Part shown: positions 1-64,000 of the stretch, in pieces | Layout of the letters: the number at the start of each line of letters is the position of its first letter | How positions within the stretch are numbered: the stretch's first letter is position 1 | NCBI GenBank assembly: GCA_963800615.1 | Contig: CAWDBO010000021.1 | Coordinates: 214,423-278,422, forward strand | Length of the DNA: 64,000 nucleotides | Direction of reading: 5' to 3' | Origin: an uncultured Chloroflexia bacterium | GTDB lineage: Bacteria; Chloroflexota; Anaerolineae; CG2-30-64-16 | The notes under the pieces: model-generated | What the model saw: only the letters and a program-made list of their open reading frames with translations | What the model was told of the DNA's origin: nothing | Database searches by the model: none | Translations under genes and position numbers: made by a program

Positions 1-2
1 GC

Positions 3-979
3 CGGCTGAGTGCGGGGATCGCGCACGAGCTCAACAACCCCGCCGCAGCGGCCCACAGCGGCGCGCGCCAGCTGGGAGAGACTTTCGCCAGGCTCCAGGC
101 GACCCACCTCGAGCTCGGCCGGATGAGCTTGTCGGAGGGCGAGCTGGCAACGCTCCTGGAGCTCGACGGGCTGGCCCGGGAGCGAGCGCGGCGGCCCGCG
201 GAGATCGAGCGCGCTGGCGCGGGGCGATCGTGAGAGCGAGCTGGAGGCATGGCTCGAATCGAAGGGCGTGGAGAGACCGTGGGAGATCGCGCCGGCCCTT
301 GCCAACCTCGGCTACGACTGCGACGGCCTCAACCGCCTGGCTGCTGGCTTCGCGCCGGCGCAGTTCGGGCCGGTCATCGACTGGCTGAACTATACCTACA
401 TTTGCTACAGCCTGCTCGAGGAAATCGGGCACGGCACGGAGCGGATTTCGGAGATCGTCGCGGCGCTCAAGACCTACACGTTCATGGACCAGGCGCCCGT
501 GCAGGAGGTCGACGTACACGCGGGCCTGGACAGCACGCTCGTGATGCTCCGGCACAAGCTCAAGTCGGGGATTGAGGTACACCGGGAGTATGACCCGAAC
601 CTGCCCCGAATCCAGGCGTACGGGAGCGAGCTGAACCAGGTCTGGACCAACATCATCGACAACGCAATCGACGCGATGCAGGGGAAGGGCGAGATCACCT
701 TGCGGACGCGGCACGACGACAAGTGGGTGATCGTGGAACTGGAGGACAACGGTCCCGGCATCCCCGCGGCCGTGCTCCCGCACATCTTCGACCCGTTCTA
801 CACGACCAAGGCGCCGGGTGAGGGAACGGGAATGGGCCTCAACATCTCCCACAGCATCGTGGTCGGGCAGGCATCACGGGCGGATCGAGGTTTCGTCGCA
901 GCCCGGCCATACCTGCTTCGAGATTCGACTCCCCCGGGATTCCACCCTGACGAGCGATCTCACGCCGCTTCTCTGCTGA
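3..979 (+). CDS. Sensor histidine kinase, C-terminal portion (H-box/DHp + HATPase_c); 5' end outside window; frame broken twice
   Basis: Frame 3 from nt 3 reads RLSAGIAHELNNPAAAA (H-box). ORF 268..1248 carries the N-box NQVWTNIIDNAIDAM, G1 VELEDNGPGIP, FDPFYTTK and G2 GTGMGLNISHSIV. After ~868 the typical tail HHGRIEVSSQPGHTCFEIRLP continues in another frame to TGA 977-979. A first frame change lies at ~205-230. Confidence 0.85.
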
Positions 980-1048
980 TCGACGGCGCGTGGCGCGGCT
1001 GTAGCTCCGCGCGTGATTTTCTGCTATACTCGCAGTGGGCGGTGACGC

Positions 1049-1270
1049 ATGGAGCTAGACGAGCGCACGAGGGCTGCCATCCGTGGTGCAATTCGGGAGA
1101 TCGACCCCGAACAGATAGCCATCACGCGAATGCTTACGCCTGCTCAACGTTTCGCCAAGATGGTTTCCATGATCGAGTGGGCGGAACGAGCAGGGGTCTA
1201 TCGGTTGCGGCGCCAGCGACCGGAGCTCAGCGAAGCCGAGGCTCTTAGAGTCATCCGCAGCCGATCATGA
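1049..1270 (+). CDS. Small hypothetical protein (73 aa), possible antitoxin-like partner of the next gene
   Basis: Intact ORF whose stop overlaps the next start (ATGA at 1267-1270). No family recognised. Confidence 0.4.
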   Translation: MELDERTRAAIRGAIREIDPEQIAITRMLTPAQRFAKMVSMIEWAERAGVYRLRRQRPELSEAEALRVIRSRS

Positions 1271-1938
1271 GCGAGACGTCCGATACCCTCAGTTTTCCCA
1301 CCTTTCTTCGACTCGTGCTCGATGCCCTTGAAGCCACGCAGATTAGATTCCTGGTTGGCGGCGCCGTGGCACTGGCGGCATGGGGACACTCGAGAACCAC
1401 GGAGGATTTCGACGTGGTGATTGACCTCCCCCCCGAGTCGATGGCGCAGCTCTCCGAGGAGCTTGCCGCGCGCGACATGCTTGTCCCGGTCGACGTAATG
1501 CTCGACCTCTGGCTCAATCCGCGTGGTGACCTCGCCATCAATGCGTACCACTGGCGATCGGGGTATAAGGCTGAGTTGTTTATGCTGCGGCCTGGTGACC
1601 TGGAACGCCGGGAGTCCCTGGAGCGTCGTGTGCGAGTTGATTACGGTCCCCCTCTGGGCATGGTTTGGGTGCATGCGCCCGAGGATCTGATTCTGTATAA
1701 ACTTCGGTACTACGCGATCAGCCAGCAGACCAAGCACATTCGAGATATCGGAAGCATCCTTGAGTCAGTTGGCGAAGAACTCGATTGGGACTATCTGAAC
1801 GAGCGCGTTGTCAGGCTTCGCCTCGAGCCGGCGTGGTTCGAGCTATTGGGGGAAGTTGACAGACTGCGAGTTCCGTGGCCGCCGGGCTTCATAATTCGCC
1901 CGCCGCTGCGGAGGAAGCCGAGAAGGTCGCGGACCTGA
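1267..1938 (+). CDS. Nucleotidyltransferase-fold protein (MNT/AbiEii-like), hypothetical
   Basis: FLVGGAVALAAWGHSRTTEDFDVVIDL resembles the minimal nucleotidyltransferase G-x-(S/R)...D-x-D motif. The 3' end after ~1870 overlaps the GNAT frame, so the true stop is uncertain. Confidence 0.45.
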   Translation: MSETSDTLSFPTFLRLVLDALEATQIRFLVGGAVALAAWGHSRTTEDFDVVIDLPPESMAQLSEELAARDMLVPVDVMLDLWLNPRGDLAINAYHWRSGYKAELFMLRPGDLERRESLERRVRVDYGPPLGMVWVHAPEDLILYKLRYYAISQQTKHIRDIGSILESVGEELDWDYLNERVVRLRLEPAWFELLGEVDRLRVPWPPGFIIRPPLRRKPRRSRT

Positions 1939-2798
1939 TCTGCGCGTGCGATATTGCGGACACGGGCGAGCCGGACTGGAGCGTGGAAGAGACGCGGGGC
2001 GATTGGATCCGCCTGGGGTTTGACCTGGCGCGCGATGCCCGGGTTGTCGAGGCGGCGGACGGACGGCTGATCGCGTACACGGACGTATTCGTCCGGCCCA
2101 ACGCGGTGGAGGTGGCGGCGAACACCTGCCTCCATCCGGAGTTTCGCTCGCCCGAGCGCGACGTGGCCCTCATCGCGCTGGCCGAATCGCTGGCGGCGCA
2201 GCACGCCGCCGCTGCCCGTGCGTTGGATGGTCCGGGCGGAGCGCGGCCACATCATCGAGGCGCGCGGCTACACGCCCCAGCGCTGGCTGTGGCGCATGCG
2301 CGGCGACATGGCCGAGCCGCCGCCCGGCCCCGAATGGCCGGCAGGGTATGCCGTGCGGACGATGGAGCCCGCGGACGAGCGCCGCGCTTACGAACTGATC
2401 GAAGAGGCCTTCGTCCGCCCGGACCGCTCCCCGGTCAGTTACGAGGAATGGCGGCGCTTCATCGTGGAGCGCGAGGACTTCGACCGGTCGCTTGCTTTCC
2501 TCGCAGTGCAGGGCAGCGACATCGTCGGGACGGCGATGTGCCTGATGGACGCGGGCGGAAACGAGGGCTGGGTGCGGCAGTTAGCCGTGGACGCCCGGCA
2601 CCGGGGGCTCGGATTGGGAAAGGCGCTGCTGCTGCACACGTTCGGCGAGTTCTACCGTCGGGCGCGCGGCGGTCGGGGCTGGGGGTCGATGCGAACAATC
2701 CCTCGGCCACCAAGCTGTACCTGGGCGTCGGGATGTACTCGCTCCAGGAATACGTGCAATACGAGCGGCCCGCGTCGCAGCAGGCGCCGGCCATTTGA
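1875..2798 (+). CDS. GNAT family N-acetyltransferase (two-lobed, MshD-like layout); frame broken ~2215 and ~2680
   Basis: The acetyl-CoA motif VRQLAVDARHRGLGLGKALL lies in ORF 2218... The N-terminal half and the tail GLGVDANNPSATKLYLGVGMYSLQEY are in the frame of ORF 1875..2798. Confidence 0.7.
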   Translation: MAAGLHNSPAAAEEAEKVADLICACDIADTGEPDWSVEETRGDWIRLGFDLARDARVVEAADGRLIAYTDVFVRPNAVEVAANTCLHPEFRSPERDVALIALAESLAAQHAAAARALDGPGGARPHHRGARLHAPALAVAHARRHGRAAARPRMAGRVCRADDGARGRAPRLRTDRRGLRPPGPLPGQLRGMAALHRGARGLRPVACFPRSAGQRHRRDGDVPDGRGRKRGLGAAVSRGRPAPGARIGKGAAAAHVRRVLPSGARRSGLGVDANNPSATKLYLGVGMYSLQEYVQYERPASQQAPAI

Positions 2799-2849
2799 AC
2801 GCTTTGAGCCTGGCGGCGGGCCTGTAACGGGCGTCCGCCAGGCTTCCCC

Positions 2850-4307
2850 TCAGGCTGCTACAAGCTCTGCGGTCACCTCACCTAACACCGTCTTGATCTC
2901 CTCCAGCACGTAACCGGGGATCGGCTGCGACTTGTGCCCCTGCATGGCCGCCAGCGTCCGTTCGCGGAGCCGCGCATCCAACGCCTTGCTGCCCTGCCGG
3001 ACCCAGTCCGCCATCCGGTAGCGCCTGAACAGTCCCGGCTGCCAGGCTTCGCGGAAGTGATGCAGCGTGTGCTCTTCCTGGATGAACGATCCGCCCGGCC
3101 CAACCGCGTCGATCACTTCGAGGGCGAGCTGCTCCGCGTCGAGGCGGATGCCCGCGCCGAACTGCCGGACCAGCGAGATCAGCTCGGCGCAGAGCACGAT
3201 CATTTCGGGCGAGGTCATCAGGCCGGCCTCGAGGTAGCCGACGTCGTGGGCCAGGTGCGTGCCTGTGAGCTGGGCGACCAGGATCGAGAAGGCCGCGTCG
3301 GCAGCCGCCTGCTCGTCGAGCGCGAGGCTGTCCGACATGCCCGCATTGCCCCAGATCGGCAAGTGGTAGAAGCGGCCCAGCTCCGCGGACGCGACGCGCG
3401 CTAGCTCGTACTCGGGCGAACCGTACACGCTGATCGTCGAGCGCATGTCCATGTGGTGCGCCTGGACGCCGTAGATGAAGGGCGCGCCGGGCCGCATTGA
3501 GCTGCTGGATGACCAGGCTGGATAGCACTTCCGCGTTGCCGAGCGCCAGGCCGCCGGCGAGCGTGACGGGCGCGGTCCCGCCCATCATCGGCGCGGGCGA
3601 GTGGATCAGGGGCAGGCCGTGCTCCGCCATGAACAGGAGCTTGCCGGTCGCGGTCTCCGAATGCTTGAGCGGCGTCGTCGGCTCGGAGTACAGCGCCAGC
3701 GTGGGGTTGAGGCTCAGCTCGTCCATGCCGCCCGCGGCAGCCGCCGCCATCGCTGCGATCGCCTCGCAGTCGCGCGACGTCGTCGCAGACGAAGACGACG
3801 GGCTTTTCCGTGTGGCTGAGCATGAGCGCGTACTGCAACTGGTATGGGCTGGGCGTCGGCGCGTCGGACGGGATGCCCATGGACATGCAGAAGTCCATCT
3901 CGGGCAGCGCGTCGACGAGGCGGATACAGTCGACGACGTCGGCGGTCTGGAAGGGCCTGCGCGCACCCGTGGCCGGATCGAGGTAGTTCGGGCAGTCGGA
4001 GCCGGGGCCGTAGTAGACGCGGTCGCCGGCGAGGCGCATGGCGGGCTGCCGCGTGCCGCGGCGGCAGAGCGTGACCTCGGAGGGCGCCTGCATCGAGCGC
4101 CCACTCGACCAGGGCGGGCGGGAACCGCACCAGGTTGTCGTCGGTGATCAGCGCGTCGCTGCGGCGGAGAAGATCGAGGGCGGCGGCATGATAGACGCGG
4201 ACGCCGGTTCGGCGCAGGATTTCCAGGGACGCGTTGTGGATGACCTCGCAGTCGGAAAGACTCAACATGCTGAGGCGAGGGCTGGCAGTTCTTTCGGTGG
4301 GCATCAT
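2850..4307 (-). CDS. MttB-superfamily (trimethylamine methyltransferase-like) protein, paralog 1; at least 3 frame breaks
   Basis: Pieces from four ORFs join colinearly: LSDCEVIHNASLEILRRTGVRV, YYGPGSDCPNYLD, DFCMSMGIPSD, LPLIHSPAPMMGGTAPVTLAGGLALGNAEVL, MDMRSTISVYGSPEYEL, AHDVGYLEAGLMTSPEMIV and EEHTLHHFREAWQP. Frame changes lie at ~4090, ~3790 and ~3495. Confidence 0.85.
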
Positions 4308-4310
4308 GGG

Positions 4311-5743
4311 TTACAACCTCCAGTGGCGCCGGATGTATTCGACTTCCTCGAGGGTCGACGCGGGCAATTCCGGGGCGGCTGCCTTTTCCATCAGCGCAAC
4401 CGTCTTTTCGCGCAGCCGCCGGCCCAGGTCTTTCCCGCCCCGCTTGAGCCAGTCGTCGCGGCGCAGGCGGCTGTAGAGCGCCGGCTGCCAGAACTCCTTG
4501 AAGTGCTGCAGCGTGTGCTCGGTCGCCAGGTACGATCCGCCGGGGCCGACCTCGTCGATCAGGTCCAGGGCGAAGGCTTCAGGGCTCAGATCCATGCCCG
4601 CCATAAAGTGGCGCAGCCGGCCGATCACGTCTGCGGTGAAGACGATCATTTCGGGGGATACGGTGAGGCCGGCCTCGACGTATCCCACGTCGTGGACGAG
4701 ATGCTGGCCGCTCAGCAGTGCGACCATGACGGACGAGGTGGCGTCGGATGCGGCCTGCTCGTCCATGACGCAGCTGTCGGTGTAGCCCGCATAGCCATAA
4801 TGGGGCAGGTTGTAGTAACGGGCCATCTCGGCGACCGCGGCCCGGGCCAGCTCGAACTCAGGCGCGCCGTACACGGCGATCGTCGTGCGCATGTCCATGT
4901 GATGCAGGCCGCATCCGTACACGAAGGGCGCGCCGCGGCGGACAAGCTGGTGAATGACCAGGCCGGAGAGCAGCTCGGCGTTCCCGAGCGCGAGCGCCGC
5001 AGCCATCGACACCGGCGCGGCCCCACCCATCATCGGCGAGGCCTGGTGTACGATGGGCAGCCCGACCTCGGCCATGTACATCAGCTTCTCGGTGGAGTCT
5101 TCCCCGTGGATCAGCGGCGAGGTCGGTTGGCCGTACCCGAGCAGGTTCGGGCTGAGGCGCAGCTCCGCCATGCCCCCCGCGGCCGCGGCCGCCATGCCCA
5201 CGATCGCTTCGCACTCGGCCCGGCTGCCCAGGGTGAAGACGAGCGGCTTGGTCGTGTTCTCGAGCATGAGCGCGAACTCGTCGCAGTAAGGCGCCCGGGG
5301 GTTCAGGTCCGATGGCATGCCCATGGACATGCAGAAATCCAGTTGCGGCAGCGCGTCGACCAGGCGGACGCACTCGACGACGTCGGCTTCTTTGAACGGG
5401 CGCCGCTCGCCGGATCGCGGGTCCAGGTAGTTCGGGCAGGCGGAGCCGGTGCCGAAACTGACTTCGCGCCCCTCCATGCCACCGCGACCTCGGTGCTGCC
5501 GCGCTTGCACAGCGCGATGCGGGACGGCGGGCCGGCCAGCGCCCACTCGACCAGCGCCGGGGGGAAGCGGACCAGGTTGCCGTCGCTGATGAGGGCATGC
5601 GTGTCCCTGAGCAGCGCGAGCGCGCGGGGGTGGTCGACGCGGACGCCGGTCCGGCGCAGGATTTCGAGCGATGCGTGGTGGACGGCCTCACACTGGTCGT
5701 GCGTGAACAGGCTGAAATGCGGAACAGCTCGATTGGTGGGCAT
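4311..5743 (-). CDS. MttB-superfamily protein, paralog 2; one frame break ~5480
   Basis: ORF 4311..5546 is colinear with paralog 1 (GSACPNYLD, DFCMSMGMPSD, SPMMGGAAPVS, HHMDMRTTIAVYGAPEFEL, HDVGYVEAGLTVSPEMIV, TEHTLQHFKEFWQP). The N-terminus (DQCEAVHHASLEILRRTGVRV) is in ORF 5303..5743. Confidence 0.88.
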
Positions 5744-5764
5744 GGTTGGCCTTCGTGGTGGGTG

Positions 5765-6898
5765 TCAGGAGTGGTGGTAGCTCTCGTCGGTCTCGTAAAG
5801 CTCGTGCGCGCGGGCGACCGCATCCCAGTCGAGCCTCGAAGCCGAGGCCGGGGCGGGACGCAATCGCTGCATCGAGCTCGCCTTGAACGGGCGACAGGTC
5901 GGGCGCCTCGAGGATGTCTTCCGTGAGCAGCTGATGCATGATCTGGTTGCCGTCGGCCAGGTTAGGCAGGGTCAGGGCAACCTGGTGCTGCGCGAGGTCC
6001 GTCATGCCGGTCACGGACTGGCCGTGCAGGCAGACGGCGATGCCCGCCGCCTCGCGATCGCGGCCGCCTTCTTGAACGACAGCAGCCCGCCCGTCTCGTG
6101 GCATGACAGGACGATCAGGTCCGCGGCCTGCTGCCGGCAGACCTCGTACACATCATGCAAGGTAAAGACGGCCTGGTCGGCCGCGATGGGCACGGGCGAG
6201 GCGTCGTGCACTTGCTTGAGCGCGGCCAGGCTCTCCGCGGGCACCGGCTGCTCGACGAACTCGGGCTCGAACACGGCCAGCCGGCGGATCATGTAGAGGG
6301 CCATCCGCACGTCCCACGCCTCGTTCGCATCCAGCCGCAGCTTCCTGTCGCCGATGGCCTCGCGCACGGCGCGAACGTTCTCCAGGTCCTTCCGTTCGCC
6401 CCGGCCTACCTTTATGTAGATCACCGGGTAGCCCGCCGCGGGCCAACTCCGCCGCATCCTCGGCCAGCTCGTCCGCCGTGTCGCCCTGGGGGAAGCCGAA
6501 GTAATCCACCGTGGGGTGATAGGCGCCGCCGAGAAGTTGGTGCACGGGCGAGCCGGCGGCCTTGCCGATGACGTCCCAGAGCGCCATCTCGACGCCGGCG
6601 AGCGTGAGGTTGGCAAAACGGGGATTGTGCGAGAAGCCGCCGAGGAAGCGCGCCTCGTACACCAGGCGCTCGACGTCGAACGGGCTGCGCCCCTCGAAGA
6701 GCGGGGTCACGCCCTGCAGCGCGGCGAGCGCGACGTCGGCGGGGCGGCCGGCGGTCGTCTTCCCGTACCCGTTGATGCCCTCGTCCGTTTCGACTTCGAT
6801 CAGCAGGTTGACCGCGCCATCGTCGACCCGGCCGGCCCAGTGGTACGGTTCCTTGAACCGCAGCGCCAGTGGGGTGGCACGCAGGGCGTAATCTTCAC
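5765..6898 (-). CDS. Enolase-superfamily enzyme (mandelate racemase/muconate lactonizing enzyme family); several frame breaks
   Basis: ALWDVIGKAAGSPVHQLLGG, VIYIKVGRGERKDLENVRAVREAIGDRKLRLDANEAWD, FVEQPVP and PIAADQ are spread over ORFs 6153..6710, 6011..6616 and 5688..6104. The tail LDWDAVARAHELYETDESYHHS ends at TGA 5765-5767. The start near 6898 is uncertain. Confidence 0.8.
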
Positions 6899-6905
6899 AG
6901 GCAGC

Positions 6906-7884
6906 TCACGAGCTGGCGCACGGCGTCACTCCGGCAGTTATTTCACAGCGGATGCGCGGGTTCAGGACGCCGTAGAGCAGGTCGGCGGCAAGGTTGGCAA
7001 AGCAGAAGATGGCGACGACGACCATGCTGCAGGCCTGGATCAGGATCAGATCGCGGCGCTGGATGCCGTAGACGAGCAGCCGGCCGAGCCCCGGGTAGCC
7101 GAAGAGCTGCTCGGTGACGATCAGGCCGCCGATCAGGAAGCCGATGCCCATGGCGACGACCGTCACGGTGGGCAGCAGCGAGTTGCGGAGGACGTGCTTC
7201 GTCAGCACCTGGCGCTGCGGCAGGCCCTTAAGCTCCGCGGCTCGCACGTAGTCCGTCTTGAGCACGTCGATCGTGCTGGCGCGCGTCATGCGCGCCACAT
7301 AGCCGAGGCTGGTCAGGCTGACGGCGATGGCGGGCAGGATCAGGTAGGGCAGCGCGTCCTTGAAGGACGAATCCGGCGGGATCGAGGAGTTGGCCGGCAG
7401 CCACTTCAGCGACAGCGCGAAGACCGCGATCAGGATCAGCCCGGTCACGAACTCAGGGCAGGCCGACGAAGGCCATGGTGACCGCGGAGATGCCCTGGTC
7501 GACGGCCTTTTCGCGCTTGAGCGCGGCGATGGTGCCCAACAGGATCCCCAAGGGGACGTAGAACAGCAGCGCCACGACCGCCAGCATGGCCGAGTTCCGC
7601 AGCCGGCTCATGATCATCGGCATCACTGCTTGCTTGCTGACCATCGAAACGCCCCAGTCGCCGCGCACGAAGTGGGTCAGCCAGTCGAGGTATTGGACGT
7701 AGACCGGGCGGTTGAGGCCGAGCTCCTCACGCAAGTTCGCCACGGCTTCCTTCGTCGCGAACTGCCCGAGCATGACCGAGGCCGGGTCGCCCGGCAGAAG
7801 CTGCGTCGCTGCGAAGATCACGATCGACGCGAGCAGCATGGTCAGGAGGATCATGCTCACCCGGCGCAGAAGGTAGGTCGTCAT
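6906..7884 (-). CDS. Opp/Dpp-type ABC transporter permease (DppB-like); one frame break ~7450
   Basis: The N-terminus MTTYLLRRVSMILLTMLLASIVIFAATQLLPGDPA (ORF 7453..7884) joins the C-terminal part with YVRAAELKGLPQRQVLTKHVLRNSLLP (ORF 6906..7448). The start overlaps the upstream stop (ATGA 7881-7884). Confidence 0.85.
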
Positions 7885-9987
7885 GCGGTTCTCCCCTCAC
7901 TCACTGCGACCGGGGCGGTCTGCATGGCTTGCAGCTCGGCTGCCGGAATGTGGCAGCAAATGCGGTGATTCCCGCCAAGGTCCTGCCACGGCGGCTCCTG
8001 CGTCTCGCAGATTTCGCCGATCTTGCGCGGGCAGCGAGTATGGAAGCGGCAGCCGGACGGGATGTTAACCGCGCTGGGCACCGAGCCGTGCAGCCTGATC
8101 CGCTCCTGCTGGGCGTCGGGGTCGGGGATCGGTATGGCGGACAGCAGCGCCTCGGTGTACGGGTGAAACGGCGGCGAGAAGACGGCCTGCGGCGGGCCCG
8201 ACTCCCACAGGCGCCCGAGATAGACGACGCCGATCCAATCGGACAGGTGCAGGACCGCGGCGAGGTCGTGGGAGATGAACAGGTACGAAGTGCCCTGGGT
8301 TTCCTGCAGCTCGCCGAGCAGGTTCATCAGCGAGGCCTGCACCGACACATCCAGCGACGAGATCGGCTCGTCCAGGATCATCAGGCTGGGATCGGCCGCG
8401 AAGGCCCGGGCGATGGCGACCCGCTGCTTTTCGCCGCCGCTCAACTCGTGCGGCAGCCGGGTGACGTACTCCTCCGGCAGGTTCACGGCCGCGAACAGCG
8501 CCCGGACGCGGGCCGGTATCTCCTGTTTGGGCACCTTGCCGAGCAGCACCAGCGGCCGCGCGACGCTCTCGCCCACGGTGCGCTGCGGGTTCAACGACGC
8601 ATCGGGATTTTGGAAGACCATCTGGATCTTCCTGAGCTGGTCGGCCGCGCGCCGCCTCACCGCGTACGGCACCTGCTCGCCGTCCAGCTCGATCCGGCCG
8701 GCCGTCGCTTCCTCAAGCCCCGCGACGCAGCGCGGCGAACGTGGTCTTGCCGCAGCCGCTCTCCCCTACGATCCCCATGGTCAGGCCGCCCCGCACCCGC
8801 AGGCTCATGTCGTCGACGGCCCGCACGGCCTTGCGCCGCCCGCGCAAAATGTCGGCAATGCTCGCGCCGCCGACCGGGAAGTACTTCTTGACGTTGCGCG
8901 CTTCGAGCACGACCGGCCCTGCCTCGCGCTCGGTCACCCGCTCCTCCCGCTGCGCCGCCCTGGCGTACTGCTCGGGGTGATCGCGCAACTCCTGCCAGCG
9001 GATGCAGGCGGTGCGGTGGTCCGGCTCCGCCTCCACCAGGGGCGGCCGGGCCGCGCGGCAGGCATCGAGTGCGAGCGGGCAGCGCGGGGCGAAAATGCAG
9101 CCGGGCGGCAGCTGATCGGGGCGGGGAATATGGCCCTTGATCGTGTTCAGCAGGATATCGCGACTGTTCGCATCCACCCTGGGCACGCAGCCGAGCAGGC
9201 CGAGCGTGTAGGGATGGAGCATCTGCTTGAAGACCGGGCGGATGAAGCCCTCTTCCATGATCTCGCCCGCGTACATCACGCCGACCCGGTTGCAGATGCG
9301 CGCGACGACGCCGAGGTTATGGGTGATGTACAGCACCGCGGTGTGGTACTCGCTCAGCAGGTCGCGCACCAGGTCGAGGATGACCGCCTCGGTGGTGACG
9401 TCGAGGGCGGTGGTCGGCTCGTCCATGATCAGCAGGCGCGGGTTGGTGGTCAGTGCGATGGCGATGAGCACCCGCTGCAGCTGGCCGCCCGAGAGCTGGT
9501 GCGCGTAGCGCCGGGCGACGGTTTCGGGATCCGCCATGCGCACCTTGCTCAGCATGTCGATCGCCTTGGCCTGGGCGTCGCGCTTTGCCATCCCCAGGTG
9601 CAGCCGGGCGACCTCGGCGATCTGTTCGCCGATGGTGACGGAGGGATTGACCGCCGTGTTCGGGTCCTGGTGCACCATGGTGATCTTGGAGCCCCAGACC
9701 TTGCGCACCTCGGAGCGGGGCAGCCGCAGCAGGTCCGTGCCGTCGAGGCTGACCGAGTCGCCCGTGGCGTGCCCGTTGGCGGGCAGGTATTGGACGATGC
9801 CGCGCGCCAGCGTCGTCTTGCCCGAGCCCGACTCGCCCACCAGGCCGTAAATCTCGCCGGCCGCGATCTGCAGGGTCACGTTCCGGACCGTGTGCAGGGG
9901 ACCTTTTTCCGTGTCGTATGTAATGGTCAGGTTCTGCACGTCTAGCACGGGGCGGTTGGCGGCGCCGATCTGCGTGGAATCGTTCAC
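7881..9987 (-). CDS. Fused double ATP-binding protein of the Opp/Dpp-type ABC transporter (DppD-DppF fusion); one frame break ~8700
   Basis: The first half has Walker A GESGSGKTT and signature LSGGQLQR. The second half has GESGCGKTT (end of ORF 8713..9987), then LSGGEKQRVAIARA and ILDEPIS in ORF 7881..8672. Both halves carry oligopeptide-type C-terminal extensions. Confidence 0.85.
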
Positions 9988-10005
9988 CCATGATCGGTAT
10001 CCCCC

Positions 10006-10889
10006 TTACCCCGTGACCCCGCCGGGCAGCAGCATGCGCCGCAGCCCGTCGCTGAGGAAGCCGATGCCGACGACCAGCAAGGCGATGGCCCCGGCGGGAA
10101 AGAGCAGGACCCAGGGCGCCTGCGTGAAGTAGTTGCGCGCCTCGCCGACCATCAAGCCCCAATCGGGAGACAGGCGGCTGGACGCCCAGGCCGAGAAAGC
10201 CCAGCGACGCGACCAGGAAGATCGCGTAGGCAAACCGCATCGAGGATTCCACTGCCAGCGGCGGCAGCACGCTGGGCAGGATTTCGTCGACCATGATGTA
10301 AGTACGAGGATTCGCCCCGCATCTTGGCGGCTTCGACAAATTGGCGGGTTTTCAGGTCGAGCACGACGCTGCGGACGACGCGGGCGACCATGGGAATATA
10401 CAGGACGCCGACGACGAGGATGACGTTGAGCGCGCGATGGACCGAGCGTGCCCAGAATGAGCAGCGCGAGCAGCAGCGGTGGAATCGCCAGCAGCACGTC
10501 GACCAGGCGCATCGTGATTTCTTCCAGGAACGACGCCAAAGTAACCGGCGAACAGGCCCAGCGTCAGCCCGAGCAGCACCGCGATCAGCGTCCCGGTGCC
10601 CGCTACCACGAAAACATCCCGGCGCGCCGACGAGCACCGGCGTGAAGACATCGCGGCCGAACTGGTCGGTGCCGAAAACATGCTCGGCCGACGGCGGCTT
10701 CAGACGTTCCGTGAGCTTTTGCTGCGTATATGGATAGGGCGCGATCGTCGTGCCGAAAACGGCCAGGAAAAGGAAAAAGCCAACGATCGCGATCCCGATC
10801 AGCGTGGCCGGGTAGCGCCGCGAGCCTGCGCCAGGTGAGCGGCCAGGCGGGACGGCGTACGCACGGGCATAGTCCAGTTGTGCTTCCAT
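10006..10889 (-). CDS. Opp/Dpp-type ABC transporter permease (DppC-like); heavily frame-disrupted (5 or more breaks)
   Basis: Fragments across four frames read in order: ATLIGIAIVGFFLFLAVFGTTIAPYPY, HVFGTDQFGRDVF, VVAGTGTLIAVLLGLTLGLFAGYFG, MRLVDVLLAIPPLLLALLILG, YIPMVARVVRSVVLDLKTRQFVEAAKMRGES, ILPSVLPPLAVESSMRFAYAIFLVASLGFLGLGVQPP and WGLMVGEARNYF. Confidence 0.75.
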
Positions 10890-10970
10890 TTGGAGGTGAC
10901 TCTCCAGTCACTCTGCAGGCGGCGACCGGCAGGCTATCGCCGCCGGCCGCCCCTGCGAACGCGACAGGCC

Positions 10971-12692
10971 TTACTTCTCGAAGTACACGGTCCGCAGGTC
11001 CAGCGCCGTGCCGAGGTAGCTCGTCGGCTTCAGCCCCTTCAGCTTGTGGTGGCGCCCCAGAGGTTGTTGGCAAAGAACGGCACGATGATCGGGCCACGGT
11101 CGATGAAGATCTGCTGGATCTGCTTGTACAGGTCGGCTCGTTTGGCCCGATCCATCTCCACCGCGGCCTTGGCCGACAGGTCGTCCAGCTCCTTGTCGCA
11201 CCAGTGGCTCTCGTTCCACTTGGCGTTGCAGACGTAGGCCAGGTCCAGGTAGGGCTGCGGGTAGGCACGCGAGCCCCAGTCGGTGATCGCCAGGTCCGCC
11301 TCGAGCCAGAGATTGTCCGCGCCGTAGTAGACGTCGGACGGCACCAGCTGGATGTCGGCGTCGATGCCGGCTTCGGCCCACTGTTCCTTAAGGATCGTAG
11401 CCATGGCCGGGACCGGCGAGATCTGCTGCGCGGTCAGGGTGACCTTGAGCCCGTCCTTGTAGCCCGCGTCGGCCAGCAGCTGCTTGGCCTTCGCAACGTC
11501 GCGGACGGGGTCCGGTGCGTCCAGGTAGAAGTCGCCGTAGCCGGGGCCGAACGGCGTGTTGTGCCCGACCACGCCCAGCCCTTCGAACGCGCCGGCGAGG
11601 ATCGCCGCGTTATCGGTCGCCGCCTTGAAAGCCTGGCGGACCTTGACGTCGTCGAACGGCTTCTTGTCGCTGCGCATGCGCAGGACGAAGGCCGTGTTCG
11701 AGGGCTTCTCGAGCACCTGGATATTCTGATCTTCTTTCAGCGTCTTCACGAACTCGGACGGCAGATAGAGCAGGTAGTCCACCTGGCCGCCGCGCAACGC
11801 TTCCACCTGGGCCGATGGCTCGGCCATGAAGATGAACTCCATGCCGTCCAGGTAGGGCAGCTGGTTGCCGTCGGCATCCTTCATCCAGTAGTTCGGGTTC
11901 TTCTTGAAGGTCAGCCGGTCCTCGGGCAGGTACTTGTCGATCATGAACGGCCCGGTGCCGATGAACTCGGTCTTCGGGTCCTTGATCCCGCTCCACACGA
12001 TGAGCGCGTGGTAGTCGCCCAGGTCGAGCAGGAAGTCGGGGTTGGACTTCTTCAGCTTGAACACCACCGTGTTATCGTCGGGGGTGCTGATGTCCGTGAT
12101 GTTCGAGTACAGAGCAACCGTCGCCGCGCCGACCTTCTCGTCGCGCAGGCGATCGAATGTCGTCTTCACGTCTTTCGACGTGAGCGTCTCGCCGTTGTGG
12201 AACTTGACGCCCTGGCGGAGCGTGAAGGTCCAGGTCAACCCGTCTTCGCTGGTCGTCCACTTTTCGGCGAGGCTGCGGCTGGCGTCGGGCTGGTTCTCCT
12301 CGCCCGTGTAGACGAGGAAGTCGCCCCACTGCCGCCCAATTTCGTCGTCGGAAACCGAGCTGAGGAACGCGGGGTCGAGGTTCGTGGGCGCGAAGTAGGC
12401 GTGCTTCAGAACCCCGCCGTACTTTCCACCCGTAGCCGCCGGGGCCTGTGTAGGCTCTGGAGCGGCCGGGGCAGCGGTGGGCTCCGGCGCTTTCGTGGGC
12501 TCCGGTGCGGCCGTGGCCGCTTCCTTCGTCGGCTCCGCGGCCGGGGCCGTCGGTCGGTTGTGCGGCCGCGGCGGTCGGTTGCACCGGCGCGGCCGTCGGC
12601 TGGGGCGCGGCCGGGGTCGAGCACGCTGCAAGCAGCATGCTCAGGATGACGATGACGGCAAAGACGATGCCGACACTCCTGGACGACTTCAT
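10971..12692 (-). CDS. Family-5 (peptide/nickel type) ABC substrate-binding lipoprotein; frame breaks near both ends
   Basis: Signal plus lipobox MKSSRSVGIVFAVIVILSMLLAACS, then a P/T/A-rich linker. ORF 11039..12631 holds the SBP_bac_5-like body (TWTFTLRQGVKFHNGETLTSKDV, GTGPFMIDKY, FKKNPNYW). The tail KLKGLKPTSYLGTALDLRTVYFEK ends at 10971. Confidence 0.85.
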
Positions 12693-12800
12693 AGCTTTCC
12701 TCCTTTTGGCTGATGCGGACCGGGATACGCTGCACGAGTACGGGATACGAGAGCGATCAGAGAGCACCTCCTTCTGCCTGACAGCCGGCAACAGCTCCGA

Positions 12801-14182
12801 TCAGCGGCGCGTGAGCAAACCGATGATCTCCGCTGCGCCGGCGAGTTCGTCAAAACGCCACACGAGATCCGACAGAGCGTCGATTTGCGCTTCGTCCATC
12901 ACAAACTGCGCCATCCAGCGCAGCTTCTCGTCCATCCGGGGCACGTCCCAACCTGGCTGCGGGAAACGCAGGCCTCCGTCGACCAGGCCGGTTCTGTACT
13001 CCCGGCCGTCGTTCAGGGTGATCGTCACGGCGCTGGCGAAGCGTCCGCGCGGATCGCCCCGCTCGTAGAGCTTGCAGAGCCGCTCCATCTCCGGCGACTC
13101 CACAGTCGTCACTTTCGCGGCCAGGCTGCGGATACGCTCATCCGACAGCCGCTCCTCCAGGATTTGATCCGGGCCGATCTCGCCGTCGACCAGCATGGCC
13201 GCGATAGGCCAGGACTGGCTGAACTGCGCTTCCTCGGTCGTCGAAGGCAAACCCTTGAAGAGGGCAGCCCGCCCCGTGGCCTGCCTCGACCATGATACCC
13301 GTAATCTGATCGAGGTCAATCCGGTTCTCCTCGACGAGCCGCCGGGCGCCTTCCACACCCGCATGAGCCCAGCCGCAGCACGCGTAGCGGGCCGCTTTCC
13401 ATGCCACGCCGTCGACCATCAGGTAGTCCTGCCCGATGGAGCAGGCCCATTCCTGGTATTCGGGCAGCGCCAGCAGCGTCGGGAATGCCGGTGAAGCCGC
13501 GGGCCGCCAAGCCCGGCAGACGTCACGCCCGTCATCGCGGCCCAACCGATGCCGTGCTTGACCATGCCCGGCTCGCGCAACGTCGCGCATCATCGGCAGG
13601 TTCGGCGCGTTGTACTCGGCGATGCCGAGCGCGTGGCCGGCCTGCTCCGGCGCAAGCCGCATCAGGTTAGCGGCGACGGCCGCGCAGGCCACGCTGCCCC
13701 ACGAGCCGCACGCCTGGTACACGTCGCGGCTGGCATGCCAGCACCGGCCGATCCGGTGCGCTACCTCGTATCCTACCACAAGCGCGGCCAGGATGTCGGC
13801 GCCCGTGGAACCCAACGCCTCGCCCACTGCCAGGGCCGTGGGGAAGATCGACGCGCCGGCGTGCCCGTTGGCGTAGCGGGCGCTGTCGTCCAGGTCCAGT
13901 CCATTGGCCGCGCAGCCGTTGGCGAACGCCGCGCCCGCCACGCCGGCCCGGATGCCGTACAGGCCGCGGCCTGCGCTGTGGGCCAGGATCGTGGCCTCGT
14001 CCCCGGCCCACGAAACCCTTGCGTACTCCGCGGCAATCCGGCTGACCGGGGCGAGCGTGCCCGCGATGGTCGCGCCCAGCCCGTCTGCGAAGCACATGCG
14101 CGCCTTGGCTTGGACCGGCGCGGGCAGATCCGCCCACCGGGTCTCTGGCGACAAAACGCGCGGCCAGCTCGTGTCCGTTCAT
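12801..14182 (-). CDS. MmgE/PrpD family protein; about 3 frame breaks
   Basis: N-terminus MNGHELAARFV...WADLPAPVQAKARMCFADGLGATIAGT, followed by ANGLDLDDSARYANGHAGASIFPTALAVGE, in ORF 13138..14154. The C-terminal domain is in ORF 12801..13364. The start overlaps the upstream stop (ATGA 14181-14184). Confidence 0.8.
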
Positions 14183-15634
14183 CACCGCGCCTCGGCCACG
14201 ATCTCGTCCAGCCGGCTCTGCACGTCTGCGGGCAGCGGCTCGGGCTTGTGCGTCGCCAGGATCTTCAGCGCCTTCTCCTGGGCGCGCTGCCGGAGGGTTT
14301 TGCCGCCCGCCCGGCTCCAATCCTCGTACGGCTTGCGGTCGAACAGCTTCGGGTACCAGTCTTCCTTGTAATGCTTCCGGGTGTGCTCCGAGCCCATGAA
14401 GTCGCCGAACGGCCCGATCTCGTCGATGATGTCGAGCGCCAGCGTCTCCTCGTTGACTTCCAGCCCCTTCATGAACTGCTTCGTGTACCCGATCAGCTCG
14501 TCGCAGATCACGATCTGCTCGACCGAATTGCACATGCCGCCTTCCAGGTAACCGACGTCGTGCGCCATCTGCGCGCCGGCCAGGGTTTCGAGGATGATCG
14601 AGAACGCAGCTTCGGCCGCGGCTTGCTCGTCGGGGATCTTCGAGTCGCTGCAGCCGGCAAGCCCGAAGATGGGGAGGCCGTAGCGGTGGGCGAGCTCGAC
14701 GAGCATCACCCGGTTGTTCGGGTCCGCATACGCATCGACCGTCGTGCGCATGTCGAGCATGTCGTTCACGCCGCCCGTCAGGATGATGGGCGCGCCTTCG
14801 CGCTTGATCTGGGCGATGACCAGGCCCGCCAGCTCGCCCGCATTGGCCATGGCGATCGCGCCCGCCGCGGTGACCGGTCCGCTGACGCCGCGCAGGACGA
14901 CCGGGGTGTAGGTCGTCGGCAGGCCCTTGCCGGCCATGAAGATGAGCTTCTGCAGCGCCTCCGCGTTATGGCGCAGCGGGTGGGTGACGTTGATGTACAG
15001 CGCGCAGATCGGGTTCCTCCGCAGCGCCTCCTCGCCTCCGGCGACCGCCTCGGCCATGCGGATCACGTCGACGCAGCCGGGGAACTCGGTCGTGACGAAC
15101 AGGATCGGCTTCGTGGTATTCGCCAGCATCGCGCGCATCTGGTAGCGGTCCGAGACGGCCTGGTCCACGTCGGAGGCGATGCAGAACGACATAACGAAGT
15201 CGATGTTGGGCAGCGCGTCGCACACGAGCGCGGCTTCTCCGACATCCGCCAGCGTCCCCGTCCGCCGCACGCCGTCCCGCACGTCGATGACGTTGGGGCA
15301 ATCGGAGCCTGGCCCGTAGAAGACGTTGTTGCGTTCGAGCGGCATGACGCGCCGGCCGTTGCGGTCGCAGATGACCGTGCGTTTGGGCGCCACGCTGAGC
15401 GCCCACTCGACGAGGCCGGGCGGAATCCGCACGCGCGCGCCCGCGTCCCTCGTCGGCGTCTTCGGCCGGAAGCCCCTTGCGGCGCAGCAGCTCGACGGCT
15501 TCGGGTTCGTAAAGCACCACCCCGGTCCGGTCGAGGATCTCCAGGCTGGCGTGGTGGAGGCGCTCGGTCTGGTCGTCGGATAACTTGCGGAAACGAGGCG
15601 TGTCGTAGGATGTGTAGTTGCTCTGCAAGGCCAC
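14182..15634 (-). CDS. MttB-superfamily protein, paralog 3; one frame break ~15440
   Basis: ORF 14182..15432 has YGPGSDCPNVID, IDFVMSFCIASD, TPVVLRGVSGPVTAAGAIAMANAGEL, DMLDMRTTVDAYADP, AHDVGYLEGGMCNSVEQIV and SEHTRKHYKEDWYP. The N-terminus LSDDQTERLHHASLEILDRTGVV is in ORF 14966..15718. A GTG with AGGAG 8 nt upstream lies at 15634. Confidence 0.88.
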
Positions 15635-15739
15635 GAATGTCACTCCTATCTGGTTGCGCTGCACTTCGTTGCGCCATTTGGAAGGCGAAAGGCGAAAGCG
15701 TGCGAAATGACGAAACACGAATGGCGAAAGAAACGAAAA

Positions 15740-16637
15740 TCAGCCGGCGGCCAGCCTGGCCCGCTCGACTGCCTGGGTCAGGGCCTCCTCGACGAGCACC
15801 GGGAGCACGGCCAGGCGGTACTCGCGCGAGGCGCGCAGGACGCTGGTACGCGGCTCGGCATCGCAGAGCGCCAGCTGCGCGGCCTCGGCCAAGGTCGCCG
15901 GTGCGGGCGCTCTGCCGGCCAGGAATGCCTCCGCTTCGTGCGCCCGGACGGGGCAGGGGCCAACCGGACCCATCGCAATGGCGGCAGATGCGATCGTGTC
16001 GCCGTCGAGCACGACCTTCGCCGCGCAGTTCAGCGTGGGCAGCACGAGCGAAGGCCGGCGGCCCGCCCGGCGCCACGCGGTGCCCCACCCGCCGCCCGTG
16101 CCGCTGCCCGGGGGGATGGGGAACCGGATGTGCGTGACGAGCTGGCGGGTTGAGTCGATCCGCGAACGACCCGGGCCTGCGTACATCTCGGCGACCGGGA
16201 GCCAGCGTTCGCCCGACCGCGTCCAGGATCCGGACTTCCGCGTCGAGTGCGATGGCGATGATTGCGCCGTCGGCAGCCGGCATCGCCTGCACCAGGTTCC
16301 CCACCCAGGTAGCGGCATTCTGGATCGCGAGCGCGCCGACGGAAGCGGCCGCATCGGCGAGCGCATGAACGTGCGCTGCGAAGTACGGGTGCTCGCGCAG
16401 CGCGATGAATGGGACCGCCGCCCCGACGACCGCCCAGCCGTCGCCAATCTCGATGCTCGCCAACTCGGGGATGCGGGTGATGTCCACCAGGCACTCGAGC
16501 GTGCTGACTTGCGGCTTGCCCTTCTCGATGTCCAGCAATACGTCCGTGCCGCCGGCGACGATGCGTGCCTTGCCTTCCCAGGCCGACAGCGTCTCGACCG
16601 CTTGCTGCGCGCTCGCGGGGAAGAGGTACTGCGTCAT
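15740..16637 (-). CDS. Molybdenum hydroxylase set A, FAD-binding medium subunit (CoxM/XdhB-like); about 3 frame breaks
   Basis: [42 protein letters not shown]...ALAIQNAATWVGNLVQAMPAADG lies in ORF 15063..17438, and the C-terminal part in ORF 15740..16447. The ATG overlaps the large-subunit stop (ATGA 16634-16637). Confidence 0.8.
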
Positions 16638-18895
16638 TGCCGGTCGCTCCCCCGGATGGCGGCCAGGACGCGCTCGGGCGTGGCAGGGATGGTGCGCATC
16701 CGGCGTCCCGATCGCGCGGGAGATGGCGTTGACGATCGCCGGCGTGGAGGGCAGCATGGCCGCTTCGCCCAGGCCCTTGACGCCGAACGGTCCGAAGCGG
16801 CTGGGCACTTCGACGAGGATCACTTCGAGCTCCGGCATGGACTTGATCGTGGGCAGGTAGTAATCGGCAAAGCCGGTGGTGTGGCCGGGCAGCACCTCTT
16901 CCATCAGGGCCGCGCCGATGCCCATGAGCATCGCGCCTTCGATCTGCCCCTCGGCATCCGGCCGGTTCACGGCATGGCCCACGTCGTGCGCGGCCGCGAT
17001 CCTCAGCACGCGTACCTCGCCTGTCCGCAGGTCCACCTCGACCTCGGCCACGTGCGCGCCGGTGACGAAGAGGGGTGCGTACTCGGGCCTGGTATCCGGC
17101 GGGAAGTAAGGCGACAGGTCGAAGACGCCGCGGATGCGGCGCGGCTTGCCCGAGCCGGTCGAACTCGGCCGCCACTTCTGCCAGGGCGACGCGCTCGCCG
17201 TCCGCCGAGCAAACGCCGGCGCCCTGGAAGGCCAGCGACGACGGGCGCCCGGTCGAGCAGCTCCGCGGCCACTCCCAAGACTTCGTCGCGCAGGTTCGGT
17301 ACACGCCCTCACGACGGCCCCGCCCACGAAGTAGGTCGCCCGCGAGGCGCCCTGGATGCCGCTGTCGGGCGCGCGCGCCGTGTCCGCGTTGACCAGGGAC
17401 ACCAGGTCCCGGTCGACGCCGAGCGCCTCCGCGGCCATCTGCGACCATCGTCGTGTTGGTGCCCTGCCCGTAGTCGGCCGCGGTGCAGTAGACGACGAAC
17501 GAGCCGCCCGGGGCGGATCTCCGCGTGCGCCTCAACCCGCAGGTCGCCGGACTTGCCGAACCGGTACCACATCCCGGCAATCCCAACCCCCCGACTGTAG
17601 GGGCGGGGTTGCCCCGCCCACTCTGCCGGCATCCGCGATCATGGCCTGGTAGTGCGGCCGGAGCGCCTCGAGCACCTGCTCGAAGCCCAGCGACTCGGCC
17701 ACCGGATAGCCGAGGAACGACGGCTCGCCGTCGTGCAGCCGGTTCCGCAGCCTGAATTCGAGCGGATCGATCCCGAGCTTCTCGGCCAGCTCGTCCAGCG
17801 CGCACTCGGTGGCGAAGCAGGCCTGCGCGGTGCCGAATCCGCGGTACTGCCCCGCCTTCGGCCCGTTCGTGTAGACCGTCCGGGCGTACGCATCGACGGC
17901 TCGCCAGCGGTAAGGCCCGCCGCTGGCGGTCACGGCATAGTTCGGGATGTATTGGCCGGAAGAATCGTACGCGCCCGTGTTGGCGTCGATCCGCAGCTGG
18001 ATTGCCGCCAGCCGTCCGTCCCGGCTCGCGCCGATCTTGTTTCGGACAACGTAGGGATGCCGCTTCGGCGTGGCGAGGAAGGCTTCGTGGCGGGAATAGG
18101 CCAGCATCACCGGGCGGCCGGGTCGCATGGGTCATCAGCGCGGTGGCGACGAAGGGCCAGGGGTCCTGCCTGCCGCCGAAAGAGCCGCCGGTGGGCGGCA
18201 CGACGACGCGCACGCGATCACGCGGCAGGGCCAGGCTTGCCGCGATGTACGCCTGCTGGTAGTACGGCTCGTGCGCGCCGCCGGTGACGGTTAATCTTCC
18301 CTCTTCGTCGTAATAGCCCAGCAACGCCTCCCGCTCGAGCGCGCTGTGCTCCAGGAACGCGGTCCGGTACTCCGTTTCCACGATCACGTCCGACCTTGCC
18401 AGCTCGCCGTCGACGTCGCCGTGCTGGAGCTGATAGCGCGTCAGCACGTTGGCGTCTCCGGCGATGTGTGGCGCGCCGGGCTGCAGCGTCTCGTCGACGT
18501 CGAACGTATGGGGAAGGACCTCGTACTCGACCCGCACTGCGGCCGCGGCCGCCTTCGCCGCCTGGACCGTCTCCGCGACGACCAGGGCCACCGGCGCGCC
18601 TACCATGCGGACGGTCGATCCCACCGGCGCGAGCACCGGCTCCTCCTGGCTGTAGTCGCCGAGCCCGTTCTCGCCGGGGATGTCGTCTGCGGTCAGAACT
18701 GCCACCACGCCGGGAACCTCACGCGCAGGGCCGGCATCGAGCGACAGGATCCTGGCATGGTGATGTGGGGAGCGGACGACCACGCCCCTGCAACATGCCG
18801 TCCACGCTCATGTCCTCGACGTAACGCGTCGCGCCCGTCACCTTGCCAACGAGTCGGTTCGCAGGGCGCTGCCGCCGATTGTCAGACGCGGCCGT
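16634..18895 (-). CDS. Molybdenum hydroxylase set A, molybdopterin-binding large subunit (XDH/aldehyde oxidase family); about 6 frame breaks; 5' boundary uncertain
   Basis: [92 protein letters not shown] and [23 protein letters not shown] are spread over at least 5 ORF fragments. The tail [21 protein letters not shown] ends at 16634. Confidence 0.8.
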
Positions 18896-18897
18896 GT

Positions 18898-18920
18898 AGG
18901 GGCGAGGTAACCTCGCCCCT
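18898..18920. repeat. Perfect 10-bp stem / 3-nt loop hairpin AGGGGCGAGG-TAA-CCTCGCCCCT at the small/large subunit junction
   Basis: Read directly from the sequence. Confidence 0.9.
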
Positions 18921-19410
18921 AGCGGTCGTCCCTCTCGTGCCGAGCGCATCCGCCGCGCGGCCAGCTCGACCGCCTCGGCGATCTTCTTGTACCCCGTACA
19001 GCGGCACAGGTTGCCTTCCAGCGCGTCGACGATCTGCTCGCGGGTGGGCTCGAGCGTCCGGTCCAGCAGGCCCTTGGCTGCCATCAGCATCCCGGGCGTG
19101 CAGTACCCGCACTGGACCGCGCCCACCTCGATAAACGCCGTGCTGCAGCGGGTGGAGCTCGCCGCCCTTCGCCAGCCCTTCGACGGTCTCGCACGCGCCT
19201 CCCGGCTGCCTTTGCAACCGGGGTCAGGCACGACCGGACGGGCCGCCCATCCAGCAGGACCGTGCACGCGCCGCACTCGCCCTCGTGATCGCAGCCTTGC
19301 TTCGTGCCCGTCAGCCCGAGCTCGGCGCGCAGGACGTCCAGCAGCGGCCGTGCAGGATCGACATCGACCGCCGCCGCCGCGCCGTTGAGCAAGAACTCTA
19401 TGTGCGCCAA
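18921..19410 (-). CDS. Molybdenum hydroxylase set A, [2Fe-2S] small subunit; 1-2 frame breaks; 3' boundary uncertain
   Basis: [10 protein letters not shown]...[23 protein letters not shown], then [18 protein letters not shown] and [13 protein letters not shown] prefer TTG 19410 (AGGAGAG upstream) over ATG 19431, which lies inside a hairpin arm. The frame reads through a 23-nt hairpin into the large subunit. Confidence 0.75.
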
Positions 19411-19421
19411 TCTCTCTCCTG

Positions 19422-19485
19422 ATCCCCTCATCCCCTCATCCCCGCAGGCGGTCGTAGGCTTGCGGGGATGAGGGGATGAAGGGAT
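19422..19485. repeat. Long hairpin built from GGGGATGA octamers (25-nt arms, 1 mismatch, 14-nt loop); terminator-like, downstream of hisC
   Basis: ATCCCCTCATCCCCTCATCCCCGCA ... TGCGGGGATGAGGGGATGAAGGGAT. It lies 13 nt after the hisC stop. Related copies are at 38980-39024 and 49063-49120. Confidence 0.85.
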
Positions 19486-19497
19486 TGTGTGTCTGAA

Positions 19498-20602
19498 TTA
19501 TGCCCAGGCTGTCTGCAGGACGGATTCGAGGGTCGCGATCAGCCGGGCGTTCTGGCTCGGGTCGCCGACGGTGATGCGGAGATGCTCGGGCAGATCGTAG
19601 CCGGTGCAGGGGCGGACGATGACCCCGCGTTTGAGGAGCTCCGAATAGACGGTCTTGGCATCGGGTCCGAGGTGCGCCAGGACGAAGTTGGTCTGGCTGG
19701 GGACGTAGCCGATTCCCAGCCGGTCGAACTCCCGGTAGAGGAACTCCCGGCCTTCCGCGTTGACCGCGACCGTGCGCTTCAGGAATTCGGGGTCCTTCAG
19801 CGCGGCCTCGCCCGCGATCTGTGCGAGCAGGTTGACCGGGAAGGACTCGGAGCAGGACCGCATCGGCGCGAGCAGTTCGGCGGATGCGAGCGCGTAGCCC
19901 ATCCGGATGCCCGCGATCCCGTATGCCTTGGAGAAGGTCCGCAGGATGCAGACGTTCGTCCGGCCCTCGAGGATGTACGGCATCGTGTCGGGGTACGCCG
20001 GGTCGTCCACGAACTCGTAATACGCCTCGTCGAAGACGACGATCGTCGTGTCCGGGACATGGCGCATGAACTCGGCGACCTCCTGCCGGGTAACGATGCT
20101 GCCGGTCGGGTTGTTCGGGTTGCAGACGAAGATCAGCTTCGTCCGCGGGGTGATGGCGCGGCGCCATCGCCCGGAGATCGAACCGGAGGTCGGGCGTGAG
20201 GGGCGTCTTCACCAGCCGGGCGCGCATCACTGCCGCGCTGATGTCGTACACCGGGAAGGTCGAGCAGCTGGTCAGCATCTCGTCGTCGTCGTTGAGATAG
20301 GCGACACACAGCTCGCGAATGACGCCGTCCGCGCCGTTCCCGATCCGGACCATCTCCGCATCGACCCCGTGGTGCGCAGCGAGCGCGTGACGGAGCCGGT
20401 ACGCCTGCGCATCGGGGTAGTAGTTGAGATTCGGCAGCGCCTCCATCAGCGCCTGCACCACGACCGGCGACGCCCCAATCGGGTTCTCATTGGAAGCGAG
20501 CTTGATAACGTCCGTCAGCCCGTACTCGCGCTGCACCTCTTCGATCGGTTTCCCCGGCACATACGGCCGGATGGCGCTCAGACCACGTTGCGGCTTGACC
20601 AT
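19498..20602 (-). CDS. hisC: Histidinol-phosphate/aromatic aminotransferase (class II, HisC family); one frame break ~20160
   Basis: IKLASNENPIG, YPDAQAYRLRHALA, TPRTKLIFVCNPNNPTGS (restored by dropping one C near 20156-20165), FDEAYYEF, and the PLP lysine in RTFSKAYGIAGIRMGY. Confidence 0.8.
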
Positions 20603-20683
20603 TGATCCACCTCAAGTACTCGCACAAGCGGATAATGTAGCGCAATGGACTTCGCCAGACTCGCCGGAGCGCGCGTTCAGCCG

Positions 20684-22913
20684 TCAGCCCGTGCAGGTGA
20701 TGATTCGAACGTCGCCGGCCAAGGCGCCGGCCGGAGAAGCAAACACCGGGTTCAGATCGATCTCGGCGATTTCAGGGTACGCGAAGGGCAGCGCCGACAC
20801 CCGGACGATGATGTCGGCGAGCGCCGCCAGGTCGACGGGCTTCCGCCCCCGCGCGCCCGCCAATATCCCGTAACCCCGCAATGAGCGGATCATTTCGCCC
20901 GCCCCTGCGTGATCCACCGGCGCCACCCGCAGCGCCACGTCCGAGAGCACCTCGGTGAAGATGCCGCCCAGTCCGAACGCGACGACCGGCCCGAACTGGG
21001 GATCGCGCGACAGGCCGACGAGGACTTCCTGGCTGTCTCTGATCATCGGGTAGACCACGACGCCGGCAAACCGCGCGCCGCTCGCGCGCTGGCGAATCCC
21101 CCGGAATGCCTCCCGCGCCCCCGCCTCGTCGTGGATGCCGACCACGACGCCCCCCCGCTCCGACTTGTGGAGGATGTCGGGGGAAACGACCTTCATCACC
21201 GACGGGTAGCCGACGCCGCAGCAGGCGGCCGCCGCCTCGTCTTCGCTCTCGGCCCACATGAAAACCGGCGTGGGGATGCCGTTGCCCGACAGCCACATCA
21301 TCGCATCGGGTTCCAGGATGGGGCTTGCCGGGAGAGCGGGCCGCCCAGCGCCGGGCATGACGTCCGCCCGACCGGCGCTCCGTGGGCCGGCACGATGCTC
21401 CGCCAGCCGAGCCATGTTCGCAAGCGCCATGACCGCGCGCTCGGGCGTCGGGAAGTTGACGATCCCGTTCGCGGCCAGGTACGCGGTGGCATCCGCGGTC
21501 ACTTCCTCTGGCAGGAAGCTCGTCACGACCGGCCTGCCCGTCGCGCGGGCCGCGTCGACGATCCCGCGGGCGATGGGCAGGGAATCCAGGTAGGGCGGCG
21601 CGATGTTGATGGCTAGAGCGGCATCGAACGGCGCGGCCACAGGGATCACAGAGCGCTCAGAGGCTTTTGAGGAGAGACGAGAGCCAGAAGAGCCGCTCTC
21701 GCTCTTCGCATCCTCTGCGCCCGTCGGTGTCCTCTGTGGCAAGAATCGCGCGCAACGTCTCGCGGTAACCCCGCTCGGTCCCCTCCACCGTCAAGTCGAT
21801 CGGGTTTTTGAGCGCGGCGTGCGCCGGGAGGAACTTCGACAGCGCGTCCTTGATGCCCGGCCCCGGCTCGGCCACATCCAGGCCCACCGCCTCTGCCCTG
21901 TCGGCCGCAAGGATGCTCGGGCCGCCGGAGTTCGTGATGATCGCGACCCGCCGGCCGGTCAGGGCGGGCAGGCCCGTAAATGCCCGGCAAAGGTCGAACA
22001 TCTCCTCGGCCGACGCCACCCGGAGCGCTCCGCACTGCTGCAGCGCCGCGTCGTACACCGCGTCGCTGCCCGCCAGCGAGCCGGTGTGCGACAGGGTGGC
22101 CCGCTGGCCCGATTCCCCGCGTCCGGCCTTGATGACGACGACCGGCTTGACCGCGGCGCAGCGCGCCGCGGCCGCCATGAACGCCCGGCCGTCGCTCACC
22201 GTCTCGATGTACACGCAGACGATGTGCGTCTGCGGGTCGCCGGCCAGGTAATCCAGGAGGTGGACCTCGTTGACGTCCGCCCGGTTGCCGTAACTGACGA
22301 ACTTCGAGATGCCCAGGCCGTCGCGCTTGGCCCAGCCCAGCAGCACCCCGGCGAACGCGCCGCTCTGCGAGATGATCGCGACGTGGCCCGCGGGCGGCAG
22401 CGTCTCGAGCGTGGGCGCGAGGCGGTGCGCGGTGTTGATGAGGCCCGCACAGTTCGGCCCCACGATCCGGATGCCGTGGCGCTTCGCGACCGCCATGAGC
22501 TCCGCCTCGCCCGCCTTGTTGCCCATCTCGCCAAAGCCGGACGATATGACCACCGCGGCCTTCACGCCGTTCTGCCCGCACTCTTCCAGGACCGAGGCAA
22601 CCGTGTTCGCCGGCGATGCGATCACCGCCAGGTCGACGGGCAGGCCGGAAGCCCCGATGCTCGTGCTGCCGGCGACCCCGAGCGCGCCCTGGCCCTTCGG
22701 GTTGACCGCGACCACGTCCCGGTACCCGCCCGCGAGCATCTGGCGCAGCAGCTCATACCCGAGCTTGCCCTCGCCGACCGAGCCGACCAGCGCGACCGCC
22801 CGGGGCGTGAAGAGCGGCTCGAGGGAGACCCCCGACACTCCGACGACCTCCGAGGTTTCGGAAACCTCGGAGGTCTCGCGAGTCGTAGAGGTCGGTTGCC
22901 GACCCCCGCTCAT
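20684..22913 (-). CDS. ADP-forming acetyl/acyl-CoA synthetase, fused alpha-beta type; frame change inside a ~100-nt inverted-repeat insertion at ~21640-21740
   Basis: CoA-binding N-terminus LFTPRAVALVGSVGEGKLGYELL, GIRIVGPNCAGL, IISQSGAF and the phosphohistidine loop SHTGSLAGS, followed by the ATP-grasp part GYPSVMKVVSPDILHKSERGGVVVGI...IAEIDLNPV. The true start could be downstream of the palindrome at 22845-22875. Confidence 0.8.
22845..22875. repeat. Perfect 31-nt palindrome GACCTCCGAGGTTTC-G-GAAACCTCGGAGGTC
   Basis: Read directly. It translates as TSEVSETSEV at the annotated 5' end of the synthetase ORF. The 12-mer arms recur at 59873-59921, and in variant form at 46151-46181. Confidence 0.95.
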
Positions 22914-23517
22914 CGTGTCTCGACCGCCGCAGCCGCGTTGAACGCGAACAGGTTGCGCTCCGCGCCCCGCTTCCACCGGCCTGCGATCACCTCGGCCATG
23001 GCCTCGGGCGACAAGATCTCCCCCAGCCGGGTCCGGGCCGCGGCGACGCCCAACGTGTAGACATTGTCCGGCACGGGCTGCCCCTCGTACTGGGGCAGCC
23101 GATCGGGGTCGATAACGACCGGCTGAGCGCCAGCTGCCCGCACCTGTTCGAGCACCGCCTCCAGCGCGGGATACGCCGCCTTGCCGAGCATCACGGCGGC
23201 TGGCTGCCACACGTAGGCGAACAAGACGAAGTCCCCGCCGGGCTTCAGGTACCGCACGGCCTTGAGCGACTCCGAGACCTCGGTCGCGATCACCAGGTCC
23301 GCGCCCTGTTCCGGGATGGCCGGGCCGGGATCGCTCGGTGACCCCGGCGGCCGATGCGGCACTGCGCCTTGACGAACCCGCCGCGCTGGGCCATGCCCTT
23401 GGTGGGGTAGAAGCTGACCGGGAGGCCGGCGCGGAACGCCGTCTCGGTGATGATCTCGCCGATGGTCAGAACGCCCTGCCCGCCGACGCCCACGAGGTAG
23501 ATATCGAAGGTTTTCAT
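22910..23517 (-). CDS. iorB: Indolepyruvate:ferredoxin oxidoreductase, beta subunit; one frame break ~23340
   Basis: MKTFDIYLVGVGGQGVLTIGEIITETAF...YPTKGMAQRGG, then ADLVIATEVSESLKAVRYLKPGG. ATGA overlaps are present at both ends (23514-23517 and 22910-22913). Confidence 0.8.
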
Positions 23518-25425
23518 GCCACGGCCTCCGCGCCAGCAACAGCGGGTGTGTACTCGATCGCATCCCGGTTGCACACCGCGCCGCACAAGTCGCACCCGTA
23601 ACAGAGCTCAGGATCGATGAGCACGGTCCCGTCGCCCAGGCTGATGGCCGGGCAACCCGTCTGGATGATACAGAGCTTGCACGCGTTGCAGTTCTCCGCG
23701 ATCACCCGGACCTCGCCCGCGCTCTTGCCGCGGCGCCGGGCCGGCATCGCGCACTCCTGCCGCGCGAGGATCACCCTGACGCCCGGGCGCTTGAGCGCGT
23801 TCAGGATGACGGAGGTCGTATGGTCCAGGTCGAACGGATCGACTTCGACGAAGAAGTCGACGCCGATCGCCTCGACGATCTTGGCGATGTCGACTTCCCT
23901 GCCGGCGCCCGGCTGCCGGGCCGCATCGGTGCCGGGGTTCGGCTGCATGCCCGTCATGCTGGTCCAGCCGTTGTCCATGATGATCAGCGTCAGGGGCGTC
24001 TGGTGCTGGACCGCGTTCACCAGGCCCGCGATCCCCGCATGGAAGAAGGTCGAGTCGCCGATGGTGGCGATGACGGGCGTGGTGACGCCCGCAAAGACGA
24101 ACCCCTGGGCCAGCGGGATGCTCGCGCCCATGCTGACCTCGTTCCAGACCGTGTTGAAGGGCGGGTTCATGCCGAGGATGGTGCAGCCGATGTCGCCGGT
24201 CACCATCACGTCGTCTTTCTTGTACCCCGCCTTCCGCACCGCCTGGTTGATCCCCATGAAGACCCCACGGTGCGGGCAGCCCGCGCAGACCGTGATCGGC
24301 CGTGCCGCGGCGAGCTTCTCGGCCTCTGCGTTGCCCTTGAGCAGGTCGGGCGGCAGCTGGAGCTCGGGCAGCGCCGCGCTCAGCCCGGCAAGGATCTCGC
24401 GCAGGCCGTACTCGCCGACCCGCTCGAAAAGCCCGTTCTCCTTGCCCAGTATGCGGCCCTGCCAGCCCACTTTCTGCGCTTCGACGTAGAAGCCGCGCTC
24501 CACGACCGGCTCCAACTCTTCGAGCACGAGGACCGTCGCGCAGTGCGCCAGCAGCGCCCGCGCCTCGAGCGTGGGGAAGGGGTGGACCGCAGTCAGCGTC
24601 AGCAGCAGACACGGACGCGGGGTCGAACCCGTAGGGCGCGGCCATCTCGAATGCCTCGCCCAGGTACGCTGCAACGACGCCGCACCCGACGATGCCCAGC
24701 CCGCCGCCCTGTGCGCTGAGCTGCAGCCGGTTCAGCCCCAGCTCGCGCGCCACCTCGCCGGCCTGGCCCAGCCGCCTGATCACATCCCGGTGCTGCGTCA
24801 TGGCGATGACCGCGCCGGCCTTCGTGAACCGGTTGATGTCGCGGATCAGCTGCGCGGGGCGGGGCTCGGGCGCCGGGGGATCGTCTGCGATCTCGACCGG
24901 CGCGAACGAAGATGAAATGGACGTCACGAGGCGGACGAAGACCGGCGTGCCCACTCGCTCCGAGATCTCGAACGCCGCCTTCGTCAGGTCATAGGCGTCC
25001 TGCACCGAAGCGGCGTCGAGCAGCGGCAGGTCGGACATGACGGCGAAGGCCCGGGTGTCCTGCTCGCACATGCCCGCGCTTGCGCCCGGATCGTCGGCCA
25101 CGTAGATCACCAGCCCGCCGATCACGCCGGAGTAGGCGATGGAGATGATCGAGTCGTACGCCACGTTGACGCCCGACATCTTCATGGTGCAGAGCGCGCG
25201 CTGGCCCGCCCACGCCGCGCCGGACGTGATCTCGAACGCCACCTTCTCGTTCGTGCTCCACTCGACATGTACGCCCCTGGACCGCAGGTCCGCGGGGTCG
25301 CGCAGGAGCAAGCTCTCGATCGCGCCGGTCGATGGGGTGCCGGGATAGCCGGCGACAACTTTGACGCCCGCGTGCAGCGCGCCAAGCGCAATAGCTTCAT
25401 TCCCGGTCAAGAGTCGTAGGCCCAA
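23514..25425 (-). CDS. iorA: Indolepyruvate:ferredoxin oxidoreductase, alpha subunit; one frame break ~24620
   Basis: LLTGNEAIALGALHAGVKVVAGYPGTPS; TPP part GDIGCT...GDSTFFHAGI..MDNGWTSMTGMQP; two ferredoxin-type Cys clusters CNACKLCIIQTGCPAI and CYGCDLCGAVC. A TTG start at 25425 has GGAGG 6 nt upstream. Confidence 0.85.
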
Positions 25426-25438
25426 TTTCGTCCTCCGT

Positions 25439-26807
25439 TCAGATGGGTGCGAGCGCGTTTTCCATCGTCGGCAAGAACCGCCCGCACCCCGGCGCCGCCA
25501 CGATCTCGCCTTCCCACAGCACCGGCTGCCCGCGCTGGAACGACATCTCGGGCCAGCCGAGCACGGTGCGCCCCGCGTAGAGCGTGTAGCCGACATTGGT
25601 ATGCTGGTTTTCATCCGTCAGGGTGACGGGGCGGTTCGGGTCGAACACCACGAGGTCGGCATCGCTGCCCGGCTGGATCGTGCCCTTCCGCGGATACAGG
25701 CCGAAGATGCGCGCCGGGTTTTCGCAGAGCGCCTGCACCAGCCGCACCGGGCCGATGTGCCCGCCGTTCACGCCGTCGTCCCACGTCACGGGCAAGCAGC
25801 GTCTCGATCTGCGGCGAGCCGAAGCCCTGCGCGAGGAAGTCGCCCTGCGCGTCCTTCTTCTTCGGCGCGTGGTCCGACGCGACCACCGACAGGGTCCCGT
25901 CCGCCAGCCCGCGCCAGAGCGCCGCGTTGTCCGCGGCCGTCCTGATCGGCGGGCCGATCTTGGCGTATGCGCCCCGGGCGTCGAGGATGTCCTGGGTCAG
26001 CGCAAGGTACTGCGGGCATGACTCGGCGTACACCTTCCGCCCCTCGGCCTGAGCCTGCCTGATCGGACGCAGCACCCGGCCCGCGGTGACGTGCGGGATG
26101 TACAGGGGGCAGCCCGCAACCTCGGCCAGGCAGATGGCGCGGAAAACGGCTTCTTCCTCCAGCGCGGCCGGCCGCGAGGCATTGAAATACTTCGCCGACG
26201 CGTTCGGCCCCTTCAGGTACTTGTCCTCCAGGTAGTCGATGGCGCCGCCGTTCTCCGCGTGCACCATCGCCATGCCCCCTCGCTCCGCCAGCAGGTCCAT
26301 CGCCTTGATCAGCTGGTAATCGTCGGTGTACCACCCCTGTTTGAGGTAGGTCAGGAAGAACTTGAAGGTCCGGACACCCAGCTCCATCACGCGCGGGATC
26401 TCGGGGACCTGCCGGGGGGCTTCAAACATGCCGCCGTGCAGCCCGAAATCCAGCGGCGAGCGCCGGCTCGCGTCCTCCAGCATCTCGCTGACCTTGCCCT
26501 CCAGCGATTCGCCGGTCCGGGCGTAGGCGAAGTGCAGCACGGTCGTCGTGCCGCCATACGCAGCACACCGCGCCGACGCCTCGACATCGTCGAGATACAC
26601 GGGGTGGACGTGGACGTCGATCACGCCCGGCATAACGTACCGCCCGGTCACGTCGATCACCCGCCGGGCACCTTCCCGCGGCAGCCCGGCTGCAACCTCC
26701 GCCACCTTGTCGCCGCGCACGCCCACGTCCGCCCGCCGCATCCCTGCGCCGGTGATGACCGTGCCGCCCGCCAAAATCAAGTCATAAGGGACCACGCGAC
26801 CCTCCAT
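25439..26807 (-). CDS. Cyclic amidohydrolase (D-hydantoinase/dihydropyrimidinase family); one frame break ~25790
   Basis: PGVIDVHVHP metal motif; GVRTFKFFLTY (position of the carboxylated lysine); MVHAENG; VASDHAP. The C-terminal beta-domain is in ORF 25439..25795. Confidence 0.8.
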
Positions 26808-26834
26808 CCGTTCCGTATCCGTTTCTCCGTTCGG

Positions 26835-29174
26835 TCATCCGTTGCGTCGTATCACCTGCAGCACGCGCTCCGGCGTCAGTGGGATCTCGCGCACCGGCTT
26901 CCCGATCGCGTCGCTCACTGCGCTGGCGACCGCCGGCGCGGCAGGCGTCAACGACGGCTCGCCGATGCCCTTTGCGCCGAACGGACCGATGCCCGTCCCC
27001 GATTCCAGGAGGATGACCTGGACGGGCGGGAAGTCCATGCTCGTCGGCAGCAGGTACTCGGCCAGCGACGGCGTCTGGATCCGCCCCTGCTTGACCTGCA
27101 TGTCCTCGAGCAGGGCGTAGCCGAGCCCCTGGTTCGCCCCGCCGGCCAGCTGTCCTTCGGCCGCGGTGCGGTTGATCGCCCGGCCGACGTCGTGGCACGT
27201 GACCGCCTTCAGCAGCGTGACCTCGCCCGTTTCCATGTCCACCGCGACCTCGCAGGCCATCGAGCCGAACGTGAAGTCGGGGAAGACGCGGCCCTGCCCG
27301 GTCTCGGGGTCGAGCGGCTCGCTGAACGGCGCCTGGAAGAGCGCCAGGTTGGCGAGCGGCAGGCCCTCCGCCGCGCAGCGCCGCACCAGCTCCGCCAGCG
27401 GCACGCACTCGGACGAGCTGCGCGGGCCCCCGCCGCTTCCCTTGACGAACGCCATCCCATCCGCCAGGTCGATCTTCTCCGGCTCCTCTTCGAGCAGCTG
27501 CGACGCCCGCGTGATGAGCACCTTGCGGACCGCGTTGGCTGCCTGCAGCGTGGCGTTGCCCGACATATACAGCTGCCGGGTCGCAGTGGAGGTGCCGGAC
27601 AGCGGGGTCAGCGCGGTGTCGGTGTGGTAGACCGTCACCCGGCTCAGGGGCACGCCGAGCACCTCGGCCGCGATCTGCGCGAGGCTGTTCACCTGGCCCG
27701 CGCCCAGGTCGGGCACGCCCGCCCGCACCACCACCGTCCCGTCCAGCTCGACGCCGACCCAGGACTGGCTCGTGTCGTGCAGCCAGGTGATCCGGCCGTA
27801 GCTCTGGAAATACGAAGAGAAGCCCTGCCCGATGCGAATGTGATCCGCCCACGGCTCGGTCTTCGGACCCAGCGCGGCGAGCGCCCTCGTCGCCGACTCC
27901 TCCAGCCATGCCGCAGTTTCGACCGGCTGCCCGGTGGAGGTCGTATCTCCAATGTGGAGGTAGTTGATCCGCCGCAGCTCCAGCCGGTCCATGCCCAGCG
28001 CATCCGCGATGCAGTCCATCTGCCCTTCATAGGCGAAGGCTGCCTGCGGGCCGCCGAAGCCCCGGAACGCGCTGGTGAACGGGTTGTTCGTCGCCACCGC
28101 AACCGCGTCGACGAACAGGTTGTCCACCCGGTACGGTCCCGGCGCCATGATGGCCGAGTAGAGCAGGACGTAGGGACTGAGGTACGGGTAGGCGCCCGAA
28201 TCGGCCACGATGCGGATGTGGCTCGCGGTGATCTCGCCGTTCCGCCGGACGCCGGTCCGGTGAGTGATGACCATCGGGTGGCGCTTCGAGTGCGCCAGGA
28301 TCGATTCCTCGCGGGTGAAGACCAGGCGGACAGGCCGCCCGGAGGCCTGGACCAGCAGCGCGAGGAAGATTTCGACCGTGATGTCTTCTTTGCCGCCGAA
28401 CCCGCCGCCGACGAACGCGCCCTGCACCCGGATCCGGTTCTGCGGCACGTCCAGCGCCTTCGCCACGCTCCGGAAATGCTCGATGACCTGGGTCGACACC
28501 CGCAGGTTGATTACCCCCTGGCTGTCCAGCCACCCGACGCCTGCTTCCGGCTCGATATAAGCGTGGTCCTGGTAGGGCACCCGGAATGTGTTCTCGACGA
28601 CCAGGTCCGCCTCGGCAAAGCCCCGCTCCAAGTCGCCCTTGCGGATCTTCCACTTGCCGACCTTGTTGTCCGGCGCATGCAGCACCGGCGCGCCCGGCTT
28701 CAGCCCGTCCTCGGGGTCGAAGATCCCCGGCGTCCGTTCGTACTCGATCTCGACCAGCCGCAGCGCGGTCTCGGCGATCGCCTCCGTCTCGGCCGCGATC
28801 AGCGCGATCGGCTCGCCGACGAACCGCACGCTGTCGATGGCAAGCACCGGCGCGTCGGACTGTGCGCGCTGCGCCTGGCCGGTCTGGCCCGGCATGTCGG
28901 TCACCAGCCGCGCCTTCGGCAGGTCCTGCCAGGTGAGGACGCAAACGACGCCGGGCAGCGCCCGCGCCTTGCTGACGTCCAGCCGGACGATCCGGGCCGA
29001 AGGCTCGGTGCTGCGGAACACCTTGGCGTGCAGCATGGCGGGCATCGTGAAATCGCCGGCATAGACGGTCGCGCCGACCGCCTTGCCCAGCGCATCCACC
29101 CGGCGCAGCGGCTTGCCGATAACTTTCAGCTCGGGCAGCTCGACGGGAGGGAGCGGCTTGACCTTGACGCTCAT
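26835..29174 (-). CDS. Molybdenum hydroxylase set B, molybdopterin-binding large subunit (XDH/aldehyde oxidase family), intact
   Basis: About 780 uninterrupted codons within ORF 26835..29810: IGKPLRRVDALGKAVGATVYAGD, AFVGGGFGGKED, FRGFGGPQAAFAYE, GAGQVNSLAQIAAE, ACEVAVDMETGEV and GPFGAKGIGEPS. The ATG at 29174 overlaps the small-subunit stop. Confidence 0.9.
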   Translation of the reverse strand: MSVKVKPLPPVELPELKVIGKPLRRVDALGKAVGATVYAGDFTMPAMLHAKVFRSTEPSARIVRLDVSKARALPGVVCVLTWQDLPKARLVTDMPGQTGQAQRAQSDAPVLAIDSVRFVGEPIALIAAETEAIAETALRLVEIEYERTPGIFDPEDGLKPGAPVLHAPDNKVGKWKIRKGDLERGFAEADLVVENTFRVPYQDHAYIEPEAGVGWLDSQGVINLRVSTQVIEHFRSVAKALDVPQNRIRVQGAFVGGGFGGKEDITVEIFLALLVQASGRPVRLVFTREESILAHSKRHPMVITHRTGVRRNGEITASHIRIVADSGAYPYLSPYVLLYSAIMAPGPYRVDNLFVDAVAVATNNPFTSAFRGFGGPQAAFAYEGQMDCIADALGMDRLELRRINYLHIGDTTSTGQPVETAAWLEESATRALAALGPKTEPWADHIRIGQGFSSYFQSYGRITWLHDTSQSWVGVELDGTVVVRAGVPDLGAGQVNSLAQIAAEVLGVPLSRVTVYHTDTALTPLSGTSTATRQLYMSGNATLQAANAVRKVLITRASQLLEEEPEKIDLADGMAFVKGSGGGPRSSSECVPLAELVRRCAAEGLPLANLALFQAPFSEPLDPETGQGRVFPDFTFGSMACEVAVDMETGEVTLLKAVTCHDVGRAINRTAAEGQLAGGANQGLGYALLEDMQVKQGRIQTPSLAEYLLPTSMDFPPVQVILLESGTGIGPFGAKGIGEPSLTPAAPAVASAVSDAIGKPVREIPLTPERVLQVIRRNG

Positions 29175-29669
29175 CGCACGCCTCCTCGCTCGGGCGCAGC
29201 ATCCCGGAGCTTCTCGGCCGCGACCTTCACCGCCTCGACAACCGGCCCGTACCCCGTACACCGGCAGAGGTTGCCCGAAATCGCTTCCTTGATCTCTTCG
29301 TCGGTGGGTTCGGGGTTCTGATCGAGCAGCGCTTTCGCCGCGATGATCAGGCCGCCCGTGCAGTAGCCGCACTGGACCGCGCCGAGGTCCGCGAAGGCCT
29401 CCTGCAGCGGGTGCGGGTGGTCGAGCGTGCCGACGCCCGCGGGCGTCAGCACGGGGAGCCCGTCCGCCTGCCACGCGAGGGTCAGGCAGGAATTGACCGG
29501 CTTTCCGTCGAGCAGCACCGCGCACGCGCCGCAATCGCCCTTCTCGCACCCGTTCTTCACGTCGGTATAGCCGAGGTCCCTGCAGCGCCTGCAGCAGCGT
29601 GATATTCGGCGTCAGCGCGGCGTAGTGGGTCCGGCCGTTGACGTTGAGCGTGATGACTTGTGGTTTCAT
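29171..29669 (-). CDS. Molybdenum hydroxylase set B, [2Fe-2S] small subunit; one frame break ~29575
   Basis: MKPQVITLNVNGRTHYAAL, then GCEKGDCGACAVLLDGKPVNSC, VQCGYCTGGLIIAAKALL and GNLCRCTGY. An ATGA overlap with the FAD subunit lies at 29666-29669. Confidence 0.85.
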
Positions 29670-30546
29670 TGGAGCGACCCTCCCGGCGCTACCTGGGACA
29701 GGAGCCGCCGGACGATGACCTCGGCGATGTGCCGCCGGTACGCCGCCGATCCCGCGGATGTCGTCGATCGGGCTGGTGTGCGCCGGCCGCCAGGTGCGCC
29801 GCCTCCGCAATCAACTCGCCCGTCCACTCGTGCTCGCAGAGCAGCCGTCTCGGCCTCGGCGACGCGGATCGGGCAGGGTGCGACCGCGCCGAGCGCGATG
29901 GCCGCGGCGTGGGCCCGTCCATCCCCGTTGAACTCGGCGGTCACGGCCGCGCTGATCACCGAAATGGCATCCGCTCGTCGCAGGCCGAACTTGTGAAACG
30001 CGCCGCCGCGCTTGTTACTCACGGGCCAAAAGAGGCGGGTGAGCAGCTCGTCCGGCCGGCGAACCGTGCGCCGGACGCCGGTGAAGAACTCGGTCAGCGG
30101 CACGCACCTCGTGCCCTTGACGCTGGCGAGCTCCACTTGCGCGCCGAGCGCGAGCAGCGGGGGTGCGGTGTCGGCGGCCGGCGATGCGTCGACCAGGTTC
30201 CCGCCCACGGTCGCCCGGTTCCGCACGAGCGGGCTGGCGAACACGGCCGCCGCCTGCCTTAACGGCCGGGCGTGCTGAGCAATGAGCGGGTTCCGGAGCA
30301 ACTCCGAAATGGTTACTCCCCCGCCGACGGAAACGCGTCGCACCGTCACGGCTCAAGGCGATGCCCTGCAGCTCGGGCAGGCGCCCGATGTCGACCAGGA
30401 CCGGCGGCCCCGCGAAGTCGTCGCGCAGCTCGACCAGCACATTGGTCCCGCCCGCGATGGCCCGGGCGTCCGGCCCGTATTTCTGCCAGCAGTTCAAGCG
30501 CCTCGTCCAACGAGCGAGGCCGGAGTAGTTCAAATTCGGGAAGCAT
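29666..30546 (-). CDS. Molybdenum hydroxylase set B, FAD-binding medium subunit; about 5 frame breaks
   Basis: MLPEFELLRPRSLDEALELL, ARAIAGGTNVLVELRD, ASPLVRNRATVGGNLVDASPAADTAPPLLALGA and IDDIRGSAAYRRHIAEVIV are spread over ORFs 30346.., 30015.., 29666.., 29689.. and 26835... Confidence 0.8.
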
Positions 30547-31096
30547 GATCGCCTCGCACACAAGACGGACTAACACAAAGGCACGAAGCTACACGAAGGT
30601 TTAGCGGACTTCGATCAGGCTTGGTGTCTTTGTGTCTTTGCTGTTGTGCGTTGGCGGCCGCCAGCACGGCTCGCACGATGCTGACGTAACCCGTACACCG
30701 GCACAGGTTGCCGCGGAGATAGTGGCGCACCTGGTCTTCGTTCGGCTGCGGGATTTCCGCCAGCAGGCTCTTGGCGGTCATCAGCATGCCCGGCGTGCAG
30801 TAGCCGCACTGGAACCCGGCATGGTCGATGAACGCCTCTTGCAGAGGGTCCAGCGTTCCGTCCGCCGCCTGCAGGCCCTCGACCGTGCGGATGTCTCTCC
30901 CGTCGGCAGCCACCGCAAGCACGAGACAGGCGAGCACGGGCTTGCCGTCCATCAACACCGTGCACGCGCTGCACTCGCCGATGCCGCAGCCGTACTTGCT
31001 GCCGGTCAGCTGCAGCTTCTCGCGCAGCACGTTCAGCAGCAGCTCGTTCGGCCCCACCCAAACCCGGTGCGGCCGCCCGTTCACGCATAACGTCAC
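30530..31096 (-). CDS. Molybdenum hydroxylase set C, [2Fe-2S] small subunit; 3' end uncertain (reads through a low-GC spacer)
   Basis: VTLCVNGRPH..., [40 protein letters not shown] and [13 protein letters not shown]. The last ~35 codons, down to 30530, translate the spacer element and are probably not genuine. Confidence 0.8.
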   Translation of the reverse strand: MTLCVNGRPHRVWVGPNELLLNVLREKLQLTGSKYGCGIGECSACTVLMDGKPVLACLVLAVAADGRDIRTVEGLQAADGTLDPLQEAFIDHAGFQCGYCTPGMLMTAKSLLAEIPQPNEDQVRHYLRGNLCRCTGYVSIVRAVLAAANAQQQRHKDTKPDRSPLNLRVASCLCVSPSCVRGDHASRI

Positions 31097-31144
31097 CGCC
31101 CGCTGTTGGTCGGGTTCGAGGGTCAGCGAAGCTGCCCTACCCGC

Positions 31145-31178
31145 AGACCTGACAGGTTTCGAAAGACCTGTCAGGTCT
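31145..31178. repeat. Paired palindromes AGACCTGACAGGT / AGACCTGTCAGGTCT around TTCGAA
   Basis: Read directly. It lies in the spacer between the set C FAD and small subunit genes and has the same architecture as the AGAAACC(A/T)GGTTTCT pairs. Confidence 0.9.
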
Positions 31179-32103
31179 GGGACGCGCTCTGGACTGCCCC
31201 CGCCCGCTCCCACGCGCGGATCAGCGCATCGTGCGCCATCACCCGGACGATTTCGCGCCGGTACCACGCCTGTGGACCGCACGTCGTCGATCGGGCTGAT
31301 CTCCTGCGCGGCAAGCTCGGCCGCCTGCGCTGCAAGCTCCGGTGCGAACCGGCTTGCCCGCCAGCAGCGCCTCCGCCTGGACGGCTCGGACCGGGGTGGG
31401 TGCGACCGAACCGAAGGCGAGCCGGGCGCTCACGATCCGTCCGCCTTCGCGCTCGATGCACACGGCTGCGCTCGCCTTGGCAATGTCCGCCGCCACCCGG
31501 CCCATCTTCAGGAACGCGCCGCCGGTGCTCGGTCGCAGCAGGCCGCGCAGTTCTTGCTCATTGCCGGGCAGAAGGATCGCCGTGATGATCTCGCCGGGCT
31601 GAAGTGCGCTGCGGCCGGGACCCACGAAGAACGCGTCGATCGGGATGCGGCGCTCGCCCTGCGGCCCGAACACCCGCACCTCCGCCCCGTAGACGAGCAG
31701 CGCGGGCGCGGTGTCCGCCGCGGGCGAGGCGTTGCCGATATTCCCGCCCAGCGTCCCCATGCTCTCGACCTGCCGCGTGCTAAACGCGTCGCACGCTTCG
31801 GCAAGCGCCGGGAAATGCCGGCGCACGAGTGGATCGGATGCGATCTCCCCGATCGTCGTCATCGCGCCGATCACGAGTCCTTCGGACGTTCCCTCGATGC
31901 CGCTACAGCGAGGGGATGCCCCGCAGGCTCACCACGTGACCCGGCGCGCTCCGCTCCATCTTCATGTGTACGAGCACGTCCGTCCCGCCCGCCATGAGCC
32001 GCGCGTCGTGCTTCAGCAGCAGCTCCGACGCCTCGGCCAGCGTCGCCGGCTCGTGATACGTGAACTCATTGACGAGGATGTGTGTGTTGGTTGCCTGGCT
32101 CAT
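31171..32103 (-). CDS. Molybdenum hydroxylase set C, FAD-binding medium subunit; about 2 frame breaks
   Basis: MSQATNTHILVNEFTYHEPATLAEASELLLKHDARLMAGGTDVLVHMK, STRQVESMGTLGGNIGNASPAADTAPALLVYGA and IDDVRSTAWYRREIVRVMAHDAL. The ATG overlaps the upstream stop (ATGA 32100-32103). Confidence 0.8.
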
Positions 32104-34506
32104 GAGCGCACCTCCTCGTCGGCCGAGAAACCAGGTTTCTTCGAGAAACCTGGTCTTCTTGAGCGCCGCAAGGATTTTCTCCGGCGTGATCGGCAGCTCG
32201 TAGAACCGGACGCCGATCGCGTTGCAGATCGCGTTTGCATACGCAGCCGCCACCGGATTGGTCGCGGCCTCGCCGATGCCCTTCGCGCCGAACGGCCCGG
32301 TCGGCTCGTAGGTGTGCGCGAAGTAGGTCGTGATGCGCGTCGATGCAGGGCGTTTCCTCGAACCCCGGGATCTTCGCATCCACCATCAAGCCCTTCGAGA
32401 GCAGCTGCCCCTGCTCGTCCCAGCCGTTGTCCTCCAGCAGCGCGTACCCTGCGCCCTTGGAGAGCCCGCCTTCCAGCTGCCCCGCGGCCATGTCGGGGTT
32501 GATCACCGTGCCGCAGTCGCTCCCCATCGCCGCCTTGCACCGTCCGCACCTGGCCCGTCCAGGTGTCGACCTCGACGTCGAGGAAGACGGACACGTAGGC
32601 GGGCGGGCACGACGTGGGCCGGTAGCTCACCACGCTCGCGATCGTCTTCCAGCTTTCGGTCCAGCAGCGGGTGGCGACCTCGCCGATCGTCATGTGCTTG
32701 TCGGGGATCGAGGGCACGTAGAGCACGCCCTGCCCCAGCTTCTCGTCCATCTTCAGGCTCAGCGCCTCGGGCTGCACGTTCAGGAACCGCGCCGCGGTCG
32801 CGAACAGGTCGGCCTTGGCCTCCTGCACCGCCTTGACCGCCGCGCCGCCGCCCGCGTACACGCCGCGGGTCGCGTGCGTCACCACGTCGTACACGGTGGT
32901 CCGCGTGCCGGCCGGCGACAGGTTCACCTTGTCCAGCGGCACGCAAAGCCCCTCGGACACCAGCTTGGCGATCGCCTCCAGCGTGCCGCCGCCATGGTCC
33001 ATGAGTGCGGTGATCACGTCGATCGAGCCGTCCTGGTTGATCTTCACCATCGCGCCCGAGTAATCGATCACATCGCCCGGCTGCGGCGCGCCCGCGCTCG
33101 GACGTATGGAACCCGCGCGCCATCCCCACGCCCCGCCGGTACCGCCCTTCTCCCGCAGAAACCAGGTTTCTGCCAGAAACCTGGTTTCTTTCGGCGTCCA
33201 TCCCCATGATCTCCGCGCCCGTGTGCAGCAGCTCGGGCACGCCGTCCGACCGCACGATCGACTTCACCAGCGGACCCTGGCCCCAGAAGGTCTCGCCTTC
33301 GCCGATGTAGTTCTTCAGCCGGAGGTCGATCGGGTCCAGCCCCAGCTTCTCCGCCAGCTCGTCCATCAGCGACTCGACCGCAAAGGTCACCTGGGGGTTG
33401 CCGAAGCCCTGCATGGCGCACGACGGGACCTTGTTGGTGTAGACCGCGACGCCGTGATACTTGATGTTCGGCAGCCGGTAGAGCGAGACCAGCCACCCGA
33501 TGCACACGCCGAGGTAGGAGTACGCCTGCACGATGTGCGCGCCGATGTCCGCGAGGAGTTCCATCTCCGCGCCGAGCAGCGTTCCGTCCTTCTTCGCCGC
33601 CAGCTTGAGGCTGATCTGCGCCGGGTACTTGGTGTGCTCGTTCATGTCCTCTTCGCGCGTCAGCGAGAGGCGAACCGGCCGCCGGGCCTTCAGCGCCAGC
33701 GCCGCGCAGATCGGGAGGTTGGAGTTCATCTGGATGCTCGAGCCGAACGTGCCGCCGACCGGGATGCGCCGGACGTCGATCTTGCTCAGCGGGATATTGA
33801 AGATCTGGCCCAGGAGGATGCGGACGTTGTGGATCGATTGGGTGGTGGCCCAGAGGGTGAGGCCGCCGTCAGGCTCGGGCTGGCACACCGCGGTCTTCGG
33901 CTCGAGCTGCGCGTGGTAGATCTTGGGCGTCTTGAACGTCCCCTCCGACGACGATGTCGGCCTCGGCGAACGCCGTTCGCAGCGTCGCCCTCGGCGATCG
34001 TGCGCTCGCACGCGACGTTGTTCACCACCGGGATTTCGCCGGTCGCCGTGCCAGATGGTGTCGTAGATCGCCGCCGCGCCCGGCTGCATCGCCTCGACCG
34101 GGTCGGTCAGGACGGGCAGCACCTCGTACTCCACCTTGACCGCCCGGGCGGCCTGCTCGGCCAGCTCCTCGGTTTCGGCAGCTACCGCCGCCACCGCCTC
34201 GCCCATCCGCCGCACCTTGTCTGCCAGCACGTAGTGGTCGCGGTGGAGCGCCGAGGGGATGGTGACGATGCGCTCGTTGTAGCAGGTGTGCGGGACGTCG
34301 TCCCAGGTGATGACGACCGCGCCCATCGCCTCGGCCGCGCTCGCGTCGACGCTGACGATGCGGGCGTGGGCATAGGGGCTGGCGACGATGCGGCCGTGCA
34401 GCATCCGGGGCAGGTAGATATCGGAGGAGAACTGCTCCTGCCCCGTGACGCGCGCGATCCCGTCCTTGCGCTTCGTCACCTTCCCCAATACGTTATACTC
34501 TTGCAT
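32100..34506 (-). CDS. Molybdenum hydroxylase set C, molybdopterin-binding large subunit; about 5 frame breaks and palindromic insertions
   Basis: MQEYNVLGKVTKRKDGIARVTGQEQFSSD, IPVGGTFGSSIQ, AMQGFGNPQVTFAVE, ALMDHGGGTLEAIAKL, VEVDTWTGQV and TGPFGAKGIGEAATNPVAAAYANAI come from ORFs 32503.., 32100.., 32066.. and 31903... The position of the real stop relative to the element at 32125-32158 is uncertain. Confidence 0.8.
32125..32158. repeat. Palindrome pair GAGAAACCAGGTTTCT / GAGAAACCTGGT-CTTC
   Basis: Read directly. It sits at the junction between the large and FAD subunit genes of set C. Confidence 0.9.
33157..33189. repeat. Palindrome pair AGAAACCAGGTTTCT-GCC-AGAAACCTGGTTTCT inside the set C large-subunit coding region (33 nt)
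   Basis: Read directly. It translates in frame as RNQVSGRNLVS between ...MGMDAE and AGEGRYRRGVGMA. Confidence 0.9.
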
Positions 34507-34610
34507 CCTTGCCTCCGTTGGCAGGGGTCAATAACCACCAGGAACCCAAGAACCGAAGTCACACAAAGCTTCGTGAGCCTTTTCGCCTTTGGTTCTTTGT
34601 GGTGACCGGG

Positions 34611-35543
<933 letters not shown>

Positions 35544-35553
35544 CTATTCCTCC

Positions 35554-36427
35554 TTAGTTGTGTCCTGGTGATTGTCTTCGCAGATGGGATCGGGTTGGGG
35601 CGTCGCTGCCAAGCAGCGCGGAGATGCGCCCTGCGGCCTCGCAGCAGAGGGCGACGTAGCGCTGAGCCTGCTCGGTGGTGTAGCGCACCGTCGGGCCGGC
35701 CACGCCCAGGGCCGCTACCACTGCGCCTTCCCAGTTCCGCACCGGGGTGGCAATGCCCCACGCGCCGCAGTCGGTCTCTTCGTAGCTCAACGCATAGCCG
35801 CACGCCGAATCCGCGCCAGTTCTGCCCGCAGTTCTGCCGCCATCTGTGATCGTGCGCTGGCAGTAGCGCGGCAGGCCGTTCTCGTGTATGATGGCGGCGA
35901 TCTCCGGCTCGGGCAGGTAAGCCATGAGGACCTTCGACGAGGCGCCGGCATGGGGCGCGCGGCGTTCGCCAACTTCAAGCGCGATCCGAACCGACTGGCT
36001 CGTCTCGACCTTGTCGATGCAGATCACCTCGCCGTCGTGGTACTCGGTCAGCAGCACCGTCTCGCCCGTGGTCTCGGCCAGGGCGCGCAGCACCGGCATG
36101 CGCCACATGCCGGATGCCACTGATCTCGATCGCGAGGCTGCCCCAGATAAAGAGCCGGTGGCCGAGACGCCACTTGCCGTCCTCGTGTCCGCGACGGAGC
36201 AGGCCGTGGCGTTCGAGCCCGACAAGGAACCGGTGCAGGGTGCTCTTGGGCAGGTCGAGGCGTGCGCTGAGCTCGGACAGCGACCAGGTAGGCCGGTCCC
36301 GTGAGAAGCAATCGAGGACTTGGACCATCCTGTCGATGGTCCTGACGGAGGAGCGATCGTCCAAGCTGGCACCACAGGGGCTGTTCGAAATAGTGGAATG
36401 GCGTTCGATCTGATGATATCGTAGCAC
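35554..36427 (-). CDS. IclR family transcriptional regulator; about 3 frame breaks
   Basis: HTH part SVRTIDRMVQVLDCFSRDRPTWSLSELSARLDLPKSTLHRFLVGLERHGLL. Effector domain LAETTGETVLLTEY, GERRAPHAGASSKVLMAYL and AELRAELARIRRAGYALSYEE. GTG start at 36427. Confidence 0.8.
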
Positions 36428-36470
36428 TTTGTGATCGGGGTGTCAATATCCTTTTTTCTGGGAGAGTCGT
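36428..36470. promoter_or_regulatory. 43-nt divergent intergenic region between the IclR regulator and MttB paralog 4
   Basis: Back-to-back starts at 36427 (minus) and 36471 (plus). GGGAGAG lies before ATG 36471. No operator palindrome was recognised. Confidence 0.3.
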
Positions 36471-37897
36471 ATGCGTGAGTCCCGGCGCGCTCGTCCCCGG
36501 CTGTCGGTCCTCTCAGCAGAGGACATCGAGCTGGTTCACGCCGCATCCTTGAGGATTCTGGCCGAGGTCGGCGTTCGGGTCGACTCGGCGTCGGCCCGGC
36601 GGGTGCTGGCCGCGGCCGGGCGCTGCCTTCGATGGCGACGCCCGGTGCCTCATCCCCGCCGAGGTGGTGGAGATGGCCCTCGCCGCCGCCCCTGGGAGCT
36701 TCCCGGTCTACGATCGCACGGCACGGCTGCCTTCACATGCGGCAGCGGGCCCCGCGCTTCGGCATTGGCGTCACGAATCTATACTATGAGGAGCCGGCGA
36801 CCGGCGAGATCAGGCCGTTCGGCCGCACGGACCTGGCGGCGAGCGTCCGGCTGGGCCATTCACTCGCGCGCAGTATGAGGTCATCTCGACGGTCGGCGTG
36901 CTGCAGGATGTGCCGGTCGAGCGGGCGGACCTCGTCGCCACGCTCGAGACGGCCGCGAACACAACCAAGCCGCTGGTGCTGCTCGTCTCGGACCCCGCCC
37001 AATTCACGCCGTGCCTGGACTTGCTGGAGACGTTAGCCGGCCGCCTGGCCGACCGGCCGTTCGTCTTGCCCTACGTGAACCCCATCACGCCGCTCGTGCT
37101 CAATGCTGAGACGACGGACGCCATGACCGCCGCGATCGAGCGCGGGCTGCCCGTGATCTTCTCGAACTACGGCATGGCCGGGGCGTCCACGCCCATCCTT
37201 CCGCTGCGGGCGCTCGCCCTGCTCACCGCCGAGCTGCTGGCCGGGCTCGTGTTCAGCCAGGCCGTGCGTCTCGGGGCCCCCATCGTTCTGGGCAGCCTTC
37301 CTGCGTATTTCGACATGCGGACCATGGTCGACTTCTACGATCCCCGCTCGATGCTCGTCAACCTGGCCTGCGCCGAAATGATGGCGCACTACGGCATCCC
37401 CCACGTGGGGACGTCAGGCTCGGGGAACGGGTGGGGGCCCGACGTGATCGCGGCGGGCATGACGTGGTTCAATCACCTGGTTTCGGTTGTGGGTCAGGCG
37501 GGTCTCGTTCCGTTCGTGGGCGGCAACTTCGGCTCGAAGGTATTTTCGCCGGCGTCCGTAGTCCTCGAGCGCGGACGTCATCGAGCAGGTCCGCACGTTC
37601 GCGGGGGGCTTCGACCTGGACGAGGATGACGGGCTGCTGGACGAGGTGGCGGAAGCCGGGCCGGGCGGCAGTTTCCTCGCAAGCCCGGACACGCTGCGCC
37701 ATCTGCGCACCGGGTATCACGCCGGCCGCATCTTCCCGCACTACAGTCTCGAGAAGTGGCAGGAGCTGGGCCGGCCGAGCGCCGAGGCCCGGCTGCGGGC
37801 GGCAACGGTGGAGCTGATGCGGTCAGCCGCCGGCCCGAACGACCGGCAGGAGTTGCTCGGACGGGGAGAGGCCTTCATCCGCTCGATCGGGAGGTGA
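36471..37897 (+). CDS. MttB-superfamily protein, paralog 4; about 5 frame breaks
   Basis: LSAEDIELVHAASLRILAEVGVRV, TNLYYEEPATGEIRPF, NTTKPLVLLV, MAGASTPILPLRALALLTAELLAG, YFDMRTMVDFYDPRS and PGGSFLASPDTLRHLRTGYH come from ORFs 36471.., 36632.., 36898.. and 37646... Confidence 0.8.
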
Positions 37898-37898
37898 C

Positions 37899-38717
37899 TC
37901 AGTCCTTCTTGGGCGTGTAGTACCGCCGGAGCCACAAGCCCAGTCCATCCAACCCCGGGAACAGCACGCGTTCCGTGATGTTCCCCTGGTCGAGCTTGTC
38001 GCGCACTTCCCACTTCAGTTCGGCCGGGATCACGATACGCCGGGTTAGCCCGGGCCGCTCGGCCAGCCACTCGTCCAGCCGGGCGATCGGGCTTGACATA
38101 AGCGTAAAAAGTGCGAACTGGTTGATGATGCGCTCGTCGAGTGACGGCGGCTCGAGGAACAAGGGGAACGGCTTTTCCGCCAGGCGGTCGAGGTCAGGCA
38201 GGCTGCTCGCGCCGCGGCCCAGCAGCTCGGTCGTGAACACGTCCGCGCCTTCCTGCCGCAGCAGGTCCTGCAGGACCTCGGGCAGGTGCTTTTTCAGCTG
38301 CCGGTAATTGACGCACCACACGATGCCGTCGATGTCGAACTGCTGCGGGTTATCCGTGGCGAAATGCAGCGCGACGAACGGTGAATAGGTCCAGTCGAGC
38401 ATGCGGGTCGGCATGCCGTGATGCGCCGCGACCGCCAGCCAGTTCCAGATGGAGTCGCCGGGGACGGCGGATCGGGGCGCGTACTTGCGGAACGCCCGGA
38501 GCAAAGGAGCCTCGACCTTCTGGTACGCGCCTTCGAGCCGCATCAGTGTGGTGATCAGGGGTTCCGCGGCATCGGGCATGCCCCGGAATGCGAACTCCGA
38601 GCGGAAGCGTCCCAGCGCTTCGTGCCAGGACCCGGTATACAGCGCCTCTTGCAGCTCGTTCCACGAATTCACCCGCACCTTTTCCAACGGCGGCTCCTTT
38701 CGCTTGCACCGATACAA
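37899..38717 (-). CDS. FRG-domain protein, intact
   Basis: FAFRGMPD; AAHHGMPTRMLDWTYSPFVALHFA; ERIINQFALFT. The layout is that of the FRG domain family. The ORF has 272 uninterrupted codons. Confidence 0.75.
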   Translation of the reverse strand: MYRCKRKEPPLEKVRVNSWNELQEALYTGSWHEALGRFRSEFAFRGMPDAAEPLITTLMRLEGAYQKVEAPLLRAFRKYAPRSAVPGDSIWNWLAVAAHHGMPTRMLDWTYSPFVALHFATDNPQQFDIDGIVWCVNYRQLKKHLPEVLQDLLRQEGADVFTTELLGRGASSLPDLDRLAEKPFPLFLEPPSLDERIINQFALFTLMSSPIARLDEWLAERPGLTRRIVIPAELKWEVRDKLDQGNITERVLFPGLDGLGLWLRRYYTPKKD

Positions 38718-38846
38718 CGCCTTCCACCGCCTCCCCGGTTCCTCTCTTCGGCTGCACCCGCTTGGCAGTGCGGCATACTGAACAGTGATGTGTTTTCGTG
38801 AAGAATAATGCTATCACAGCGGGTTCTGTCTCGATGGGGAGGTCGC

Positions 38847-38975
38847 ATGCGTGGAAATGTGTATCCTTGGCTGCTCGTCGGGCTGACGCTTTTGTTCCTG
38901 GGGGCTGCCTTCGTGGCCGCGTTCTTCCTGCCGTTTTGGGACTACAGCACGACACACTCGGTGGTCTGTCAATAA
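38847..38975 (+). CDS. Candidate small membrane protein (42 aa)
   Basis: ATG 38847 is preceded by GGGGAGG. The product is MRGNVYPWLLVGLTLLFLGAAFVAAFFLPFWDYSTTHSVVCQ (one hydrophobic helix). TAA at 38973-38975 is followed directly by the hairpin at 38980-39024. It is too short to appear in the supplied ORF track. Confidence 0.3.
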   Translation: MRGNVYPWLLVGLTLLFLGAAFVAAFFLPFWDYSTTHSVVCQ

Positions 38976-38979
38976 GATC

Positions 38980-39024
38980 GGATGAGGGGATGAGGGATCG
39001 GTCACTCCCCATCCCCTCATCCCC
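38980..39024. repeat. GGGGATGA-type hairpin (GGATGAGGGGATGAGGGA / TCCCCATCCCCTCATCC)
   Basis: Read directly. It lies between convergent genes, so it is terminator-like. Confidence 0.85.
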
Positions 39025-39036
39025 GCCGCGCCGGCC

Positions 39037-40060
39037 CTACGCCTTTTGCCAGCCCATTTTGGTCAGCCGGTCGGCCTCGATCCGCAGGTACGCGACCGTG
39101 CCCTCGATACGCGCGACCTCGGTCAGGGGCACCAGCAGGTCCGCGCCCTTCGGCCGGTCCAGCACGAACACGTCCTCACGGACCTCCTGCACCCGGCCGA
39201 TGTCGGTGCCTTCGAACCCGACCACCTTCATCCCGTTACTCAGGCCCAGGTCGCGGGCTTCCTCGAGTGCCTCCTCCTGCACGGCTTCGACCTCTTCGAT
39301 AGCCTCGTTGATGGCCGCCCGGGTGTCCTTGTCGAGGTCGCTCGCAAAATCCTCCAGCCGGGTCGCCTCGCTCGCCGACGGCCCCGACAGCCGCTGCTTC
39401 GCCTCGTCGACCCCGTTCGTGCCCTGGCCCTTGATCTGCTGCACGATCTGGCCCGCCCGTTCGCCGGCCTGACCCCGCGATGGCACCCGCTTTGCCCGTC
39501 AGCCCCTGGGTGGCCTGCCCGACCCGGCTCGAGACGTCCTGCGTCGCGTCGCCGACACGGCCGGCCAGCGCCTGGGTCTTCTCGCCCACCCGCGAGCCGG
39601 CGGAGCGCAGCTTGTCTGCCGCCGCCTGCCGGTCCATCGTCCTGAACACCCAAACCGCGGCCAGCACGCCGGCCGCCACGCCCAGCACGAGCCCTTCGCG
39701 CGGGCCGAACCGGAAGTTCTTGGCCGCGCGTACGACTTCCCGGCGCGCCTGCTCGAACTTCTTCTCCAGGTCCTCCCCCAGCGCGTCTACGGCTGTCCCG
39801 ACTGACCCCGCCAGCGGCGCGGCCCGCTCTTCGACGCCTTTTGCCAGCGTCCCGACGGACGTTCCCACGGCCTCTGCAAGCGGGACTGCCCGCTCGCCGA
39901 CGCCCTTTGCCAGCGTGCTCGCCTTGATCTCGATGGTCTCGGCGAGCGGACTCGCGGTCGCCTCGATCGTCTTCGCCAGGGCTTCGGCTACCCCGCCGAG
40001 CGCCCCCACGAGTTCCCCGGCCTTCGCCCCATTCGTTTTCAGCAAAGTCTGTGCATTCAT
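39037..40060 (-). CDS. Repeat-rich membrane-anchored hypothetical protein with PRC-barrel/DUF2171-like C-terminus; one frame break ~39480
   Basis: Amphipathic repeats such as AEALAKTIEATASPLAETIEIKASTLAKGVGERAVPLAEAVGTSVGTLAKGV; one hydrophobic helix GLVLGVAAGVLAAVWVF; a second repeat block GSRVGEKTQALAGRVGDATQDVSSRVGQATQGLTGKAG; and a C-terminus MKVVGFEGTDIGRVQEVREDVFVLDRP. Confidence 0.45.
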
Positions 40061-40322
40061 CGGCTACTCTCCTCAATCTCGGTCGTTACCAGTACGTCCC
40101 TCCATCATAATCCCGCAAACGATACTTGCGGTAGTGAGGGTTCCACTCATGTTGCGCTGCGTCATGTCGCTGGCGCGTCTCTGTCAAGTAAATTTCAGGC
40201 TCCGGCGGTGCGCGCGTGGTACACTGAGGCGGTCTGATCGGCAACCCGGCGTGGTTGTCAATCGTATTAAGAGCATCTCCTGCGACAGACACCACAGGAA
40301 AGACTCACTCAAGGAGCTCGAT

Positions 40323-41825
40323 ATGTTTCCCATGCGAAGGGCAGTCCAGGCCGCATGCCTGGTGACGCTGCTCGTCATCCTTGCCGGCTGTGCAGCCACG
40401 CCGCCGGCAGTCGCACCGGCGCCCGCGCCCACAACGGCCAAGGCAGCCGAAGCCACCGTTCCCGCTGCGACCACCGCTCCGGAGCCGGCAGCGAGCCCGG
40501 CCCTCGACGGCGGCTGGGACGGCAGTATCAACGTGGCAGGCCAGGTCATCGTCATCAAGCTGAACTTCAAGGGCCAGGGCGGGACCATCGACATTCCCGC
40601 GCAAGGTGCGCGCGACCTGCGCATGGAAAACTTTGCCGTGAAGGGTAACGAGGTCAGGTTCGAAATGATGCCGAAGCCCAGCACGGCCACGTTCACCGGC
40701 AAGGTCGATGGCGACAAAATGAGCGGCGCGTACGAGCAAGCCGGCTATAAGGGAACCTGGGAAGCGAGCCGCCAGGCGGCGGCTGCCGCTGCCGCACCCA
40801 CCGCGGCTGCCAAGGGCTACAAGGAGGAAGAGGTCACCTTCAAGAACGGCCAGTACACGCTGGCGGGCACACTGTCGCTGCCCGAGGGTCAGGGCCCACA
40901 TCCTGCGGTCGTGCTAATCAGCGGCAGCGGCGCGCAGAACCGCGACGAGGAGATCTTCGGCTTCAAGCCGTTCGCAATCCTCGCCGACGCACTGACGAGC
41001 AAGGGCATCGCGGTGCTGCGCTACGACGACCGCGGCATCGGCGGATCGACGACGGGCACGATGGATGACACGTCTGAGACCTATGCTGCAGACGTGAGCG
41101 CGGCCTACGATTATCTCAAGACGCGGCCCGAGATCAACCCGAAGAAGATCGGCCTGTTGGGACACAGCGAAGGCGGCATTATTGCCCCGATGGTTGCTGT
41201 CAACAAGGGCGACGTCGCGTTCCTCGTGCTGCTCGCCGGGCCGGGTGAGACGGGCAAGGACGTGATCATCGCGCAGGCGGCAGCCGTCGCGAAATCGAAC
41301 GGCGCGGACCAGGCTGCGGTCGACGAAACGAGAGCGAAACAAACCAAGGTGATCGACGCAGTGCTGACGGGCGAGGGACTCGACGAGGTTAAGGCCGAGC
41401 TCGTGGCGCAACTGAAGAGCGCGGCCGAGAAGCTGCCGCAGTCGCAGCGCGATGCGCTCGGCGATTTGGATGAGTGGGCCAAGAAGGGCGCGGAGGGACA
41501 ACTTGCGACGCTGCAGGGCGGCTGGTTCAAGTTCTTCTTGACGCATGATCCCGCGCCGGTCCTCCAGAAGGTGCATGCGCCGGTCCTGGCGCTCTTTGGA
41601 GGCAAGGACGTGCAGGTGTTGGCCGCGACGAACGAGCCGGCCGTCAAGGCGGCGTGCGAGAAGGGCGGCAACAAGGACTGCACGACCAAGGTCTTTCCGG
41701 ACGCCAACCACCTTTTCCAGGCTGCGCAGACGGGTAGCCCAAGTGAGTATACCCAGCTGAAGCCTGAATTCGGACCGGGCGTGCTGGATACCATCACGAA
41801 CTGGGTCGTGGAGCAGACGAAGTAA
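40323..41825 (+). CDS. Lipoprotein alpha/beta-hydrolase (serine hydrolase), intact
   Basis: AAGGAG lies 6 nt before ATG 40323. Lipobox LVILAGC; nucleophile elbow GHSEGG; PVLALFGGKD...DANH. The ORF has 500 uninterrupted codons inside ORF 39480..41825. Confidence 0.75.
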   Translation: MFPMRRAVQAACLVTLLVILAGCAATPPAVAPAPAPTTAKAAEATVPAATTAPEPAASPALDGGWDGSINVAGQVIVIKLNFKGQGGTIDIPAQGARDLRMENFAVKGNEVRFEMMPKPSTATFTGKVDGDKMSGAYEQAGYKGTWEASRQAAAAAAAPTAAAKGYKEEEVTFKNGQYTLAGTLSLPEGQGPHPAVVLISGSGAQNRDEEIFGFKPFAILADALTSKGIAVLRYDDRGIGGSTTGTMDDTSETYAADVSAAYDYLKTRPEINPKKIGLLGHSEGGIIAPMVAVNKGDVAFLVLLAGPGETGKDVIIAQAAAVAKSNGADQAAVDETRAKQTKVIDAVLTGEGLDEVKAELVAQLKSAAEKLPQSQRDALGDLDEWAKKGAEGQLATLQGGWFKFFLTHDPAPVLQKVHAPVLALFGGKDVQVLAATNEPAVKAACEKGGNKDCTTKVFPDANHLFQAAQTGSPSEYTQLKPEFGPGVLDTITNWVVEQTK

Positions 41826-41838
41826 CCTCACCCCCCGA

Positions 41839-41917
41839 CCCCCTCTCCTGTCTGCGGACAGGAGAGGGGGAGTCTCGTCCTTGGCCGCACTCCTGTCTGA
41901 GGACAGGAGAGGGGGAG
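41839..41917. repeat. Two direct copies (45-nt period) of a hairpin element CTCCTGTCTG(C/A)GGACAGGAGAGGGGGAG
   Basis: The first copy forms a perfect 14-bp stem, CCCCCTCTCCTGTC-TGCG-GACAGGAGAGGGGG (41839-41870). The second copy (41890-41917) differs at 1 of 28 nt. Confidence 0.9.
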
Positions 41918-42010
41918 CGGTGTCCTCAATCGCTCTCCAGTCCTCCGCGGAGAGGAAAGGAGGCGAGGTCCACCTCGTCGGAGTATGATGTCCCCACTAA
42001 TTGATACAAG

Positions 42011-43425
42011 ATGGAGGCGCACGGGATGGCTTCATTCCCTTTGGTTCCCCCGCGTTTTTTCCCGCCGCTCGAGCTGGAGTTTCGGCCGGCTGCGCTGGCA
42101 AACCGGGCCTTTCGGGGAGCCGTGATGGCTTCTGGACAGGGCGTCGCGCTGGTGGTCGGGCTGGAGCGGAGCGACGGCTCGCGCTCGCGCTTCGAGACGG
42201 TGGTTTTCCCGGAGGAGCATCCGCAGGCCGAGGCTAACCTCTTCTATGCCGAGCGGTTGGTGAAGTTTCTGTTGTGGGCGCGCGGCGGGTGGAGGGTGAC
42301 CTTGGGCGGAGCGCCCGGCATCGCCGAGCATATCCGCCGCTTGTACGCGCCGGGCGGGCGCGCGCGCGTTCGACTATCACTTCATGGGCGAGCAGATCTA
42401 CGAGCGCCCTTTTGAGGTGGTCGGGTGCCGGGCGGAGGATGTGCCCGCGGCTTCGGAGGCCGGCCAGCCCTTGGGCGGCCACTTGGACGGCGCGCGGATC
42501 GGCTTCGACCTGGGCGCGTCCGACCTGAAGGTGTCGGCGGTGCTGGACGGCGAGGCGATTTTCAGCGAGGAGATTGTGTGGGAGCCTGGCGGGCAGGTTG
42601 ACCCGGCATACCACTACGAGCAGGTCGTGGCCGCGTTGAAGCTCGCCGCGTCGAAGCTGCCGCGGGTGGATGCGATCGGCGGTTCTTCCGCCGGCATCTT
42701 CGTCGACGGCCGGCCCATGGTAGCGTCGCTCTTCCGCAGCATTCCTCCCGAGCGCTTCGGCGAAATCCGCTCCATGTTCGCACGCATTCGCGACGAGTTC
42801 GGCGTGCCCCTCGTGGTAGTCAACGACGGCGACGTGACCGCGCTCGCGCGGCGCGCTGTCGCTGGGCGACAACGGCGTGCTCGGGATCGCGATGGGTTCC
42901 AGCGAGGCGGGCGGCTACGTGAACGGCGAGGGCGCGATCACCGGCTGGCTGAACGAGCTGGCGTTTGCGCCCGTGGATTACCGGCCCGACGGCCCCGTGG
43001 ACGAGTGGTCGGGCGACGTCGGCGTCGGCTCGCAGTACTTCTCGCAGCAGTGCGTGTTCCGCCTGGCCCCGCTTGCCGGGATCGAAATCCCCGGCGGGTT
43101 GACCAACGCGGACAAGCTGAAGCTCGTCCAGGGCCATCTCGAGTCGGGCCACGACGGCGCGCGGCAGATTTGGGAGAGCATCGGGGTCTACCTGGGGTAC
43201 GGGGTCGCGCACTACGCCGAGTTCTATCCCGACTTGCGCCATGTGCTGATCCTCGGCCGCGTGACCTCAGGTCAAGGTGGGGAGATCATCCTGAGAGAAG
43301 CGGGCCGTGTGCTCGAGGGTGAGTTCCCGGAGCTCGCCCAGCGGATCAGCATCACGCTGCCGGACGAGAAGTTCCGGAGGTTGGGGCAATCGGTGGTGGC
43401 TGCGAGCCTGCCGACATTTCGTTGA
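42011..43425 (+). CDS. ASKHA-fold sugar kinase, ROK-like, with N-terminal extension; frame breaks ~42370 and ~42860
   Basis: IGFDLGASDLKV, VVVNDGDVTAL, LGIAMGSSEAGGYVNGEGAITGWLNELAF and VLILGRVTSG come from ORFs 42011.., 42384.. and 42877... Confidence 0.55.
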
Positions 43426-43506
43426 ACCCTTCAGCCCCGTCCGCCTCGACGATCGCGATCGGATCAGCGATGTCGATCGGACTAGGTGACTCGTTGATTT
43501 TCAAGT

Positions 43507-43535
43507 TTGACAATGGCGTCACGATGTCTTAAACT
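43507..43535 (+). promoter_or_regulatory. Sigma-70-like promoter TTGACA - 17 nt - TAAACT upstream of the M6 peptidase gene
   Basis: TTGACA at 43507-43512 and TAAACT at 43530-43535, within a 250-nt lower-GC intergenic region. This implies a ~135-nt leader before GTG 43677. Confidence 0.45.
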
Positions 43536-43676
43536 CGACTTCGCCGCTATGTGTTCTGACTTCCCCAACAGAAACGGAGGTGAGTTACAGACATCATTTT
43601 TCACGCCTCACAGTCCATCTGGTCGCAGCCAGCCATCCTGGCTAACCTTTAAACCCACACTCACACTGGAGGAACC

Positions 43677-46119
43677 GTGAACAGAAGATTCTGGGTACTT
43701 GTGGCTGTTGTCGCGCTCCTGGCCGGCCTACTAGGTGCGGCCGTCCCGGCCTCGGCACAGACGCCGTCCGGTGCATCTCAGATGCCCGCTAACCCCGAGA
43801 AGATCGAGCAGTTGCTCATCCGCCAGGGGCTCCTTTCAGTAAATGCGACCCCGGAGCAGAAAGATGCGGCTGTCCTGGCGTATCTGCAGCTCAAGAACAA
43901 GGGCGGCGGGCCCGATCGCAACTACAACCCGCTGGCTCGCAAGGCCGTAGATCACAATGAGGAAGTCTTGAACCAACTTGCAGCCAGCGACATCCGCGGG
44001 CGCAAGCTGGGCAACCGCGTCGAGGTGCCGTCTTCTACTCCCGCGTTTAAGCCACTCGTGGGACGAAGGCAAACTCCTGCTCATTGCCGTCGACTTCAGC
44101 GAACAGCCTTACACTTGGACTCCGAAGGAGCAGGATCCTCGCACGACCTCCGGTCCTCTGTACAACCAGATACCTAAGCCGAACAACAGCTTCGACCTAT
44201 GGGTCCCTGACTTCAACATCCAGCACTACGAGGATATGCTGTTCACGCCCGGTGGCTGGACGATTCCCGACGGCACCCCATACTACGCCGGCGAACACCG
44301 CGGCAGCATGCGCGATTACTTCTTGGCGCAATCGCTCGGTCAGTACACGGTCGCCGGAAAGGCGTACGGCTGGTTCACTGTCGACAAGCCGGAAGCCTTC
44401 TACGGCGACGACAACCCGACGGGTGGACACGACAACCTCGCACCTGGCAATACGGCAACCTTGATTAAAGATGCAGTCGACGTAATCAACAACGAGGGTG
44501 CCATTCCGTGGGAAGAATATGACACCAATGGCGACTGTGTCATCGATCATCCCCTATTCATCCACGCTGGTATTGACCAGTCGGGTGGAGGCGGGGCGCA
44601 AGGCAATGACGCGATCTGGGCGCACAGTTCGTCTGTCGAGCAGCAAGTCGCTGAACCAACTGCATCCTGCCCAGCCGGGATCTTTATCTACAACTACACG
44701 ATCATGCCCGAGGATGGCGGCGTTGGCGTGTTCGCTCATGAATTTGCTCATGATCTCGGCCTGCCCGACGAGTACGACACCGCCTACAGCGGCCGTGGTG
44801 ATTCCATAGCTTACTGGACGCTGCAGTCGAGCGGCTCCTGGATTGGCCGGCCCGCACAGACCCAGCCGTCCAGTATGAGCGTCTGGGCGCGCACGACCGT
44901 CGGCTGGCTAGCTTACAACGACACGGTGGCGCTGACTACGCTCGGCGCATTGGGCAAAGATCCCGTTGGAGTACGGCTGGAGCAATCGGAGCGCTGGGGT
45001 GGCGATGGCACGTTTGTTGGCGCGAGGATCAGTCTCCCACAGAAGCCTTTCTACGTGAACACCCCCCACAGCGGAAGCTACGAATGGTTCGGTGGCAAGG
45101 GTGATGAGATCGACAACACACTGGTTCGCTCGGTGGATCTCACCGGCAAGACCAGCGCCACACTTAACTTCTGGACTTGGTACGATATCGAGGAACAGTG
45201 GGACTATGGGTTTGTTCAGGTCTCGACAGACGGCGGCGTGACCTGGACCTCGCTGCCGATCGACGGCACAACGTCTGATGTTGTCGACGAAGGCTATCCG
45301 GCGATCAAGGACAACATGCCTGGCTTCACCGGCAACAGCGGCGGCTGGTTGGCAAAGACCTACGACTTGAAGGACTACGTCGGCAAGCCTATGATGCTTC
45401 AGTTCCGCTACATGACAGACTGGGGCACAAGCATGGCCGGGTTCTACGTCGACGATATCGGCGTCACGGCCGATGGCGCCTCCCTGTTCTTCGACGACGT
45501 CGAGACCGCGGACTCCGCCTGGACAGCAGACGGGTGGACCCGGGTCACCGGCAGCGACCTGAAAAACCACTACTACATGATGGAGTGGCGGAACCTCAAC
45601 AAGCTCGAGACACCGTACGATGGCTCCACTGTCGTCAACTTCGACAACGGACTGACTGAAGCCTACTCGTTCGACCCATATGCGAGCAATCCGGACGAGC
45701 CGTGGTACTTCAGCTACAATCCGGGCCTCTTGCTATGGTATCGCGACACCAGCTACACAGACAACTGGACGGGCACGCACCCAGGCGCCGGCTTCCTGCT
45801 CGTGGTCGATTCTCACTCGACCGCGATGCTCCGCCCGCCCTATCTCAACTATGGCAGCCTGCCCTGGACCAGCCGCGTTCAGACCTATGACTCGACCTTC
45901 AACATAGTCAAGACGTACGACGCCGTACTATCGTACTGGGGCAAGGAACGCAAGTACGCAGGTGCTGCCGGTGTTCCGAACTTCGATGATGGTCTATCGT
46001 ACTGGAGCCCGAAGGCGCCAGCCAACAGCGTGATCGTGCCGAAGTATGGTATCGTCTTCCGCGTCGCCGGCAGCGCGGCCGACGGTTCGGCCGCCGTGAT
46101 CGGGATCGGCAAGAAGTAA
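43677..46119 (+). CDS. Secreted immune-inhibitor-A-like metallopeptidase (family M6); one frame break ~44060
   Basis: GGAGG before GTG 43677; signal peptide MNRRFWVLVAVVALLAGLLGAAVPASA; zinc motif HEFAHDLGLPDEYD; MRDYFLAQSLGQY; FWTWYDIEEQWDYGFVQVSTDGG. Confidence 0.85.
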
Positions 46120-46150
46120 ATAGCCTCTGATCGCTGCGGTCTGAGTGCGA

Positions 46151-46185
46151 GACTCCCGAGGTTCTCGAGACCTCGGGAGTCTTTT
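46151..46185 (+). terminator. Rho-independent terminator after the M6 peptidase gene
   Basis: GACTCCCGAGGT...ACCTCGGGAGTC stem followed by TTTT, 32 nt after the stop and between convergent genes. Confidence 0.75.
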
Positions 46186-46251
46186 GTCACAACCCCAACT
46201 CTCTTGATGGGAGCTGCTCTTCCGTCCTCTGCGGACTTTGGAAGACAACTT

Positions 46252-47154
46252 CTACTTCTCCGGCTGCTTCGCCTTATCCTCGTTGATCAGCTTCTCCGCG
46301 GCCAGCATCGCCTGCCGCGCCTTGTCGTCGACCACCGGGTACTTCGGGTCCATCTCGATCAGCTTCTGGCCGATGATGCCGGCGACCGCCAGGCGGGTAA
46401 ACCACTTCTTGTCGGCGGGCACGATATGCCAGGGCGCCCATTCCGTGCTCGTGTGGTCGAACACGTCCTCGAACGCCTCCATGTATTGGTCCCAGTACGC
46501 GCGCTCCTCGATATCGGCCGCGCTGAACTTCCAGTTCTTCTCCGGCGTGTCAATCCGCTCGAGCTGGCGCTCGCACTGTTCTTCCTTCGACACGTTCAGG
46601 AAGATCTTCACGATTTCCGTGCCCTGGTGTACGAGGTACTTCTCGAAGTTGTTGATCTCCTCGAAGCGCTGCTTCCACAGCCCCGCGCCCAGCGTGGCCG
46701 GCGGGAGGCGCTGCGGCACGAGGAAGGCAGGATGCACGCGCACCGCCAGCACTTCCTCATAGTGTGAGCGGTTGTGGATGCCGATTCGACCCCGCTCGGG
46801 CAGCGCTTTGACGATGCGCCAGAGGTAGTCGTGGTCGAGTTCCTCGGCGTTGGGCGCCTTGAAACTGAACACCTGGCAGCCCGTCGGATTCACGCCGCTC
46901 ATCACGTGCGCGATCGCGCTGTCTTTTCCCGCCGCGTCGAGGGCCTGAACGATGATCAGCAGGGCACGGCTGTTCTCGGCATAGAGCTTTTCCTGGTAGT
47001 CGGCCAGAACCTGGATGCCTTGCGCCAGCAGCTCATCCTCGTCAATCGATTTCTTCTCCAACCCCCCGGTGGAGCCGGGGTCGAAATCCTTCGCCAGCCG
47101 CACTTTGCGACCCGGCTCGACACGGAACTGCTTGACGAACTTGCTTAAATCCAT
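46252..47154 (-). CDS. ppk2: Polyphosphate kinase 2 family protein, intact
   Basis: LIIVQALDAAGKDSAI (Walker A-like), DHDYLWR, IHNRSHYEEV and WAPWHIVPADKKW. Confidence 0.85.
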   Translation of the reverse strand: MDLSKFVKQFRVEPGRKVRLAKDFDPGSTGGLEKKSIDEDELLAQGIQVLADYQEKLYAENSRALLIIVQALDAAGKDSAIAHVMSGVNPTGCQVFSFKAPNAEELDHDYLWRIVKALPERGRIGIHNRSHYEEVLAVRVHPAFLVPQRLPPATLGAGLWKQRFEEINNFEKYLVHQGTEIVKIFLNVSKEEQCERQLERIDTPEKNWKFSAADIEERAYWDQYMEAFEDVFDHTSTEWAPWHIVPADKKWFTRLAVAGIIGQKLIEMDPKYPVVDDKARQAMLAAEKLINEDKAKQPEK

Positions 47155-47164
47155 AAAGCGCCTC

Positions 47165-48001
47165 TTACTGCACGTCGAAGTACGGCGAGAGCACGTTCAG
47201 CGCCGTCTCGCGCGCCTTGACCGCCAGCTCGCACGGGTCCCAGGCCCAATACTCGGGCCGGAACAGCTCGACCGAGCAGACGCCGTCGTAGCCGTTGGCC
47301 TTCATGTGCTGGCAGATTTCGGCAAGGGGCACGATGCCGAGGCCGGGCAGCAGCCGGGTGGCGTCGGTGATCGCTTCCTTGGGCGTGTCCTCGAGGTCGT
47401 CGAGGTGGAACGCGAAGATTTTCTGCGGATCCAGCACGTCCAGCTCGCTCAGCAGCCCGCCGCCGCCGTAGAAGTGGGCGCAGTCGACCGTCATGCCCAC
47501 GTTCGCCCGGTCGGTCTTCTGCACGATCTCGTATGCCGCCCGCGGCGTCCGCACCGTACACCAGCCGAAGCCGAGGGATTCGAAGGACAGGTTCACGCCG
47601 TACGGCGCGGCGATGTCGGCCAGCTCCCGCAGCACCTTGACGTACTCGGCCACGACGTCTTCCCAGGGCAGGTTGCGGTCGGGCGTCGGGCTGGGCACGA
47701 CGACGATGCACGGGTTGCCGATCTCCTTGGAGATCTCACACAGCTCCACCAGCCGGGCCTTGATCTTGGCGTAATCTTCCGGCGTGCGGAACGCGATGAA
47801 TTCGATCGAGTTGATGCTCATGGGCGCGACGCCGTTATCGTCGAGCAGCGCCTTCAGCTCCGCGACCGAGTGGCTGGGCAGGTACTTGTCGAGCTTGTAG
47901 GCCCCGAGTTCGAGCGCCTTGAACCCCGCGGCCTTGGTCGCCGCAACGTCGGTCTCGAGGTCGCTGGTCATTGTGGTTGCACTGTGGAATCCTAGTTTCA
48001 T
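47165..48001 (-). CDS. Xylose-isomerase-like TIM-barrel protein (sugar phosphate isomerase/epimerase; IolI-like), intact
   Basis: [10 protein letters not shown]..., [28 protein letters not shown] and CSVELF, in an inositol gene neighbourhood. GAGGG precedes ATG 48001. Confidence 0.65.
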
Positions 48002-48023
48002 GACACCCTCGTTAGCGGTTTGT

Positions 48024-49043
48024 TTAGTAGAGGCTCGGGCGAGCCGGCGCCTCAACCGCAACCGGCTTTCCGCTTCTCAGCGATCTGACGCACGCGTCCG
48101 TTACGAGCAACGTCAGGTAGCCGTCCCATGCGCTGGCCCCCGCGAACGTCGCGCCTGACCGCACGGACTGAATCCACTCGCGCAGCTCGATGATGTACGC
48201 GTCCTGGAATCGTTCGAGCCAGTCGCCCGGGAGACCCACGCCTGCGGCAGCGCCAGACCGGACGAGCGCGCGATCAGGACGTCCCGACGTGGCGACCCCG
48301 CGTTCGCCGACGATCTCGGCCGTCACTTCGTATCCATACTCCGCGGCAGCGAATACCTCAACCGTTGCCAGGCAATCGCCGCTGAGCGACATCTGGAGCA
48401 GGAGCAGGTCGGTCGTCTCAGGACCAAAGGTGGCGTGCGAGCGTACACCGCTCACGTAGACCGTCTCGATTTCCTGGCCCAACAGCCACCGCACCGCGTC
48501 GATATCGTGACCGGCCGAGTTTGTGAGGATGACCTCGCCGCGGGAATCGTACGGAATGGCCACGTTGCGGTGTACGCCCTTGTACAGTACCGGCCGCCCC
48601 AACTTCCCAGCCGCCACGATCTCTCGCACCCCGGCGTGATACGGATCGAACCGCCGCATCAGGCCGACCGATACCAGTCGCCTGCCTGCAGCACATTCCG
48701 CTCCGACCGCCCGAGCGGCATCTTGTGCGCTCGTTGCCAGCGGCTTTTCGCACAGCACCGGTTTTCCGGCCTGAAGACATGCAAGGGTGAAGTCGAGATG
48801 GGTTGCGTCGGGCGACGCAATGATCACCGCATCAATGCCGGGGTCTTGAATCACGCGGAACGGGTCTTCGAAGACGGCGGACGAACCACACCGGGCTGCA
48901 GCCTGCCTGGCGCGCCCCGCATCGAGGTCATAGACAGCCGCCACCCGCGCGCCGGGGACTTGCTCTTGGAGGTTGCTCGCATGTCGGCTGCCCATCCCAC
49001 CAGCCCCGATCAGGCCAACGGAGATCTCCTTACGGTTGAGCAT
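48024..49043 (-). CDS. Gfo/Idh/MocA family oxidoreductase (inositol dehydrogenase-like), intact
   Basis: Rossmann motif [14 protein letters not shown], and the characteristic CEKPLATS. Confidence 0.75.
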
Positions 49044-49062
49044 CGGAACTCCGAAAAGTGGC

Positions 49063-49120
49063 GGGGATGAAGGGCGGCGGGGACGGACTCCCGTTCCCAT
49101 CCCCGCATCCCCCCATCCCC
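49063..49120. repeat. Imperfect GGGGATG-type inverted repeat
   Basis: GGGGATGAAGGGCGGCGGGGACGG / CCGTTCCCATCCCCGCATCCCCCCATCCCC, lying between the binding-protein stop and the dehydrogenase start. Confidence 0.75.
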
Positions 49121-49135
49121 TGCAGAGATGGTCGC

Positions 49136-51910
49136 TTACTTGGCGAAGTTAGCGACGTTGTCCTTGGAGACGACTTCGACGCCGGTGTTGACGAACTTGT
49201 CGACCGTTTGCCCGCGAGCGACCTTGGCCGCCGTCAGGGTGCCGAGCTCGCCGATCTTGGTCGGGAACTGGGCGACGGAGCCGGCCAGGCCACCGGCCTG
49301 GATCGAGGCCAGGGCATCGGGGGTCGCGTCGAAGCCGACGATGACAAGTTGCTTGCCGGCCGCCTTGGCTGCGTTGAGGGCGCCGAGGGCCATCTCGTCA
49401 TTGGTGGCGAAGATGCCCTTGAGGTTGGGGTTGGCCGTGAGCAGGTTCTCGGCCACGGTCTGGCCCTTGGCGCGGTCGGAATCCGCGGGCTGGACTGCGA
49501 CGACCTTGAGGCCGGCCTTCTCCAGGGCGGTCTTGGCGCCGTTCTCGCGCAGGTTGTGGACCGGATCGCCGGCTGCGCCGCGGATGATGGCGACCTCGTC
49601 GCCGGCCTTGAGGGCCTTGGCGATGAACTCGCCGCCGAGTTGGCCGCCGAGTTGGTTATCGGTGCCGACGAAGGCGGCCTTGTTGGCGAAGTTGGCGATG
49701 TCGGTGTCGATCAGGACGACCGGGATGCCGGCGGCGACAGCCTTCTCGAGGGTCGGCTGGACCTGGTCGGCCTGCGAAGGTGCGACCGCGATGGCATCGA
49801 CTTTGGAGGAGATCGCCGACTCGATGATGCGGATCTGGCCTTCGATGTCGGTTTCTTCGTTCGGGCCGAGGAAGGAGGCCTTGATCGTCGGGTCGGACTT
49901 CATGGCCGCGTCGACGCCCGCGCCGACGGTCTTCCAGTAGGTGCTGGTCACGGCCTTGACGATGACCGCGATGTTTACCGGCTTGTTTTCGCCACCCGCT
50001 GCAGGCGCCGCGAAGTTAGCGACGTTGTCCTTGGAGACGACTTCGACGCCGGTGTTGACGAACTTGTCGACCGTTTGCCCGCGAGCGACCTTGGCCGCCG
50101 TCAGGGTGCCGAGCTCGCCGATCTTGGTCGGGAACTGGGCGACGGAGCCGGCCAGGCCCCCGGCCTGGATCGAGGCCAGGGCATCGGGGGTCGCGTCGAA
50201 GCCGACGATGACAAGTTGCTTGCCGGCCGCCTTGGCTGCGTTGAGGGCGCCGAGGGCCATCTCGTCATTGGTGGCGAAGATGCCCTTGAGGTTGGGGTTG
50301 GCCGTGAGCAGGTTCTCGGCCACGGTCTGGCCCTTGGCGCGGTCGGAATCCGCGGGCTGGACTGCGACGACCTTGAGGCCGGCCTTCTCCAGGGCGGTCT
50401 TGGCGCCGTTCTCGCGCAGGTTGTGGACCGGATCGCCGGCTGCGCCGCGGATGATGGCGACCTCGTCGCCGGCCTTGAGGGCCTTGGCGATGAACTCGCC
50501 GCCGAGCTGGCCGCCGAGTTGGTTATCGGTGCCGACGAAGGCGGCCTTGTTGGCGAAGTTGGCGATGTCGGTGTCGATCAGGACGACCGGGATGCCGGCG
50601 GCGACAGCCTTCTCGAGGGTCGGCTGGACCTGGTCGGCCTGCGAAGGTGCGACCGCGATGGCATCGACTTTGGAGGAGATCGCCGACTCGATGATGCGGA
50701 TCTGGCCTTCGATATCGGTTTCTTCGTTCGGGCCGAGGAAGGAGGCCTTGATCGTCGGGTCGGACTTCATGGCCGCGTCGACGCCCGCGCCGACGGTCTT
50801 CCAGTAGGTGCTGGTCACGGCCTTGACGATGACCGCGATGTTTACCGGCTTGTTTTCGCCACCCGCTGCAGGCGCCGCGAAGTTAGCGACGTTGTCCTTG
50901 GAGACGACTTCGACGCCGGTGTTGACGAACTTGTCGACCGTTTGCCCGCGAGCGACCTTGGCCGCCGTCAGGGTGCCGAGCTCGCCGATCTTGGTCGGGA
51001 ACTGGGCGACGGAGCCGGCCAGGCCACCGGCCTGGATCGAGGCCAGGGCATCCGGGGTCGCGTCGAAGCCGACGATGACGAGTTGCTTGCCGGCCGCCTT
51101 GGCTGCGTTGAGGGCGCCGAGGGCCATCTCGTCATTGGTGGCGAAGATGCCCTTGAGGTTGGGGTTGGCGGTGAGCAGGTTCTCGGCCACGGTCTGGCCC
51201 TTGGCGCGGTCGGAATCCGCGGGCTGGACTGCGACGACCTTGAGGCCGGCCTTCTCCAGGGCGGTCTTGGCGCCATTCTCGCGCAGGTTGTGGACCGGAT
51301 CGCCGGCTGCGCCGCGGATGATGGCGACCTCGTCGCCGGCCTTGAGGGCCTTGGCGATGAACTCGCCGCCGAGCTGGCCGCCGAGTTGGTTATCGGTGCC
51401 GACGAAGGCGGCCTTGTTGGCGAAGTTGGCGATGTCGGTGTCGATCAGGACGACCGGGATGCCGGCGGCGACAGCCTTCTCGAGGGTCGGCTGGACCTGG
51501 TCGGCCTGCGAAGGTGCGACCGCGATGGCATCGACTTTGGAGGAGATCGCCGACTCGATGATGCGGATCTGGCCTTCGATGTCGGTTTCTTCGTTCGGGC
51601 CGAGGAAGGAGGCCTTGATCGTCGGGTCGGACTTCATGGCCGCGTCGACGCCCGCGCCGACGGTCTTCCAGTAGGTGCTGGTCACGGCCTTGACGATGAC
51701 CGCGATGTTTACCGGCTTGTTTTCGCCACCCGCTGCAGGCGCCGCGGTCGGTTGTTCGGCTGCCGGCGCTGTGGTCGGCTGGGCTGCCACAGTCGGGGCC
51801 GGGGCCGAAGTCGGTGCTGTGCCCTGGCTCGGTGCGGCCGGCGTGCAGCCCGCCAGAGCGATCAGGACGACAAGGCTGAGTGCCACAAGGATCTTGAGCT
51901 GGGACGACAT
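49136..51910 (-). CDS. Lipoprotein with three tandem, identical RbsB-type (type I periplasmic binding protein) sugar-binding domains, intact 924 codons
   Basis: Lipobox LIALAGC and a P/T/A linker, followed by a 289-aa unit repeated three times: APAAGGENKPVNIAVIVKAV...VVLIDTD...FATNDEMALGA...VGFDATP...VSKDNVANFA. Confidence 0.85.
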   Translation of the reverse strand: MSSQLKILVALSLVVLIALAGCTPAAPSQGTAPTSAPAPTVAAQPTTAPAAEQPTAAPAAGGENKPVNIAVIVKAVTSTYWKTVGAGVDAAMKSDPTIKASFLGPNEETDIEGQIRIIESAISSKVDAIAVAPSQADQVQPTLEKAVAAGIPVVLIDTDIANFANKAAFVGTDNQLGGQLGGEFIAKALKAGDEVAIIRGAAGDPVHNLRENGAKTALEKAGLKVVAVQPADSDRAKGQTVAENLLTANPNLKGIFATNDEMALGALNAAKAAGKQLVIVGFDATPDALASIQAGGLAGSVAQFPTKIGELGTLTAAKVARGQTVDKFVNTGVEVVSKDNVANFAAPAAGGENKPVNIAVIVKAVTSTYWKTVGAGVDAAMKSDPTIKASFLGPNEETDIEGQIRIIESAISSKVDAIAVAPSQADQVQPTLEKAVAAGIPVVLIDTDIANFANKAAFVGTDNQLGGQLGGEFIAKALKAGDEVAIIRGAAGDPVHNLRENGAKTALEKAGLKVVAVQPADSDRAKGQTVAENLLTANPNLKGIFATNDEMALGALNAAKAAGKQLVIVGFDATPDALASIQAGGLAGSVAQFPTKIGELGTLTAAKVARGQTVDKFVNTGVEVVSKDNVANFAAPAAGGENKPVNIAVIVKAVTSTYWKTVGAGVDAAMKSDPTIKASFLGPNEETDIEGQIRIIESAISSKVDAIAVAPSQADQVQPTLEKAVAAGIPVVLIDTDIANFANKAAFVGTDNQLGGQLGGEFIAKALKAGDEVAIIRGAAGDPVHNLRENGAKTALEKAGLKVVAVQPADSDRAKGQTVAENLLTANPNLKGIFATNDEMALGALNAAKAAGKQLVIVGFDATPDALASIQAGGLAGSVAQFPTKIGELGTLTAAKVARGQTVDKFVNTGVEVVSKDNVANFAK
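49144..51744. repeat. Tandem repeat, 3 copies x 867 bp, >99% identical
   Basis: CGAAGTTAGC recurs at 49144, 50011 and 50878. I found 7 variable columns by eye, at copy-1 coordinates 49292, 49319, 49346, 49436, 49541, 49640 and 49847. Confidence 0.95.
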
Positions 51911-52077
51911 GTTATTCTCCCCCTATACGATCTGAGATGATCTGCGGATGTCTGTTCGTCAATAGGACGCAATCGTCGCCGTGGTCCGGATCTTCACCTC
52001 CTTTCGTACGTGGCGACGCCCGGAGGTAGCTTTTCGGCCGAGTGCTCCCGGCCGTGCAACAGGACGCATGTGGGCGA

Positions 52078-53081
52078 TTATCGCCGCGCCCGCTGGCGCA
52101 GCACGTCGACGTACACCGCTCCGATGATCACAAGGCCAATCGCCACGATCTGCCACTCTGTCGGTACCTTTAGAAGCACCAGGCCATTGCGCAGCACGGC
52201 GATCAACGCCACACCGACGGCCGTTCCCCATACTGTGCCCGAGCCGCCCGCGAAGCTCGCACCGCCGATGATCACCGCCGCGATCGCATCGAGTTCGTAA
52301 CCCGTTCCCGCCGTCGGATAGCCCGAGTTCGTCCGGCCGGCCAGCGTGAGCGCCGCGAGCCCTGCCATCAAGCCCGCTGGTGCTATACACGATGAGCAGG
52401 GTGCGGTCCACGTTGATGCCCGAGAGGCGGGCCGCCGATTGGTTGCCGCCGACCGCATAGATGTGCCGGCCTAACGCAGTGTCGGAAAGCAGCAGGTGGA
52501 AGACGATGTAGACGAGGATCACGGCGATCAAGGCCACGGGGACGACGCCGATAGCGTCCGGCTCCCAGCACCAACACCTGCGGTGCGCCCGCCCGATCAA
52601 AGCCCGAGATGGGCGCAGCGCCGGTAATGATGAGCGCCAGGCCGCGCGCGACGTTCATGGTGCCCAGGGTGGAGATGAAGGGATGAGGTAGGTGCAGCCG
52701 GGTCAGCAGCAGACCGTTGACCATCCCCAAGCCCAGCCCGACCGCCAGGCACGCAAGCACTGCGAGAAATGGGTTGACGTGCATCTTGATGATCAGCATC
52801 GCCAGTACGCTCATCGACAGCGCCAGAATCGAGCCAACCGAGAGGTCGATGCCGGCGGTGACGATGCACAGAAGCATGCCGACGGCTAATAGCGCGTTGA
52901 CTGTCGCCTGCCGGGCAATGTTCGCAATGTTGTCCGGCGTCAGGAAGACGGGCGACAGGATCGAGAGCACGATCACCAGGATAGCGAGGCCGAACAGCGC
53001 GCCGAACCTCGCGACGAATGAGCCCGCCGTCATGCCGAACGTCCGGGCTTCCTTTTTCTCTGTGGCGGGCATGCTAGTCAT
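52078..53081 (-). CDS. Ribose-type sugar ABC transporter permease (RbsC-like); 2 frame breaks (~52590, ~52440)
   Basis: FLTPDNIANIARQATVNALLAVGMLLCIVTAGIDLSVGS, RHIYAVGGNQSAARLSGINV and ELDAIAAVIIGGASFAGGSGTVWGT come from ORFs 52383.., 51959.. and 52078... Confidence 0.8.
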
Positions 53082-54639
53082 CTTGATGTGCTCCCATCGC
53101 GGCTGCCAGGACATTCTCTTCGGTCGCATCCTGGCGACTGATCTCGGCTGCGATTCTGCCCTCGTGCATCACCAGGATCCGGTCGCTCATGCCAAGGAGT
53201 TCAGGCATTTCGGAGGACACCATGATCACTGCGACCCCACTATGCACAAGGGTGTTCATGAGGTTGTACACTTCCACCTTCGCGCCGACGTCGATGCCGC
53301 GCGTCGGCTCGTCGAAGATCAGGATCTTCGATTGGCTCGCCAACCATTTGGCAAGCACCACTTTCTGCTGGTTCCCGCCGCTCAGGTACTGCACCTGCTG
53401 GTTCACGCTCGGGGTTGCAATGCGCAGCTTGTCCACGAACTCGCCGGCCTGCCGCCGCTCATCACCCCTGCGCAACAGCAGGTTGGTAGTGAGCTTGTCC
53501 AGGCTGGCCATGCTCATGTTGTGAAGCACCGAAAGCATGAGGACCAGCCCTTGCTGCTTGCGGTCCTCCGGCAGAAGCCCGAGGCCCGCGTGGATCGCCT
53601 GTTGGGGCGACTTCACGTCGATCTTCTTTCCAAAGACGTAAATGTTGCCCGCGTCGATACGATCCGCGCCGAAGACGGCTCTCATGAGCTCAGTGCGACC
53701 AGCGCCGACGAGGCCGGCAATGCCGAGGATCTCGCCTGTGTACGCGCTGAAGCTGATGTCATGCAACAGTCCTTCTCGTTTCAGACCTTCCACGCGCAGC
53801 GCCTCTTCGCCCCGAATGGTTTCCACCTTCGGATACTGCTGCTCCAGGTTCCGCCCGACCATCATGCGGATCAGGTCTTCCTTGGTCACGTTCGCCAGAT
53901 CCACTGTGTCGATGTATTCGCCGTCGCGGAGGACGGTGCCCCGGTCGCAGATCTCGAGAACCTCCTCGAGGTGGTGCGAGATGAACACGACCGAGACGCC
54001 CTTTTCTTTCAGGCGCCGGATCACGGTAAACAATTGGTTGATTTCGGTGTCGGTTAGCGCGCTCGTCGGCTCATCCATGATCAATAACTTTGCGTCGAGC
54101 GACAGGGCCTTAGCAATCTCGACCATCTGCTGTTGGGCCACGCCCAGGCCCGCCACCGGCCGCCGTGGATCGAGCGGCAGGTGTACCTCGTCGAGAAGAG
54201 CCTTGGTCTTGCGGCGCATTTCCTTCCAGTCGATCAACTGGAGCGAGCGATTGCGGTAGGGCTCGCGGCTGATCCAGACGTTCTCGGCAATGCTCAGCTG
54301 CGGAACCAGGTTGAATTCCTGGTAGATGATGCCGATACCGATCTTCTGCGCCTCGCGAGGGTTGGGGATGGTGATGGGCTTGCCTTCCCAGATGATCTCG
54401 CCGGAGTCGCGGCCGTAGGCGCCCGACAGGATCTTCATCAGGGTCGACTTGCCCGCGCCGTTCTCGCCAAGCAGCGCGTGCACTTCGCCCCTGCGCACCT
54501 CCATGTGCACGTTGTGCAGCGCTCGGACGCCGGGGAAGCTCTTCGAGATGCCCTCCAGCCGGAGCAAGGCGTCGCCGCCGTTTTGCTCACCGGAATGCGC
54601 TACTTCTGTCAACACCGCATCCCCTCCTTTCATGCCCAT
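53074..54639 (-). CDS. Sugar ABC transporter ATP-binding protein (RbsA-like, two ABC domains), intact
   Basis: GENGAGKST, QQQMVEIAKAL and LIMDEPTSAL in the first domain; GLVGAGRTE, LSGGNQQKVVLAKWL and IFDEPTRGID in the second. Confidence 0.9.
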   Translation of the reverse strand: MGMKGGDAVLTEVAHSGEQNGGDALLRLEGISKSFPGVRALHNVHMEVRRGEVHALLGENGAGKSTLMKILSGAYGRDSGEIIWEGKPITIPNPREAQKIGIGIIYQEFNLVPQLSIAENVWISREPYRNRSLQLIDWKEMRRKTKALLDEVHLPLDPRRPVAGLGVAQQQMVEIAKALSLDAKLLIMDEPTSALTDTEINQLFTVIRRLKEKGVSVVFISHHLEEVLEICDRGTVLRDGEYIDTVDLANVTKEDLIRMMVGRNLEQQYPKVETIRGEEALRVEGLKREGLLHDISFSAYTGEILGIAGLVGAGRTELMRAVFGADRIDAGNIYVFGKKIDVKSPQQAIHAGLGLLPEDRKQQGLVLMLSVLHNMSMASLDKLTTNLLLRRGDERRQAGEFVDKLRIATPSVNQQVQYLSGGNQQKVVLAKWLASQSKILIFDEPTRGIDVGAKVEVYNLMNTLVHSGVAVIMVSSEMPELLGMSDRILVMHEGRIAAEISRQDATEENVLAAAMGAHQDD

Positions 54640-54657
54640 GAGCCGCGTTGCCCGTGC

Positions 54658-55674
54658 TCAGCCGATCTCGCTCAGCTTGACCGGCCGGCCTTCCTTGTGC
54701 GACTTGATGGCGGCCAGCCCCATGACGACGGGCACCCGGGCATCGTACCCGGTGACCGGCGCCGGCTTGTCGTTCAGCACCGCGTCGACGAACGCTGCGA
54801 CCTCGGTCGCAAAGCTCTCCGTGTAGCGGTCCATGAAGAAGTTCAGCGGCAGGTCGCGGCGGACGCTCGCGCCGTCGCTGAGCGTGGCGGCATTCGGGTA
54901 GTTGTTCGACGTTGCGATCGCGCCCTTGCTGCCCAGCACCTCGACCCGCTGGTCGTAGCCGTAGGTCGCGCGGCGGCAGTTGTCGATGGTCCCGATGACG
55001 CCGTTGGCGAAGCGCAGCATCACGACCGCGGTGTCCACGTCGCCGGCCTCGCCGATCGCCGGGTCGACCGTGATGCCCGCCTGCGTGTAGATCTCCTCCA
55101 CGTCCGCGCCGATCAGGAAGCGGGCCATGTCGAAGTCGTGAATCGTCATGTCCAGGAACATGCCGCCCGACACCTTCACGTAGGCGATGGGCGGAGGTCC
55201 CGGGTCGCGGCTGATGATGTGGAGCAGGGCGGGGGTGCCAACCTCGCCGGTAACGATGGCCTGGCGGACGCGGGCAAAGTTCGCGTCGAACCGGCGGTTG
55301 AAGCCGACCTGCAGCTTGACGCCCGCAGCCTTGACCGCCTCGAGCGTGCTGTCGATCTCGGCGAGGTTCAGCGCGATCGGCTTCTCGCAGAAGATATGCT
55401 TGCCCGCCTGTGCCGCGGCCGTGGTCAGTTTCGCATGCGTGTCGGTCGCAGAGCAAATGAAGACCGCGTCCACGTCCTTGCTCTCGATCACGGCCATTGC
55501 ATCGTCTGAGACGGCCGGGATGTTGAACTGAGCGGCCGCTTGCTGTGCCGCGGCCAGGTTGACGTCTGCCACTGCCGTGAGCTTCGCACACGGCACGCGA
55601 TATGCAAGAGTTGCCGCGTGCACCTTGCCGATGCGTCCGGCCCCGATGAGGCCGACGTTCAGGGTGTCTGCCAT
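54658..55674 (-). CDS. iolG: myo-Inositol 2-dehydrogenase (Gfo/Idh/MocA family), intact
   Basis: VGLIGAGRIGKVHA, FCEKPIAL, VGFNRRFD and MTIHDFDMARF, in an iol gene neighbourhood. Confidence 0.75.
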   Translation of the reverse strand: MADTLNVGLIGAGRIGKVHAATLAYRVPCAKLTAVADVNLAAAQQAAAQFNIPAVSDDAMAVIESKDVDAVFICSATDTHAKLTTAAAQAGKHIFCEKPIALNLAEIDSTLEAVKAAGVKLQVGFNRRFDANFARVRQAIVTGEVGTPALLHIISRDPGPPPIAYVKVSGGMFLDMTIHDFDMARFLIGADVEEIYTQAGITVDPAIGEAGDVDTAVVMLRFANGVIGTIDNCRRATYGYDQRVEVLGSKGAIATSNNYPNAATLSDGASVRRDLPLNFFMDRYTESFATEVAAFVDAVLNDKPAPVTGYDARVPVVMGLAAIKSHKEGRPVKLSEIG

Positions 55675-55758
55675 AACAATGCTCCTCCGTGTTGTGTACG
55701 GGCGACCGGCCGGTCGCCCGTACGGTGGCCGGGATGTGCCTGTCGCCCCGTACCCCGA

Positions 55759-56686
55759 TTACAAACCGATCGACCGCAGATACTCGCGGTTCCGCCGCGC
55801 GCTTTCCTTGGGCTTGCCCATGCCGGGCAGGATGTCCTGCTCGACGATGCCCCATTGGATGTCGGGCCGGGTGTCGAGCCAGCGGGCGACCGCGGGGAAG
55901 TCGACCCCGCCCTGGCCCAGCTCGCAGAACACGCCGTGCCCCAGCGACTGGAAATAGTCCCACCCCTCGGCGCGCGACTGCGCGGCGACGCCGGGATGGC
56001 AGTCCTTGAAGTGGATGTACCAGATGCGATCGGCGAAGCGCTCGAGGCCCTCGGCCACCGCGGCGCAGTCACCTGCCGCAAACGCGTAGTGTCCGGTGTC
56101 GAAGACCAGGCCCAGGATGTTCGCGTCCGTCATACTGAGCAAACGGGCGATTTCGTCGGGCGTTTCGACATAACCCGCGCAGTGATGGTGGAACACCGTG
56201 CGCAGGCCCGTTTCTTCGAAGACCGAGCACGCCACCTTTTCCGCCCCAGCGGCGAACACCTTCCACTCCTCGTCGCTCAGCCCCATCTCAGGCGTGACCC
56301 GGCCCGCGTTCTGCGTGCGGACGGGGACGCGTGCCGTTGTTGTCCGCAAGGACGAGGAAGGGCAGATAGCCAGTCGTCCGGTCGGCTGCTGCGCGCAGCA
56401 GACGCGCCACCTTCAGCGCGGCCTCGACGCCGGGCGCATGCGCGTCCGGGTCCTTCAGCGCCACGGGCACGAACGCGCCGAGCATCGTCAGGTTCCGGCT
56501 GTTAAGCTCCGCGGCGAGCTTGTCCGGGTCGGTCGGCATGAACCCCCAGTCGCCCAGTTCCGTGCCGATGTAGCCGGTCTCCACGAGCTCGTTCAGTACC
56601 TGGGTGCAGCCCGCGACTTCGCCTTCCAGCTCAAACTCCAGCTGCCCCCATGAACACGGGGCGTTGCCGATCTTGATGTTTGCCAT
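55759..56686 (-). CDS. iolE: Inosose dehydratase-like TIM-barrel protein; one frame break ~56330
   Basis: GGAGGAATC precedes ATG 56686. [14 protein letters not shown] is at the tail of ORF 56288..58186; [25 protein letters not shown] and HFKDC are in ORF 55759..56349. Confidence 0.6.
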
Positions 56687-56704
56687 GATTCCTCCTTTGC
56701 TTCC

Positions 56705-56824
56705 GGGAGAAACCAGGTTTCTGGGAGAAACCTGGTTTCTTTGATCCCCTACCGGTTCGGCATTGGAGAAACCAGGTTTCTCGCAGAAACCTGGTTTCTT
56801 CGTTCCACTTACCGGTTCGGCATC
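56705..56824. repeat. Two tandem ~60-nt units, each a palindrome pair (GAGAAACCAGGTTTCT..AGAAACCTGGTTTCT) plus ACCGGTTCGGCAT
   Basis: ACCGGTTCGGCAT occurs at 56751-56763 and at 56811-56823. The second copy encodes the last codons (MPNR-stop) of the aldehyde dehydrogenase. Confidence 0.9.
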
Positions 56825-58335
56825 GAAATCATGCCGTCCCACGAGTTCAGCACCCGCCCCTCGCGCGCCTCCTCTTCCGAGAACCAGTGCGCGGTCACGC
56901 TCTTCTGTTCCGTAAAGAAGCGCACGCCGTCCGTGCCCATCGCGTGCAGGTCGCTGAAGAAGGAGTTCTTGTGGCCCGTGAAGCCGAACACGCCCAGCGG
57001 AACGGGGATGCCCACGTTCACGCCCACCATGCCGCCGTCGGTTCGCTTCGCAAACTCGCGGGCGTAGTAGCCGCTCTGCGTGTAGATCACCGAGCCGTTC
57101 GCGAACTCGTTGGCATTCATGAGCTCGACGCCTTCGTCGAAGTCCTTCACCCGCTTGATGCACAGCACCGGGCCGAAGATCTCCCGGTCGCCGATCGTCA
57201 TCCCGGACTTGACGTGATCGAACAGCGTCGGCCCCAGGTAGAAGCCGTCCTCGTAACCGGGCACGCTCGTGCCGCGGCCGTCGAGCACCAGCTCCGCGCC
57301 TTCCTCGACGCCCTTCTCGATCCACTTGATCACCGACTCGCGGTGCTCCGCGTTGACCATCGGGCCGAGTTGGCTGCCTTTGTCGTACGCCGGCCCGAGC
57401 TTCAGGTCCTGCATGAGGCGCTTCAGCACCGCGACCAGGTCGTCCGCGATCGCCTCTTCGGCCACCACGACCGGCAGCGCCATGCAGCGCTCGCCCGCGC
57501 AGCCGCACGCGGAGTTGATGATGCCGCGGGCGCTGCGCTCCAGCGCCGCGTCCTTCAGCACGAGCGCGTGGTTCTTCGCCTCGGTCAGCGCCTGGACGCG
57601 CTTGCCGTTCGATGCGGCGGTCGCGTAGATGTGCTTGCCGACGCTCGTCGAGCCGACAAAGGAAATGCCCTTCACGTGCGGATGGCGCAGCAGGATTTCG
57701 GCCTCGTTGCGCGAGCAGGTCACCAGGTTCAGCACGCCGGCCGGCAGCCCGGCCTCGACCCACAGGTCGCAGATGCGCATGGAGGTGTGCGGCGTGAAGC
57801 TGGCCGCCTTGATCACCATGGTGTTGCCCGTGGCGATGCACAGCGGGGCCATCCAGCCCATCGGGATCATCGCGGGGAAGTTCCACGGCGCGATGCCGGC
57901 GAACACGCCGACCGGCTCCATGTACTGCGTCGTGTCGTACCCGGTGGTGCAGTTCATGAGCGCGGGGCCCTTCATCAGGTGAGGGATGCCGCACGCGAAC
58001 TCCACGACCTCGGTGACCTTCAGCACGTCGCCCATGGCCTCGTCCCAGACCTTGCCGTGCTCCTGGGCCACCAAGTAGGTCAGCTCTTCCAGGTGCTTGT
58101 CGAGCAGCGCCTTCATTCTGAAGAGGACCTGCACCCGCTTTGACGCCGGCGTGTCGGCCCACGGCCGGAAGGCCGCCTGCGCGCACTCGATCGCTTCCTC
58201 CACCTCAGCGGCGGTGCACTGGGGCGCCTGTGCGATGACCTCGCCGGTCGACGGGTCATAGCAGTCCATGTACCGGGTGGTCTTCGATTCGCGCCATTCG
58301 TTGCCCACGAAATAGCCGAGTTTCTGCGTTGTCAT
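56809..58335 (-). CDS. mmsA: CoA-acylating methylmalonate/malonate-semialdehyde dehydrogenase, intact
   Basis: GGGAG-type SD before ATG 58335. APWNFPAMIPMGW, FVGSTSVGKHIY, EAKNHALV, CGCAGERCMA and GVNVGIPVP. No glutamate follows the catalytic-Cys region, as is typical for MmsA/IolA. Confidence 0.85.
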   Translation of the reverse strand: MTTQKLGYFVGNEWRESKTTRYMDCYDPSTGEVIAQAPQCTAAEVEEAIECAQAAFRPWADTPASKRVQVLFRMKALLDKHLEELTYLVAQEHGKVWDEAMGDVLKVTEVVEFACGIPHLMKGPALMNCTTGYDTTQYMEPVGVFAGIAPWNFPAMIPMGWMAPLCIATGNTMVIKAASFTPHTSMRICDLWVEAGLPAGVLNLVTCSRNEAEILLRHPHVKGISFVGSTSVGKHIYATAASNGKRVQALTEAKNHALVLKDAALERSARGIINSACGCAGERCMALPVVVAEEAIADDLVAVLKRLMQDLKLGPAYDKGSQLGPMVNAEHRESVIKWIEKGVEEGAELVLDGRGTSVPGYEDGFYLGPTLFDHVKSGMTIGDREIFGPVLCIKRVKDFDEGVELMNANEFANGSVIYTQSGYYAREFAKRTDGGMVGVNVGIPVPLGVFGFTGHKNSFFSDLHAMGTDGVRFFTEQKSVTAHWFSEEEAREGRVLNSWDGMISMPNR

Positions 58336-58357
58336 CCTTAACTCCCTTTGGTAAATG

Positions 58358-59830
58358 TTAGAATTTCCGCGCCCATTCGCCGAGCCAGCGCTCGACCACG
58401 ACTTTCGTCTGCGTGAAGAACTCGACGGCATGTTTGCCCTGAGCGTGCAGCGTGCCGAAGAAGCTGTTCTTCCAGCCGCTGAACGGGAAGAACGCCATCG
58501 GCGCCGCGACGCCGATGTTGATCCCGATGTTACCGGCCTCGGCCTCGTAGCGGAACTTCCGGGCCGCCGCGCCGCTGCTCGTGAAGACGCAGGCCATGTT
58601 ACCGTATTCGCCGCCGTTCACCAGCCTGATCGCGTCGTCCACCGTCTCGACCCGCATCACGCCGAGAACGGGACCGAACAATTCCGTCCTGGCGATGGTT
58701 CCGGCCGGGCGATGTCGCTGATGATGGTCGGCCGCAGGAAGTAACCCTGCTCGTAACCCTGGATGTTCGCGTTCCGGCCGTCAACCACCATCTCCGCGCC
58801 CTCATCGAGCCCCTTCTGGATCAGCCCCTGGATGCGCGCCTTGCTCTGCTGGGTGATCACCGGCCCCATGTCGACGCCATGCTCCAGCCCGTTGCCGACG
58901 ACCCGGCTCTGGGCTGCCTCGGCCAGGTGCGGTATGAAGATCTTGTCCGCATCGCCGACCGTGACCGCCAGGGATGCCGCGAGGCACCGCTGGCCCGCGT
59001 TGCCGAACGCGCTATCGGTCACGATCCTGGTCGTCAGGTCCACGTCCGCGTCGGGCAGGATGATGAGCGGGTTCTTCGCGCCGCCTTGGGCCTGCACCCG
59101 CTTCCCGTTTGCCGAGGCCCGGCTGTAGATGTGCCGCGCGACCGGGGTCGAGCCGACGAAGGTCACGGCCGAGATGGCCGGGTGATCGAGCAGCGCATTG
59201 ACGGTGTCCGCGCCGCCGTTGACCAGGTTCACCACGCCTTTCGGGAAGCCGGCCTGGTCGAGCAGCCCGAACATCTTCTGCAGCGTCATCGGGCAGCGCT
59301 CCGACGGCTTGACGATGGCCGTGTTGCCGCAGGCCAGCGCATAGGGCAGGTACCAGAACGGGATCATGGCCGGGAAGTTGAACGGGCAGATGATGGCGGC
59401 CACGCCGACCGGCTGGCGGATCATGTACTCGTCGATCCCGCGGGCGATGTCCTCTGAGAAGTCGCCCATCATCAGCGTCGGGATGCCCGCGGCGGTCTCC
59501 ACGTTCTCGATCGCTCGCCGCATCTCGCCGCGTGCGTCGTCGAGCATCTTGCCGTTCTCCATCACGATCGTGCGGGCCAGTTCCTCGAAATGCTCCTCCA
59601 TAAGCGTCTTCAGCTTGAAAAGGTACTGGATGCGGGCGGGAGCAGGCACCCGGCGCCACGCCGGGAACGCTGCCGCTGCCAGCCGAGCCGCCTCGTCCAC
59701 CTCGCTTGGCGGCGACAGCGGCACCTTCGCCAATCACTTCGGCGGTTGCCGGGTTAGTCACATCCAGGTAGCTTTCAGCCGCCGATTCGCGCCACTCGCC
59801 GTTTACATAATTCCGCAGTCTCTCTGCCAT
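58358..59830 (-). CDS. Second methylmalonate-semialdehyde dehydrogenase-family paralog; frame breaks ~59735 and ~58680
   Basis: [59 protein letters not shown] and [24 protein letters not shown] come from ORFs 59012.., 58657.. and 58358... Confidence 0.8.
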
Positions 59831-59872
59831 CCCTCGCCTCCCCAACCTCCCAGGTCCCTATCGGTACGCCAT

Positions 59873-59921
59873 GACCTCCGAGGTGCCGACCGTCACCGCA
59901 GGTGACGCAACCTCGGAGGTC
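59873..59921. repeat. Nested hairpin: GACCTCCGAGGT ... ACCTCGGAGGTC enclosing GTCACC-GCA-GGTGAC
   Basis: Read directly. It begins 10 nt downstream of the iolD stop and lies upstream of the second aldehyde dehydrogenase start. Confidence 0.9.
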
Positions 59922-59931
59922 TCTCTCGCCG

Positions 59932-61846
<1,915 letters not shown>

Positions 61847-61882
61847 GCTCTGTTCTCCTTTTCGCGGCTCGGTGCAGCAGGT

Positions 61883-62790
61883 CTAGACGGTCTCGGGGAC
61901 CGGGTAAATCGGCACGCGGGGGTCGAGGCCCCGGTACGAGTCTTTGATCCAGGCGTAATCGGGATCGTCCTTGGCCGCCAGGCTCTGCGCCGAGCCGGCC
62001 AGCACGTTCAGGTAGTAGGTGGTGTATCCCACGGGGCTGGACACGGGATGGTAGCCCTCGGGGATCAGCACCACGTCGTCGTTGCGCGCGATCACGGCTG
62101 CATCGATCGGGTAACCGGCCGCATGGAGCGGGGACTCCGCGTCGGTGTAGATCCGCTGCAGCGCGTACCCTTCCGGCCGGTCGATCTTATAGTAGTAGAT
62201 CTCGTCCAGGTCGGCCTGCGCGAGGCTGCCGTCGGGCCTGGCGATGTGCACGTCGTGCTTGTGCGGGGGATAGCTCGACCAGTTGCCGCCCGGCGTATAG
62301 ACTTCGACGACCACGAGCCGCTGGCAGGGGAACCCGGGCGGCATCATGCGGTTGATCTGCCGGGTCGCGTGGTCGCCGCCGCGTATCTCGACGGTCACGT
62401 CGGCCGGCGTAACGAGGCGGGCCGGGAATTCCTGGTCGGCCGCCGCCCAGGCAACGGCAAACTCGGCGTCCGTCGCGGCGGTCACGGTGAAGGCCGTGTC
62501 TGACGGGCAAATAGAGCGCATGGGGCAGGCCGGCGAAGACGTTCGCCGCGCTCGCCCAGGCCCGACCACTCCCCGCGGTTCGACCGGACGTCGACCGTGC
62601 CGCCCAGCACCACCAGCGCCAGCTCGTGGCGCCCCGTCTCGAAGCCCCAGCTCTCGCCCGCCGCGAGCCGGCGCGCCTGGAAGGAGATCGTATCCCAGCC
62701 CGCACGCTCGGGCGTCACGTCGACGATCACGTCCGGGTTGGCTGCCGGAGCAGGATGGATAACCAGGTTCTCAGAGTTGTATTGGCGCAT
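61883..62790 (-). CDS. iolB: 5-deoxy-glucuronate isomerase; 2 frame breaks (~62545, ~62490)
   Basis: TPGGNWSSYPPHKHD, EIYYYKIDRPEGYALQRIY and VVLIPEGYHPV in ORF 61883..62569. The N-terminus MRQYNSENLVIHPA is in ORF 62482..62829. Confidence 0.8.
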
Positions 62791-62857
62791 GCCGCATTCC
62801 CTCACTGGACGTTGTGTGAAAGTGCACACGAGTGCATGAATCTGGACTGAATCTGGC

Positions 62858-63944
62858 TCAGCAGGACACGTCGGCAGGAAGCTCGATGTTGGGCCGCACC
62901 TGGATCGTCACGGGCGGGACGGGGCCGGTGCTGCAGCGCACCACGAGCTCGACCGGCACCACCACGTCTTCCACGGGTTCGTCCTGCATCAGTTTGAGGA
63001 GCATCTCCGCCGCAAGCTGGCCCAGGCGCAGCTTGGGCTGGTGGATCGTCGTCAGGGGCGGCGTGACGTACTGCGCCAGGTCGACGCCGTCAAAACCCAC
63101 GATGCTGACCTGGTCGGGCACGGCGATGCCGAGCCTGCGGCACGCTGAGCAGCGCGCCCACCGCGTGCATGTCGTTGTAGCAGAAGGCCGCGGTGATGCC
63201 GTGTCGCAGCGCCTCCAGCATGAGCTGCTCGCCGTCTTCCACGTCGTCCGAGTACGTGCGGCGTTCGGGCGAGGCCTGCTGGATCCAGCCGTCCTTGACC
63301 TCGATGCCGCGCTTCCGCCAGCGCGTCGCAGTAGCCGGCCATGCGCTGGCGGTTCGAGGGCGGCCGGTTCGTGGCGCCCAGGTACGCGATGGCGGTGTGC
63401 CCGAGCGCCAGCAGGTGGCGGACGGCTTGCTGTCCACCCGCATGGCTGTCGACCTGCACGGTGCGAAACCCGGGATGCTCGCCTTCCGCCTGGCGGTTGA
63501 TGAGCACGGTCGGCGTTCCGCTCCGCGCCAGCTTCTCCAACTGCTCCTCGCGTCAGCCGGGACGAAGCCGTGATGATCCCTTCGACCCGGCGGCGCCGGA
63601 ACGACTCGATCACCGCCATTTCTTCGTCGGCGCGGTTGTACGACACGCCGAGAAACACGTCCACGTCCGACCTGCCGCGCCACTTCGTCGACCCCGCGCA
63701 CCAAGCGGCCGTAGAACGGGTCGGCGATCGACGTGACGACCAGCCCGATGGTGTTGGTGCGCTGGCCCTTCAGGCTCTGCGCGACCGCGTTCGGCGTATA
63801 GCCCATCTGCCCGGCCAGCCGCTGGATGTTCTCCCGAACCTCGGCGCTGATCAGCGAGCTGCCCCGCAGCGCCCGTGAGACGGTGGCGTGCGAAACGCCC
63901 GCCGCCTGCGCGATGTCCTGGATCGAGACCGAGCGTCCGCTCAT
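62858..63944 (-). CDS. LacI family transcriptional regulator; 4 or more frame breaks
   Basis: HTH VSIQDIAQAAGVSHATVSRALRG...RENIQRLAGQMGYTPNAVAQSLKG. Sugar-binding core TIGLVVTSIADPFY, GTPTVLINR, GHTAIAYLG and SIVGFDGVDLAQYVTPPLTTIHQP, spread over three frames. Confidence 0.8.
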
Positions 63945-64000
63945 CTGGCGATGCGCCTCTCGCATGGCCGGATTCCCCAAAGGGAACCCGGCCCGCTTAT

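Follow-up and report, generated by a model that had tools for sequence, protein, structure and literature searches.

A composite array of MttB-type methyltransferase, importer and epimerase-like genes in an uncultured Anaerolineae bacterium, with a probable role in the demethylation of an N-methylated compound

Introduction

Three paralogs of the MttB superfamily stand side by side with an enolase-superfamily enzyme, an MmgE/PrpD-family protein and a peptide-type importer in a 64,000-nucleotide stretch of DNA from an uncultured member of the Anaerolineae (Chloroflexota), hereafter the window. This raises the questions of what such an array is for and how its methyltransferases would work, as no corrinoid protein is encoded nearby. 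The original prediction proposed import and demethylation of a proline-betaine-like or other N-methylated substrate, with either a corrinoid partner encoded elsewhere or a different chemistry of the paralogs. Here we argue that the array is probably functional and catabolic, serving import and B12-dependent, MttB-type demethylation of an N-methylated compound.

Results

Gene content and order

Pfam recovered every predicted family in its place on the minus strand, in this order:

14182..15634, minus strand: MttB-3, a non-pyrrolysine MttB-superfamily methyltransferase (PF06253, E=3.9e-87)
12801..14182, minus strand: MmgE/PrpD-family protein, iminodisuccinate-epimerase-like (PF03972 and PF19305)
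11039..12692, minus strand: family-5 solute-binding lipoprotein of Opp/Dpp/Nik type (PF00496, E=5e-90; lipobox LLAAC)
10006..10889, minus strand: DppC/OppC-like permease (OppC_N and BPD_transp_1 fragments; tblastn pieces against the orthologue in L001)
7881..9987, minus strand: fused DppD/DppF-type double ATPase (two ABC_tran and two oligo_HPY domains; 88% identity to the L001 orthologue over two frames)
6906..7884, minus strand: DppB-like permease (BPD_transp_1_N and BPD_transp_1)
5765..6898, minus strand: enolase-superfamily (MR_MLE) enzyme of the 2PGW group (PF02746 and PF13378)
4311..5743, minus strand: MttB-2, a non-pyrrolysine MttB paralog (PF06253, E=5e-73)
2850..4307, minus strand: MttB-1, a non-pyrrolysine MttB paralog (PF06253 pieces in three frames)

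Two further features of the window are relevant:

15743..19410, minus strand: xanthine-dehydrogenase-family (XDH-type) molybdoenzyme with 2Fe-2S, Mo-binding and FAD subunits, directly upstream of MttB-3 (tblastn with the L001 subunits)
36480..37894, plus strand: MttB-4, a divergent, frameshifted paralog beside an IclR regulator (PF06253 and IclR matches; tblastn pieces in three frames)

L001 is the closest relative found. The predicted boundaries proved exact, as seen for MttB-3 (GTG start at 15634, TGA stop at 14184-14182), PrpD (ATG start at 14182, stop at 12803-12801) and the enolase-family gene (GTG start at 6898, stop at 5767-5765). The expected tight spacing was seen as well: MttB-3 and PrpD overlap by 1 nt, the ATPase and DppB genes overlap by ATGA, and the remaining gaps measure 4-21 nt.

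With a family-5 binding protein (lipobox MKSSRSVGIVFAVIVILSMLLAAC), two permeases and oligo_HPY-bearing ATPases, the Pfam profile is that of an Opp/Dpp/Nik-type importer; the binding protein scored under the cut-off of every substrate-specific NCBIfam model. The enolase-family enzyme carries both superfamily domains, the N-terminal cap and the C-terminal barrel, and shares the metal-ligand motifs LDANE, EQP and ADQ with 2PGW homologues. PDB entry 2PGW is the best PDB match of its L001 orthologue (E=5e-106, about 49% identity), and no solved structure named as the 4-hydroxyproline betaine 2-epimerase HpbD appears among the best 60 PDB matches listed. The PrpD protein possesses both MmgE/PrpD domains (PF03972, 113 bits; PF19305, 64 bits), is 59-74% identical to its L001 orthologue over two frames, and has iminodisuccinate (IDS) epimerase 2HP0 as nearest solved structure (E=2e-21). 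An identity as 2-methylcitrate dehydratase PrpD was rejected, with 32.9 bits against the cut-off of 950 for the equivalog model NF042438. The XDH-type enzyme, which lies outside the range of the original prediction and was not mentioned there, has aldehyde oxidoreductase, 4-hydroxybenzoyl-CoA reductase and nicotinate dehydrogenase as nearest solved structures.

Frameshifts and selection

The intact reading frames implied by the original prediction were not found: almost all array genes are broken by 1-nt frameshifts, which went unmentioned there and are spread over much of the window. The spans of MttB-3 (1453 nt) and PrpD (1382 nt) are not divisible by 3. MttB-3 has one break, a 1-nt insertion near 15443 that is its single gap against L001; MttB-2 has two, both 1-nt deletions, near 5479 and 5417; DppB and the fused ATPase have one each, near 7455 and 8735, and the binding protein one within its N-terminal linker. 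Two to three breaks occur in the enolase-family gene, at least three each in MttB-1 and PrpD, and several in DppC. The POR, CoA-ligase and XDH genes of the window are frame-broken too, and dozens of 1-nt indels separate the window from L001. That genome, likewise a MAG assembly of the 'contig_NNNN' type, has its own breaks at other positions, its binding protein being split in three. All observed breaks are indels, and no in-frame stop was noted within coding segments. The array is under purifying selection, with dN/dS values against L001 of 0.063 for MttB-3, 0.058 for MttB-2 and 0.071 for DppB (overall ~0.06-0.07).

The MttB paralogs

PF06253 scores reach 292.8 bits for MttB-3, 246.2 for MttB-2 and 134, plus further pieces, for MttB-1 (cut-off 25). 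MttB-3 is 93% identical to an intact 484-aa protein (P0001) and MttB-2 91% identical to its L001 orthologue. Within the window, MttB-1 and MttB-2 share 55% identity, MttB-3 shares 40-45% with both, and MttB-4 is divergent (about 33% identity).

Aligned to 7XCL, the pyrrolysine position is occupied by Cys in MttB-3, Tyr in MttB-2, Met in MttB-1 and Ser in MttB-4. These MttB segments are free of stop codons, and no tRNA was found in the window. An in-frame amber codon, which would have marked a trimethylamine methyltransferase, is thus replaced by sense codons in all four paralogs, and the trimethylamine methyltransferase model TIGR02369 remained under its cut-off (375 and 302 bits against 525), so this identity was rejected.

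Arg312 (MtgB numbering) binds the acidic group of the substrate and is conserved in MtgB, MtpB, MtcB, MtyB and MthB (PMC13080624). Here it is replaced by Phe in MttB-3, Tyr in MttB-2, Trp in MttB-1 and Val in MttB-4, which sets all four apart from the characterised quaternary-amine members. Of the MtgB residues Tyr97, Arg312, His348 and Phe356, only His348 is retained in MttB-1 to MttB-3; Tyr97 is Ser in MttB-2 and MttB-3 (the MttB-1 and MttB-4 fragments do not reach it), and Phe356 is Gly in MttB-1, MttB-2 and MttB-3. Because Arg312 is gone and only His348 is kept, function is not simply transferable from the characterised quaternary-amine members.

Corrinoid and pterin-binding partners

The predicted absence of a corrinoid partner was borne out by three approaches. 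Pfam, applied to the coding-frame fragments from two regions (1-2.9 kb and 25.3-42.4 kb), detected no B12-binding domain; the cognate corrinoid and pterin-binding proteins of relatives, used as tblastn queries against the window, gave nothing at E<0.1; and a profile HMM built from seven lineage-specific corrinoid proteins, searched without filters against all six-frame segments of 30 aa or more, reached no better E-value than 4.5. The 64 kb contain neither a corrinoid protein nor a pterin-binding methyltransferase, and a RamA-like activase is missing as well.

In related Anaerolineae MAGs, a 208-aa B12-binding protein is encoded beside MttB-3 orthologues. Those directly adjoining it (L004/L034, L015 and L021) are 77-79% identical to MttB-3. 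The arrays read PrpD-ABC-OctopineDH-MttB-MttB3-B12 protein-HAL in L004/L005, ABC-PrpD-MR_MLE-MttB2like-MttB-MttB3-B12 protein-MttB-HutH-HutI in L015 and MttB-MttB3-B12 protein in L021. A 66% identical orthologue in L064 shares one array with both a B12-binding protein and a Pterin_bind methyltransferase (B12 protein-Pterin_bind-XDH-MttB3). Such proximity is rare, with a corrinoid gene within 10 kb of the MttB-3 orthologue in only 6 of 80 species loci; in L088 the corrinoid/Pterin_bind pair stands alone, with no MttB gene within 10 kb. A search for the corrinoid family gave no match on the 714-kb L001 contig. The family is 80-100% identical and equals the MttB-3 clade in conservation and abundance.

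Gene neighbourhoods in relatives

Comparison with relatives showed collinearity with L001 over window positions 4353-25786, and the same families recur elsewhere around MttB-3 orthologues, which fits the predicted import-plus-demethylation route. The commonest neighbour of MttB-3 is an XDH-type molybdoenzyme (54 of 80 species loci); in 34 of 68 loci it lies immediately upstream, and in 19 it is the sole recognised neighbour. Histidine-utilisation genes come next (18 of 80 species), followed by PrpD (16/80) and the enolase-family gene (6/80) as minority neighbours. An MttB gene directly follows the enolase-family gene in all five species loci with a close homologue, and L020 and L070 have pairs of MR_MLE and MttB2-type genes in different surroundings. 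In Alphaproteobacteria, homologues of the 2PGW-type enzyme adjoin an MttB gene, SoxBDAG-type genes or DUF3445/DmmA-type demethylase genes.

Discussion

Proposed function of the array

In our model, the substrate is N-methylated, probably cationic and akin to amino acids or N-heterocycles, and would enter the cell through the Opp/Dpp-type importer and its lipoprotein receptor. Each non-pyrrolysine MttB paralog would serve as a substrate-specific methyltransferase (MT1), taking a methyl group off a positively charged nitrogen and loading it onto Co(I) in a small corrinoid protein, from which a pterin-binding methyltransferase would transfer it to tetrahydrofolate. Corrinoid protein, pterin-binding methyltransferase and reductive activase would be encoded outside the window and probably be common to dispersed MttB paralogs. 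The 2PGW-type enzyme and the IDS-epimerase-like PrpD may set the stereochemistry at a carboxylate-bearing carbon of substrate or product. For the former, a role resembling that of HpbD, as a racemase or epimerase acting on an N-methylated amino acid, fits, because alphaproteobacterial 2PGW-type genes adjoin N-demethylases of three enzymologies. The array is presumably composite, MttB-3 being linked mainly to the upstream XDH-type molybdoenzyme and the enolase-family gene to MttB-2-type genes.

Alternative explanations

With nearly all genes at 2.8-37.9 kb frame-broken and several at 43-58 kb apparently intact, the cluster might be taken for decaying pseudogenes with real frameshifts. We regard this as very improbable: dN/dS against L001 is ~0.06, the breaks are indels throughout without in-frame stops noted, neighbouring metabolic genes are broken too, and L001, of the same assembly type, is broken elsewhere. 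Since the break sites differ in the closest relative and dN/dS is ~0.06, the frameshifts are assembly errors and not decay; the region is seen through an error-rich assembly, probably of long reads. Just as improbable is that the MttB paralogs work without a corrinoid or by some other chemistry. This would account for 64 kb without partner genes, and the active-site residues are indeed unlike those of all characterised members. Yet the 77-79% orthologues lie beside a B12-binding protein, the L064 orthologue is arrayed with a Pterin_bind methyltransferase as well, the L015 array holds an MttB-2-type gene together with a corrinoid gene, and the corrinoid family matches the MttB-3 clade in conservation and abundance. 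Consequently, the suggestion of different chemistry found no support, and the lack of a corrinoid protein in the window is no evidence for it. That the partner resides elsewhere gained ground from these arrays, from the stand-alone pair in L088 and from Ruegeria pomeroyi, in which MtgC and MtgD are encoded away from MtgB (PMC12478193); the B12 carrier is probably encoded elsewhere in the genome.

If demethylation is accepted, it remains to ask what is demethylated. The candidate (hydroxy)proline betaine, epimerised by the enolase-family enzyme in the manner of HpbD, would agree with the linkage of an enolase-superfamily enzyme to demethylases and with MtpB, an MttB member using proline betaine as cited in PMC13080624. 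We nevertheless consider it very improbable, and this part of the original prediction received no specific support: the enolase-family enzyme has its best PDB match in 2PGW, which is uncharacterised, and no HpbD is named among the best 60 listed; the cis-3-hydroxyproline dehydratase model yields 86 bits where its cut-off is 500; the betaine-carboxylate-binding Arg is absent from all paralogs; and the window showed no genes for the catabolism of proline or hydroxyproline. A less likely but serious possibility is that at least two unrelated modules with different substrates merely adjoin: XDH with MttB-3, and PrpD, ABC importer and enolase-family enzyme with MttB-2/MttB-1. The frequent and at times exclusive pairing of MttB-3 with XDH, the MR_MLE-MttB2-type pairs of L020 and L070 and the distance of MttB-3 from its two paralogs argue for it, whereas the co-orientation of all genes with 1-21 nt junctions or overlaps, the same combination in L001, and L015, which joins ABC, PrpD, MR_MLE, four MttB genes and a corrinoid gene, argue against it. 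A single pathway is not proven, because PrpD and the enolase-family gene are minority neighbours of MttB-3. The two-module arrangement overlaps with our preferred explanation, which is already composite; the point at issue is whether there is one common substrate.

Returning to import and B12-dependent demethylation, one might tentatively speculate that the MttB-3 clade, perhaps along with MttB-1 and MttB-2, represents a new substrate class: N-methylated cations bound without a carboxylate-arginine salt bridge, the demethylated heterocycle then proceeding to a dedicated Mo hydroxylase or to HutH/HutU/HutI. Candidates would be histidine derivatives methylated on the ring or the alpha nitrogen (N-methylhistidines, hercynine, ergothioneine-related compounds), or N-methylated pyridinium and purine compounds, trigonelline among them. 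The replacement of Arg312 and the XDH-type and hut neighbours of MttB-3 orthologues point in this direction; literature searches found no pathway of this kind. If true, corrinoid-dependent demethylation would extend to cations bound without such a salt bridge.

Comparison with known systems

The MtgBCA-type systems (MtgB/MtgC/MtgA of Desulfitobacterium hafniense; MtpB, MtcB, MtyB and MthB of Eubacterium limosum) use the same non-pyrrolysine PF06253 TIM-barrel MT1 family. As in these, the orthologue in relatives lies beside a corrinoid protein of ~208 aa (PF02607 and PF02310) and a Pterin_bind methyltransferase, and His348 is kept in MttB-1 to MttB-3. In contrast, identity to MtgB is ~30%, other residues stand in place of Arg312, Tyr97 and Phe356, the locus lacks the partner genes, and the host is an Anaerolineae bacterium. 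The accessory genes for the 2PGW-type enzyme, IDS-epimerase-like PrpD, Opp/Dpp importer and XDH-type enzyme are not known from any described system. Ruegeria pomeroyi likewise has MttB-family genes apart from corrinoid and pterin-binding components that serve more than one methyltransferase, although its system acts on glycine betaine and has partners in common with a split methionine synthase (PMC12478193).

The array MttB matches Methanosarcina barkeri MttB (PDB 7XCL) at E=4e-54, compared with 3e-56 for MtgB, and both carry an aromatic residue at the MtgB Arg312 position (Tyr there; Phe, Tyr and Trp in MttB-3, MttB-2 and MttB-1), while the amber codon is absent here and Cys, Tyr, Met or Ser occupies the pyrrolysine position. 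The HpbD pathway for (hydroxy)proline betaine, ascribed to Zhao et al. in 2013, reportedly combines an enolase-superfamily 2-epimerase with Rieske demethylases. Its logic, in which an enolase-superfamily enzyme is coupled to the import and N-demethylation of a methylated amino acid, is the one proposed for our array, but here the enzyme is of the 2PGW group by best PDB match, the demethylases are of MttB type and downstream hydroxyproline genes are missing. 2PGW itself is a structural-genomics entry for a 'muconate cycloisomerase' from pSymA of Sinorhizobium meliloti, and we found no paper that assigns it a function. Although the pSymA MttB keeps Arg312 and the transporter there is annotated only as ABC permease and ATPase, this 2PGW gene, like the one described here, has an MttB-family gene and an ABC importer in its cluster.

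Gene array and reading frames

Since the window has a G+C content of about 68% and long spurious open reading frames are frequent, genes were located by third-position GC together with Pfam searches on stop-to-stop segments. The following minus-strand array was obtained.

Genes of the array, all identified by Pfam
15634-14182, minus, MttB-3 (MttB superfamily, PF06253)
14182-12801, minus, MmgE/PrpD-family protein (PrpD)
12692-11039, minus, family-5 binding protein (SBP5)
~10889-10006, minus, OppC/DppC-like permease
~9987-7881, minus, fused double ATPase
7884-6906, minus, DppB-like permease
6898-5765, minus, MR_MLE enolase-superfamily enzyme
5743-4311, minus, MttB-2
4307-2850, minus, MttB-1

Neighbouring genes of the array either overlap or lie 4-21 nt apart, and the N-terminus of the binding protein is a lipoprotein signal (...LLAAC). 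For none of the key proteins did an NCBIfam model reach its cut-off, and megablast of the region against plasmids returned short ABC-ATPase matches only. The original prediction, made from the sequence alone, proved right in gene order, content and coordinates, with start and stop codons exactly at these positions, while it overlooked that the genes are frameshifted. The spans of MttB-3 (1453 nt) and PrpD (1382 nt) are not divisible by three, and Pfam and tblastn with intact orthologues spread each array gene over two to four frames.

The nearest relative, L001 (identical to L006; a 714-kb contig of the uncultured Chloroflexota MAG isolate MFD02979.bin.2.155), is collinear with window positions 4353-25786 at 77-86% nucleotide identity, and the alignment contains dozens of single-base indels. 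Single-base frameshifts occur across the window (1-64000) in most genes, being densest at 2.8-38 kb and 59.8-64 kb; IolD and LacI are among the broken genes, and several genes at 43-58 kb are intact. This pattern fits an unpolished long-read MAG assembly. There is a small residual chance that the frameshifts are genuine and the array genes are really decaying. However, the adjoining POR, ADP-forming CoA-ligase and XDH (xanthine-dehydrogenase-type) subunit genes show the same type of break, every frame break seen is an indel, and L001 is likewise frame-broken, though elsewhere in its genes, with a binding-protein gene called as three pieces. Moreover, dN/dS between window and L001 is low for MttB-3 (0.063), MttB-2 (0.058) and DppB (0.071), the ATPase value being unreliable as its alignment is shifted by an indel. 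Together these points favour assembly error over decay, and the array genes are accordingly taken to be functional.

The corrinoid partner

Pfam, run on fragments in the coding frame, detected no B12-binding, pterin-binding or activase domain at 1-2.9 kb or 25.3-42.4 kb, nor is there one in the precomputed Pfam list of L001 for the stretch collinear with window 15.7-25.8 kb. When the window was compared by tblastn with the corrinoid and pterin-binding partners that relatives encode, nothing appeared at E<0.1. An HMM built from seven corrinoid proteins of the lineage was applied, without any filters, to every six-frame segment of at least 30 aa and gave a best E of 4.5. In the stretch 42-64 kb, corrinoid and pterin-binding proteins alone were searched for, with tblastn and the six-frame HMM. 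These searches would have detected a frame-broken corrinoid gene; the predicted absence of a partner from the window was thus upheld, frame-broken regions included. No corrinoid-protein match on the 714,604-bp L001 contig was among the best 120 matches.

More than 120 protein clusters are 80-93% identical to MttB-3, their source names, where given, pointing to Chloroflexota; judged by these matches, the MttB-3 clade is strikingly conserved and frequent in Anaerolineae MAGs. A survey of one genome per species yielded 80 loci, scored by tblastn with seed proteins, all of which are Chloroflexota and most of which are labelled Anaerolineae or Anaerolineales.

Families within 10 kb of the MttB-3 orthologue (80 species loci)
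XDH-type molybdoenzyme: 54/80; directly upstream of the orthologue in 34/68
Opp/Dpp-type importer: 32/80
Further MttB genes: 30/80
Histidine ammonia-lyase (HAL) and/or urocanase: 18/80
PrpD-like: 16/80
Enolase-family (MR_MLE): 6/80
B12-binding protein: 6/80
Octopine-dehydrogenase-family: 4/80

Gene orders at loci with a B12-binding protein
L004/L034: PrpD-SBP5-OppC-ATPase-DppB-OctopineDH-MttB-MttB3-B12 protein-HAL
L015: SBP5-OppC-ATPase-DppB-PrpD-MR_MLE-MttB2like-MttB-MttB3-B12 protein-MttB-HutH-HutI
L021: MttB-MttB3-B12 protein
L064: B12 protein-Pterin_bind-XDH-MttB3

In the partner proteins of this set, Pfam verified the corrinoid-protein domains (PF02607+PF02310) and the pterin-binding methyltransferase domain (PF00809). 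Because such proteins adjoin them in relatives, the MttB-3 orthologues are predicted parts of ordinary three-component corrinoid methyltransferase systems. The families of the array show conserved linkage, for example in L004/L034, L015 and L064. At another locus (L039, 7399-8448, minus), a gene for a 350-aa fusion of Crp-type helix-turn-helix, B12-binding_2 and B12-binding domains adjoins a corrinoid protein gene and an MttB gene; the fusion may be a cobalamin-sensing regulator.

The corrinoid protein itself is highly conserved and abundant. On L088, a further Chloroflexota contig, it is paired with the pterin-binding methyltransferase alone, and the 10 kb around this stand-alone pair contain no MttB gene. 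A similar arrangement was established by experiment in Ruegeria pomeroyi, whose pfam06253 MtgB proteins need MtgC and MtgD encoded elsewhere (PMC12478193), just as we infer unlinked partners for the MttB genes of the window. Considering the linked loci of relatives, the stand-alone pair and R. pomeroyi, the partner's absence from the window is to be expected and is no anomaly. The original prediction had offered two explanations, a partner elsewhere or different chemistry. The latter loses its ground, as lack of a nearby corrinoid partner is normal for such systems and no sign of new chemistry, a lesson for reading MttB loci in general. Most likely, the locus encodes an import and demethylation route with its corrinoid partner elsewhere in the genome; this part of the proposed interpretation stands, while its proline-betaine-like substrate is without specific support.

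Active site and substrate

Genomes encode a great many non-pyrrolysine MttB homologues, while to our knowledge only about six substrates are known. The MttB-3 orthologue matches Desulfitobacterium hafniense MtgB (2QNE, 9YCE) and the pyrrolysine-containing MttB of Methanosarcina barkeri (7XCL) about equally, and the TIGR02369 equivalog cut-off was unreached. Since alignment to 7XCL places sense residues at the pyrrolysine position (Cys in MttB-3, Tyr in MttB-2, Met in MttB-1 and Ser in MttB-4, a fourth paralog elsewhere in the window), all four are assigned to the non-pyrrolysine members.

In MtgB, glycine betaine is bound by Tyr97, Arg312, His348 and Phe356, of which Arg312 is reported to be conserved across all characterised members, pairing with the acidic group of the substrate (PMC13080624). 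According to our alignment, His348 alone is retained in the window's paralogs, except in MttB-4, which has Pro there, and the Arg312 position holds Phe, Tyr, Trp or Val (Val in MttB-4). The M. barkeri enzyme has Tyr at this position, whereas a homologue from Sinorhizobium meliloti pSymA retains Arg. The MttB-3 clade thus breaks an active-site rule to which every characterised member conforms, and the alignment suggests that the substrate is held otherwise than known betaines.

A methylated histidine derivative is hinted at by the linkage to hut genes (for HAL, urocanase and HutI), seen in 18 of 80 species, by the XDH-type enzyme and by the wider neighbourhood, with its two further XDH-type sets, its dihydropyrimidinase/hydantoinase-like amidohydrolase and its carbamoyltransferase; taken together, these would also allow another N-methylated heterocycle. 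We nevertheless consider such a substrate rather unlikely, because the window has no hut genes. Literature searches on hercynine demethylation gave nothing pertinent. In the Anaerolineae species represented by L003/L023, L025, L027, L031, L048 and L084, hutH and hutU immediately precede the MttB-3 orthologue, and some of these lyases have an Ala-Cys-Gly MIO variant. The idea that the HAL-like neighbours are ergothionases freeing trimethylamine from ergothioneine was dropped, since their MIO motif (GASGD or GACGD) marks them as true ammonia-lyases.

Accessory enzymes and composition of the array

The L001 orthologue of the enolase-family enzyme matches PDB 2PGW (E=5e-106); the next best structures, with E near 1e-37, are dipeptide epimerases and muconate cycloisomerases. 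By tblastn, this orthologue is ~49% identical to a product of S. meliloti pSymA, which presumably encodes the 2PGW protein. We found no paper giving 2PGW a function and no literature linking the enolase superfamily, betaine and trimethylamine methyltransferases. On pSymA, ABC permease and ATPase genes separate the MR_MLE gene from a nearby MttB-family gene; the homologue of Paracoccus seriniphilus lies near SoxBDAG-like genes with tdh and kbl, and that of Agrobacterium sp. T29 near DUF3445, DmmA and VanB-type genes. Alphaproteobacterial 2PGW-type homologues hence adjoin three different N-demethylation systems, and this recurring context supports a role of the enzyme on N-methylated amino acids, most simply in racemisation or epimerisation. 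The PrpD-like protein is distant from 2-methylcitrate dehydratase and nearest to iminodisuccinate epimerase, and the XDH-type enzyme beside MttB-3 is close to no enzyme of known specificity.

The array seems to be composite. Among the 80 loci, XDH and MttB3 are paired most often. Five species loci have a close MR_MLE homologue (64-100% identical), and in each of them an MttB gene comes directly after it. In L029 this gene is a different MttB paralog; in L006, L015, L020 and L070 it is of the MttB-2 type. A sixth MR_MLE match (L069) is only 27% identical. PrpD is partnered by either the enolase-family or the octopine-dehydrogenase-family gene. MttB-1 and MttB-2 share 55% identity, and MttB-3 is 40-45% identical to both. 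MttB-4 (36480-37894, plus), ~33% identical to the other paralogs, is divergently paired with an IclR-family regulator (35557-36732, minus).

Other genes of the window

Three XDH-family sets with 2Fe-2S, FAD and Mo subunits (15743-19410, 26838-31429, 31242-34527), a dihydropyrimidinase/hydantoinase-like amidohydrolase (25614-26834) and an aspartate/ornithine carbamoyltransferase-like gene (34531-35543) look like an N-heterocycle degradation island. Upstream of the XDH genes, 19516-25425 encodes an aminotransferase, a 160-aa protein without Pfam match, an ADP-forming acyl-CoA synthetase and a three-subunit 2-oxoacid:ferredoxin oxidoreductase, a predicted fermentative set leading from amino acid through 2-oxoacid and acyl-CoA to ATP. 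L001 shares this set, and L009, L010 and L012 share part of it. An FRG-domain protein gene (37902-38810, minus) lies in a lower-GC stretch between MttB-4 and an apolipoprotein-like repeat protein gene. Translations alone suggest a region for myo-inositol catabolism at 47168-63998, where IolB-, IolD- and IolE-like genes accompany a LacI regulator, a sugar ABC transporter, two aldehyde dehydrogenases and Gfo/Idh/MocA dehydrogenases. In the gene for a periplasmic sugar-binding protein (49139-51922, minus; 928-aa product), an 867-nt unit occurs three times in tandem and in frame (49143-51743; 99-100% identity), which is either real or an assembly artefact; the unit exceeds the period limit of Tandem Repeats Finder (500), and the repeat was seen by another repeat search.

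Relation to known systems

Once identified, the substrate of the clade would constitute a new methylated-amine sink in the poorly cultured Anaerolineae and would show what both the 2PGW group of enolase-superfamily enzymes and an iminodisuccinate-epimerase-like PrpD group do. Taken together, the locus shares its basis with the known corrinoid-dependent methylamine methyltransferase systems and adds to it an unusual active site and new accessory enzymes.

Follow-up and report, generated by a model that had tools for sequence, protein, structure and literature searches.

Three diverged xanthine oxidase family gene sets with different domain orders in one conserved gene cluster of uncultured Anaerolineae

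Results

The window, which is the whole stretch of 64,000 nucleotides that was analysed, carries on its minus strand three gene sets of the xanthine oxidase family (Table 1; window coordinates are contig coordinates minus an offset of 214422). Threading of orthologs and Pfam matches confirmed the limits given for the sets in the initial annotation. All parts of the three sets have Pfam and NCBIfam domains, and the proposed orders small-large-FAD in A, FAD-small-large in B and large-FAD-small in C were borne out as domain orders. ATGA overlaps of start and stop codons within the sets were found at four junctions, namely large/FAD in A (16637), FAD/small and small/large in B (29669 and 29174) and large/FAD in C (32103), which suggests translational coupling of the subunits. 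From the IclR regulator through the MttB-type methyltransferase the spacers are tight.

Table 1. Predicted features of the cluster in window coordinates.
Feature	Position	Strand	Remarks
IclR-family transcription regulator	35553..36346	-	head of cluster
Aspartate carbamoyltransferase PyrB	34611..35543	-	3 frame errors; TIGR00670 366 bits (cut-off 237)
Set C	34506..30530	-	frameshift-aware threading of same-genus orthologs; MoCoBD_1 33307-33945, FAD_binding_5 ~31566-32067
C, large Mo-cofactor subunit	32100..34506	-	~799 aa; 7 frame errors
C, FAD domain then [2Fe-2S] domain	30530..32103	-	ortholog threading
Set B	30546..26835	-	frameshift-aware threading of same-genus orthologs; MoCoBD_1 27960-28676, FAD_binding_5 ~30020-30485
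B, FAD subunit	29666..30546	-	~291 aa; 5 frame errors
B, [2Fe-2S] small subunit	29171..29669	-	~165 aa; ATGA overlap at each end
B, large Mo-cofactor subunit	26835..29174	-	intact 779-aa ORF
Dihydropyrimidinase/hydantoinase-like cyclic amidohydrolase	25439..26807	-	455 aa; 1 frame error
Indolepyruvate/arylpyruvate:ferredoxin oxidoreductase (IOR)	22910..25419	-	IorA 25419..23526; IorB ~23520..22910
ADP-forming (NDP-forming) acyl-CoA synthetase	20684..22832	-	alpha and beta parts fused
HisC-family (histidinol-phosphate/aromatic) aminotransferase	19436..20602	-	2 frame errors
Set A	19410..15740	-	frameshift-aware threading of same-genus orthologs; MoCoBD_1 17742-18450, FAD_binding_5 ~16212-16634
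A, fused [2Fe-2S]-Mo-cofactor subunit	16634..19410	-	~921 aa after frame correction; TTG start 19410
A, FAD subunit	15740..16637	-	298 aa; start overlaps fused subunit's stop (ATGA)
MttB-superfamily methyltransferase	14182..15634	-	just downstream of set A; assigned to neighbouring cluster

The motifs quoted for the large subunits were all found: GGSFGGRQD and YRGFGTAQ in A, GGGFGGKED and FRGFGGPQ in B, and GGTFGSSIQ and MQGFGNPQ in C, where Gln stands in place of the usual Arg. According to the alignment, the catalytic Glu (GxGE) is kept in all three and lies within KGIGEP in B. In agreement with the reported absence of the CoxL form I signature, neither AYxCSFR nor the form II motif AYRGAGR occurs in the six-frame translation of the whole genome. 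None of the nine domains of A, B and C reached an NCBIfam equivalog cut-off, and the three enzymes do not fall into one characterised orthologous group. A search of the genome for genes of molybdenum cofactor maturation yielded a single XdhC gene adjoining a MocA-like gene (C35:47210); the window itself contains neither.

The description of all three as three-subunit enzymes holds for set B, which has three separate genes, and not for A and C. In the window as well as in the ortholog from genome G007, a single frame runs without a stop from the [2Fe-2S] domain of A into the N-terminal motif of the large subunit, so that A consists of a small-large fusion and a FAD subunit. The fusion is 79% identical to the G007 ortholog after threading and contains about 10-13 frame errors. 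The FAD and [2Fe-2S] domains of C form one protein in every relative examined, seen in G007 and G012 as a single ORF and in L014, L015, L017, L019 and L023 as a single tblastn HSP, and the best 120 of more than 5000 length-matched database homologs all carry both domains together. Within the window, a hairpin in the linker (~31145-31178) places a TGA in the FAD frame, so that, given the error rate, C may be either fused or split there. The large subunit of C additionally contains an in-frame pair of palindromic repeats within a variable loop (33157-33189) and another one at its 3' end (32126).

Sets A, B and C (~11 kb) together hold at least 27 frame-breaking indels, as would be expected of decaying pseudogenes with real frameshifts. 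We regard decay as very improbable, and the frame errors are almost certainly assembly artefacts, judging from several properties of the sequence. The indels appear random and are mostly one-base insertions outside homopolymers; once the frames are corrected, the sets contain no in-frame stops, and every frame-shifted segment is 75-91% identical to G007. Similar errors occur in pyrB, hisC, the Ior genes and the MttB gene, at a rate of about 1 indel per 350 nt across 32.7 kb aligned with G007, over which the window has 94 extra single bases and G007 has 42. In G007 and G012, the orthologs have undamaged reading frames. The source genome, despite its long contigs (43 in total), was scored only 75% complete. 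The errors are unevenly spread, with none in the 2.3 kb encoding the large subunit of B, the only intact ORF among the genes of the three sets, versus five in the adjoining 0.9 kb.

The cyclic amidohydrolase looks active by its sequence, as the metal and carbamyl-lysine motifs (DVHVHP, FKFF, VHAEN, SDHAP) are present. It scored 387.5 bits with TIGR02033 (cut-off 393) and far lower with dihydroorotase models, and a separate, better-scoring PyrC candidate is encoded elsewhere in the genome. In IorA, the IOR_alpha model matches the C-terminal part, and the aminotransferase reaches 330 bits with TIGR01141 (cut-off 277), measured on the G007 ortholog.

The block order IclR, pyrB, C, B, amidohydrolase, IorAB, acyl-CoA synthetase, aminotransferase, A is kept in at least six Anaerolineae genomes and was found conserved in L014, L015, L017, L018, L020, L023 and G007. 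Sets C and B are adjacent in every relative examined, and G012 has two copies of the entire five-gene C+B block, the second of them standing alone; C and B thus behave as one unit. The hydroxylase cluster of G012 lacks both pyrB and the amidohydrolase gene, which lie together elsewhere, apart from the hydroxylases. Given this separate location, amidohydrolase and hydroxylases may be linked by mere neighbourhood.

The large subunits of A, B and C share only 30-35% pairwise identity, which also disposes of the possibility that they would prove nearly identical after frame correction. A and B are each closer to an unlinked paralog (38-40% identity), out of about 15 paralogs of the family in this genome, and a relative of B from Tectomicrobia is 41% identical to it. 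In the tree, the three large subunits fall into separate clades with 100% support, and AU tests rejected an exclusive clade both for A+B+C (p = 5e-7) and for B+C (p = 7e-4). Although all three sets share a strand and span no more than 19 kb, identities, tree and AU tests reject a recent local (tandem) duplication followed by shuffling, to which we assign practically no probability. The initial annotation had drawn the same conclusion from the gene orders, an argument that is weak on its own because this lineage often shows fused genes and changing orders, and the three enzymes of E. coli also differ in order. Its proposal of independent recruitment is right only in part, as C and B move and duplicate together.

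Discussion

[quoted passage not shown] As members of this family, each of them would oxidize or hydroxylate its substrate with water-derived oxygen at the molybdenum cofactor, using the conserved Glu as base, and electrons would pass through two [2Fe-2S] clusters to FAD. The architectures are an FeS-Moco fusion with a FAD subunit in A, separate FAD, FeS and Moco proteins in B, and a Moco subunit with a FAD-FeS fusion, as in the relatives, in C. C and B, as a pair, probably catalyze successive steps of one pathway, while A may be tied to the module of aminotransferase, arylpyruvate:ferredoxin oxidoreductase and ADP-forming CoA synthetase, which could convert an aromatic or heteroaromatic amino acid to aryl-acetyl-CoA or aryl-acetate. 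The hydantoinase-like amidohydrolase would then be the likely ring-opening, lactam-cleaving enzyme after hydroxylation. The earlier interpretation as a degradation island for N-heterocycles or aromatics fits the gene context, with a tight one-strand cluster headed by an IclR regulator and containing aminotransferase, IOR, CoA synthetase and amidohydrolase, but as a function it is unproven, and we class the cluster as accessory (3 of 7 same-genus genomes searched have an ortholog of set B), not as an established mobile island.

The position of IorAB, the HisC-family aminotransferase and the ADP-forming CoA synthetase between the hydroxylase sets could point to tryptophan or indole as substrate. 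Aminotransferase and IOR would yield indoleacetyl-CoA, which B and/or C would oxidize at C2 to 2-oxoindoleacetyl-CoA; the amidohydrolase would open the lactam, the ADP-forming synthetase would recover ATP, and PyrB would be a housekeeping neighbour. In the anaerobic indoleacetate (iaa) route of Aromatoleum/Azoarcus, a Mo hydroxylase of the xanthine oxidase family precedes the lactamase and produces a lactam from the aryl-acetyl-CoA. The cluster would be an analogue built from other enzyme families, with a shared logic of hydroxylation to a lactam and subsequent ring opening. The iaa route has its own 2-oxoindoleacetyl-CoA gamma-lactamase, described as 'hydantoinase-like', which belongs to the ATP-dependent Hyd/oxoprolinase family (PMC5214803), whereas the amidohydrolase found here is of the dihydropyrimidinase type. 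The best single-chain structural match of B and C is the alpha subunit of an aryl-CoA enzyme, 4-hydroxybenzoyl-CoA reductase from Thauera aromatica (PDB 1RM6; 342 and 280 bits, respectively). However, these matches are weak, TIGR03194 and TIGR03195 remained far under cut-off (alpha model 478 and 410 versus 995, beta model 130 versus 405), and C groups with this reductase in the tree with weak support (80-81). Since, moreover, neither a B12 mutase nor beta-oxidation genes were seen in the cluster and the need for two or three hydroxylases would be left unexplained, we consider the indole route unlikely, albeit conceivable.

For set A in particular, a function as aldehyde oxidoreductase, converting aryl-acetaldehydes or other aldehydes to acids like PaoABC or the Desulfovibrio gigas enzyme MOP (PDB 1SIJ/1VLB), would agree with its position beside the module of aminotransferase and IOR for aromatic amino acids. 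A shares the single FeS-Moco chain with MOP and MOD, its closest solved structures (415 and 409 bits; MOP is the best full-length match), and is sister to MOP in the tree (SH-aLRT 90), but this placement is unsure because MOP forms a long branch. Furthermore, the MOP-type model NF045668 gave 590 bits against a cut-off of 1100, and MOP lacks a FAD subunit, whereas A has a dedicated one whose gene overlaps the stop of the fused gene. Taken together, this makes an aldehyde oxidoreductase rather unlikely. Several paralogous L/M/S sets with differing specificities in one genome are known from the glyceraldehyde oxidoreductase isozymes GAOR1-3 of Sulfolobus tokodaii, where an M/S pair is common to different L subunits (PMC4726530). 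In contrast, A, B and C each have their own FAD and FeS parts, partly fused, and the NCBIfam glyceraldehyde dehydrogenase models stayed under cut-off.

With the scores of large and medium chains summed, nicotinate dehydrogenase of Eubacterium barkeri (PDB 3HRD) is the top-scoring solved structure for the Mo-cofactor part (B 310+203 bits, A 276+194 bits), and it shares a well-supported superclade with A and B (99). In the fermentation of nicotinate, this dehydrogenase likewise precedes a cyclic amidohydrolase (enamidase). However, its Mo subunit is split into two chains, unlike that of A and B, its Arg (ITRAT) is replaced in both, and no 6-hydroxynicotinate reductase was seen here. Set B also has the gene order (FAD, small, large) and three-cofactor layout of aerobic CO dehydrogenase CoxMSL, but the active-site loops of that enzyme are missing in A, B and C, and in the tree CoxL stands farthest away of all groups.

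The three gene sets are real, but their arrangement is of an ordinary kind. The ygeV-ygfT region of E. coli K-12 is a direct precedent, with several differently ordered, partly fused hydroxylases within ~24 kb, interleaved with hyuA (hydantoinase), ygeW (carbamoyltransferase) and yqeA (carbamate kinase). The three E. coli enzymes have the orders L-F-S (xdhABC, as in C), F/S-L (ygfM-xdhD, a FAD subunit with an FeS-Moco fusion like the architecture of A) and S-F-L (paoABC). A, B and C are not orthologs of these proteins, as they miss the NCBIfam cut-offs and fall into separate clades, and the Anaerolineae cluster has the aminotransferase, IOR and ADP-forming CoA synthetase in place of ygfK, ssnA or purine permeases. 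As carbamoyltransferase, the cluster encodes a canonical PyrB and not a knotted YgeW (39-42 bits to YgeW).

The parallel to ygeW, hyuA and yqeA would be matched by a ureide route, in which an acid of the imidazole or pyrimidine type, perhaps imidazole-acetate formed by aminotransferase, IOR and synthetase, would undergo two hydroxylations by C and B, giving a hydantoin, for instance 5-carboxymethylhydantoin. Ring opening by the hydantoinase-like enzyme would give N-carbamoyl-aspartate, PyrB in reverse would release aspartate and carbamoyl phosphate, and carbamate kinase would form ATP. The pyrB gene, which starts 9 nt past the IclR stop, leads the cluster in the source genome (G000), G007 and five other MAGs. 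In G012, the hydantoinase-like gene adjoins pyrB. The better PyrC candidate of the source genome is encoded away from the cluster. At C24, C36 and loci of three other phyla, ATCase-like genes occur together with hydroxylase genes, and a bona fide carbamate kinase gene (C24:557418) lies beside two ATCase-like genes. However, pyrB is probably a housekeeping gene because it is the only canonical ATCase gene in each genome searched, the ordinary histidine pathway exists, as seen from urocanase genes, and the hydroxylase cluster of G012 does without pyrB and amidohydrolase. The literature searched contained no description of such a route, and we judge it distinctly improbable.

Finally, at least one set could be a xanthine or hypoxanthine dehydrogenase in purine breakdown, like those of the E. 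coli ygeV-ygfT or B. subtilis puc loci, with a cyclic amidohydrolase and an ATCase-family gene nearby. B has the XDH-like motifs GGGFGGKE and FRGFGGPQ and the catalytic Glu, and among the NCBIfam models B matches PucD best, C the E. coli-type XdhA and A the fused Se-dependent XDH. The scores are, however, far under the equivalog cut-offs (532 versus 784, 478 versus 916 and 601 versus 830 bits, respectively; 174 versus 310 bits for the XdhB-like FAD subunit of A), and the alignment column with Arg in nicotinate dehydrogenase and MOP, which we take to be that of the substrate-binding Arg880 of bovine XDH, has Tyr/Asn/Gly-type residues in A, B and C. In the cluster, we saw none of the genes for uricase, allantoinase, guanine deaminase or a purine permease, and other paralogs in the genome (C34, C24) are at least as XDH-like, which renders purine breakdown quite unlikely. 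E. coli XdhD and the large subunit of C share the same Arg-to-Gln change in the xxGFG motif.

Recovery of frame-broken genes

The source genome (G000) comprises 6.0 Mb in 43 contigs with a completeness score of 75%, and the G+C content of the window is approximately 67–70%. Close relatives of the proteins encoded in the window were found in metagenome-assembled genomes (MAGs) of uncultured Anaerolineae/Anaerolineales (Chloroflexota). Clean genes were not obtained from ORF lists or third-position GC content, because frame errors, with coding frames switching every few hundred bases, make gene calling by ORF length or GC3 unusable; the large subunit of set A, for instance, is scattered over all three minus-strand frames. 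Genes were recovered instead with a frameshift-tolerant protein-to-DNA dynamic programme, by which proteins of a genome of the same genus (G007), colinear with the window from 5866 to 40079, were threaded through the window DNA. Threading yielded full-length proteins with 75–91% identity to those of G007 and without in-frame stops, and the orthologs in a genome of the same family (G012, 97% completeness) were intact.

At least 27 frame-breaking indels were located in the hydroxylase genes (~11 kb); almost without exception these are one-base insertions outside homopolymers, and the same one-base frame defect affects the pyrB, IclR, IorA, CoA synthetase, hisC and MttB (methyltransferase superfamily) genes. 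The indels are unevenly spread, with none in the 2.3-kb large subunit gene of set B (26835-29174) and five in the adjoining 0.9-kb FAD gene (29666-30546). Over the 32.7-kb alignment, 94 extra single bases were counted in the window versus 42 in G007, and between 5800 and 40100 the window exceeds G007 by roughly one base in every 350 nt, the additions being for the most part C or G residues inserted at random outside homopolymers. We read the indels as probable errors of a noisy long-read consensus rather than as gene decay. With a frame error roughly every 350 nt in the window assembly, gene calls from the source genome have to be corrected before they are used.

Architecture and conservation of the gene cluster

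The three sets of xanthine-oxidase-family (molybdenum hydroxylase) genes and their domain orders, as proposed in the initial annotation, were all reproduced by Pfam and NCBIfam domains and by threading (see table), and four ATGA start/stop overlaps as well as the quoted motifs were found in place. The description as three-subunit enzymes holds for set B, which consists of three genes, but not for set A and probably not for set C: in set A, the [2Fe-2S] domain and the large subunit share one continuous reading frame in the window as well as in G007, and in set C the FAD and [2Fe-2S] domains constitute one protein in G007, G012 and five further MAG loci. At the linker between these two domains of set C, the window contains a hairpin (31145-31178; GACCTGACAGGTC ... 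GACCTGTCAGGTC) with a TGA in the FAD frame, so that the two domains may be either fused or split there. The hairpin arm occurs in 7 copies in the source genome, and the linker of the relatives is open and unrelated at this position. FAD-FeS fusions are common (more than 5000 length-matched homologs, of which the best 120 all carry both domains together), and other paralogs in G012 have the layouts F-S+L, F+S-L or F,S,L. The three orders can be regarded as rotations of one cycle (S-L-F, F-S-L, L-F-S), but this applies by chance to 2 of the 20 choices of three distinct orders and is not significant.

Hydroxylase sets and associated genes in the window (S, [2Fe-2S] small subunit or domain; L, Mo-cofactor large subunit or domain; F, FAD subunit or domain)
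Feature	Coordinates	Strand	Order	Organization or position
Set A	19410..15740	minus	S-L-F	FeS-Moco fusion + FAD
Set B	30546..26835	minus	F-S-L	FAD, FeS, Moco as three genes
Set C	34506..30530	minus	L-F-S	Moco + FAD-FeS (fusion in relatives)
IclR	36346..35553	minus		cluster head
PyrB	35543..34611	minus		after IclR
Dihydropyrimidinase/hydantoinase-like amidohydrolase	26807..25439	minus		after set B

On the minus strand, the genes follow each other in the order IclR, PyrB, C large subunit, C FAD-FeS, B FAD, B small subunit, B large subunit, amidohydrolase, IorA and IorB (indolepyruvate/arylpyruvate:ferredoxin oxidoreductase, IOR), ADP-forming acyl-CoA synthetase, HisC-family aminotransferase, A FeS-Moco, A FAD and MttB, with spacers mostly below 30 nt. 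G007 and six MAG loci with ~70% identity to the window have retained the same gene order. In G012, the block is rearranged with C and B still together, and a second complete five-gene C+B block (G012:C2:398000-416000, L041; 57–73% identical to the window proteins) stands alone, without adjoining amidohydrolase, Ior or pyrB genes. Since C and B were held together in the rearranged genome and copied as a block, they behave as one unit. An ortholog of set B was detected in three of the seven genomes of the same genus that were searched, and the cluster is accessory. A search for Moco maturation genes, as suggested in the initial annotation, located XdhC and a MocA-like gene only at 47-50 kb of contig C35, beside another hydroxylase.

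Family membership and active sites

PF02738 (MoCoBD_1) matched at all three loci with 140–255 bits, placing them in the xanthine oxidase family, and full-length alignments of sets A, B and C were obtained to XdhA, PucD and 4-hydroxybenzoyl-CoA reductase (4-HBCR) models and to solved structures, all of which were distant matches. Small-subunit and FAD-subunit NCBIfam models scored 155–195 and 174–224 bits, respectively, in all three sets, and PF00941 (FAD_binding_5) was matched as well. The catalytic Glu is kept in the GxGE motif (KGLGEA in A, KGIGEP in B, KGIGEA in C; aligned with KGVGES of CoxL and SGVGEL of MOP, the Desulfovibrio gigas aldehyde oxidoreductase), and corresponds to bovine Glu1261 and CoxL Glu763.

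None of the three sets reached any curated NCBIfam equivalog cut-off. For xanthine dehydrogenase (XDH), the best scores were 532 against 784 (PucD) for B, 478 against 916 (XdhA) for C and 474 against 784 (PucD) for A. The 4-HBCR models gave 410–478 bits versus 995 for the alpha subunit (TIGR03194) and 80–131 versus 405 for the beta subunit (TIGR03195), and the latter model, which includes the [4Fe-4S] insert, matched well over its first ~115 positions only. Set A stayed below the cut-offs for Se-dependent hydroxylases (TIGR03311, 601 of 830; TIGR03313, 367 of 1102) and, despite its FeS-Moco fusion, below that for MOP-type aldehyde oxidoreductases (NF045668, 590 bits versus 1100). The MOP type is a single FeS-Moco chain without flavin subunit, whereas set A has an FAD gene that overlaps the stop of the fused gene (ATGA). 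The Cu-binding Cys of form I CoxL resides in the loop AYxCSFR. The reported absence of this signature from the three large subunits extends to the entire genome, whose translation in six frames contains neither it nor the form II loop AYRGAGR; the aligned loops are QYRGFG, AFRGFG and AMQGFG, and TIGR02416 scored 223–270 bits versus a cut-off of 991.

At the position of Glu802, which together with Arg880 binds the substrate in bovine XDH, Glu is present in B (GGGFGGKE), Gln in A and Ile in C. The column that has Arg in nicotinate dehydrogenase (NDH) and MOP, which we assume to be that of Arg880, contains no Arg in A, B or C in an alignment without a bona fide XDH sequence. The motifs GGGFGGKE and FRGFGGPQ of set B are XDH/NDH-like, set A has His at the position of the Mo-facing Gln of most members, and in set C Gln replaces the usual Arg (MQGFG), as it does in E. 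coli XdhD. These active-site differences suggest that A, B and C may act on three different substrates.

Divergence of the three enzymes

The large subunits share 35% (A-B), 30% (A-C) and 32% (B-C) identity, and an unlinked paralog at 558k of contig C21 is 38–40% identical to each of A and B. Among the sets, FeS domains are ~52–53% and FAD domains 35–42% identical. A maximum-likelihood tree was calculated for 40 large subunits from the window, G007, G012, other phyla, six solved structures (copied from alignments) and E. coli XdhA, XdhD and PaoC; it was built without Rhodobacter capsulatus XdhB, bovine XDH and Qor, with the N-terminal half of the NDH reference only and with MOP lacking 38 residues. 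In this tree, A, B and C split into three distinct clades, all of which are supported at 100%. A and B fall into a superclade with NDH and MOP (99), the nearest outside relative of B originating from Tectomicrobia, and C is placed elsewhere, loosely (80–81) with 4-HBCR, XdhA, PaoC and XdhD. AU tests rejected exclusive clades of A+B+C (p = 5e-7) and of B+C (p = 7e-4). The proposal that the sets did not arise by recent tandem duplication is thus borne out on stronger grounds than the gene order on which it had been based, and the large subunits are neither near-identical nor members of one characterised orthologous group. When the most XDH-like paralog (on contig C34) was compared with solved structures, 4-HBCR and NDH again ranked at the top.

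In total, ~15 large-subunit loci were counted in the source genome and 10 in G012. Two further xanthine-oxidase-family sets lie just past the right end of the window (G000:C21:282236-301522), giving five within ~70 kb. On another contig, G000:C36:15905-34671 contains two hydroxylase loci, an ATCase-like gene (22971-23945) and a hydantoinase/dihydroorotase-like gene (20276-21600).

Possible function of the cluster

A role of the cluster in degrading an aromatic or N-heterocyclic compound is plausible. More specifically, we consider it possible, though rather improbable, that a pathway that is independent of oxygen and has not been described before is encoded by this cluster, which is conserved in Anaerolineae. 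The HisC-type aminotransferase and IOR would produce aryl- or heteroaryl-acetyl-CoA from an amino acid, the obligately paired Mo hydroxylases C and B would hydroxylate this CoA ester, the dihydropyrimidinase-type enzyme would act as lactamase to open the hydroxylated ring, and energy would be regained through the ADP-forming CoA synthetase and perhaps, by way of PyrB, through carbamoyl phosphate. In the anaerobic indoleacetate pathway, a Mo hydroxylase precedes a lactamase, and this pathway is the closest functional analogue of a hydroxylase and a lactamase acting in succession on an aryl-acetyl-CoA. Its lactamase belongs to an ATP-dependent family (Anaerobic indoleacetate study, PMC5214803), whereas the amidohydrolase of the cluster comes from another family. 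If true, the proposal would describe an indoleacetate-like or imidazole-type route that uses enzyme families other than those of the known iaa pathway. Literature searches retrieved no paper linking Anaerolineae, xanthine dehydrogenase and indolepyruvate, and none joining carboxymethylhydantoin or imidazole-acetate with molybdenum.

PyrB scores above the cut-off of the ATCase equivalog; no second canonical ATCase turned up in any genome searched. The amidohydrolase scored 387.5 bits with a hydantoinase model (cut-off 393) and at most 216 bits with dihydroorotase models, and a better PyrC candidate is present elsewhere in the genome; an ordinary pyrB-pyrC pair is therefore unlikely as far as the amidohydrolase is concerned, but pyrB, as the sole canonical ATCase gene, may be the ordinary one. 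In G012, the ortholog of the amidohydrolase is found immediately upstream of the sole canonical pyrB, with which it overlaps, at a distance from any hydroxylase (G012:C8:172892-175298; L046 6892-9298). ATCase-like genes also occur beside hydroxylase genes on contigs C24 and C36 and at loci from three other phyla, and at G000:C24:557418-566457 a bona fide carbamate kinase gene (371 bits versus a cut-off of 358) adjoins two ATCase-like genes within a few kb of a hydroxylase set. The C24 arrangement resembles E. coli ygeW/yqeA, a likeness that suggests a fermentative ureide pathway there. For the window cluster, a route via a ureido acid and carbamoyl phosphate could be drawn from the same comparison, as ATCase-like and carbamate kinase genes recall ygeW/hyuA/yqeA beside xdhABC and ygfM-xdhD in E. 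coli; we rate its probability as low because pyrB is single-copy, and the presence of the standard histidine pathway is demonstrated by urocanase genes. The presence of the latter also led us to reject the idea that an imidazole route is needed for want of a Hut pathway.

Relation to known systems

The heterotrimers CoxMSL, XdhABC and PaoABC are textbook cases within this family (PMC7759655), and for Sulfolobus tokodaii a single genome with several paralogous L/M/S sets has been described (PMC4726530). E. coli K-12 has the orders L-F-S (xdhABC), F plus an S-L fusion (ygfM-xdhD) and S-F-L (paoABC), with xdhABC and ygfM-xdhD located within 24 kb together with a hydantoinase and a carbamoyltransferase. 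Sets A, B and C are new, uncharacterised members of a well-known family in an arrangement with precedent, and knowledge of the family itself is unchanged, since differently ordered and partly fused adjoining subunit genes had been recorded before, E. coli being one example. What is new and most useful is that C and B are obligately paired and that the hydroxylases have a conserved link to the aminotransferase/IOR/CoA-synthetase module. [quoted passage not shown] The cluster gives three such enzymes a defined, conserved context of aminotransferase, IOR, ADP-forming CoA synthetase and cyclic amidohydrolase, with C and B inherited as a pair; together, context and pairing narrow the candidate substrates to acids with an aromatic or heteroaromatic ring and the corresponding CoA esters.

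Palindromic repeats in coding regions

A palindromic 15-mer, AGAAACCWGGTTTCT, which differs from the hairpin of the set C linker, is present in 128 copies in the source genome, and its pairs are translated in frame to ...RNQVSGRNLVS... or ...KPGFSKKPGF.... In the large subunit of set C, one pair falls within a variable loop at the surface (33157-33189), and the same loop is also occupied by a palindrome pair (PERNQVSDRNLVSPG) in the unlinked paralog on contig C34 (~4.4-6.0 kb). Further AGAAACCWGGTTTCT pairs were found at the 3' end of the set C large subunit gene (32126-32158) and inside the acyl-CoA synthetase gene of G007 (L011).

Follow-up and report, generated by a model that had tools for sequence, protein, structure and literature searches.

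A dispersed REP-like hairpin repeat in frame within a predicted molybdenum hydroxylase gene of an Anaerolineae genome

Palindromic repeats that are carried in frame inside genes are known from Rickettsia, where the Rickettsia palindromic elements (RPEs) are selfish palindromic DNA that sits in frame within coding genes, including housekeeping genes, and is translated at positions where the protein tolerates it. RPEs, the description of which reportedly goes back to Ogata et al. in 2000, are approximately 100-150 bp long, carry a CGTC tag and come from obligate intracellular Alphaproteobacteria; the RPE families are not known to be related in sequence to the repeat described here. These elements are also mentioned in PMC3733652 and PMC1779305. 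The GTAG/CGTC REPs, in turn, are hairpin repeats of 20-40 nt that occur in tens to hundreds of copies, with several families per genome (PMC3733652). They sit between co-directional and convergent genes, and some of them supply stop codons (Di Nocera et al. 2013, PMC3733652). Furthermore, intragenic REPs have been reported to lie wholly inside ORFs and to be concentrated in replication and repair genes (PMC3733652).

Here, we describe a hairpin repeat, termed F1, of which one copy lies in frame within a gene for a predicted molybdenum hydroxylase subunit. The window, by which we mean the whole 64-kb stretch of DNA that was analyzed, is located on contig C21 of an Anaerolineae assembly of 6.0 Mb (66% G+C, 43 contigs), which is referred to as G000 in the following.

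The in-frame copy and its operon

The features on which the analysis is built are given below with their coordinates in the window; the hairpin elements are listed as unstranded.

31145-31178, unstranded: F3 element (a AGACCTGWCAGGTCT pair) at the M-S gene junction, with the medium-subunit TGA coming from its first arm
31171-32103, minus strand: gene for the FAD-binding medium subunit, whose ATG overlaps the large-subunit TGA (ATGA); frame breaks are present
32100-34506, minus strand: gene for the predicted large (molybdopterin) subunit, set C, of a xanthine-dehydrogenase-family Mo hydroxylase (PF01315, PF02738, PF20256)
32126-32159, unstranded: F1 element where the L and M genes meet; the Shine-Dalgarno sequence of the following gene lies 9 nt past it
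33157-33189, unstranded: F1 hairpin element, in which a 3-nt loop separates two arms of 15 nt each; its in-frame translation on the minus strand is RNQVSGRNLVS
56708-56740, unstranded: F1 element in an intercistronic spacer, directly upstream of the RBS and ATG of the next gene (56669, minus strand)
56767-56799, unstranded: F1 element in the second unit of a tandem duplication of approximately 59 nt

The gene that carries the in-frame hairpin is predicted to encode the large subunit of a xanthine-dehydrogenase/CO-dehydrogenase-family molybdenum hydroxylase, since Pfam places PF01315 and PF02738 within its ORF of 667 codons and PF20256 within the frame that comes next. Ald_Xan_dh_C, MoCoBD_1, and MoCoBD_2 follow one another in the order that is typical of the family. 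The protein matches the PDB entries 3HRD, 1RM6, 8UEM, and 1N5W, with 3HRD, a nicotinate dehydrogenase, as the best match, and the nearest public relatives of the gene are found in Anaerolineae (Chloroflexota) MAGs.

The copy at 33157-33189 has the sequence AGAAACCAGGTTTCT-GCC-AGAAACCTGGTTTCT, i.e., the architecture AGAAACCAGGTTTCT-N3-AGAAACCTGGTTTCT, and is exactly 33 nt long. On the minus strand, the translation in the frame of the large-subunit gene runs ...MGMDAE-RNQVSGRNLVS-AGEGRYRRGVGMA..., which confirms the claim of an earlier, sequence-only reading that 33 nt add RNQVSGRNLVS after MGMDAE without changing the frame. Within the protein, these residues belong to the linker that joins MoCoBD_1 to MoCoBD_2. 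As RNA, the copy folds with -28.1 kcal/mol (z -4.1).

Every gene junction of the set C operon likewise holds an element, F1 at L-M and F3 at M-S. The gene whose Shine-Dalgarno sequence lies 9 nt past the L-M element is that of the medium subunit, and the large-subunit TGA that is overlapped by its ATG is the stop codon in the frame of the ortholog from G007, a genome of the same genus. In this ortholog, the L-M element is translated as the C-terminal tail (...QKPGFFEKPGFLAGEEVRS*), and its loop is inverted relative to that of G000. The pair with a different core that had been noticed at 31145-31178 is real as well, with the sequence AGACCTGACAGGTtT-cga-AGACCTGTCAGGTCT, and belongs to a third family, F3.

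Across the 64-kb window, the 15-mer AGAAACCWGGTTTCT has 7 exact matches (32126-32140, 33157-33171, 33175-33189, 56708-56722, 56726-56740, 56767-56781, and 56785-56799), compared to 0 expected from 100 dinucleotide-preserving shuffles. All four of the closely spaced AGAAACC pairs reported from the sequence alone exist, but the starts given for three of them (32125, 56707, and 56766) are one base too early, and the second arm of the pair near 32126, at 32144-32159, is inexact, as it contains one extra base and hence yields no exact 15-mer match. Three of the four had been placed at gene ends or in spacers, and this is where they are: at the L-M junction, in the spacer at 56708-56740, and at a duplicated gene end at 56767-56799, where the duplication also copies the last codons of the upstream gene (MPNR*).

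The interdomain linker as an insertion site

The set C orthologs of two genomes from the same genus, G007 (84% identical DNA) and G003, have unrelated sequence at the position of the element. The alignment to orthologs, which had been proposed as a check on whether the 11 residues are an insertion, therefore returned no homologous residues at this position, and the basal linker is shorter. We defined the linker-bearing segment as the stretch that the conserved motifs WGQGP and GFH delimit and compared it in 88 orthologs. In 46 of these it comprises 45 aa, and expanded segments were found in 25 distinct versions of 49-107 aa. The extra DNA of several expanded versions forms a more stable fold than shuffled controls (z < -2 for 11 and z < -3 for 8 of the 25), and other expanded linkers contain tandem-type repeat peptides, e.g., SANGE and TQYAIRN.

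The same position is also a fission point, as the large chain of 3HRD (425 aa) ends and its medium chain (330 aa) begins where the linker of the set C protein is located. Given that the chains of 3HRD break here, chain continuity is naturally dispensable at this Mo-hydroxylase linker. The fission-point linker has repeatedly been colonised by unrelated hairpin repeats. Without the element, the linker of G000 retains 7 residues, compared to 11 in the basal form; since this remainder is shorter than the basal linker, the set C event was not a matter of inserting the element into a linker of basal form.

A paralog on contig C34, which is 36% identical to the set C large subunit, is encoded by a single open frame of 760 aa and reads ...GHWQRPE RNQVSDRNLVS PGVKRGIGFAAGF..., i.e., it carries the element of set C at the homologous linker, with an identical reading frame. 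Its orthologs in G001, G002, G003, and G006, which belong to the same genus, lack F1 and contain other, mutually unrelated inserts at this site. The same linker has thus been struck by two independent F1 insertions within one genome. This paralog is thus an example of RPE-like behavior, i.e., an element in frame, an intact ORF, and orthologs without the element.

In an AlphaFold2 model of the C34 paralog (pTM 0.75, mean pLDDT 69), the region between helix 429-441 and strand 470-482 is predicted as coil. The lowest local confidence of the model falls at the insertion, with pLDDT values below 50 for residues 458-465, which lie inside it. The suggestion that the element may be tolerated as an 11-residue loop is supported by this coil, by the intact paralog itself, and by the split of 3HRD at the linker.

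The F1, F2, and F3 families across genomes

A genome-wide count of the motif, likewise proposed from the window sequence, revealed that it is abundant outside the window, with 128 exact F1 15-mers at 76 loci in G000. Both observations that the sequence-only reading had named as able to refute it, homologous residues in orthologs without such repeats and absence of the motif from the remaining genome, thus turned out in its favor. Allowing up to 2 mismatches per arm, 80 paired loci of F1 were identified, together with 81 of F2 and 33 of F3. These two sister families, A[AG]ACCTCSGAGGT[CT]T (F2) and AGACCTGWCAGGTCT (F3), were obtained from a de novo hairpin census of the genome, which also yielded GTAG-type and C-run/G-run hairpins, and they share the architecture of F1. 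Exactly 33 nt were found for 146 of the 194 F1, F2, and F3 loci (75%), and the prevailing F1 form is arm(A)-N3-arm(T) with a total of 33 nt.

Taken by itself, each F1 arm is close to a perfect palindrome. In 65 of 72 F1 copies, the centre base of one arm is complementary to that of the other (AT 51, TA 7, GC 4, CG 3), and the F1 copies of G007 show compensatory changes that preserve the arm-arm pairing while breaking the palindrome within the arm, so that one 15-bp hairpin is the relevant structure. The loop is variable, with GCC/GGC being most frequent, and its orientation with respect to the mRNA strand (GGC 11, GCC 4) is too weak to interpret. By direct reading, stop codons are absent from all frames of F1 and F2, and F3 contains a TGA in one frame.

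Flanking sequences provided no sign of a tag at F1, F2, and F3, as no position has any base above 44% and neither GTAG nor CGTC was found there, and flanking direct repeats of 2-5 nt, indicative of target-site duplication, occur only at chance level. The 3' side of F1 hairpins carries no U tract or T run. An intrinsic terminator was excluded on the basis of this missing T run and of a stem that is AT-rich for this genome. Rfam returned no match over 30500-35000 at E <= 1, a literature search for the 15-mer strings gave unrelated matches only, and a comparison of contig ends in G055, G079, and G067 for a larger unit showed that nothing outside the 33-mer is shared. No parent IS was found between F1 copies that lie close together; the genes located there are housekeeping genes, which encode a RuBisCO-like protein, threonine synthase, ribosomal protein L1, MoaA, and ABC permeases. 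The initial description as REP/MITE-like elements can therefore be kept in its first half, as F1 is REP-like in behavior, and its second half does not hold, given the chance-level flanking repeats, the lack of a related IS, and the absence of anything shared beyond the 33-mer.

Where the coding strands on both sides are clear, F1 copies have a co-directional context (between or within genes) in 40 cases, a convergent one in 3, and a divergent one in none. Copies inside ORFs were screened by requiring that both flanks have a positive codon score and stay open for 40 codons or more, which is conservative given the frame errors of the assembly, and 13 of the 194 F1, F2, and F3 copies were found in frame by this conservative screen. 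The set C copy at 33157 is absent from these 13 only owing to a nearby frame error. Hosts confirmed by Pfam include Mfd (beside the RID domain), an Lhr-type helicase, DnaE (HHH_6 region), RtcA, a GT9 glycosyltransferase, and a RecJ-like DHH protein, and one more copy is located at the N/C junction of a transketolase. Genes for Mo-hydroxylase large subunits are touched by 4 of the 80 F1 loci (two linkers and two 3' ends), compared to a rough chance expectation of at most approximately 0.7, which is an upper bound as all 22 matches were counted as 2.4-kb genes. This comparison hints at, but does not prove, more than random insertion plus selection.

Among 30 relatives, the F1 copy number ranges from 0 to 64, compared to 128 in G000, and a sample of 400 other Chloroflexota genomes yielded just 4 carriers of the 33-mer, 3 of which belong to one family outside the class of this genome (same phylum only). 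Approximately 10 of the 29 F1 loci of G007 are in common with G000; at the remaining loci, the orthologous spacer of G000 is occupied by another hairpin family, a GTAG-type REP, or a terminator-like hairpin. Counted from paired sequences, the shared copies have diverged about like their flanks (79-94% vs. approximately 85%). Their differences include the loop inversion at the L-M junction (CGA in G000 and TCG in G007) as well as a swap of both centre bases, both of which would be expected from template switching at inverted repeats. A pair of filled and empty sites clean enough to delimit the insertion was not found between G000 and G007, the spacers being too diverged or occupied by other hairpins, and we infer the mobility of F1 from its distribution and turnover.

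Interpretation and relation to known systems

We propose, with a probability of approximately 0.8 for the explanation as a whole, that 33157-33189 is one copy of the dispersed REP-like hairpin family F1, which would have spread through transcribed regions, for the most part intercistronic ones, in this Anaerolineae genome and in a few related genomes, that the in-frame copy in the linker is tolerated, and that the frame breaks of the gene are assembly errors. A minority of F1 copies would have landed within coding sequence and would persist there because they comprise 11 codons, contain no stop in any frame, and are sited where the protein is tolerant of extra residues. In the case of set C, the copy would form an 11-residue coil in the linker of the Mo-cofactor domains, and the enzyme containing RNQVSGRNLVS would most likely still be functional.

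The size, inverted-doublet architecture, gene context, and several coexisting families of the repeats resemble REP/REPIN systems (PMC3733652, PMC3116915), and GTAG-type hairpins such as GTAGGGGCGACC also occur in G000, so that F1 could be seen as a classical REP/REPIN mobilised by a RAYT (Y1 HUH transposase). We regard this as quite improbable, since PF01797 (Y1/RAYT, IS200) had no match in G000, G007, G006, G028, and G003 while an E. coli RAYT control was detected, the RAYT genes of other relatives have GC-rich hairpins of another kind, and not F1, at their flanks, and no GTAG/CGTC tag is found beside F1, F2, and F3; the search covered G000 and 30 relatives, and the PF01797-negative, motif-bearing genomes are 75-91% complete. 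It is doubtful, if somewhat less so, whether F1-F3 represent a RAYT-independent "nested palindrome" class, in which hairpin-directed spread would overwrite older hairpins. In this view, the recolonised Mo-hydroxylase linker (two paralogs, >20 ortholog lineages) and the recurrent intercistronic junctions would reflect the targeting of existing secondary structure and not just the survival of random insertions where these are tolerated. An unlikely reading takes the elements to be host RNA or DNA signals, i.e., mRNA stabilisers, processing sites, or translational-coupling modulators, with the coding copies as by-products. Copies are indeed nearly confined to DNA that is co-transcribed, where they often separate a stop codon from the RBS that follows, all three junctions of the set C operon carry an element, the F1 hairpin is very stable, and at two orthologous sites F1 in G007 corresponds to a canonical terminator-like hairpin in G000. 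However, close relatives have 0 to 64 copies rather than the 128 of G000, orthologous spacers contain unrelated hairpins, the divergence of orthologous copies roughly keeps pace with that of their flanks, neither a U-tract or other flanking signal nor an Rfam match was found, and a signal role is implausible for in-frame copies in dnaE, mfd, and rtcA. By far the least probable reading is that the 15-mers serve as operators of a dimeric transcription factor controlling Mo-hydroxylase operons: while it could draw on the near-perfect palindrome of each arm and on the 4 of 80 loci that touch large-subunit genes, not a single copy lies between divergent genes, copies are found at gene 3' ends and inside unrelated genes, covariation keeps the arms paired even where the palindrome within the arm breaks, and near-identical 15-mers (128 exact) with variable loops are unlike the sites of a regulon.

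The possibility that the element marks a site of gene disruption, which the sequence-only reading had offered as its alternative, is not supported as far as an effect of the element is concerned. DNA alignment of the set C gene with G007 and G003 revealed seven single-base insertions and no deletions, near 34037, 33975, 33947, 33099, 32538, 32335, and 32150, with the gene being read in three frames (0>1>2>0 twice and one more shift at the 3' end) and none of the shifts inside the element. Frame changes were also found in 12 of the 18 G007 genes that are syntenic with the window, with two to five frames each in G000, and isolated 1-nt insertions are over-represented along the whole G000-G007 alignment. 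As 12 of 18 neighbouring genes share such breaks, those of set C are very probably regional assembly errors; elsewhere in G000, intact reading frames include the C34 gene and over 700 long ORFs. A decaying pseudogene with the palindrome as one among several lesions would account for the seven frame-shifting insertions and for the likewise broken medium subunit gene, but we give it little credence, considering the excess of 1-nt insertions throughout, the frame-preserving length of the element, and the same insertion in the intact C34 paralog. The completeness estimate of G000 is 75%, although its largest contigs reach approximately 0.4-0.65 Mb, and an error-rich assembly could account for this low score. 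With many single-base insertions in the assembly, apparent pseudogenes in it are not to be trusted.

The set C case shows that small hairpin repeats of Chloroflexota are recurrently written into proteins at structurally dispensable linkers, here at exactly the point where a related enzyme is split. For protein engineers, such in-frame insertions are free "linker-scanning" experiments, and for annotation they are a source of artefacts in the form of odd low-complexity loops, fused ORFs, and lost stop codons.

Compared with the described systems, F1 is like the RPEs in that an in-frame insertion is translated as an extra peptide with the ORF remaining intact, and unlike them in its length of 33 nt instead of approximately 100-150 bp and in the lack of an Rfam match. 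The nicotinate dehydrogenase of Eubacterium barkeri (PDB 3HRD) is affected at the same linker, there by gene fission that results in a chain break and here by repeat insertion. With GTAG/CGTC REPs, F1 shares its shortness (33 nt), its multicopy nature (80 paired loci), and its co-directional or convergent placement, and the in-frame copies in dnaE, mfd, recJ-like, and lhr genes, among others, are reminiscent of intragenic REPs. Unlike these REPs, F1 has no terminal GTAG/CGTC tag, each of its arms is itself a palindrome, its stem comprises 15 bp rather than 5-13 bp (PMC3733652), and no RAYT was found in the element-rich genomes studied here. Similar to the REPIN-RAYT systems of Pseudomonas and E. 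coli, an inverted doublet forms one long hairpin, compensatory changes hold the arms paired, and several families occur per genome (PMC3116915, PMC3337134). REPINs, however, are approximately 100 nt long with a spacer between two REPs, compared to a unit of 33 nt with a 3-nt loop for F1, and no cognate single-copy RAYT was found.

In its behavior, F1 thus matches a REP, and its in-frame copies match the RPEs of Rickettsia and intragenic REPs; neither the terminal tag nor the cognate RAYT by which GTAG/CGTC REPs and REPINs are defined was found for it, and it does not qualify as a MITE either. In-frame hairpin repeats were already known from other bacteria, and F1 is a variant of these without RAYT hallmarks. 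What is added here is a fission-point linker that has been recolonised by unrelated hairpins, together with a gene disruption that is probably only apparent and results from an assembly artefact. Moreover, as a repeat without the hallmarks of RAYT-driven REPs, F1 may help to reveal another route by which miniature repeats move.

Hairpin elements at the 3' ends of Mo-hydroxylase genes

In two large-subunit paralogs of the source genome (G000), the assembled frame crosses, at the 3' end of the gene, an element of the 33-nt hairpin family (F1; two 15-nt arms and a 3-nt loop) and enters the ATG of the next gene, which encodes the medium subunit, without encountering a stop codon. The elements that are read through in this way are:

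G000, contig C21, 299732-299764: F1 at the 3' end of the large-subunit gene at locus L136
Window 32126-32159: F1 at the 3' end of a large-subunit gene

The same-genus relative G007 has an ATGA overlap at the end of the frame that contains the KPGF reading. The stop-less read-through at both loci is probably due to single-base assembly errors rather than to real fusions of the large and medium subunits. An element of the sister family F3, which shares this architecture, is likewise found at a gene end (31145-31178), where its first arm contains the TGA stop of the medium (FAD-binding) subunit (window 31171-31173).

Probable base-level errors and putative local rearrangements relative to G007

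Across the whole syntenic stretch (window 5866-62796 compared with G007 contig C9, 270000-323191), isolated single-base insertions are strongly in excess in G000, and 12 of the 18 syntenic genes require 2-5 reading frames in G000. This pattern probably reflects regional sequencing or assembly errors, which would render apparent pseudogenes in G000 unreliable.

Larger differences were found as well. Window 56677-58359 comprises approximately 1.6 kb in G000, while only about 73 nt are present in G007. This extra segment is bordered on its left by a pair of F1 elements, which sit in a 59-nt tandem duplication that has copied the final codons of the upstream gene as well. Furthermore, window 49143-49996 and 50886-51730 each match adjoining parts of a single G007 region (41789-43506) with approximately 92% identity and without gaps, which points to local tandem duplication of a gene in G000.

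Repeats in the linker, at contig ends and at a transketolase junction

The linker between MoCoBD_1 and MoCoBD_2 of the large subunit, which receives F1 at 33157-33189, carries other insertions in further Anaerolineae (orthologs and paralogs at L004, L029, L069 and L145). These translate as the tandem-type repeat peptides TQYAIRNTQYA, TEYAVRNTEYA, SANGE(n) and TQYPIPNTQ, and such repeats are also located upstream of genes (e.g., in the 5' region of L009). They appear to represent a different repeat class with the same landing site.

Outside the class of G000, in a family listed only as "same phylum", the 33-mer was found with unrelated flanks 28-60 nt from contig ends of two short-read assemblies (G055, contigs C152, C256 and C179; G079, contig C42; all at contig starts). 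The hairpin may cause assembly breaks or coverage drop-outs.

In G000 itself, F1 at 47490-47522 of contig C22 links two parts of transketolase, the N-terminal one (PF00456) and the pyrimidine-binding one (PF02779), within a single open frame. Since these parts are encoded by separate genes in many prokaryotes, this copy is a further element at a fission/fusion point.

Follow-up and report, generated by a model that had tools for sequence, protein, structure and literature searches.

Substrate-binding domains in tandem have been studied almost only in GlnPQ, in which two unlike domains form one polypeptide with the permease. A literature search for tandem or duplicated binding-protein lipoproteins likewise returned GlnPQ-type work alone, which is weak evidence as subscription journals are thinly covered. 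The domains of GlnPQ are type II, amino-acid-binding and of a different fold class from those considered here. The protein described below, encoded within a 64-kb stretch of DNA (the window), shares with the GlnPQ-type importers of Lactococcus lactis and other Gram-positive bacteria the presence of at least two complete extracytoplasmic binding domains, joined head-to-tail by short linkers. Both systems anchor these domains to the membrane of a cell with no periplasm, placing more binding sites near the translocator. However, the window protein does not belong to the permease polypeptide: it is a lipoprotein in its own right, encoded by a gene with a separate Shine-Dalgarno site and ATG. Its domains are of the type I, sugar-binding class and are identical, whereas the GlnPQ domains are unlike one another and differ in specificity and affinity (PMC8025302).

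In terms of fold, the closest comparison is with RbsB/AlsB-type CUT2 proteins (PDB: 2ioy, 1dbp, 1gub, 4wut). Each 289-aa unit of the window protein is, like these, a full Peripla_BP_4 domain, and the gene lies beside an RbsA-like fused ATPase and an RbsC-like permease. The RbsB/AlsB-type proteins are single-domain whereas the window protein has three. A window unit scores only 164–166 bits against the RbsB and AlsB equivalog models (cut-offs of about 335), and the best match among solved structures, 2ioy, shares only about 40% identity with it, a rough figure read by eye from the alignment. The first binding-loop motif is TSTYW in place of the NNPFF of the aligned 2ioy, and the operon context suggests inositol rather than ribose.

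A nearer relative is P0031 of Pelolinea submarina MO-CFX1 (locus L009), a two-domain orthologue from a cultured isolate with a complete genome. P0031 has 72–78% amino-acid identity to the window protein and shares both its operon and its lipoprotein and tether layout. The tandem domains of P0031 are likewise homogenised (93.7% nucleotide identity between copies), although they number two and are less identical than the three of the window. P0031 carries the generic annotation "sugar ABC transporter substrate-binding protein", and no paper on its two-domain architecture was found in a literature search with thin coverage of subscription journals. Large identical in-frame DNA repeats, kept and varied in number by homologous recombination, are also a property of bacterial surface-protein genes such as those for the streptococcal alpha C and Rib proteins. 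At about 80–130 aa, the surface-protein repeats serve as structural or antigenic modules, whereas the unit in the window amounts to an entire ligand-binding receptor domain of 289 aa from a transporter.

The triple-domain gene

The gene occupies positions 49136..51910 of the minus strand and encodes a substrate-binding protein that carries a lipid anchor and three identical CUT2/RbsB-like domains in tandem. As an earlier note on this DNA had described, it is a single uninterrupted ORF (924 codons and a stop) with a lipoprotein signal. A strong Shine-Dalgarno sequence, GGGGGAG, can be read 7 nt upstream of the ATG (51917..51923, minus strand). The translated product begins MSSQLKILVALSLVVLIALAGC, and its signal peptide (51845..51910) contains an L-A-G-C lipobox with Cys22 as the predicted lipidation site, a residue that is nearly invariant in an alignment of homologues (at least 90% conserved). 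A Pro/Ala/Thr-rich tether of about 40 residues follows (aa 23–62, 51725..51844) and is predicted to be disordered from the translation and from pLDDT. The three domains are then encoded in succession on the same strand: domain 1 and its linker (aa 63–351) at 50858..51724, domain 2 and its linker (aa 352–640) at 49991..50857, and domain 3 (aa 641–924), with the C-terminus ...NVANFAK before the stop, at 49139..49990. The linkers between the domains are about 10 residues.

A repeat search and direct comparison of the DNA identified 3.0 head-to-tail, in-frame copies of an 867-bp unit at 49143..51745, with 99.3–99.7% identity among them. The starts at 49143, 50010 and 50877 are within 1 nt of those given previously, and homology extends to approximately 51745. 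Tandem Repeats Finder reported nothing relevant for the window since its maximum period of 500 makes it blind to a repeat of this length. In the protein, PF13407 (Peripla_BP_4) gives three full-length matches (623 bits, cut-off 35.1), the best of which covers positions 1–257 of 258. An AlphaFold2 model presented three well-folded units (pLDDT ~90) with an overall mean pLDDT of 86 and a pTM of 0.41. Low confidence was confined to residues 21–61 (pLDDT < 50), 347–352 and 635–640. Since these residues make up only the tether and the linkers, the domains are predicted to be independent of one another and arranged as beads on a string.

The three copies differ at exactly the seven columns that had been found by eye (49292, 49319, 49346, 49436, 49541, 49640 and 49847), all at codon position 3 and all synonymous. 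An eighth synonymous difference, GCC versus GCG, lies in the edge codon 49142–49144. Pairwise differences number three, five and six, and the copies carry one, two and four private variants, the four being in domain 1. Since only 25.5–29.6% of random substitutions in the unit would be synonymous, the probability of seven out of seven under neutrality is 7e-5 to 2e-4, slightly stronger than the (1/3)^7 proposed earlier. When compared to low-divergence copy pairs of relatives, in which 32% of differences are nonsynonymous, the absence of nonsynonymous changes among the seven or eight of the window is slightly low but not exceptional (P ~0.05–0.07). The earlier note had also drawn attention to the absence of indels across 2.6 kb. 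This is true but not significant, given that the chance of an unbroken 2.8 kb is about 0.1–0.4 at 0.3–0.8 breaks per kb and that a second intact stretch of 2.3 kb is found at 26853–29177. The present analysis supports its view that the units are true coding sequence under selection, each amounting to a whole type I binding-protein domain, and the repeat is regarded as a real feature.

The inositol operon and the likely ligand

Pfam and NCBIfam matches bore out that the gene lies in a cluster for inositol catabolism, with RbsA- and RbsC-like partners beside it. All of the features described here are on the minus strand. Directly upstream are genes for a CUT2-type transporter, comprising a double ATPase and a BPD_transp_2 permease. 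The RbsC-like permease (52081..53150) has two frame shifts in the assembly; its ORF ends at 51959, leaving a 48-nt gap before the binding-protein ATG at 51910. An intact permease orthologue (L001:8663-9664) scores 253 bits against a ribose permease model with a cut-off of 398. The RbsA-like ATPase (53074..54639) is intact, with two fused nucleotide-binding domains (two ABC_tran matches), and scores 629 bits against the RbsA model, under its cut-off of 745.

Beyond the transporter genes lie iolG, encoding inositol 2-dehydrogenase (54658..55674, TIGR04380, 456.9 bits, cut-off 355), and a gene for an iolE-like myo-inosose-2 dehydratase with one frame break (55762..56695), the orthologue of which in L007 scores 206 bits against TIGR04379 (cut-off 290). 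An iolA-type methylmalonate-semialdehyde dehydrogenase gene (58361..59733) has one frame break, and its L007 orthologue scores 547 bits against TIGR01722 (cut-off 448). The iolD gene (59941..61846) has four frame breaks in the assembly, and its L001 orthologue scores 910 bits against TIGR04377 (cut-off 715). An iolB gene of the KduI/IolB family with one frame break (61898..62790, Pfam) and a LacI-family regulator with at least two (62984..63938) complete this side; the same regulator gene also stands at the start of this operon in L080 and L015. The binding-protein gene is followed directly downstream by a second IolG-like GFO/IDH/MocA oxidoreductase (48024..49100), which scores 255 bits against a bifunctional inositol/D-chiro-inositol dehydrogenase model (cut-off 540), and then a xylose-isomerase-like TIM-barrel protein (47165..48061, AP_endonuc_2 by Pfam). 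No iolC kinase was identified within the window. Membership of an iol operon thus draws upon iolG above its cut-off in the window and upon iolD and the methylmalonate-semialdehyde dehydrogenase above theirs in intact orthologues, with the iolE-like gene below. The same operon context is found at L080, L001, L009 and L015.

The binding unit reached no NCBIfam equivalog cut-off from which a ligand could be assigned by homology (RbsB equivalog NF007936: 164.4 bits, cut-off 337). All of the domains probably bind one and the same ligand, the likeliest candidate being myo-inositol or a related cyclitol or sugar, and any of them can probably dock on the permease. Tandem domains would thus multiply the binding sites per membrane anchor beside the translocator in a cell that lacks a periplasm. 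Higher local receptor concentration, suggested earlier as a benefit of triplication, is plausible; avidity, suggested alongside it, is inapplicable to a monovalent small ligand.

Relatives and concerted evolution

The earlier note implied that the triple architecture was unique, which did not hold upon comparison. A large family of free lipoproteins has two near-identical RbsB-like domains, and at least 43 two-domain homologues of 509–640 aa (P0002–P0043) come from genomes and metagenomes of Anaerolineae (Chloroflexota). Where their operons were inspected, these were of the same iol/rbsAC type as in the window. Other three-domain members also exist, P0001 (locus L080) and P0044/P0045 representing two further lineages; in L080 the DNA copies are only 87–92% identical. 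Two copies are present in the long-read or complete genomes L001, L002, L003, L008, L009 (P. submarina) and L012, and one copy in the long-read genome L015. The closest relative identified by a genome scan is L001, a long-read MAG of a different species with 91% nucleotide identity and two copies, while in a scan of metagenomes the relatives reached at most 88% tblastn identity to the repeat unit. The novelty of three identical domains is therefore modest, the relatives being mostly two-domain.

Sibling domains are 88–100% identical within a protein compared to a median of about 80% to other proteins. Among 27 non-redundant proteins, the nearest neighbor of a domain is its sibling for 52 of the 57 domains. 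The five exceptions pair domain 1 with domain 1, or domain 2 with domain 2, of another species. Within a gene, pS is 0.02–0.03 (window, L001, L007, L010 and L014) compared to 0.55–0.75 between species, where dN/dS is 0.02–0.19, in a family that is well conserved. The nucleotide identity of siblings ranges continuously from 85% to 99.5%. Four-fold sites that differ between siblings fall in clusters in L006, L007, L010 and L014 (P ≤ 0.007), and clustering is non-significant in the window, L001, L009, L012 and L008.

Across species whose cores differ by 10–20%, the domain junction has been kept, as have copy-specific tails ("NITTYKPDA" for domain 1 and "NVAEFK" for domain 2). These tails indicate that the duplication is old and that the cores have been homogenised. 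Judged from this comparison, the duplication predates the divergence of the compared species and is ancestral to the clade, and the near-identity of the copies is attributable to concerted evolution, by intragenic recombination acting upon that old duplication, a point absent from the earlier note.

Origin of the third copy

The reading preferred here, with a probability of about 0.7, is that of a genuine CUT2 lipoprotein gene in an iol operon, belonging to a clade-wide two-domain family homogenised by recombination, in which the window represents a recent expansion from two domains to three. In this clade of Anaerolineae-class Chloroflexota, the binding protein would normally have two tandem domains. 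RecA-type intragenic recombination between direct repeats of about 870 bp, through gene conversion and unequal sister-strand exchange, would hold the copies near-identical within each genome, and the same process would shift copy number among orthologues to one, two or three. The third copy of the window appears to have arisen recently by unequal crossover since the nearest relative, L001, has two copies. A derived CTT codon shared by domains 2 and 3, together with the private changes in domain 1, was also counted in favor of a recent event. A simple unequal-crossover model predicts that the left part of the middle copy derives from old copy 2 and the right part from old copy 1, and the variant pattern matches it imperfectly; the variants match a history in which the distal unit was duplicated and then gained a few mutations, with sites too few to decide. 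That all of these mutations are synonymous may be explained by ordinary purifying selection on each domain and by the youth of the copies (pS ~0.02–0.03). Large identical repeats are expected to be readily lost yet persist clade-wide, which argues that two or more domains are favored by selection through a putative benefit. Counted against the preferred reading are the two copies of L001 as its closest long-read relative, the absence of significant tract structure in the window differences, and the lack of any record of the exact protein combined with an error-rich assembly.

The quality of the assembly bears directly on two other explanations. At least 14 frame breaks were verified between 39 and 64 kb in the window, and about 21 abutting coding-like fragments are spread across all 64 kb. 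There was no clear pattern either way as to whether the breaks fall in homopolymers or whether the binding-protein gene is poor in them. Because the assembly is error-rich, the exact count of three units should be treated as provisional, as the earlier note also cautioned. It is unlikely, however, that the true gene has two domains and that the third unit is a product of noisy long-read assembly or polishing, or of the merging of strains whose polymorphisms now appear as the seven differences. Such an over-expansion would be in keeping with L001, with the many indel-type breaks and with the absence of the exact protein from a collection of 15 billion proteins, and mostly synonymous differences would also be expected of strain polymorphisms in a gene under constraint. 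Nevertheless, a 2.6-kb repeat is shorter than a typical long read and its copy number is normally resolved, all three copies have private variants, and the junctions are clean, in frame and free of indels. Moreover, copy number varies demonstrably among orthologues, and the independent three-domain genes with diverged copies are impossible as assembly stutter. The same frame breaks could instead be real. If so, the two in the permease and the four in iolD would leave the operon inactive, with further damage in iolB and the LacI gene, and the triple-domain gene would be a functionless relic. This is very improbable: the breaks extend to unrelated genes over the whole window, as is typical of sequencing error, and similar ones occur in the long-read MAG relatives L002, L003 and L041, while the binding-protein copies are under purifying selection (0 of 7–8 nonsynonymous).

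The remaining alternatives concern how the copies came to be alike. Recent duplications might have arisen repeatedly and independently in each lineage by birth and death, with no homogenisation of an old one. A fresh duplication would give near-identical siblings, a single-copy orthologue exists in L015, and homo-tandem proteins occur in many unrelated families. Even so, this reading is quite improbable given the conserved junction and copy-specific C-terminal tails, the five non-sibling domains that match the positionally equivalent domain of another species, and the continuous range of sibling divergence with its clustered differences. Very strong selection at the protein level, without recombination, merits almost no credence. 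It could account for protein units that are 100% identical in the window and for the low dN/dS between species, but synonymous sites have been homogenised as well (pS of ~0.02 within the gene compared to saturated values between species) and thus protein-level selection cannot explain the identity.

Beyond the preferred reading, homo-tandem CUT2 binding proteins were found in many unrelated 50%-identity clusters, one of which has Oscillospiraceae members. The domains are 75–100% identical in 20 of the 30 two-domain cluster representatives, which suggests that concerted evolution of whole domains is general. A broader proposal is offered tentatively and is itself somewhat doubtful: that homo-tandem binding-protein lipoproteins are a widespread class maintained by selection, in which recombination keeps the domains identical and sets their number as a "dosage dial" for uptake. 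If true, the class would span bacteria that lack an outer membrane (Chloroflexota and at least a part of the Firmicutes). The number of domains, one, two or three among close relatives, would be a heritable and reversible dial for uptake capacity, and the window would be its natural three-domain setting.

Free lipoproteins whose identical domains number one, two or three, all encoded in the same operon, offer a natural test series, with P. submarina as a cultured member, for probing the effect of extra domains on an ABC importer in terms of capture rate, rebinding and docking competition. They also provide an evolutionary example of whole functional domains of 289 aa in concerted evolution inside one bacterial gene. 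Short-read assemblies are often one-copy or broken at the repeat, and domain counts in public metagenome catalogues are therefore unreliable. The PDB entries "MSD1" and "MSD3" were considered as natural multi-domain binding proteins and were set aside as engineered, on the basis of a 2025 protein-design paper (PMC12630938) that reportedly uses both names.

Three binding domains in one lipoprotein gene

Direct comparison confirmed that an 867-bp unit occurs three times head to tail, starting at 49143, 50010 and 50877 with homology extending to approximately 51745. The repeat was not reported by TRF solely because of that program's period limit of 500. The whole repeat is held within a single minus-strand ORF of 924 codons (49136–51910) whose start codon is well supported, with the sequence GGGGGAG located 7 nt upstream of the ATG. 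The N-terminus, MSSQLKILVALSLVVLIALAGC, contains an L-A-G-C lipobox. As the earlier note had counted by eye, exactly seven columns vary among the copies (49292, 49319, 49346, 49436, 49541, 49640 and 49847), with 3, 5 and 6 pairwise differences. Each of the seven is a third-position change that leaves the amino acid unaltered, and the edge codon at 49142–49144 adds an eighth synonymous difference (GCC versus GCG). Since only 25.5–29.6% of random substitutions in the unit would be synonymous, the probability of seven out of seven under neutrality is 7e-5 to 2e-4.

A Pfam analysis identified three full-length Peripla_BP_4 domains. The best solved relatives (2ioy, 4wut, 1dbp and 1gub) are all single-domain ribose/allose-type binding proteins, and a visual estimate on the printed alignment puts the identity to 2ioy at roughly 40%. 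The binding unit reached none of the NCBIfam equivalog cut-offs (RbsB: 164 bits, where 337 are required), thus homology does not identify the ligand. An AlphaFold2 model of the protein, calculated from an input alignment of 26 sequences, had a mean pLDDT of 86 and a pTM of 0.41. With low confidence confined to a Pro/Ala-rich tether (residues 21–61) and two linkers (residues 347–352 and 635–640), the predicted structure shows three complete, independently folded binding domains, flexibly strung together behind the lipid anchor.

Each unit also contains a 12-bp micro-repeat, GCCGCCGAGTTG, present in 2.1 copies at 49631–49655 and at the equivalent positions +867 and +1734, and encoding QLGGQLGG. 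The variant at 49640 (CAA versus CAG, synonymous) falls inside this element and leaves it perfect only in the copy at 49143–50009. On the plus strand, a long antisense ORF of 960 aa (49058–51940) and two of 288 aa each (49941–50807 and 50808–51674) cross the repeat. Rather than genes, these were read as shadow ORFs of a gene with 67% G+C and 89% GC3.

A family of tandem domains under concerted evolution

The earlier note had implied that a free lipid-anchored protein with three identical RbsB-like domains was without a known parallel. The tandem architecture is not unique: a search with the whole protein matched 43 two-domain homologues of 509–640 aa (P0002–P0043). Three homologues have three domains: P0001 (915 aa, 77% identical), P0044 and P0045. 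From a genome scan, the tandem-domain homologues fall in Anaerolineae-type Chloroflexota.

When 45 homologues and the window protein were compared by domain, sibling domains within a protein were 88–100% identical, with a median of approximately 80% to the domains of other proteins. A nearest-neighbour test was performed on 27 non-redundant proteins (<95% identity) comprising 57 domains. The sibling was the nearest neighbour for 52 domains; in the five exceptions, a first domain (d1) pairs with d1, or a second domain (d2) with d2, of another species. Protein-level selection cannot account for this identity, which extends to the synonymous sites. The within-gene pS is 0.02–0.03 in the window and in the loci L001, L007, L010 and L014, and higher (0.07–0.47) in L012, L009, L006 and L008, while between species it is saturated at 0.55–0.75. 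In a Pelolinea-like subclade, the tails of d1 (NITTYKPDAxP) and d2 (NVAEFK) are kept across species with cores that differ by 10–20%, which argues that the duplication is old. The sibling differences that remain are concentrated towards one end of the repeat unit in L006, L007, L010 and L014 (P 0.007 or less). Taken together, sibling similarity, synonymous homogeneity, conserved tails and clustered differences form the classical signature of a tandem duplication that is ancestral and has since been homogenised by gene conversion or unequal exchange, and these sequences argue for such a history. Both the homogenisation and the changes in copy number would proceed by RecA-type recombination between direct repeats. 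Such repeats are easily lost by recombination, and the fact that they persist would suggest selection for two or more domains.

The third copy and the reliability of the assembly

Copy number varies among the orthologues. The nearest genome, the long-read MAG MFD02979.bin.2.155 (L001), is syntenic with 91% identity at the DNA level and has two copies, as do further long-read or complete genomes, among them those of Pelolinea submarina MO-CFX1 (L009), Candidatus Ribeiella danica (L012) and a Bellilinea MAG (L007). A single copy is present in an equivalent operon of L015, a complete long-read chromosome. The three-copy state is rare and, in the window, is the probable reading of the assembled sequence. 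The P0001 gene lies in the same operon type on an independent JGI contig (L080) and its three DNA copies are only 87–92% identical, so its three-domain architecture cannot be an assembly stutter. When the window variants were polarised with L001, domains 2 and 3 (counted from the N-terminus) were found to share a derived codon, and most private changes were in domain 1. The shared codon and the two copies in the nearest relative suggest that the distal unit was recently duplicated, taking the gene from two copies to three, with too few sites to fix the crossover point. In relatives, 32% of the differences between siblings of low divergence are nonsynonymous; against this expectation, none out of 7–8 in the window (P ~0.05–0.07) is consistent with ordinary purifying selection acting on copies that are very young.

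Within 39–64 kb, at least 14 frame breaks were verified in otherwise well-conserved genes, with four in iolD, two in the permease gene, and others in iolB, the LacI, iolE-like and MMSDH genes, and unrelated genes (for example, at approximately 52553, 52340, 60403, 60870, 61045, 61305, 62550, 58709, 56345, 42357, 42849 and 39420). Approximately 21 abutting same-strand coding-like fragments occur across all 64 kb, and the breaks in the window have no obvious tie to homopolymers. Their window-wide occurrence, and similar breaks in related MFD-series MAGs (L002, L003 and L041), point to a noisy, unpolished-looking long-read assembly rather than a decaying operon. The 2.6-kb repeat has no indel, as the earlier note had pointed out, but a 2.8-kb gene free of breaks is unremarkable at 0.3–0.8 breaks per kb (P ~0.1–0.4). 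The probability that the three copies are real is placed at approximately 0.8, because a 2.6-kb repeat is normally resolved by long reads and random errors would not be confined to third positions.

For this gene, short-read assemblies clearly cannot be relied on. Contigs such as L004, L005, L016 and L022 end in the repeat. In others, the start of a known two-domain protein runs through a single domain into a C-terminal end, as in L096:3866–4810 (Pelolinea signal peptide and d2 tail) and L084:3423–4517 (P0010/P0011-like N-terminus and DNLDKFMK end). Such genes with one domain are real one-copy recombinants or else repeats that the assembler has collapsed.

Operon context and related architectures

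Of the transporter genes in a minus-strand inositol catabolic cluster, the binding-protein gene comes last. In transcription order, it is preceded by a LacI regulator, iolB, iolD, an MMSDH-type aldehyde dehydrogenase (58361–59733, one frame break), an adjoining second aldehyde dehydrogenase (56809–58431, intact, 540 aa), an iolE-like gene, iolG, an RbsA-like ATPase with two fused nucleotide-binding domains, and an RbsC-like permease. The iolG gene scores above its NCBIfam cut-off. A second IolG-like oxidoreductase and then a TIM-barrel protein are encoded downstream. Since this arrangement is common to the relatives L080, L001, L009 and L015, the operon context makes inositol or a related cyclitol or sugar the most likely ligand. 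Every domain would bind the same inositol-like ligand and could dock on the RbsC-like permease. In a cell that lacks a periplasm, carrying several identical domains on one anchor may then concentrate binding sites around the translocator. Elsewhere in the window, an InhA-like M6 metallopeptidase with catalytic, MAM and VEG domains is encoded on the plus strand (43978–46119) in the region of lowest G+C (59% at 44–46 kb versus 66.7% overall), and may have been acquired horizontally.

Tandem substrate-binding domains are of a known kind; the literature searched yielded only GlnPQ-type systems, in which they are fused to the permease. The window gene is a real feature, and its novelty lies in being a free lipoprotein with homo-tandem domains that evolve in concert. 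When one unit was searched exhaustively against 1.84 billion cluster representatives, 18,351 matches were returned, and approximately 31 of the best 150 were proteins with two matched stretches. Siblings were 75–100% identical in 20 of 30 such proteins examined and approximately 30% identical in eight. Two-domain Peripla_BP_4 proteins (P0090–P0230) form two groups, with siblings either 61–100% identical (most at 75% or above) or approximately 30% identical. One homo-tandem cluster includes proteins from Oscillospiraceae MAGs, thus the phenomenon is not confined to Chloroflexota. Homo-tandem binding proteins of CUT2 (RbsA/RbsC-like) sugar importers are a recurrent, apparently undescribed architecture.

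Other combinations were also encountered. P0046–P0049 are lipoproteins of 714–785 aa with one RbsB-like Peripla_BP_4 domain and a C-terminal part of approximately 400 residues. In the precomputed Pfam lists, P0046 and P0047 carry an entry for an SBP_bac_1-type domain (PF01547), and these proteins would unite two binding-protein classes in one polypeptide. P0052–P0072 and P0077–P0086 consist of an RbsC-/RhaP-like permease (PF02653) with a C-terminal Peripla_BP_4 domain, making them sugar-transporter analogues of the permease-fused binding domains of GlnPQ and OpuA.
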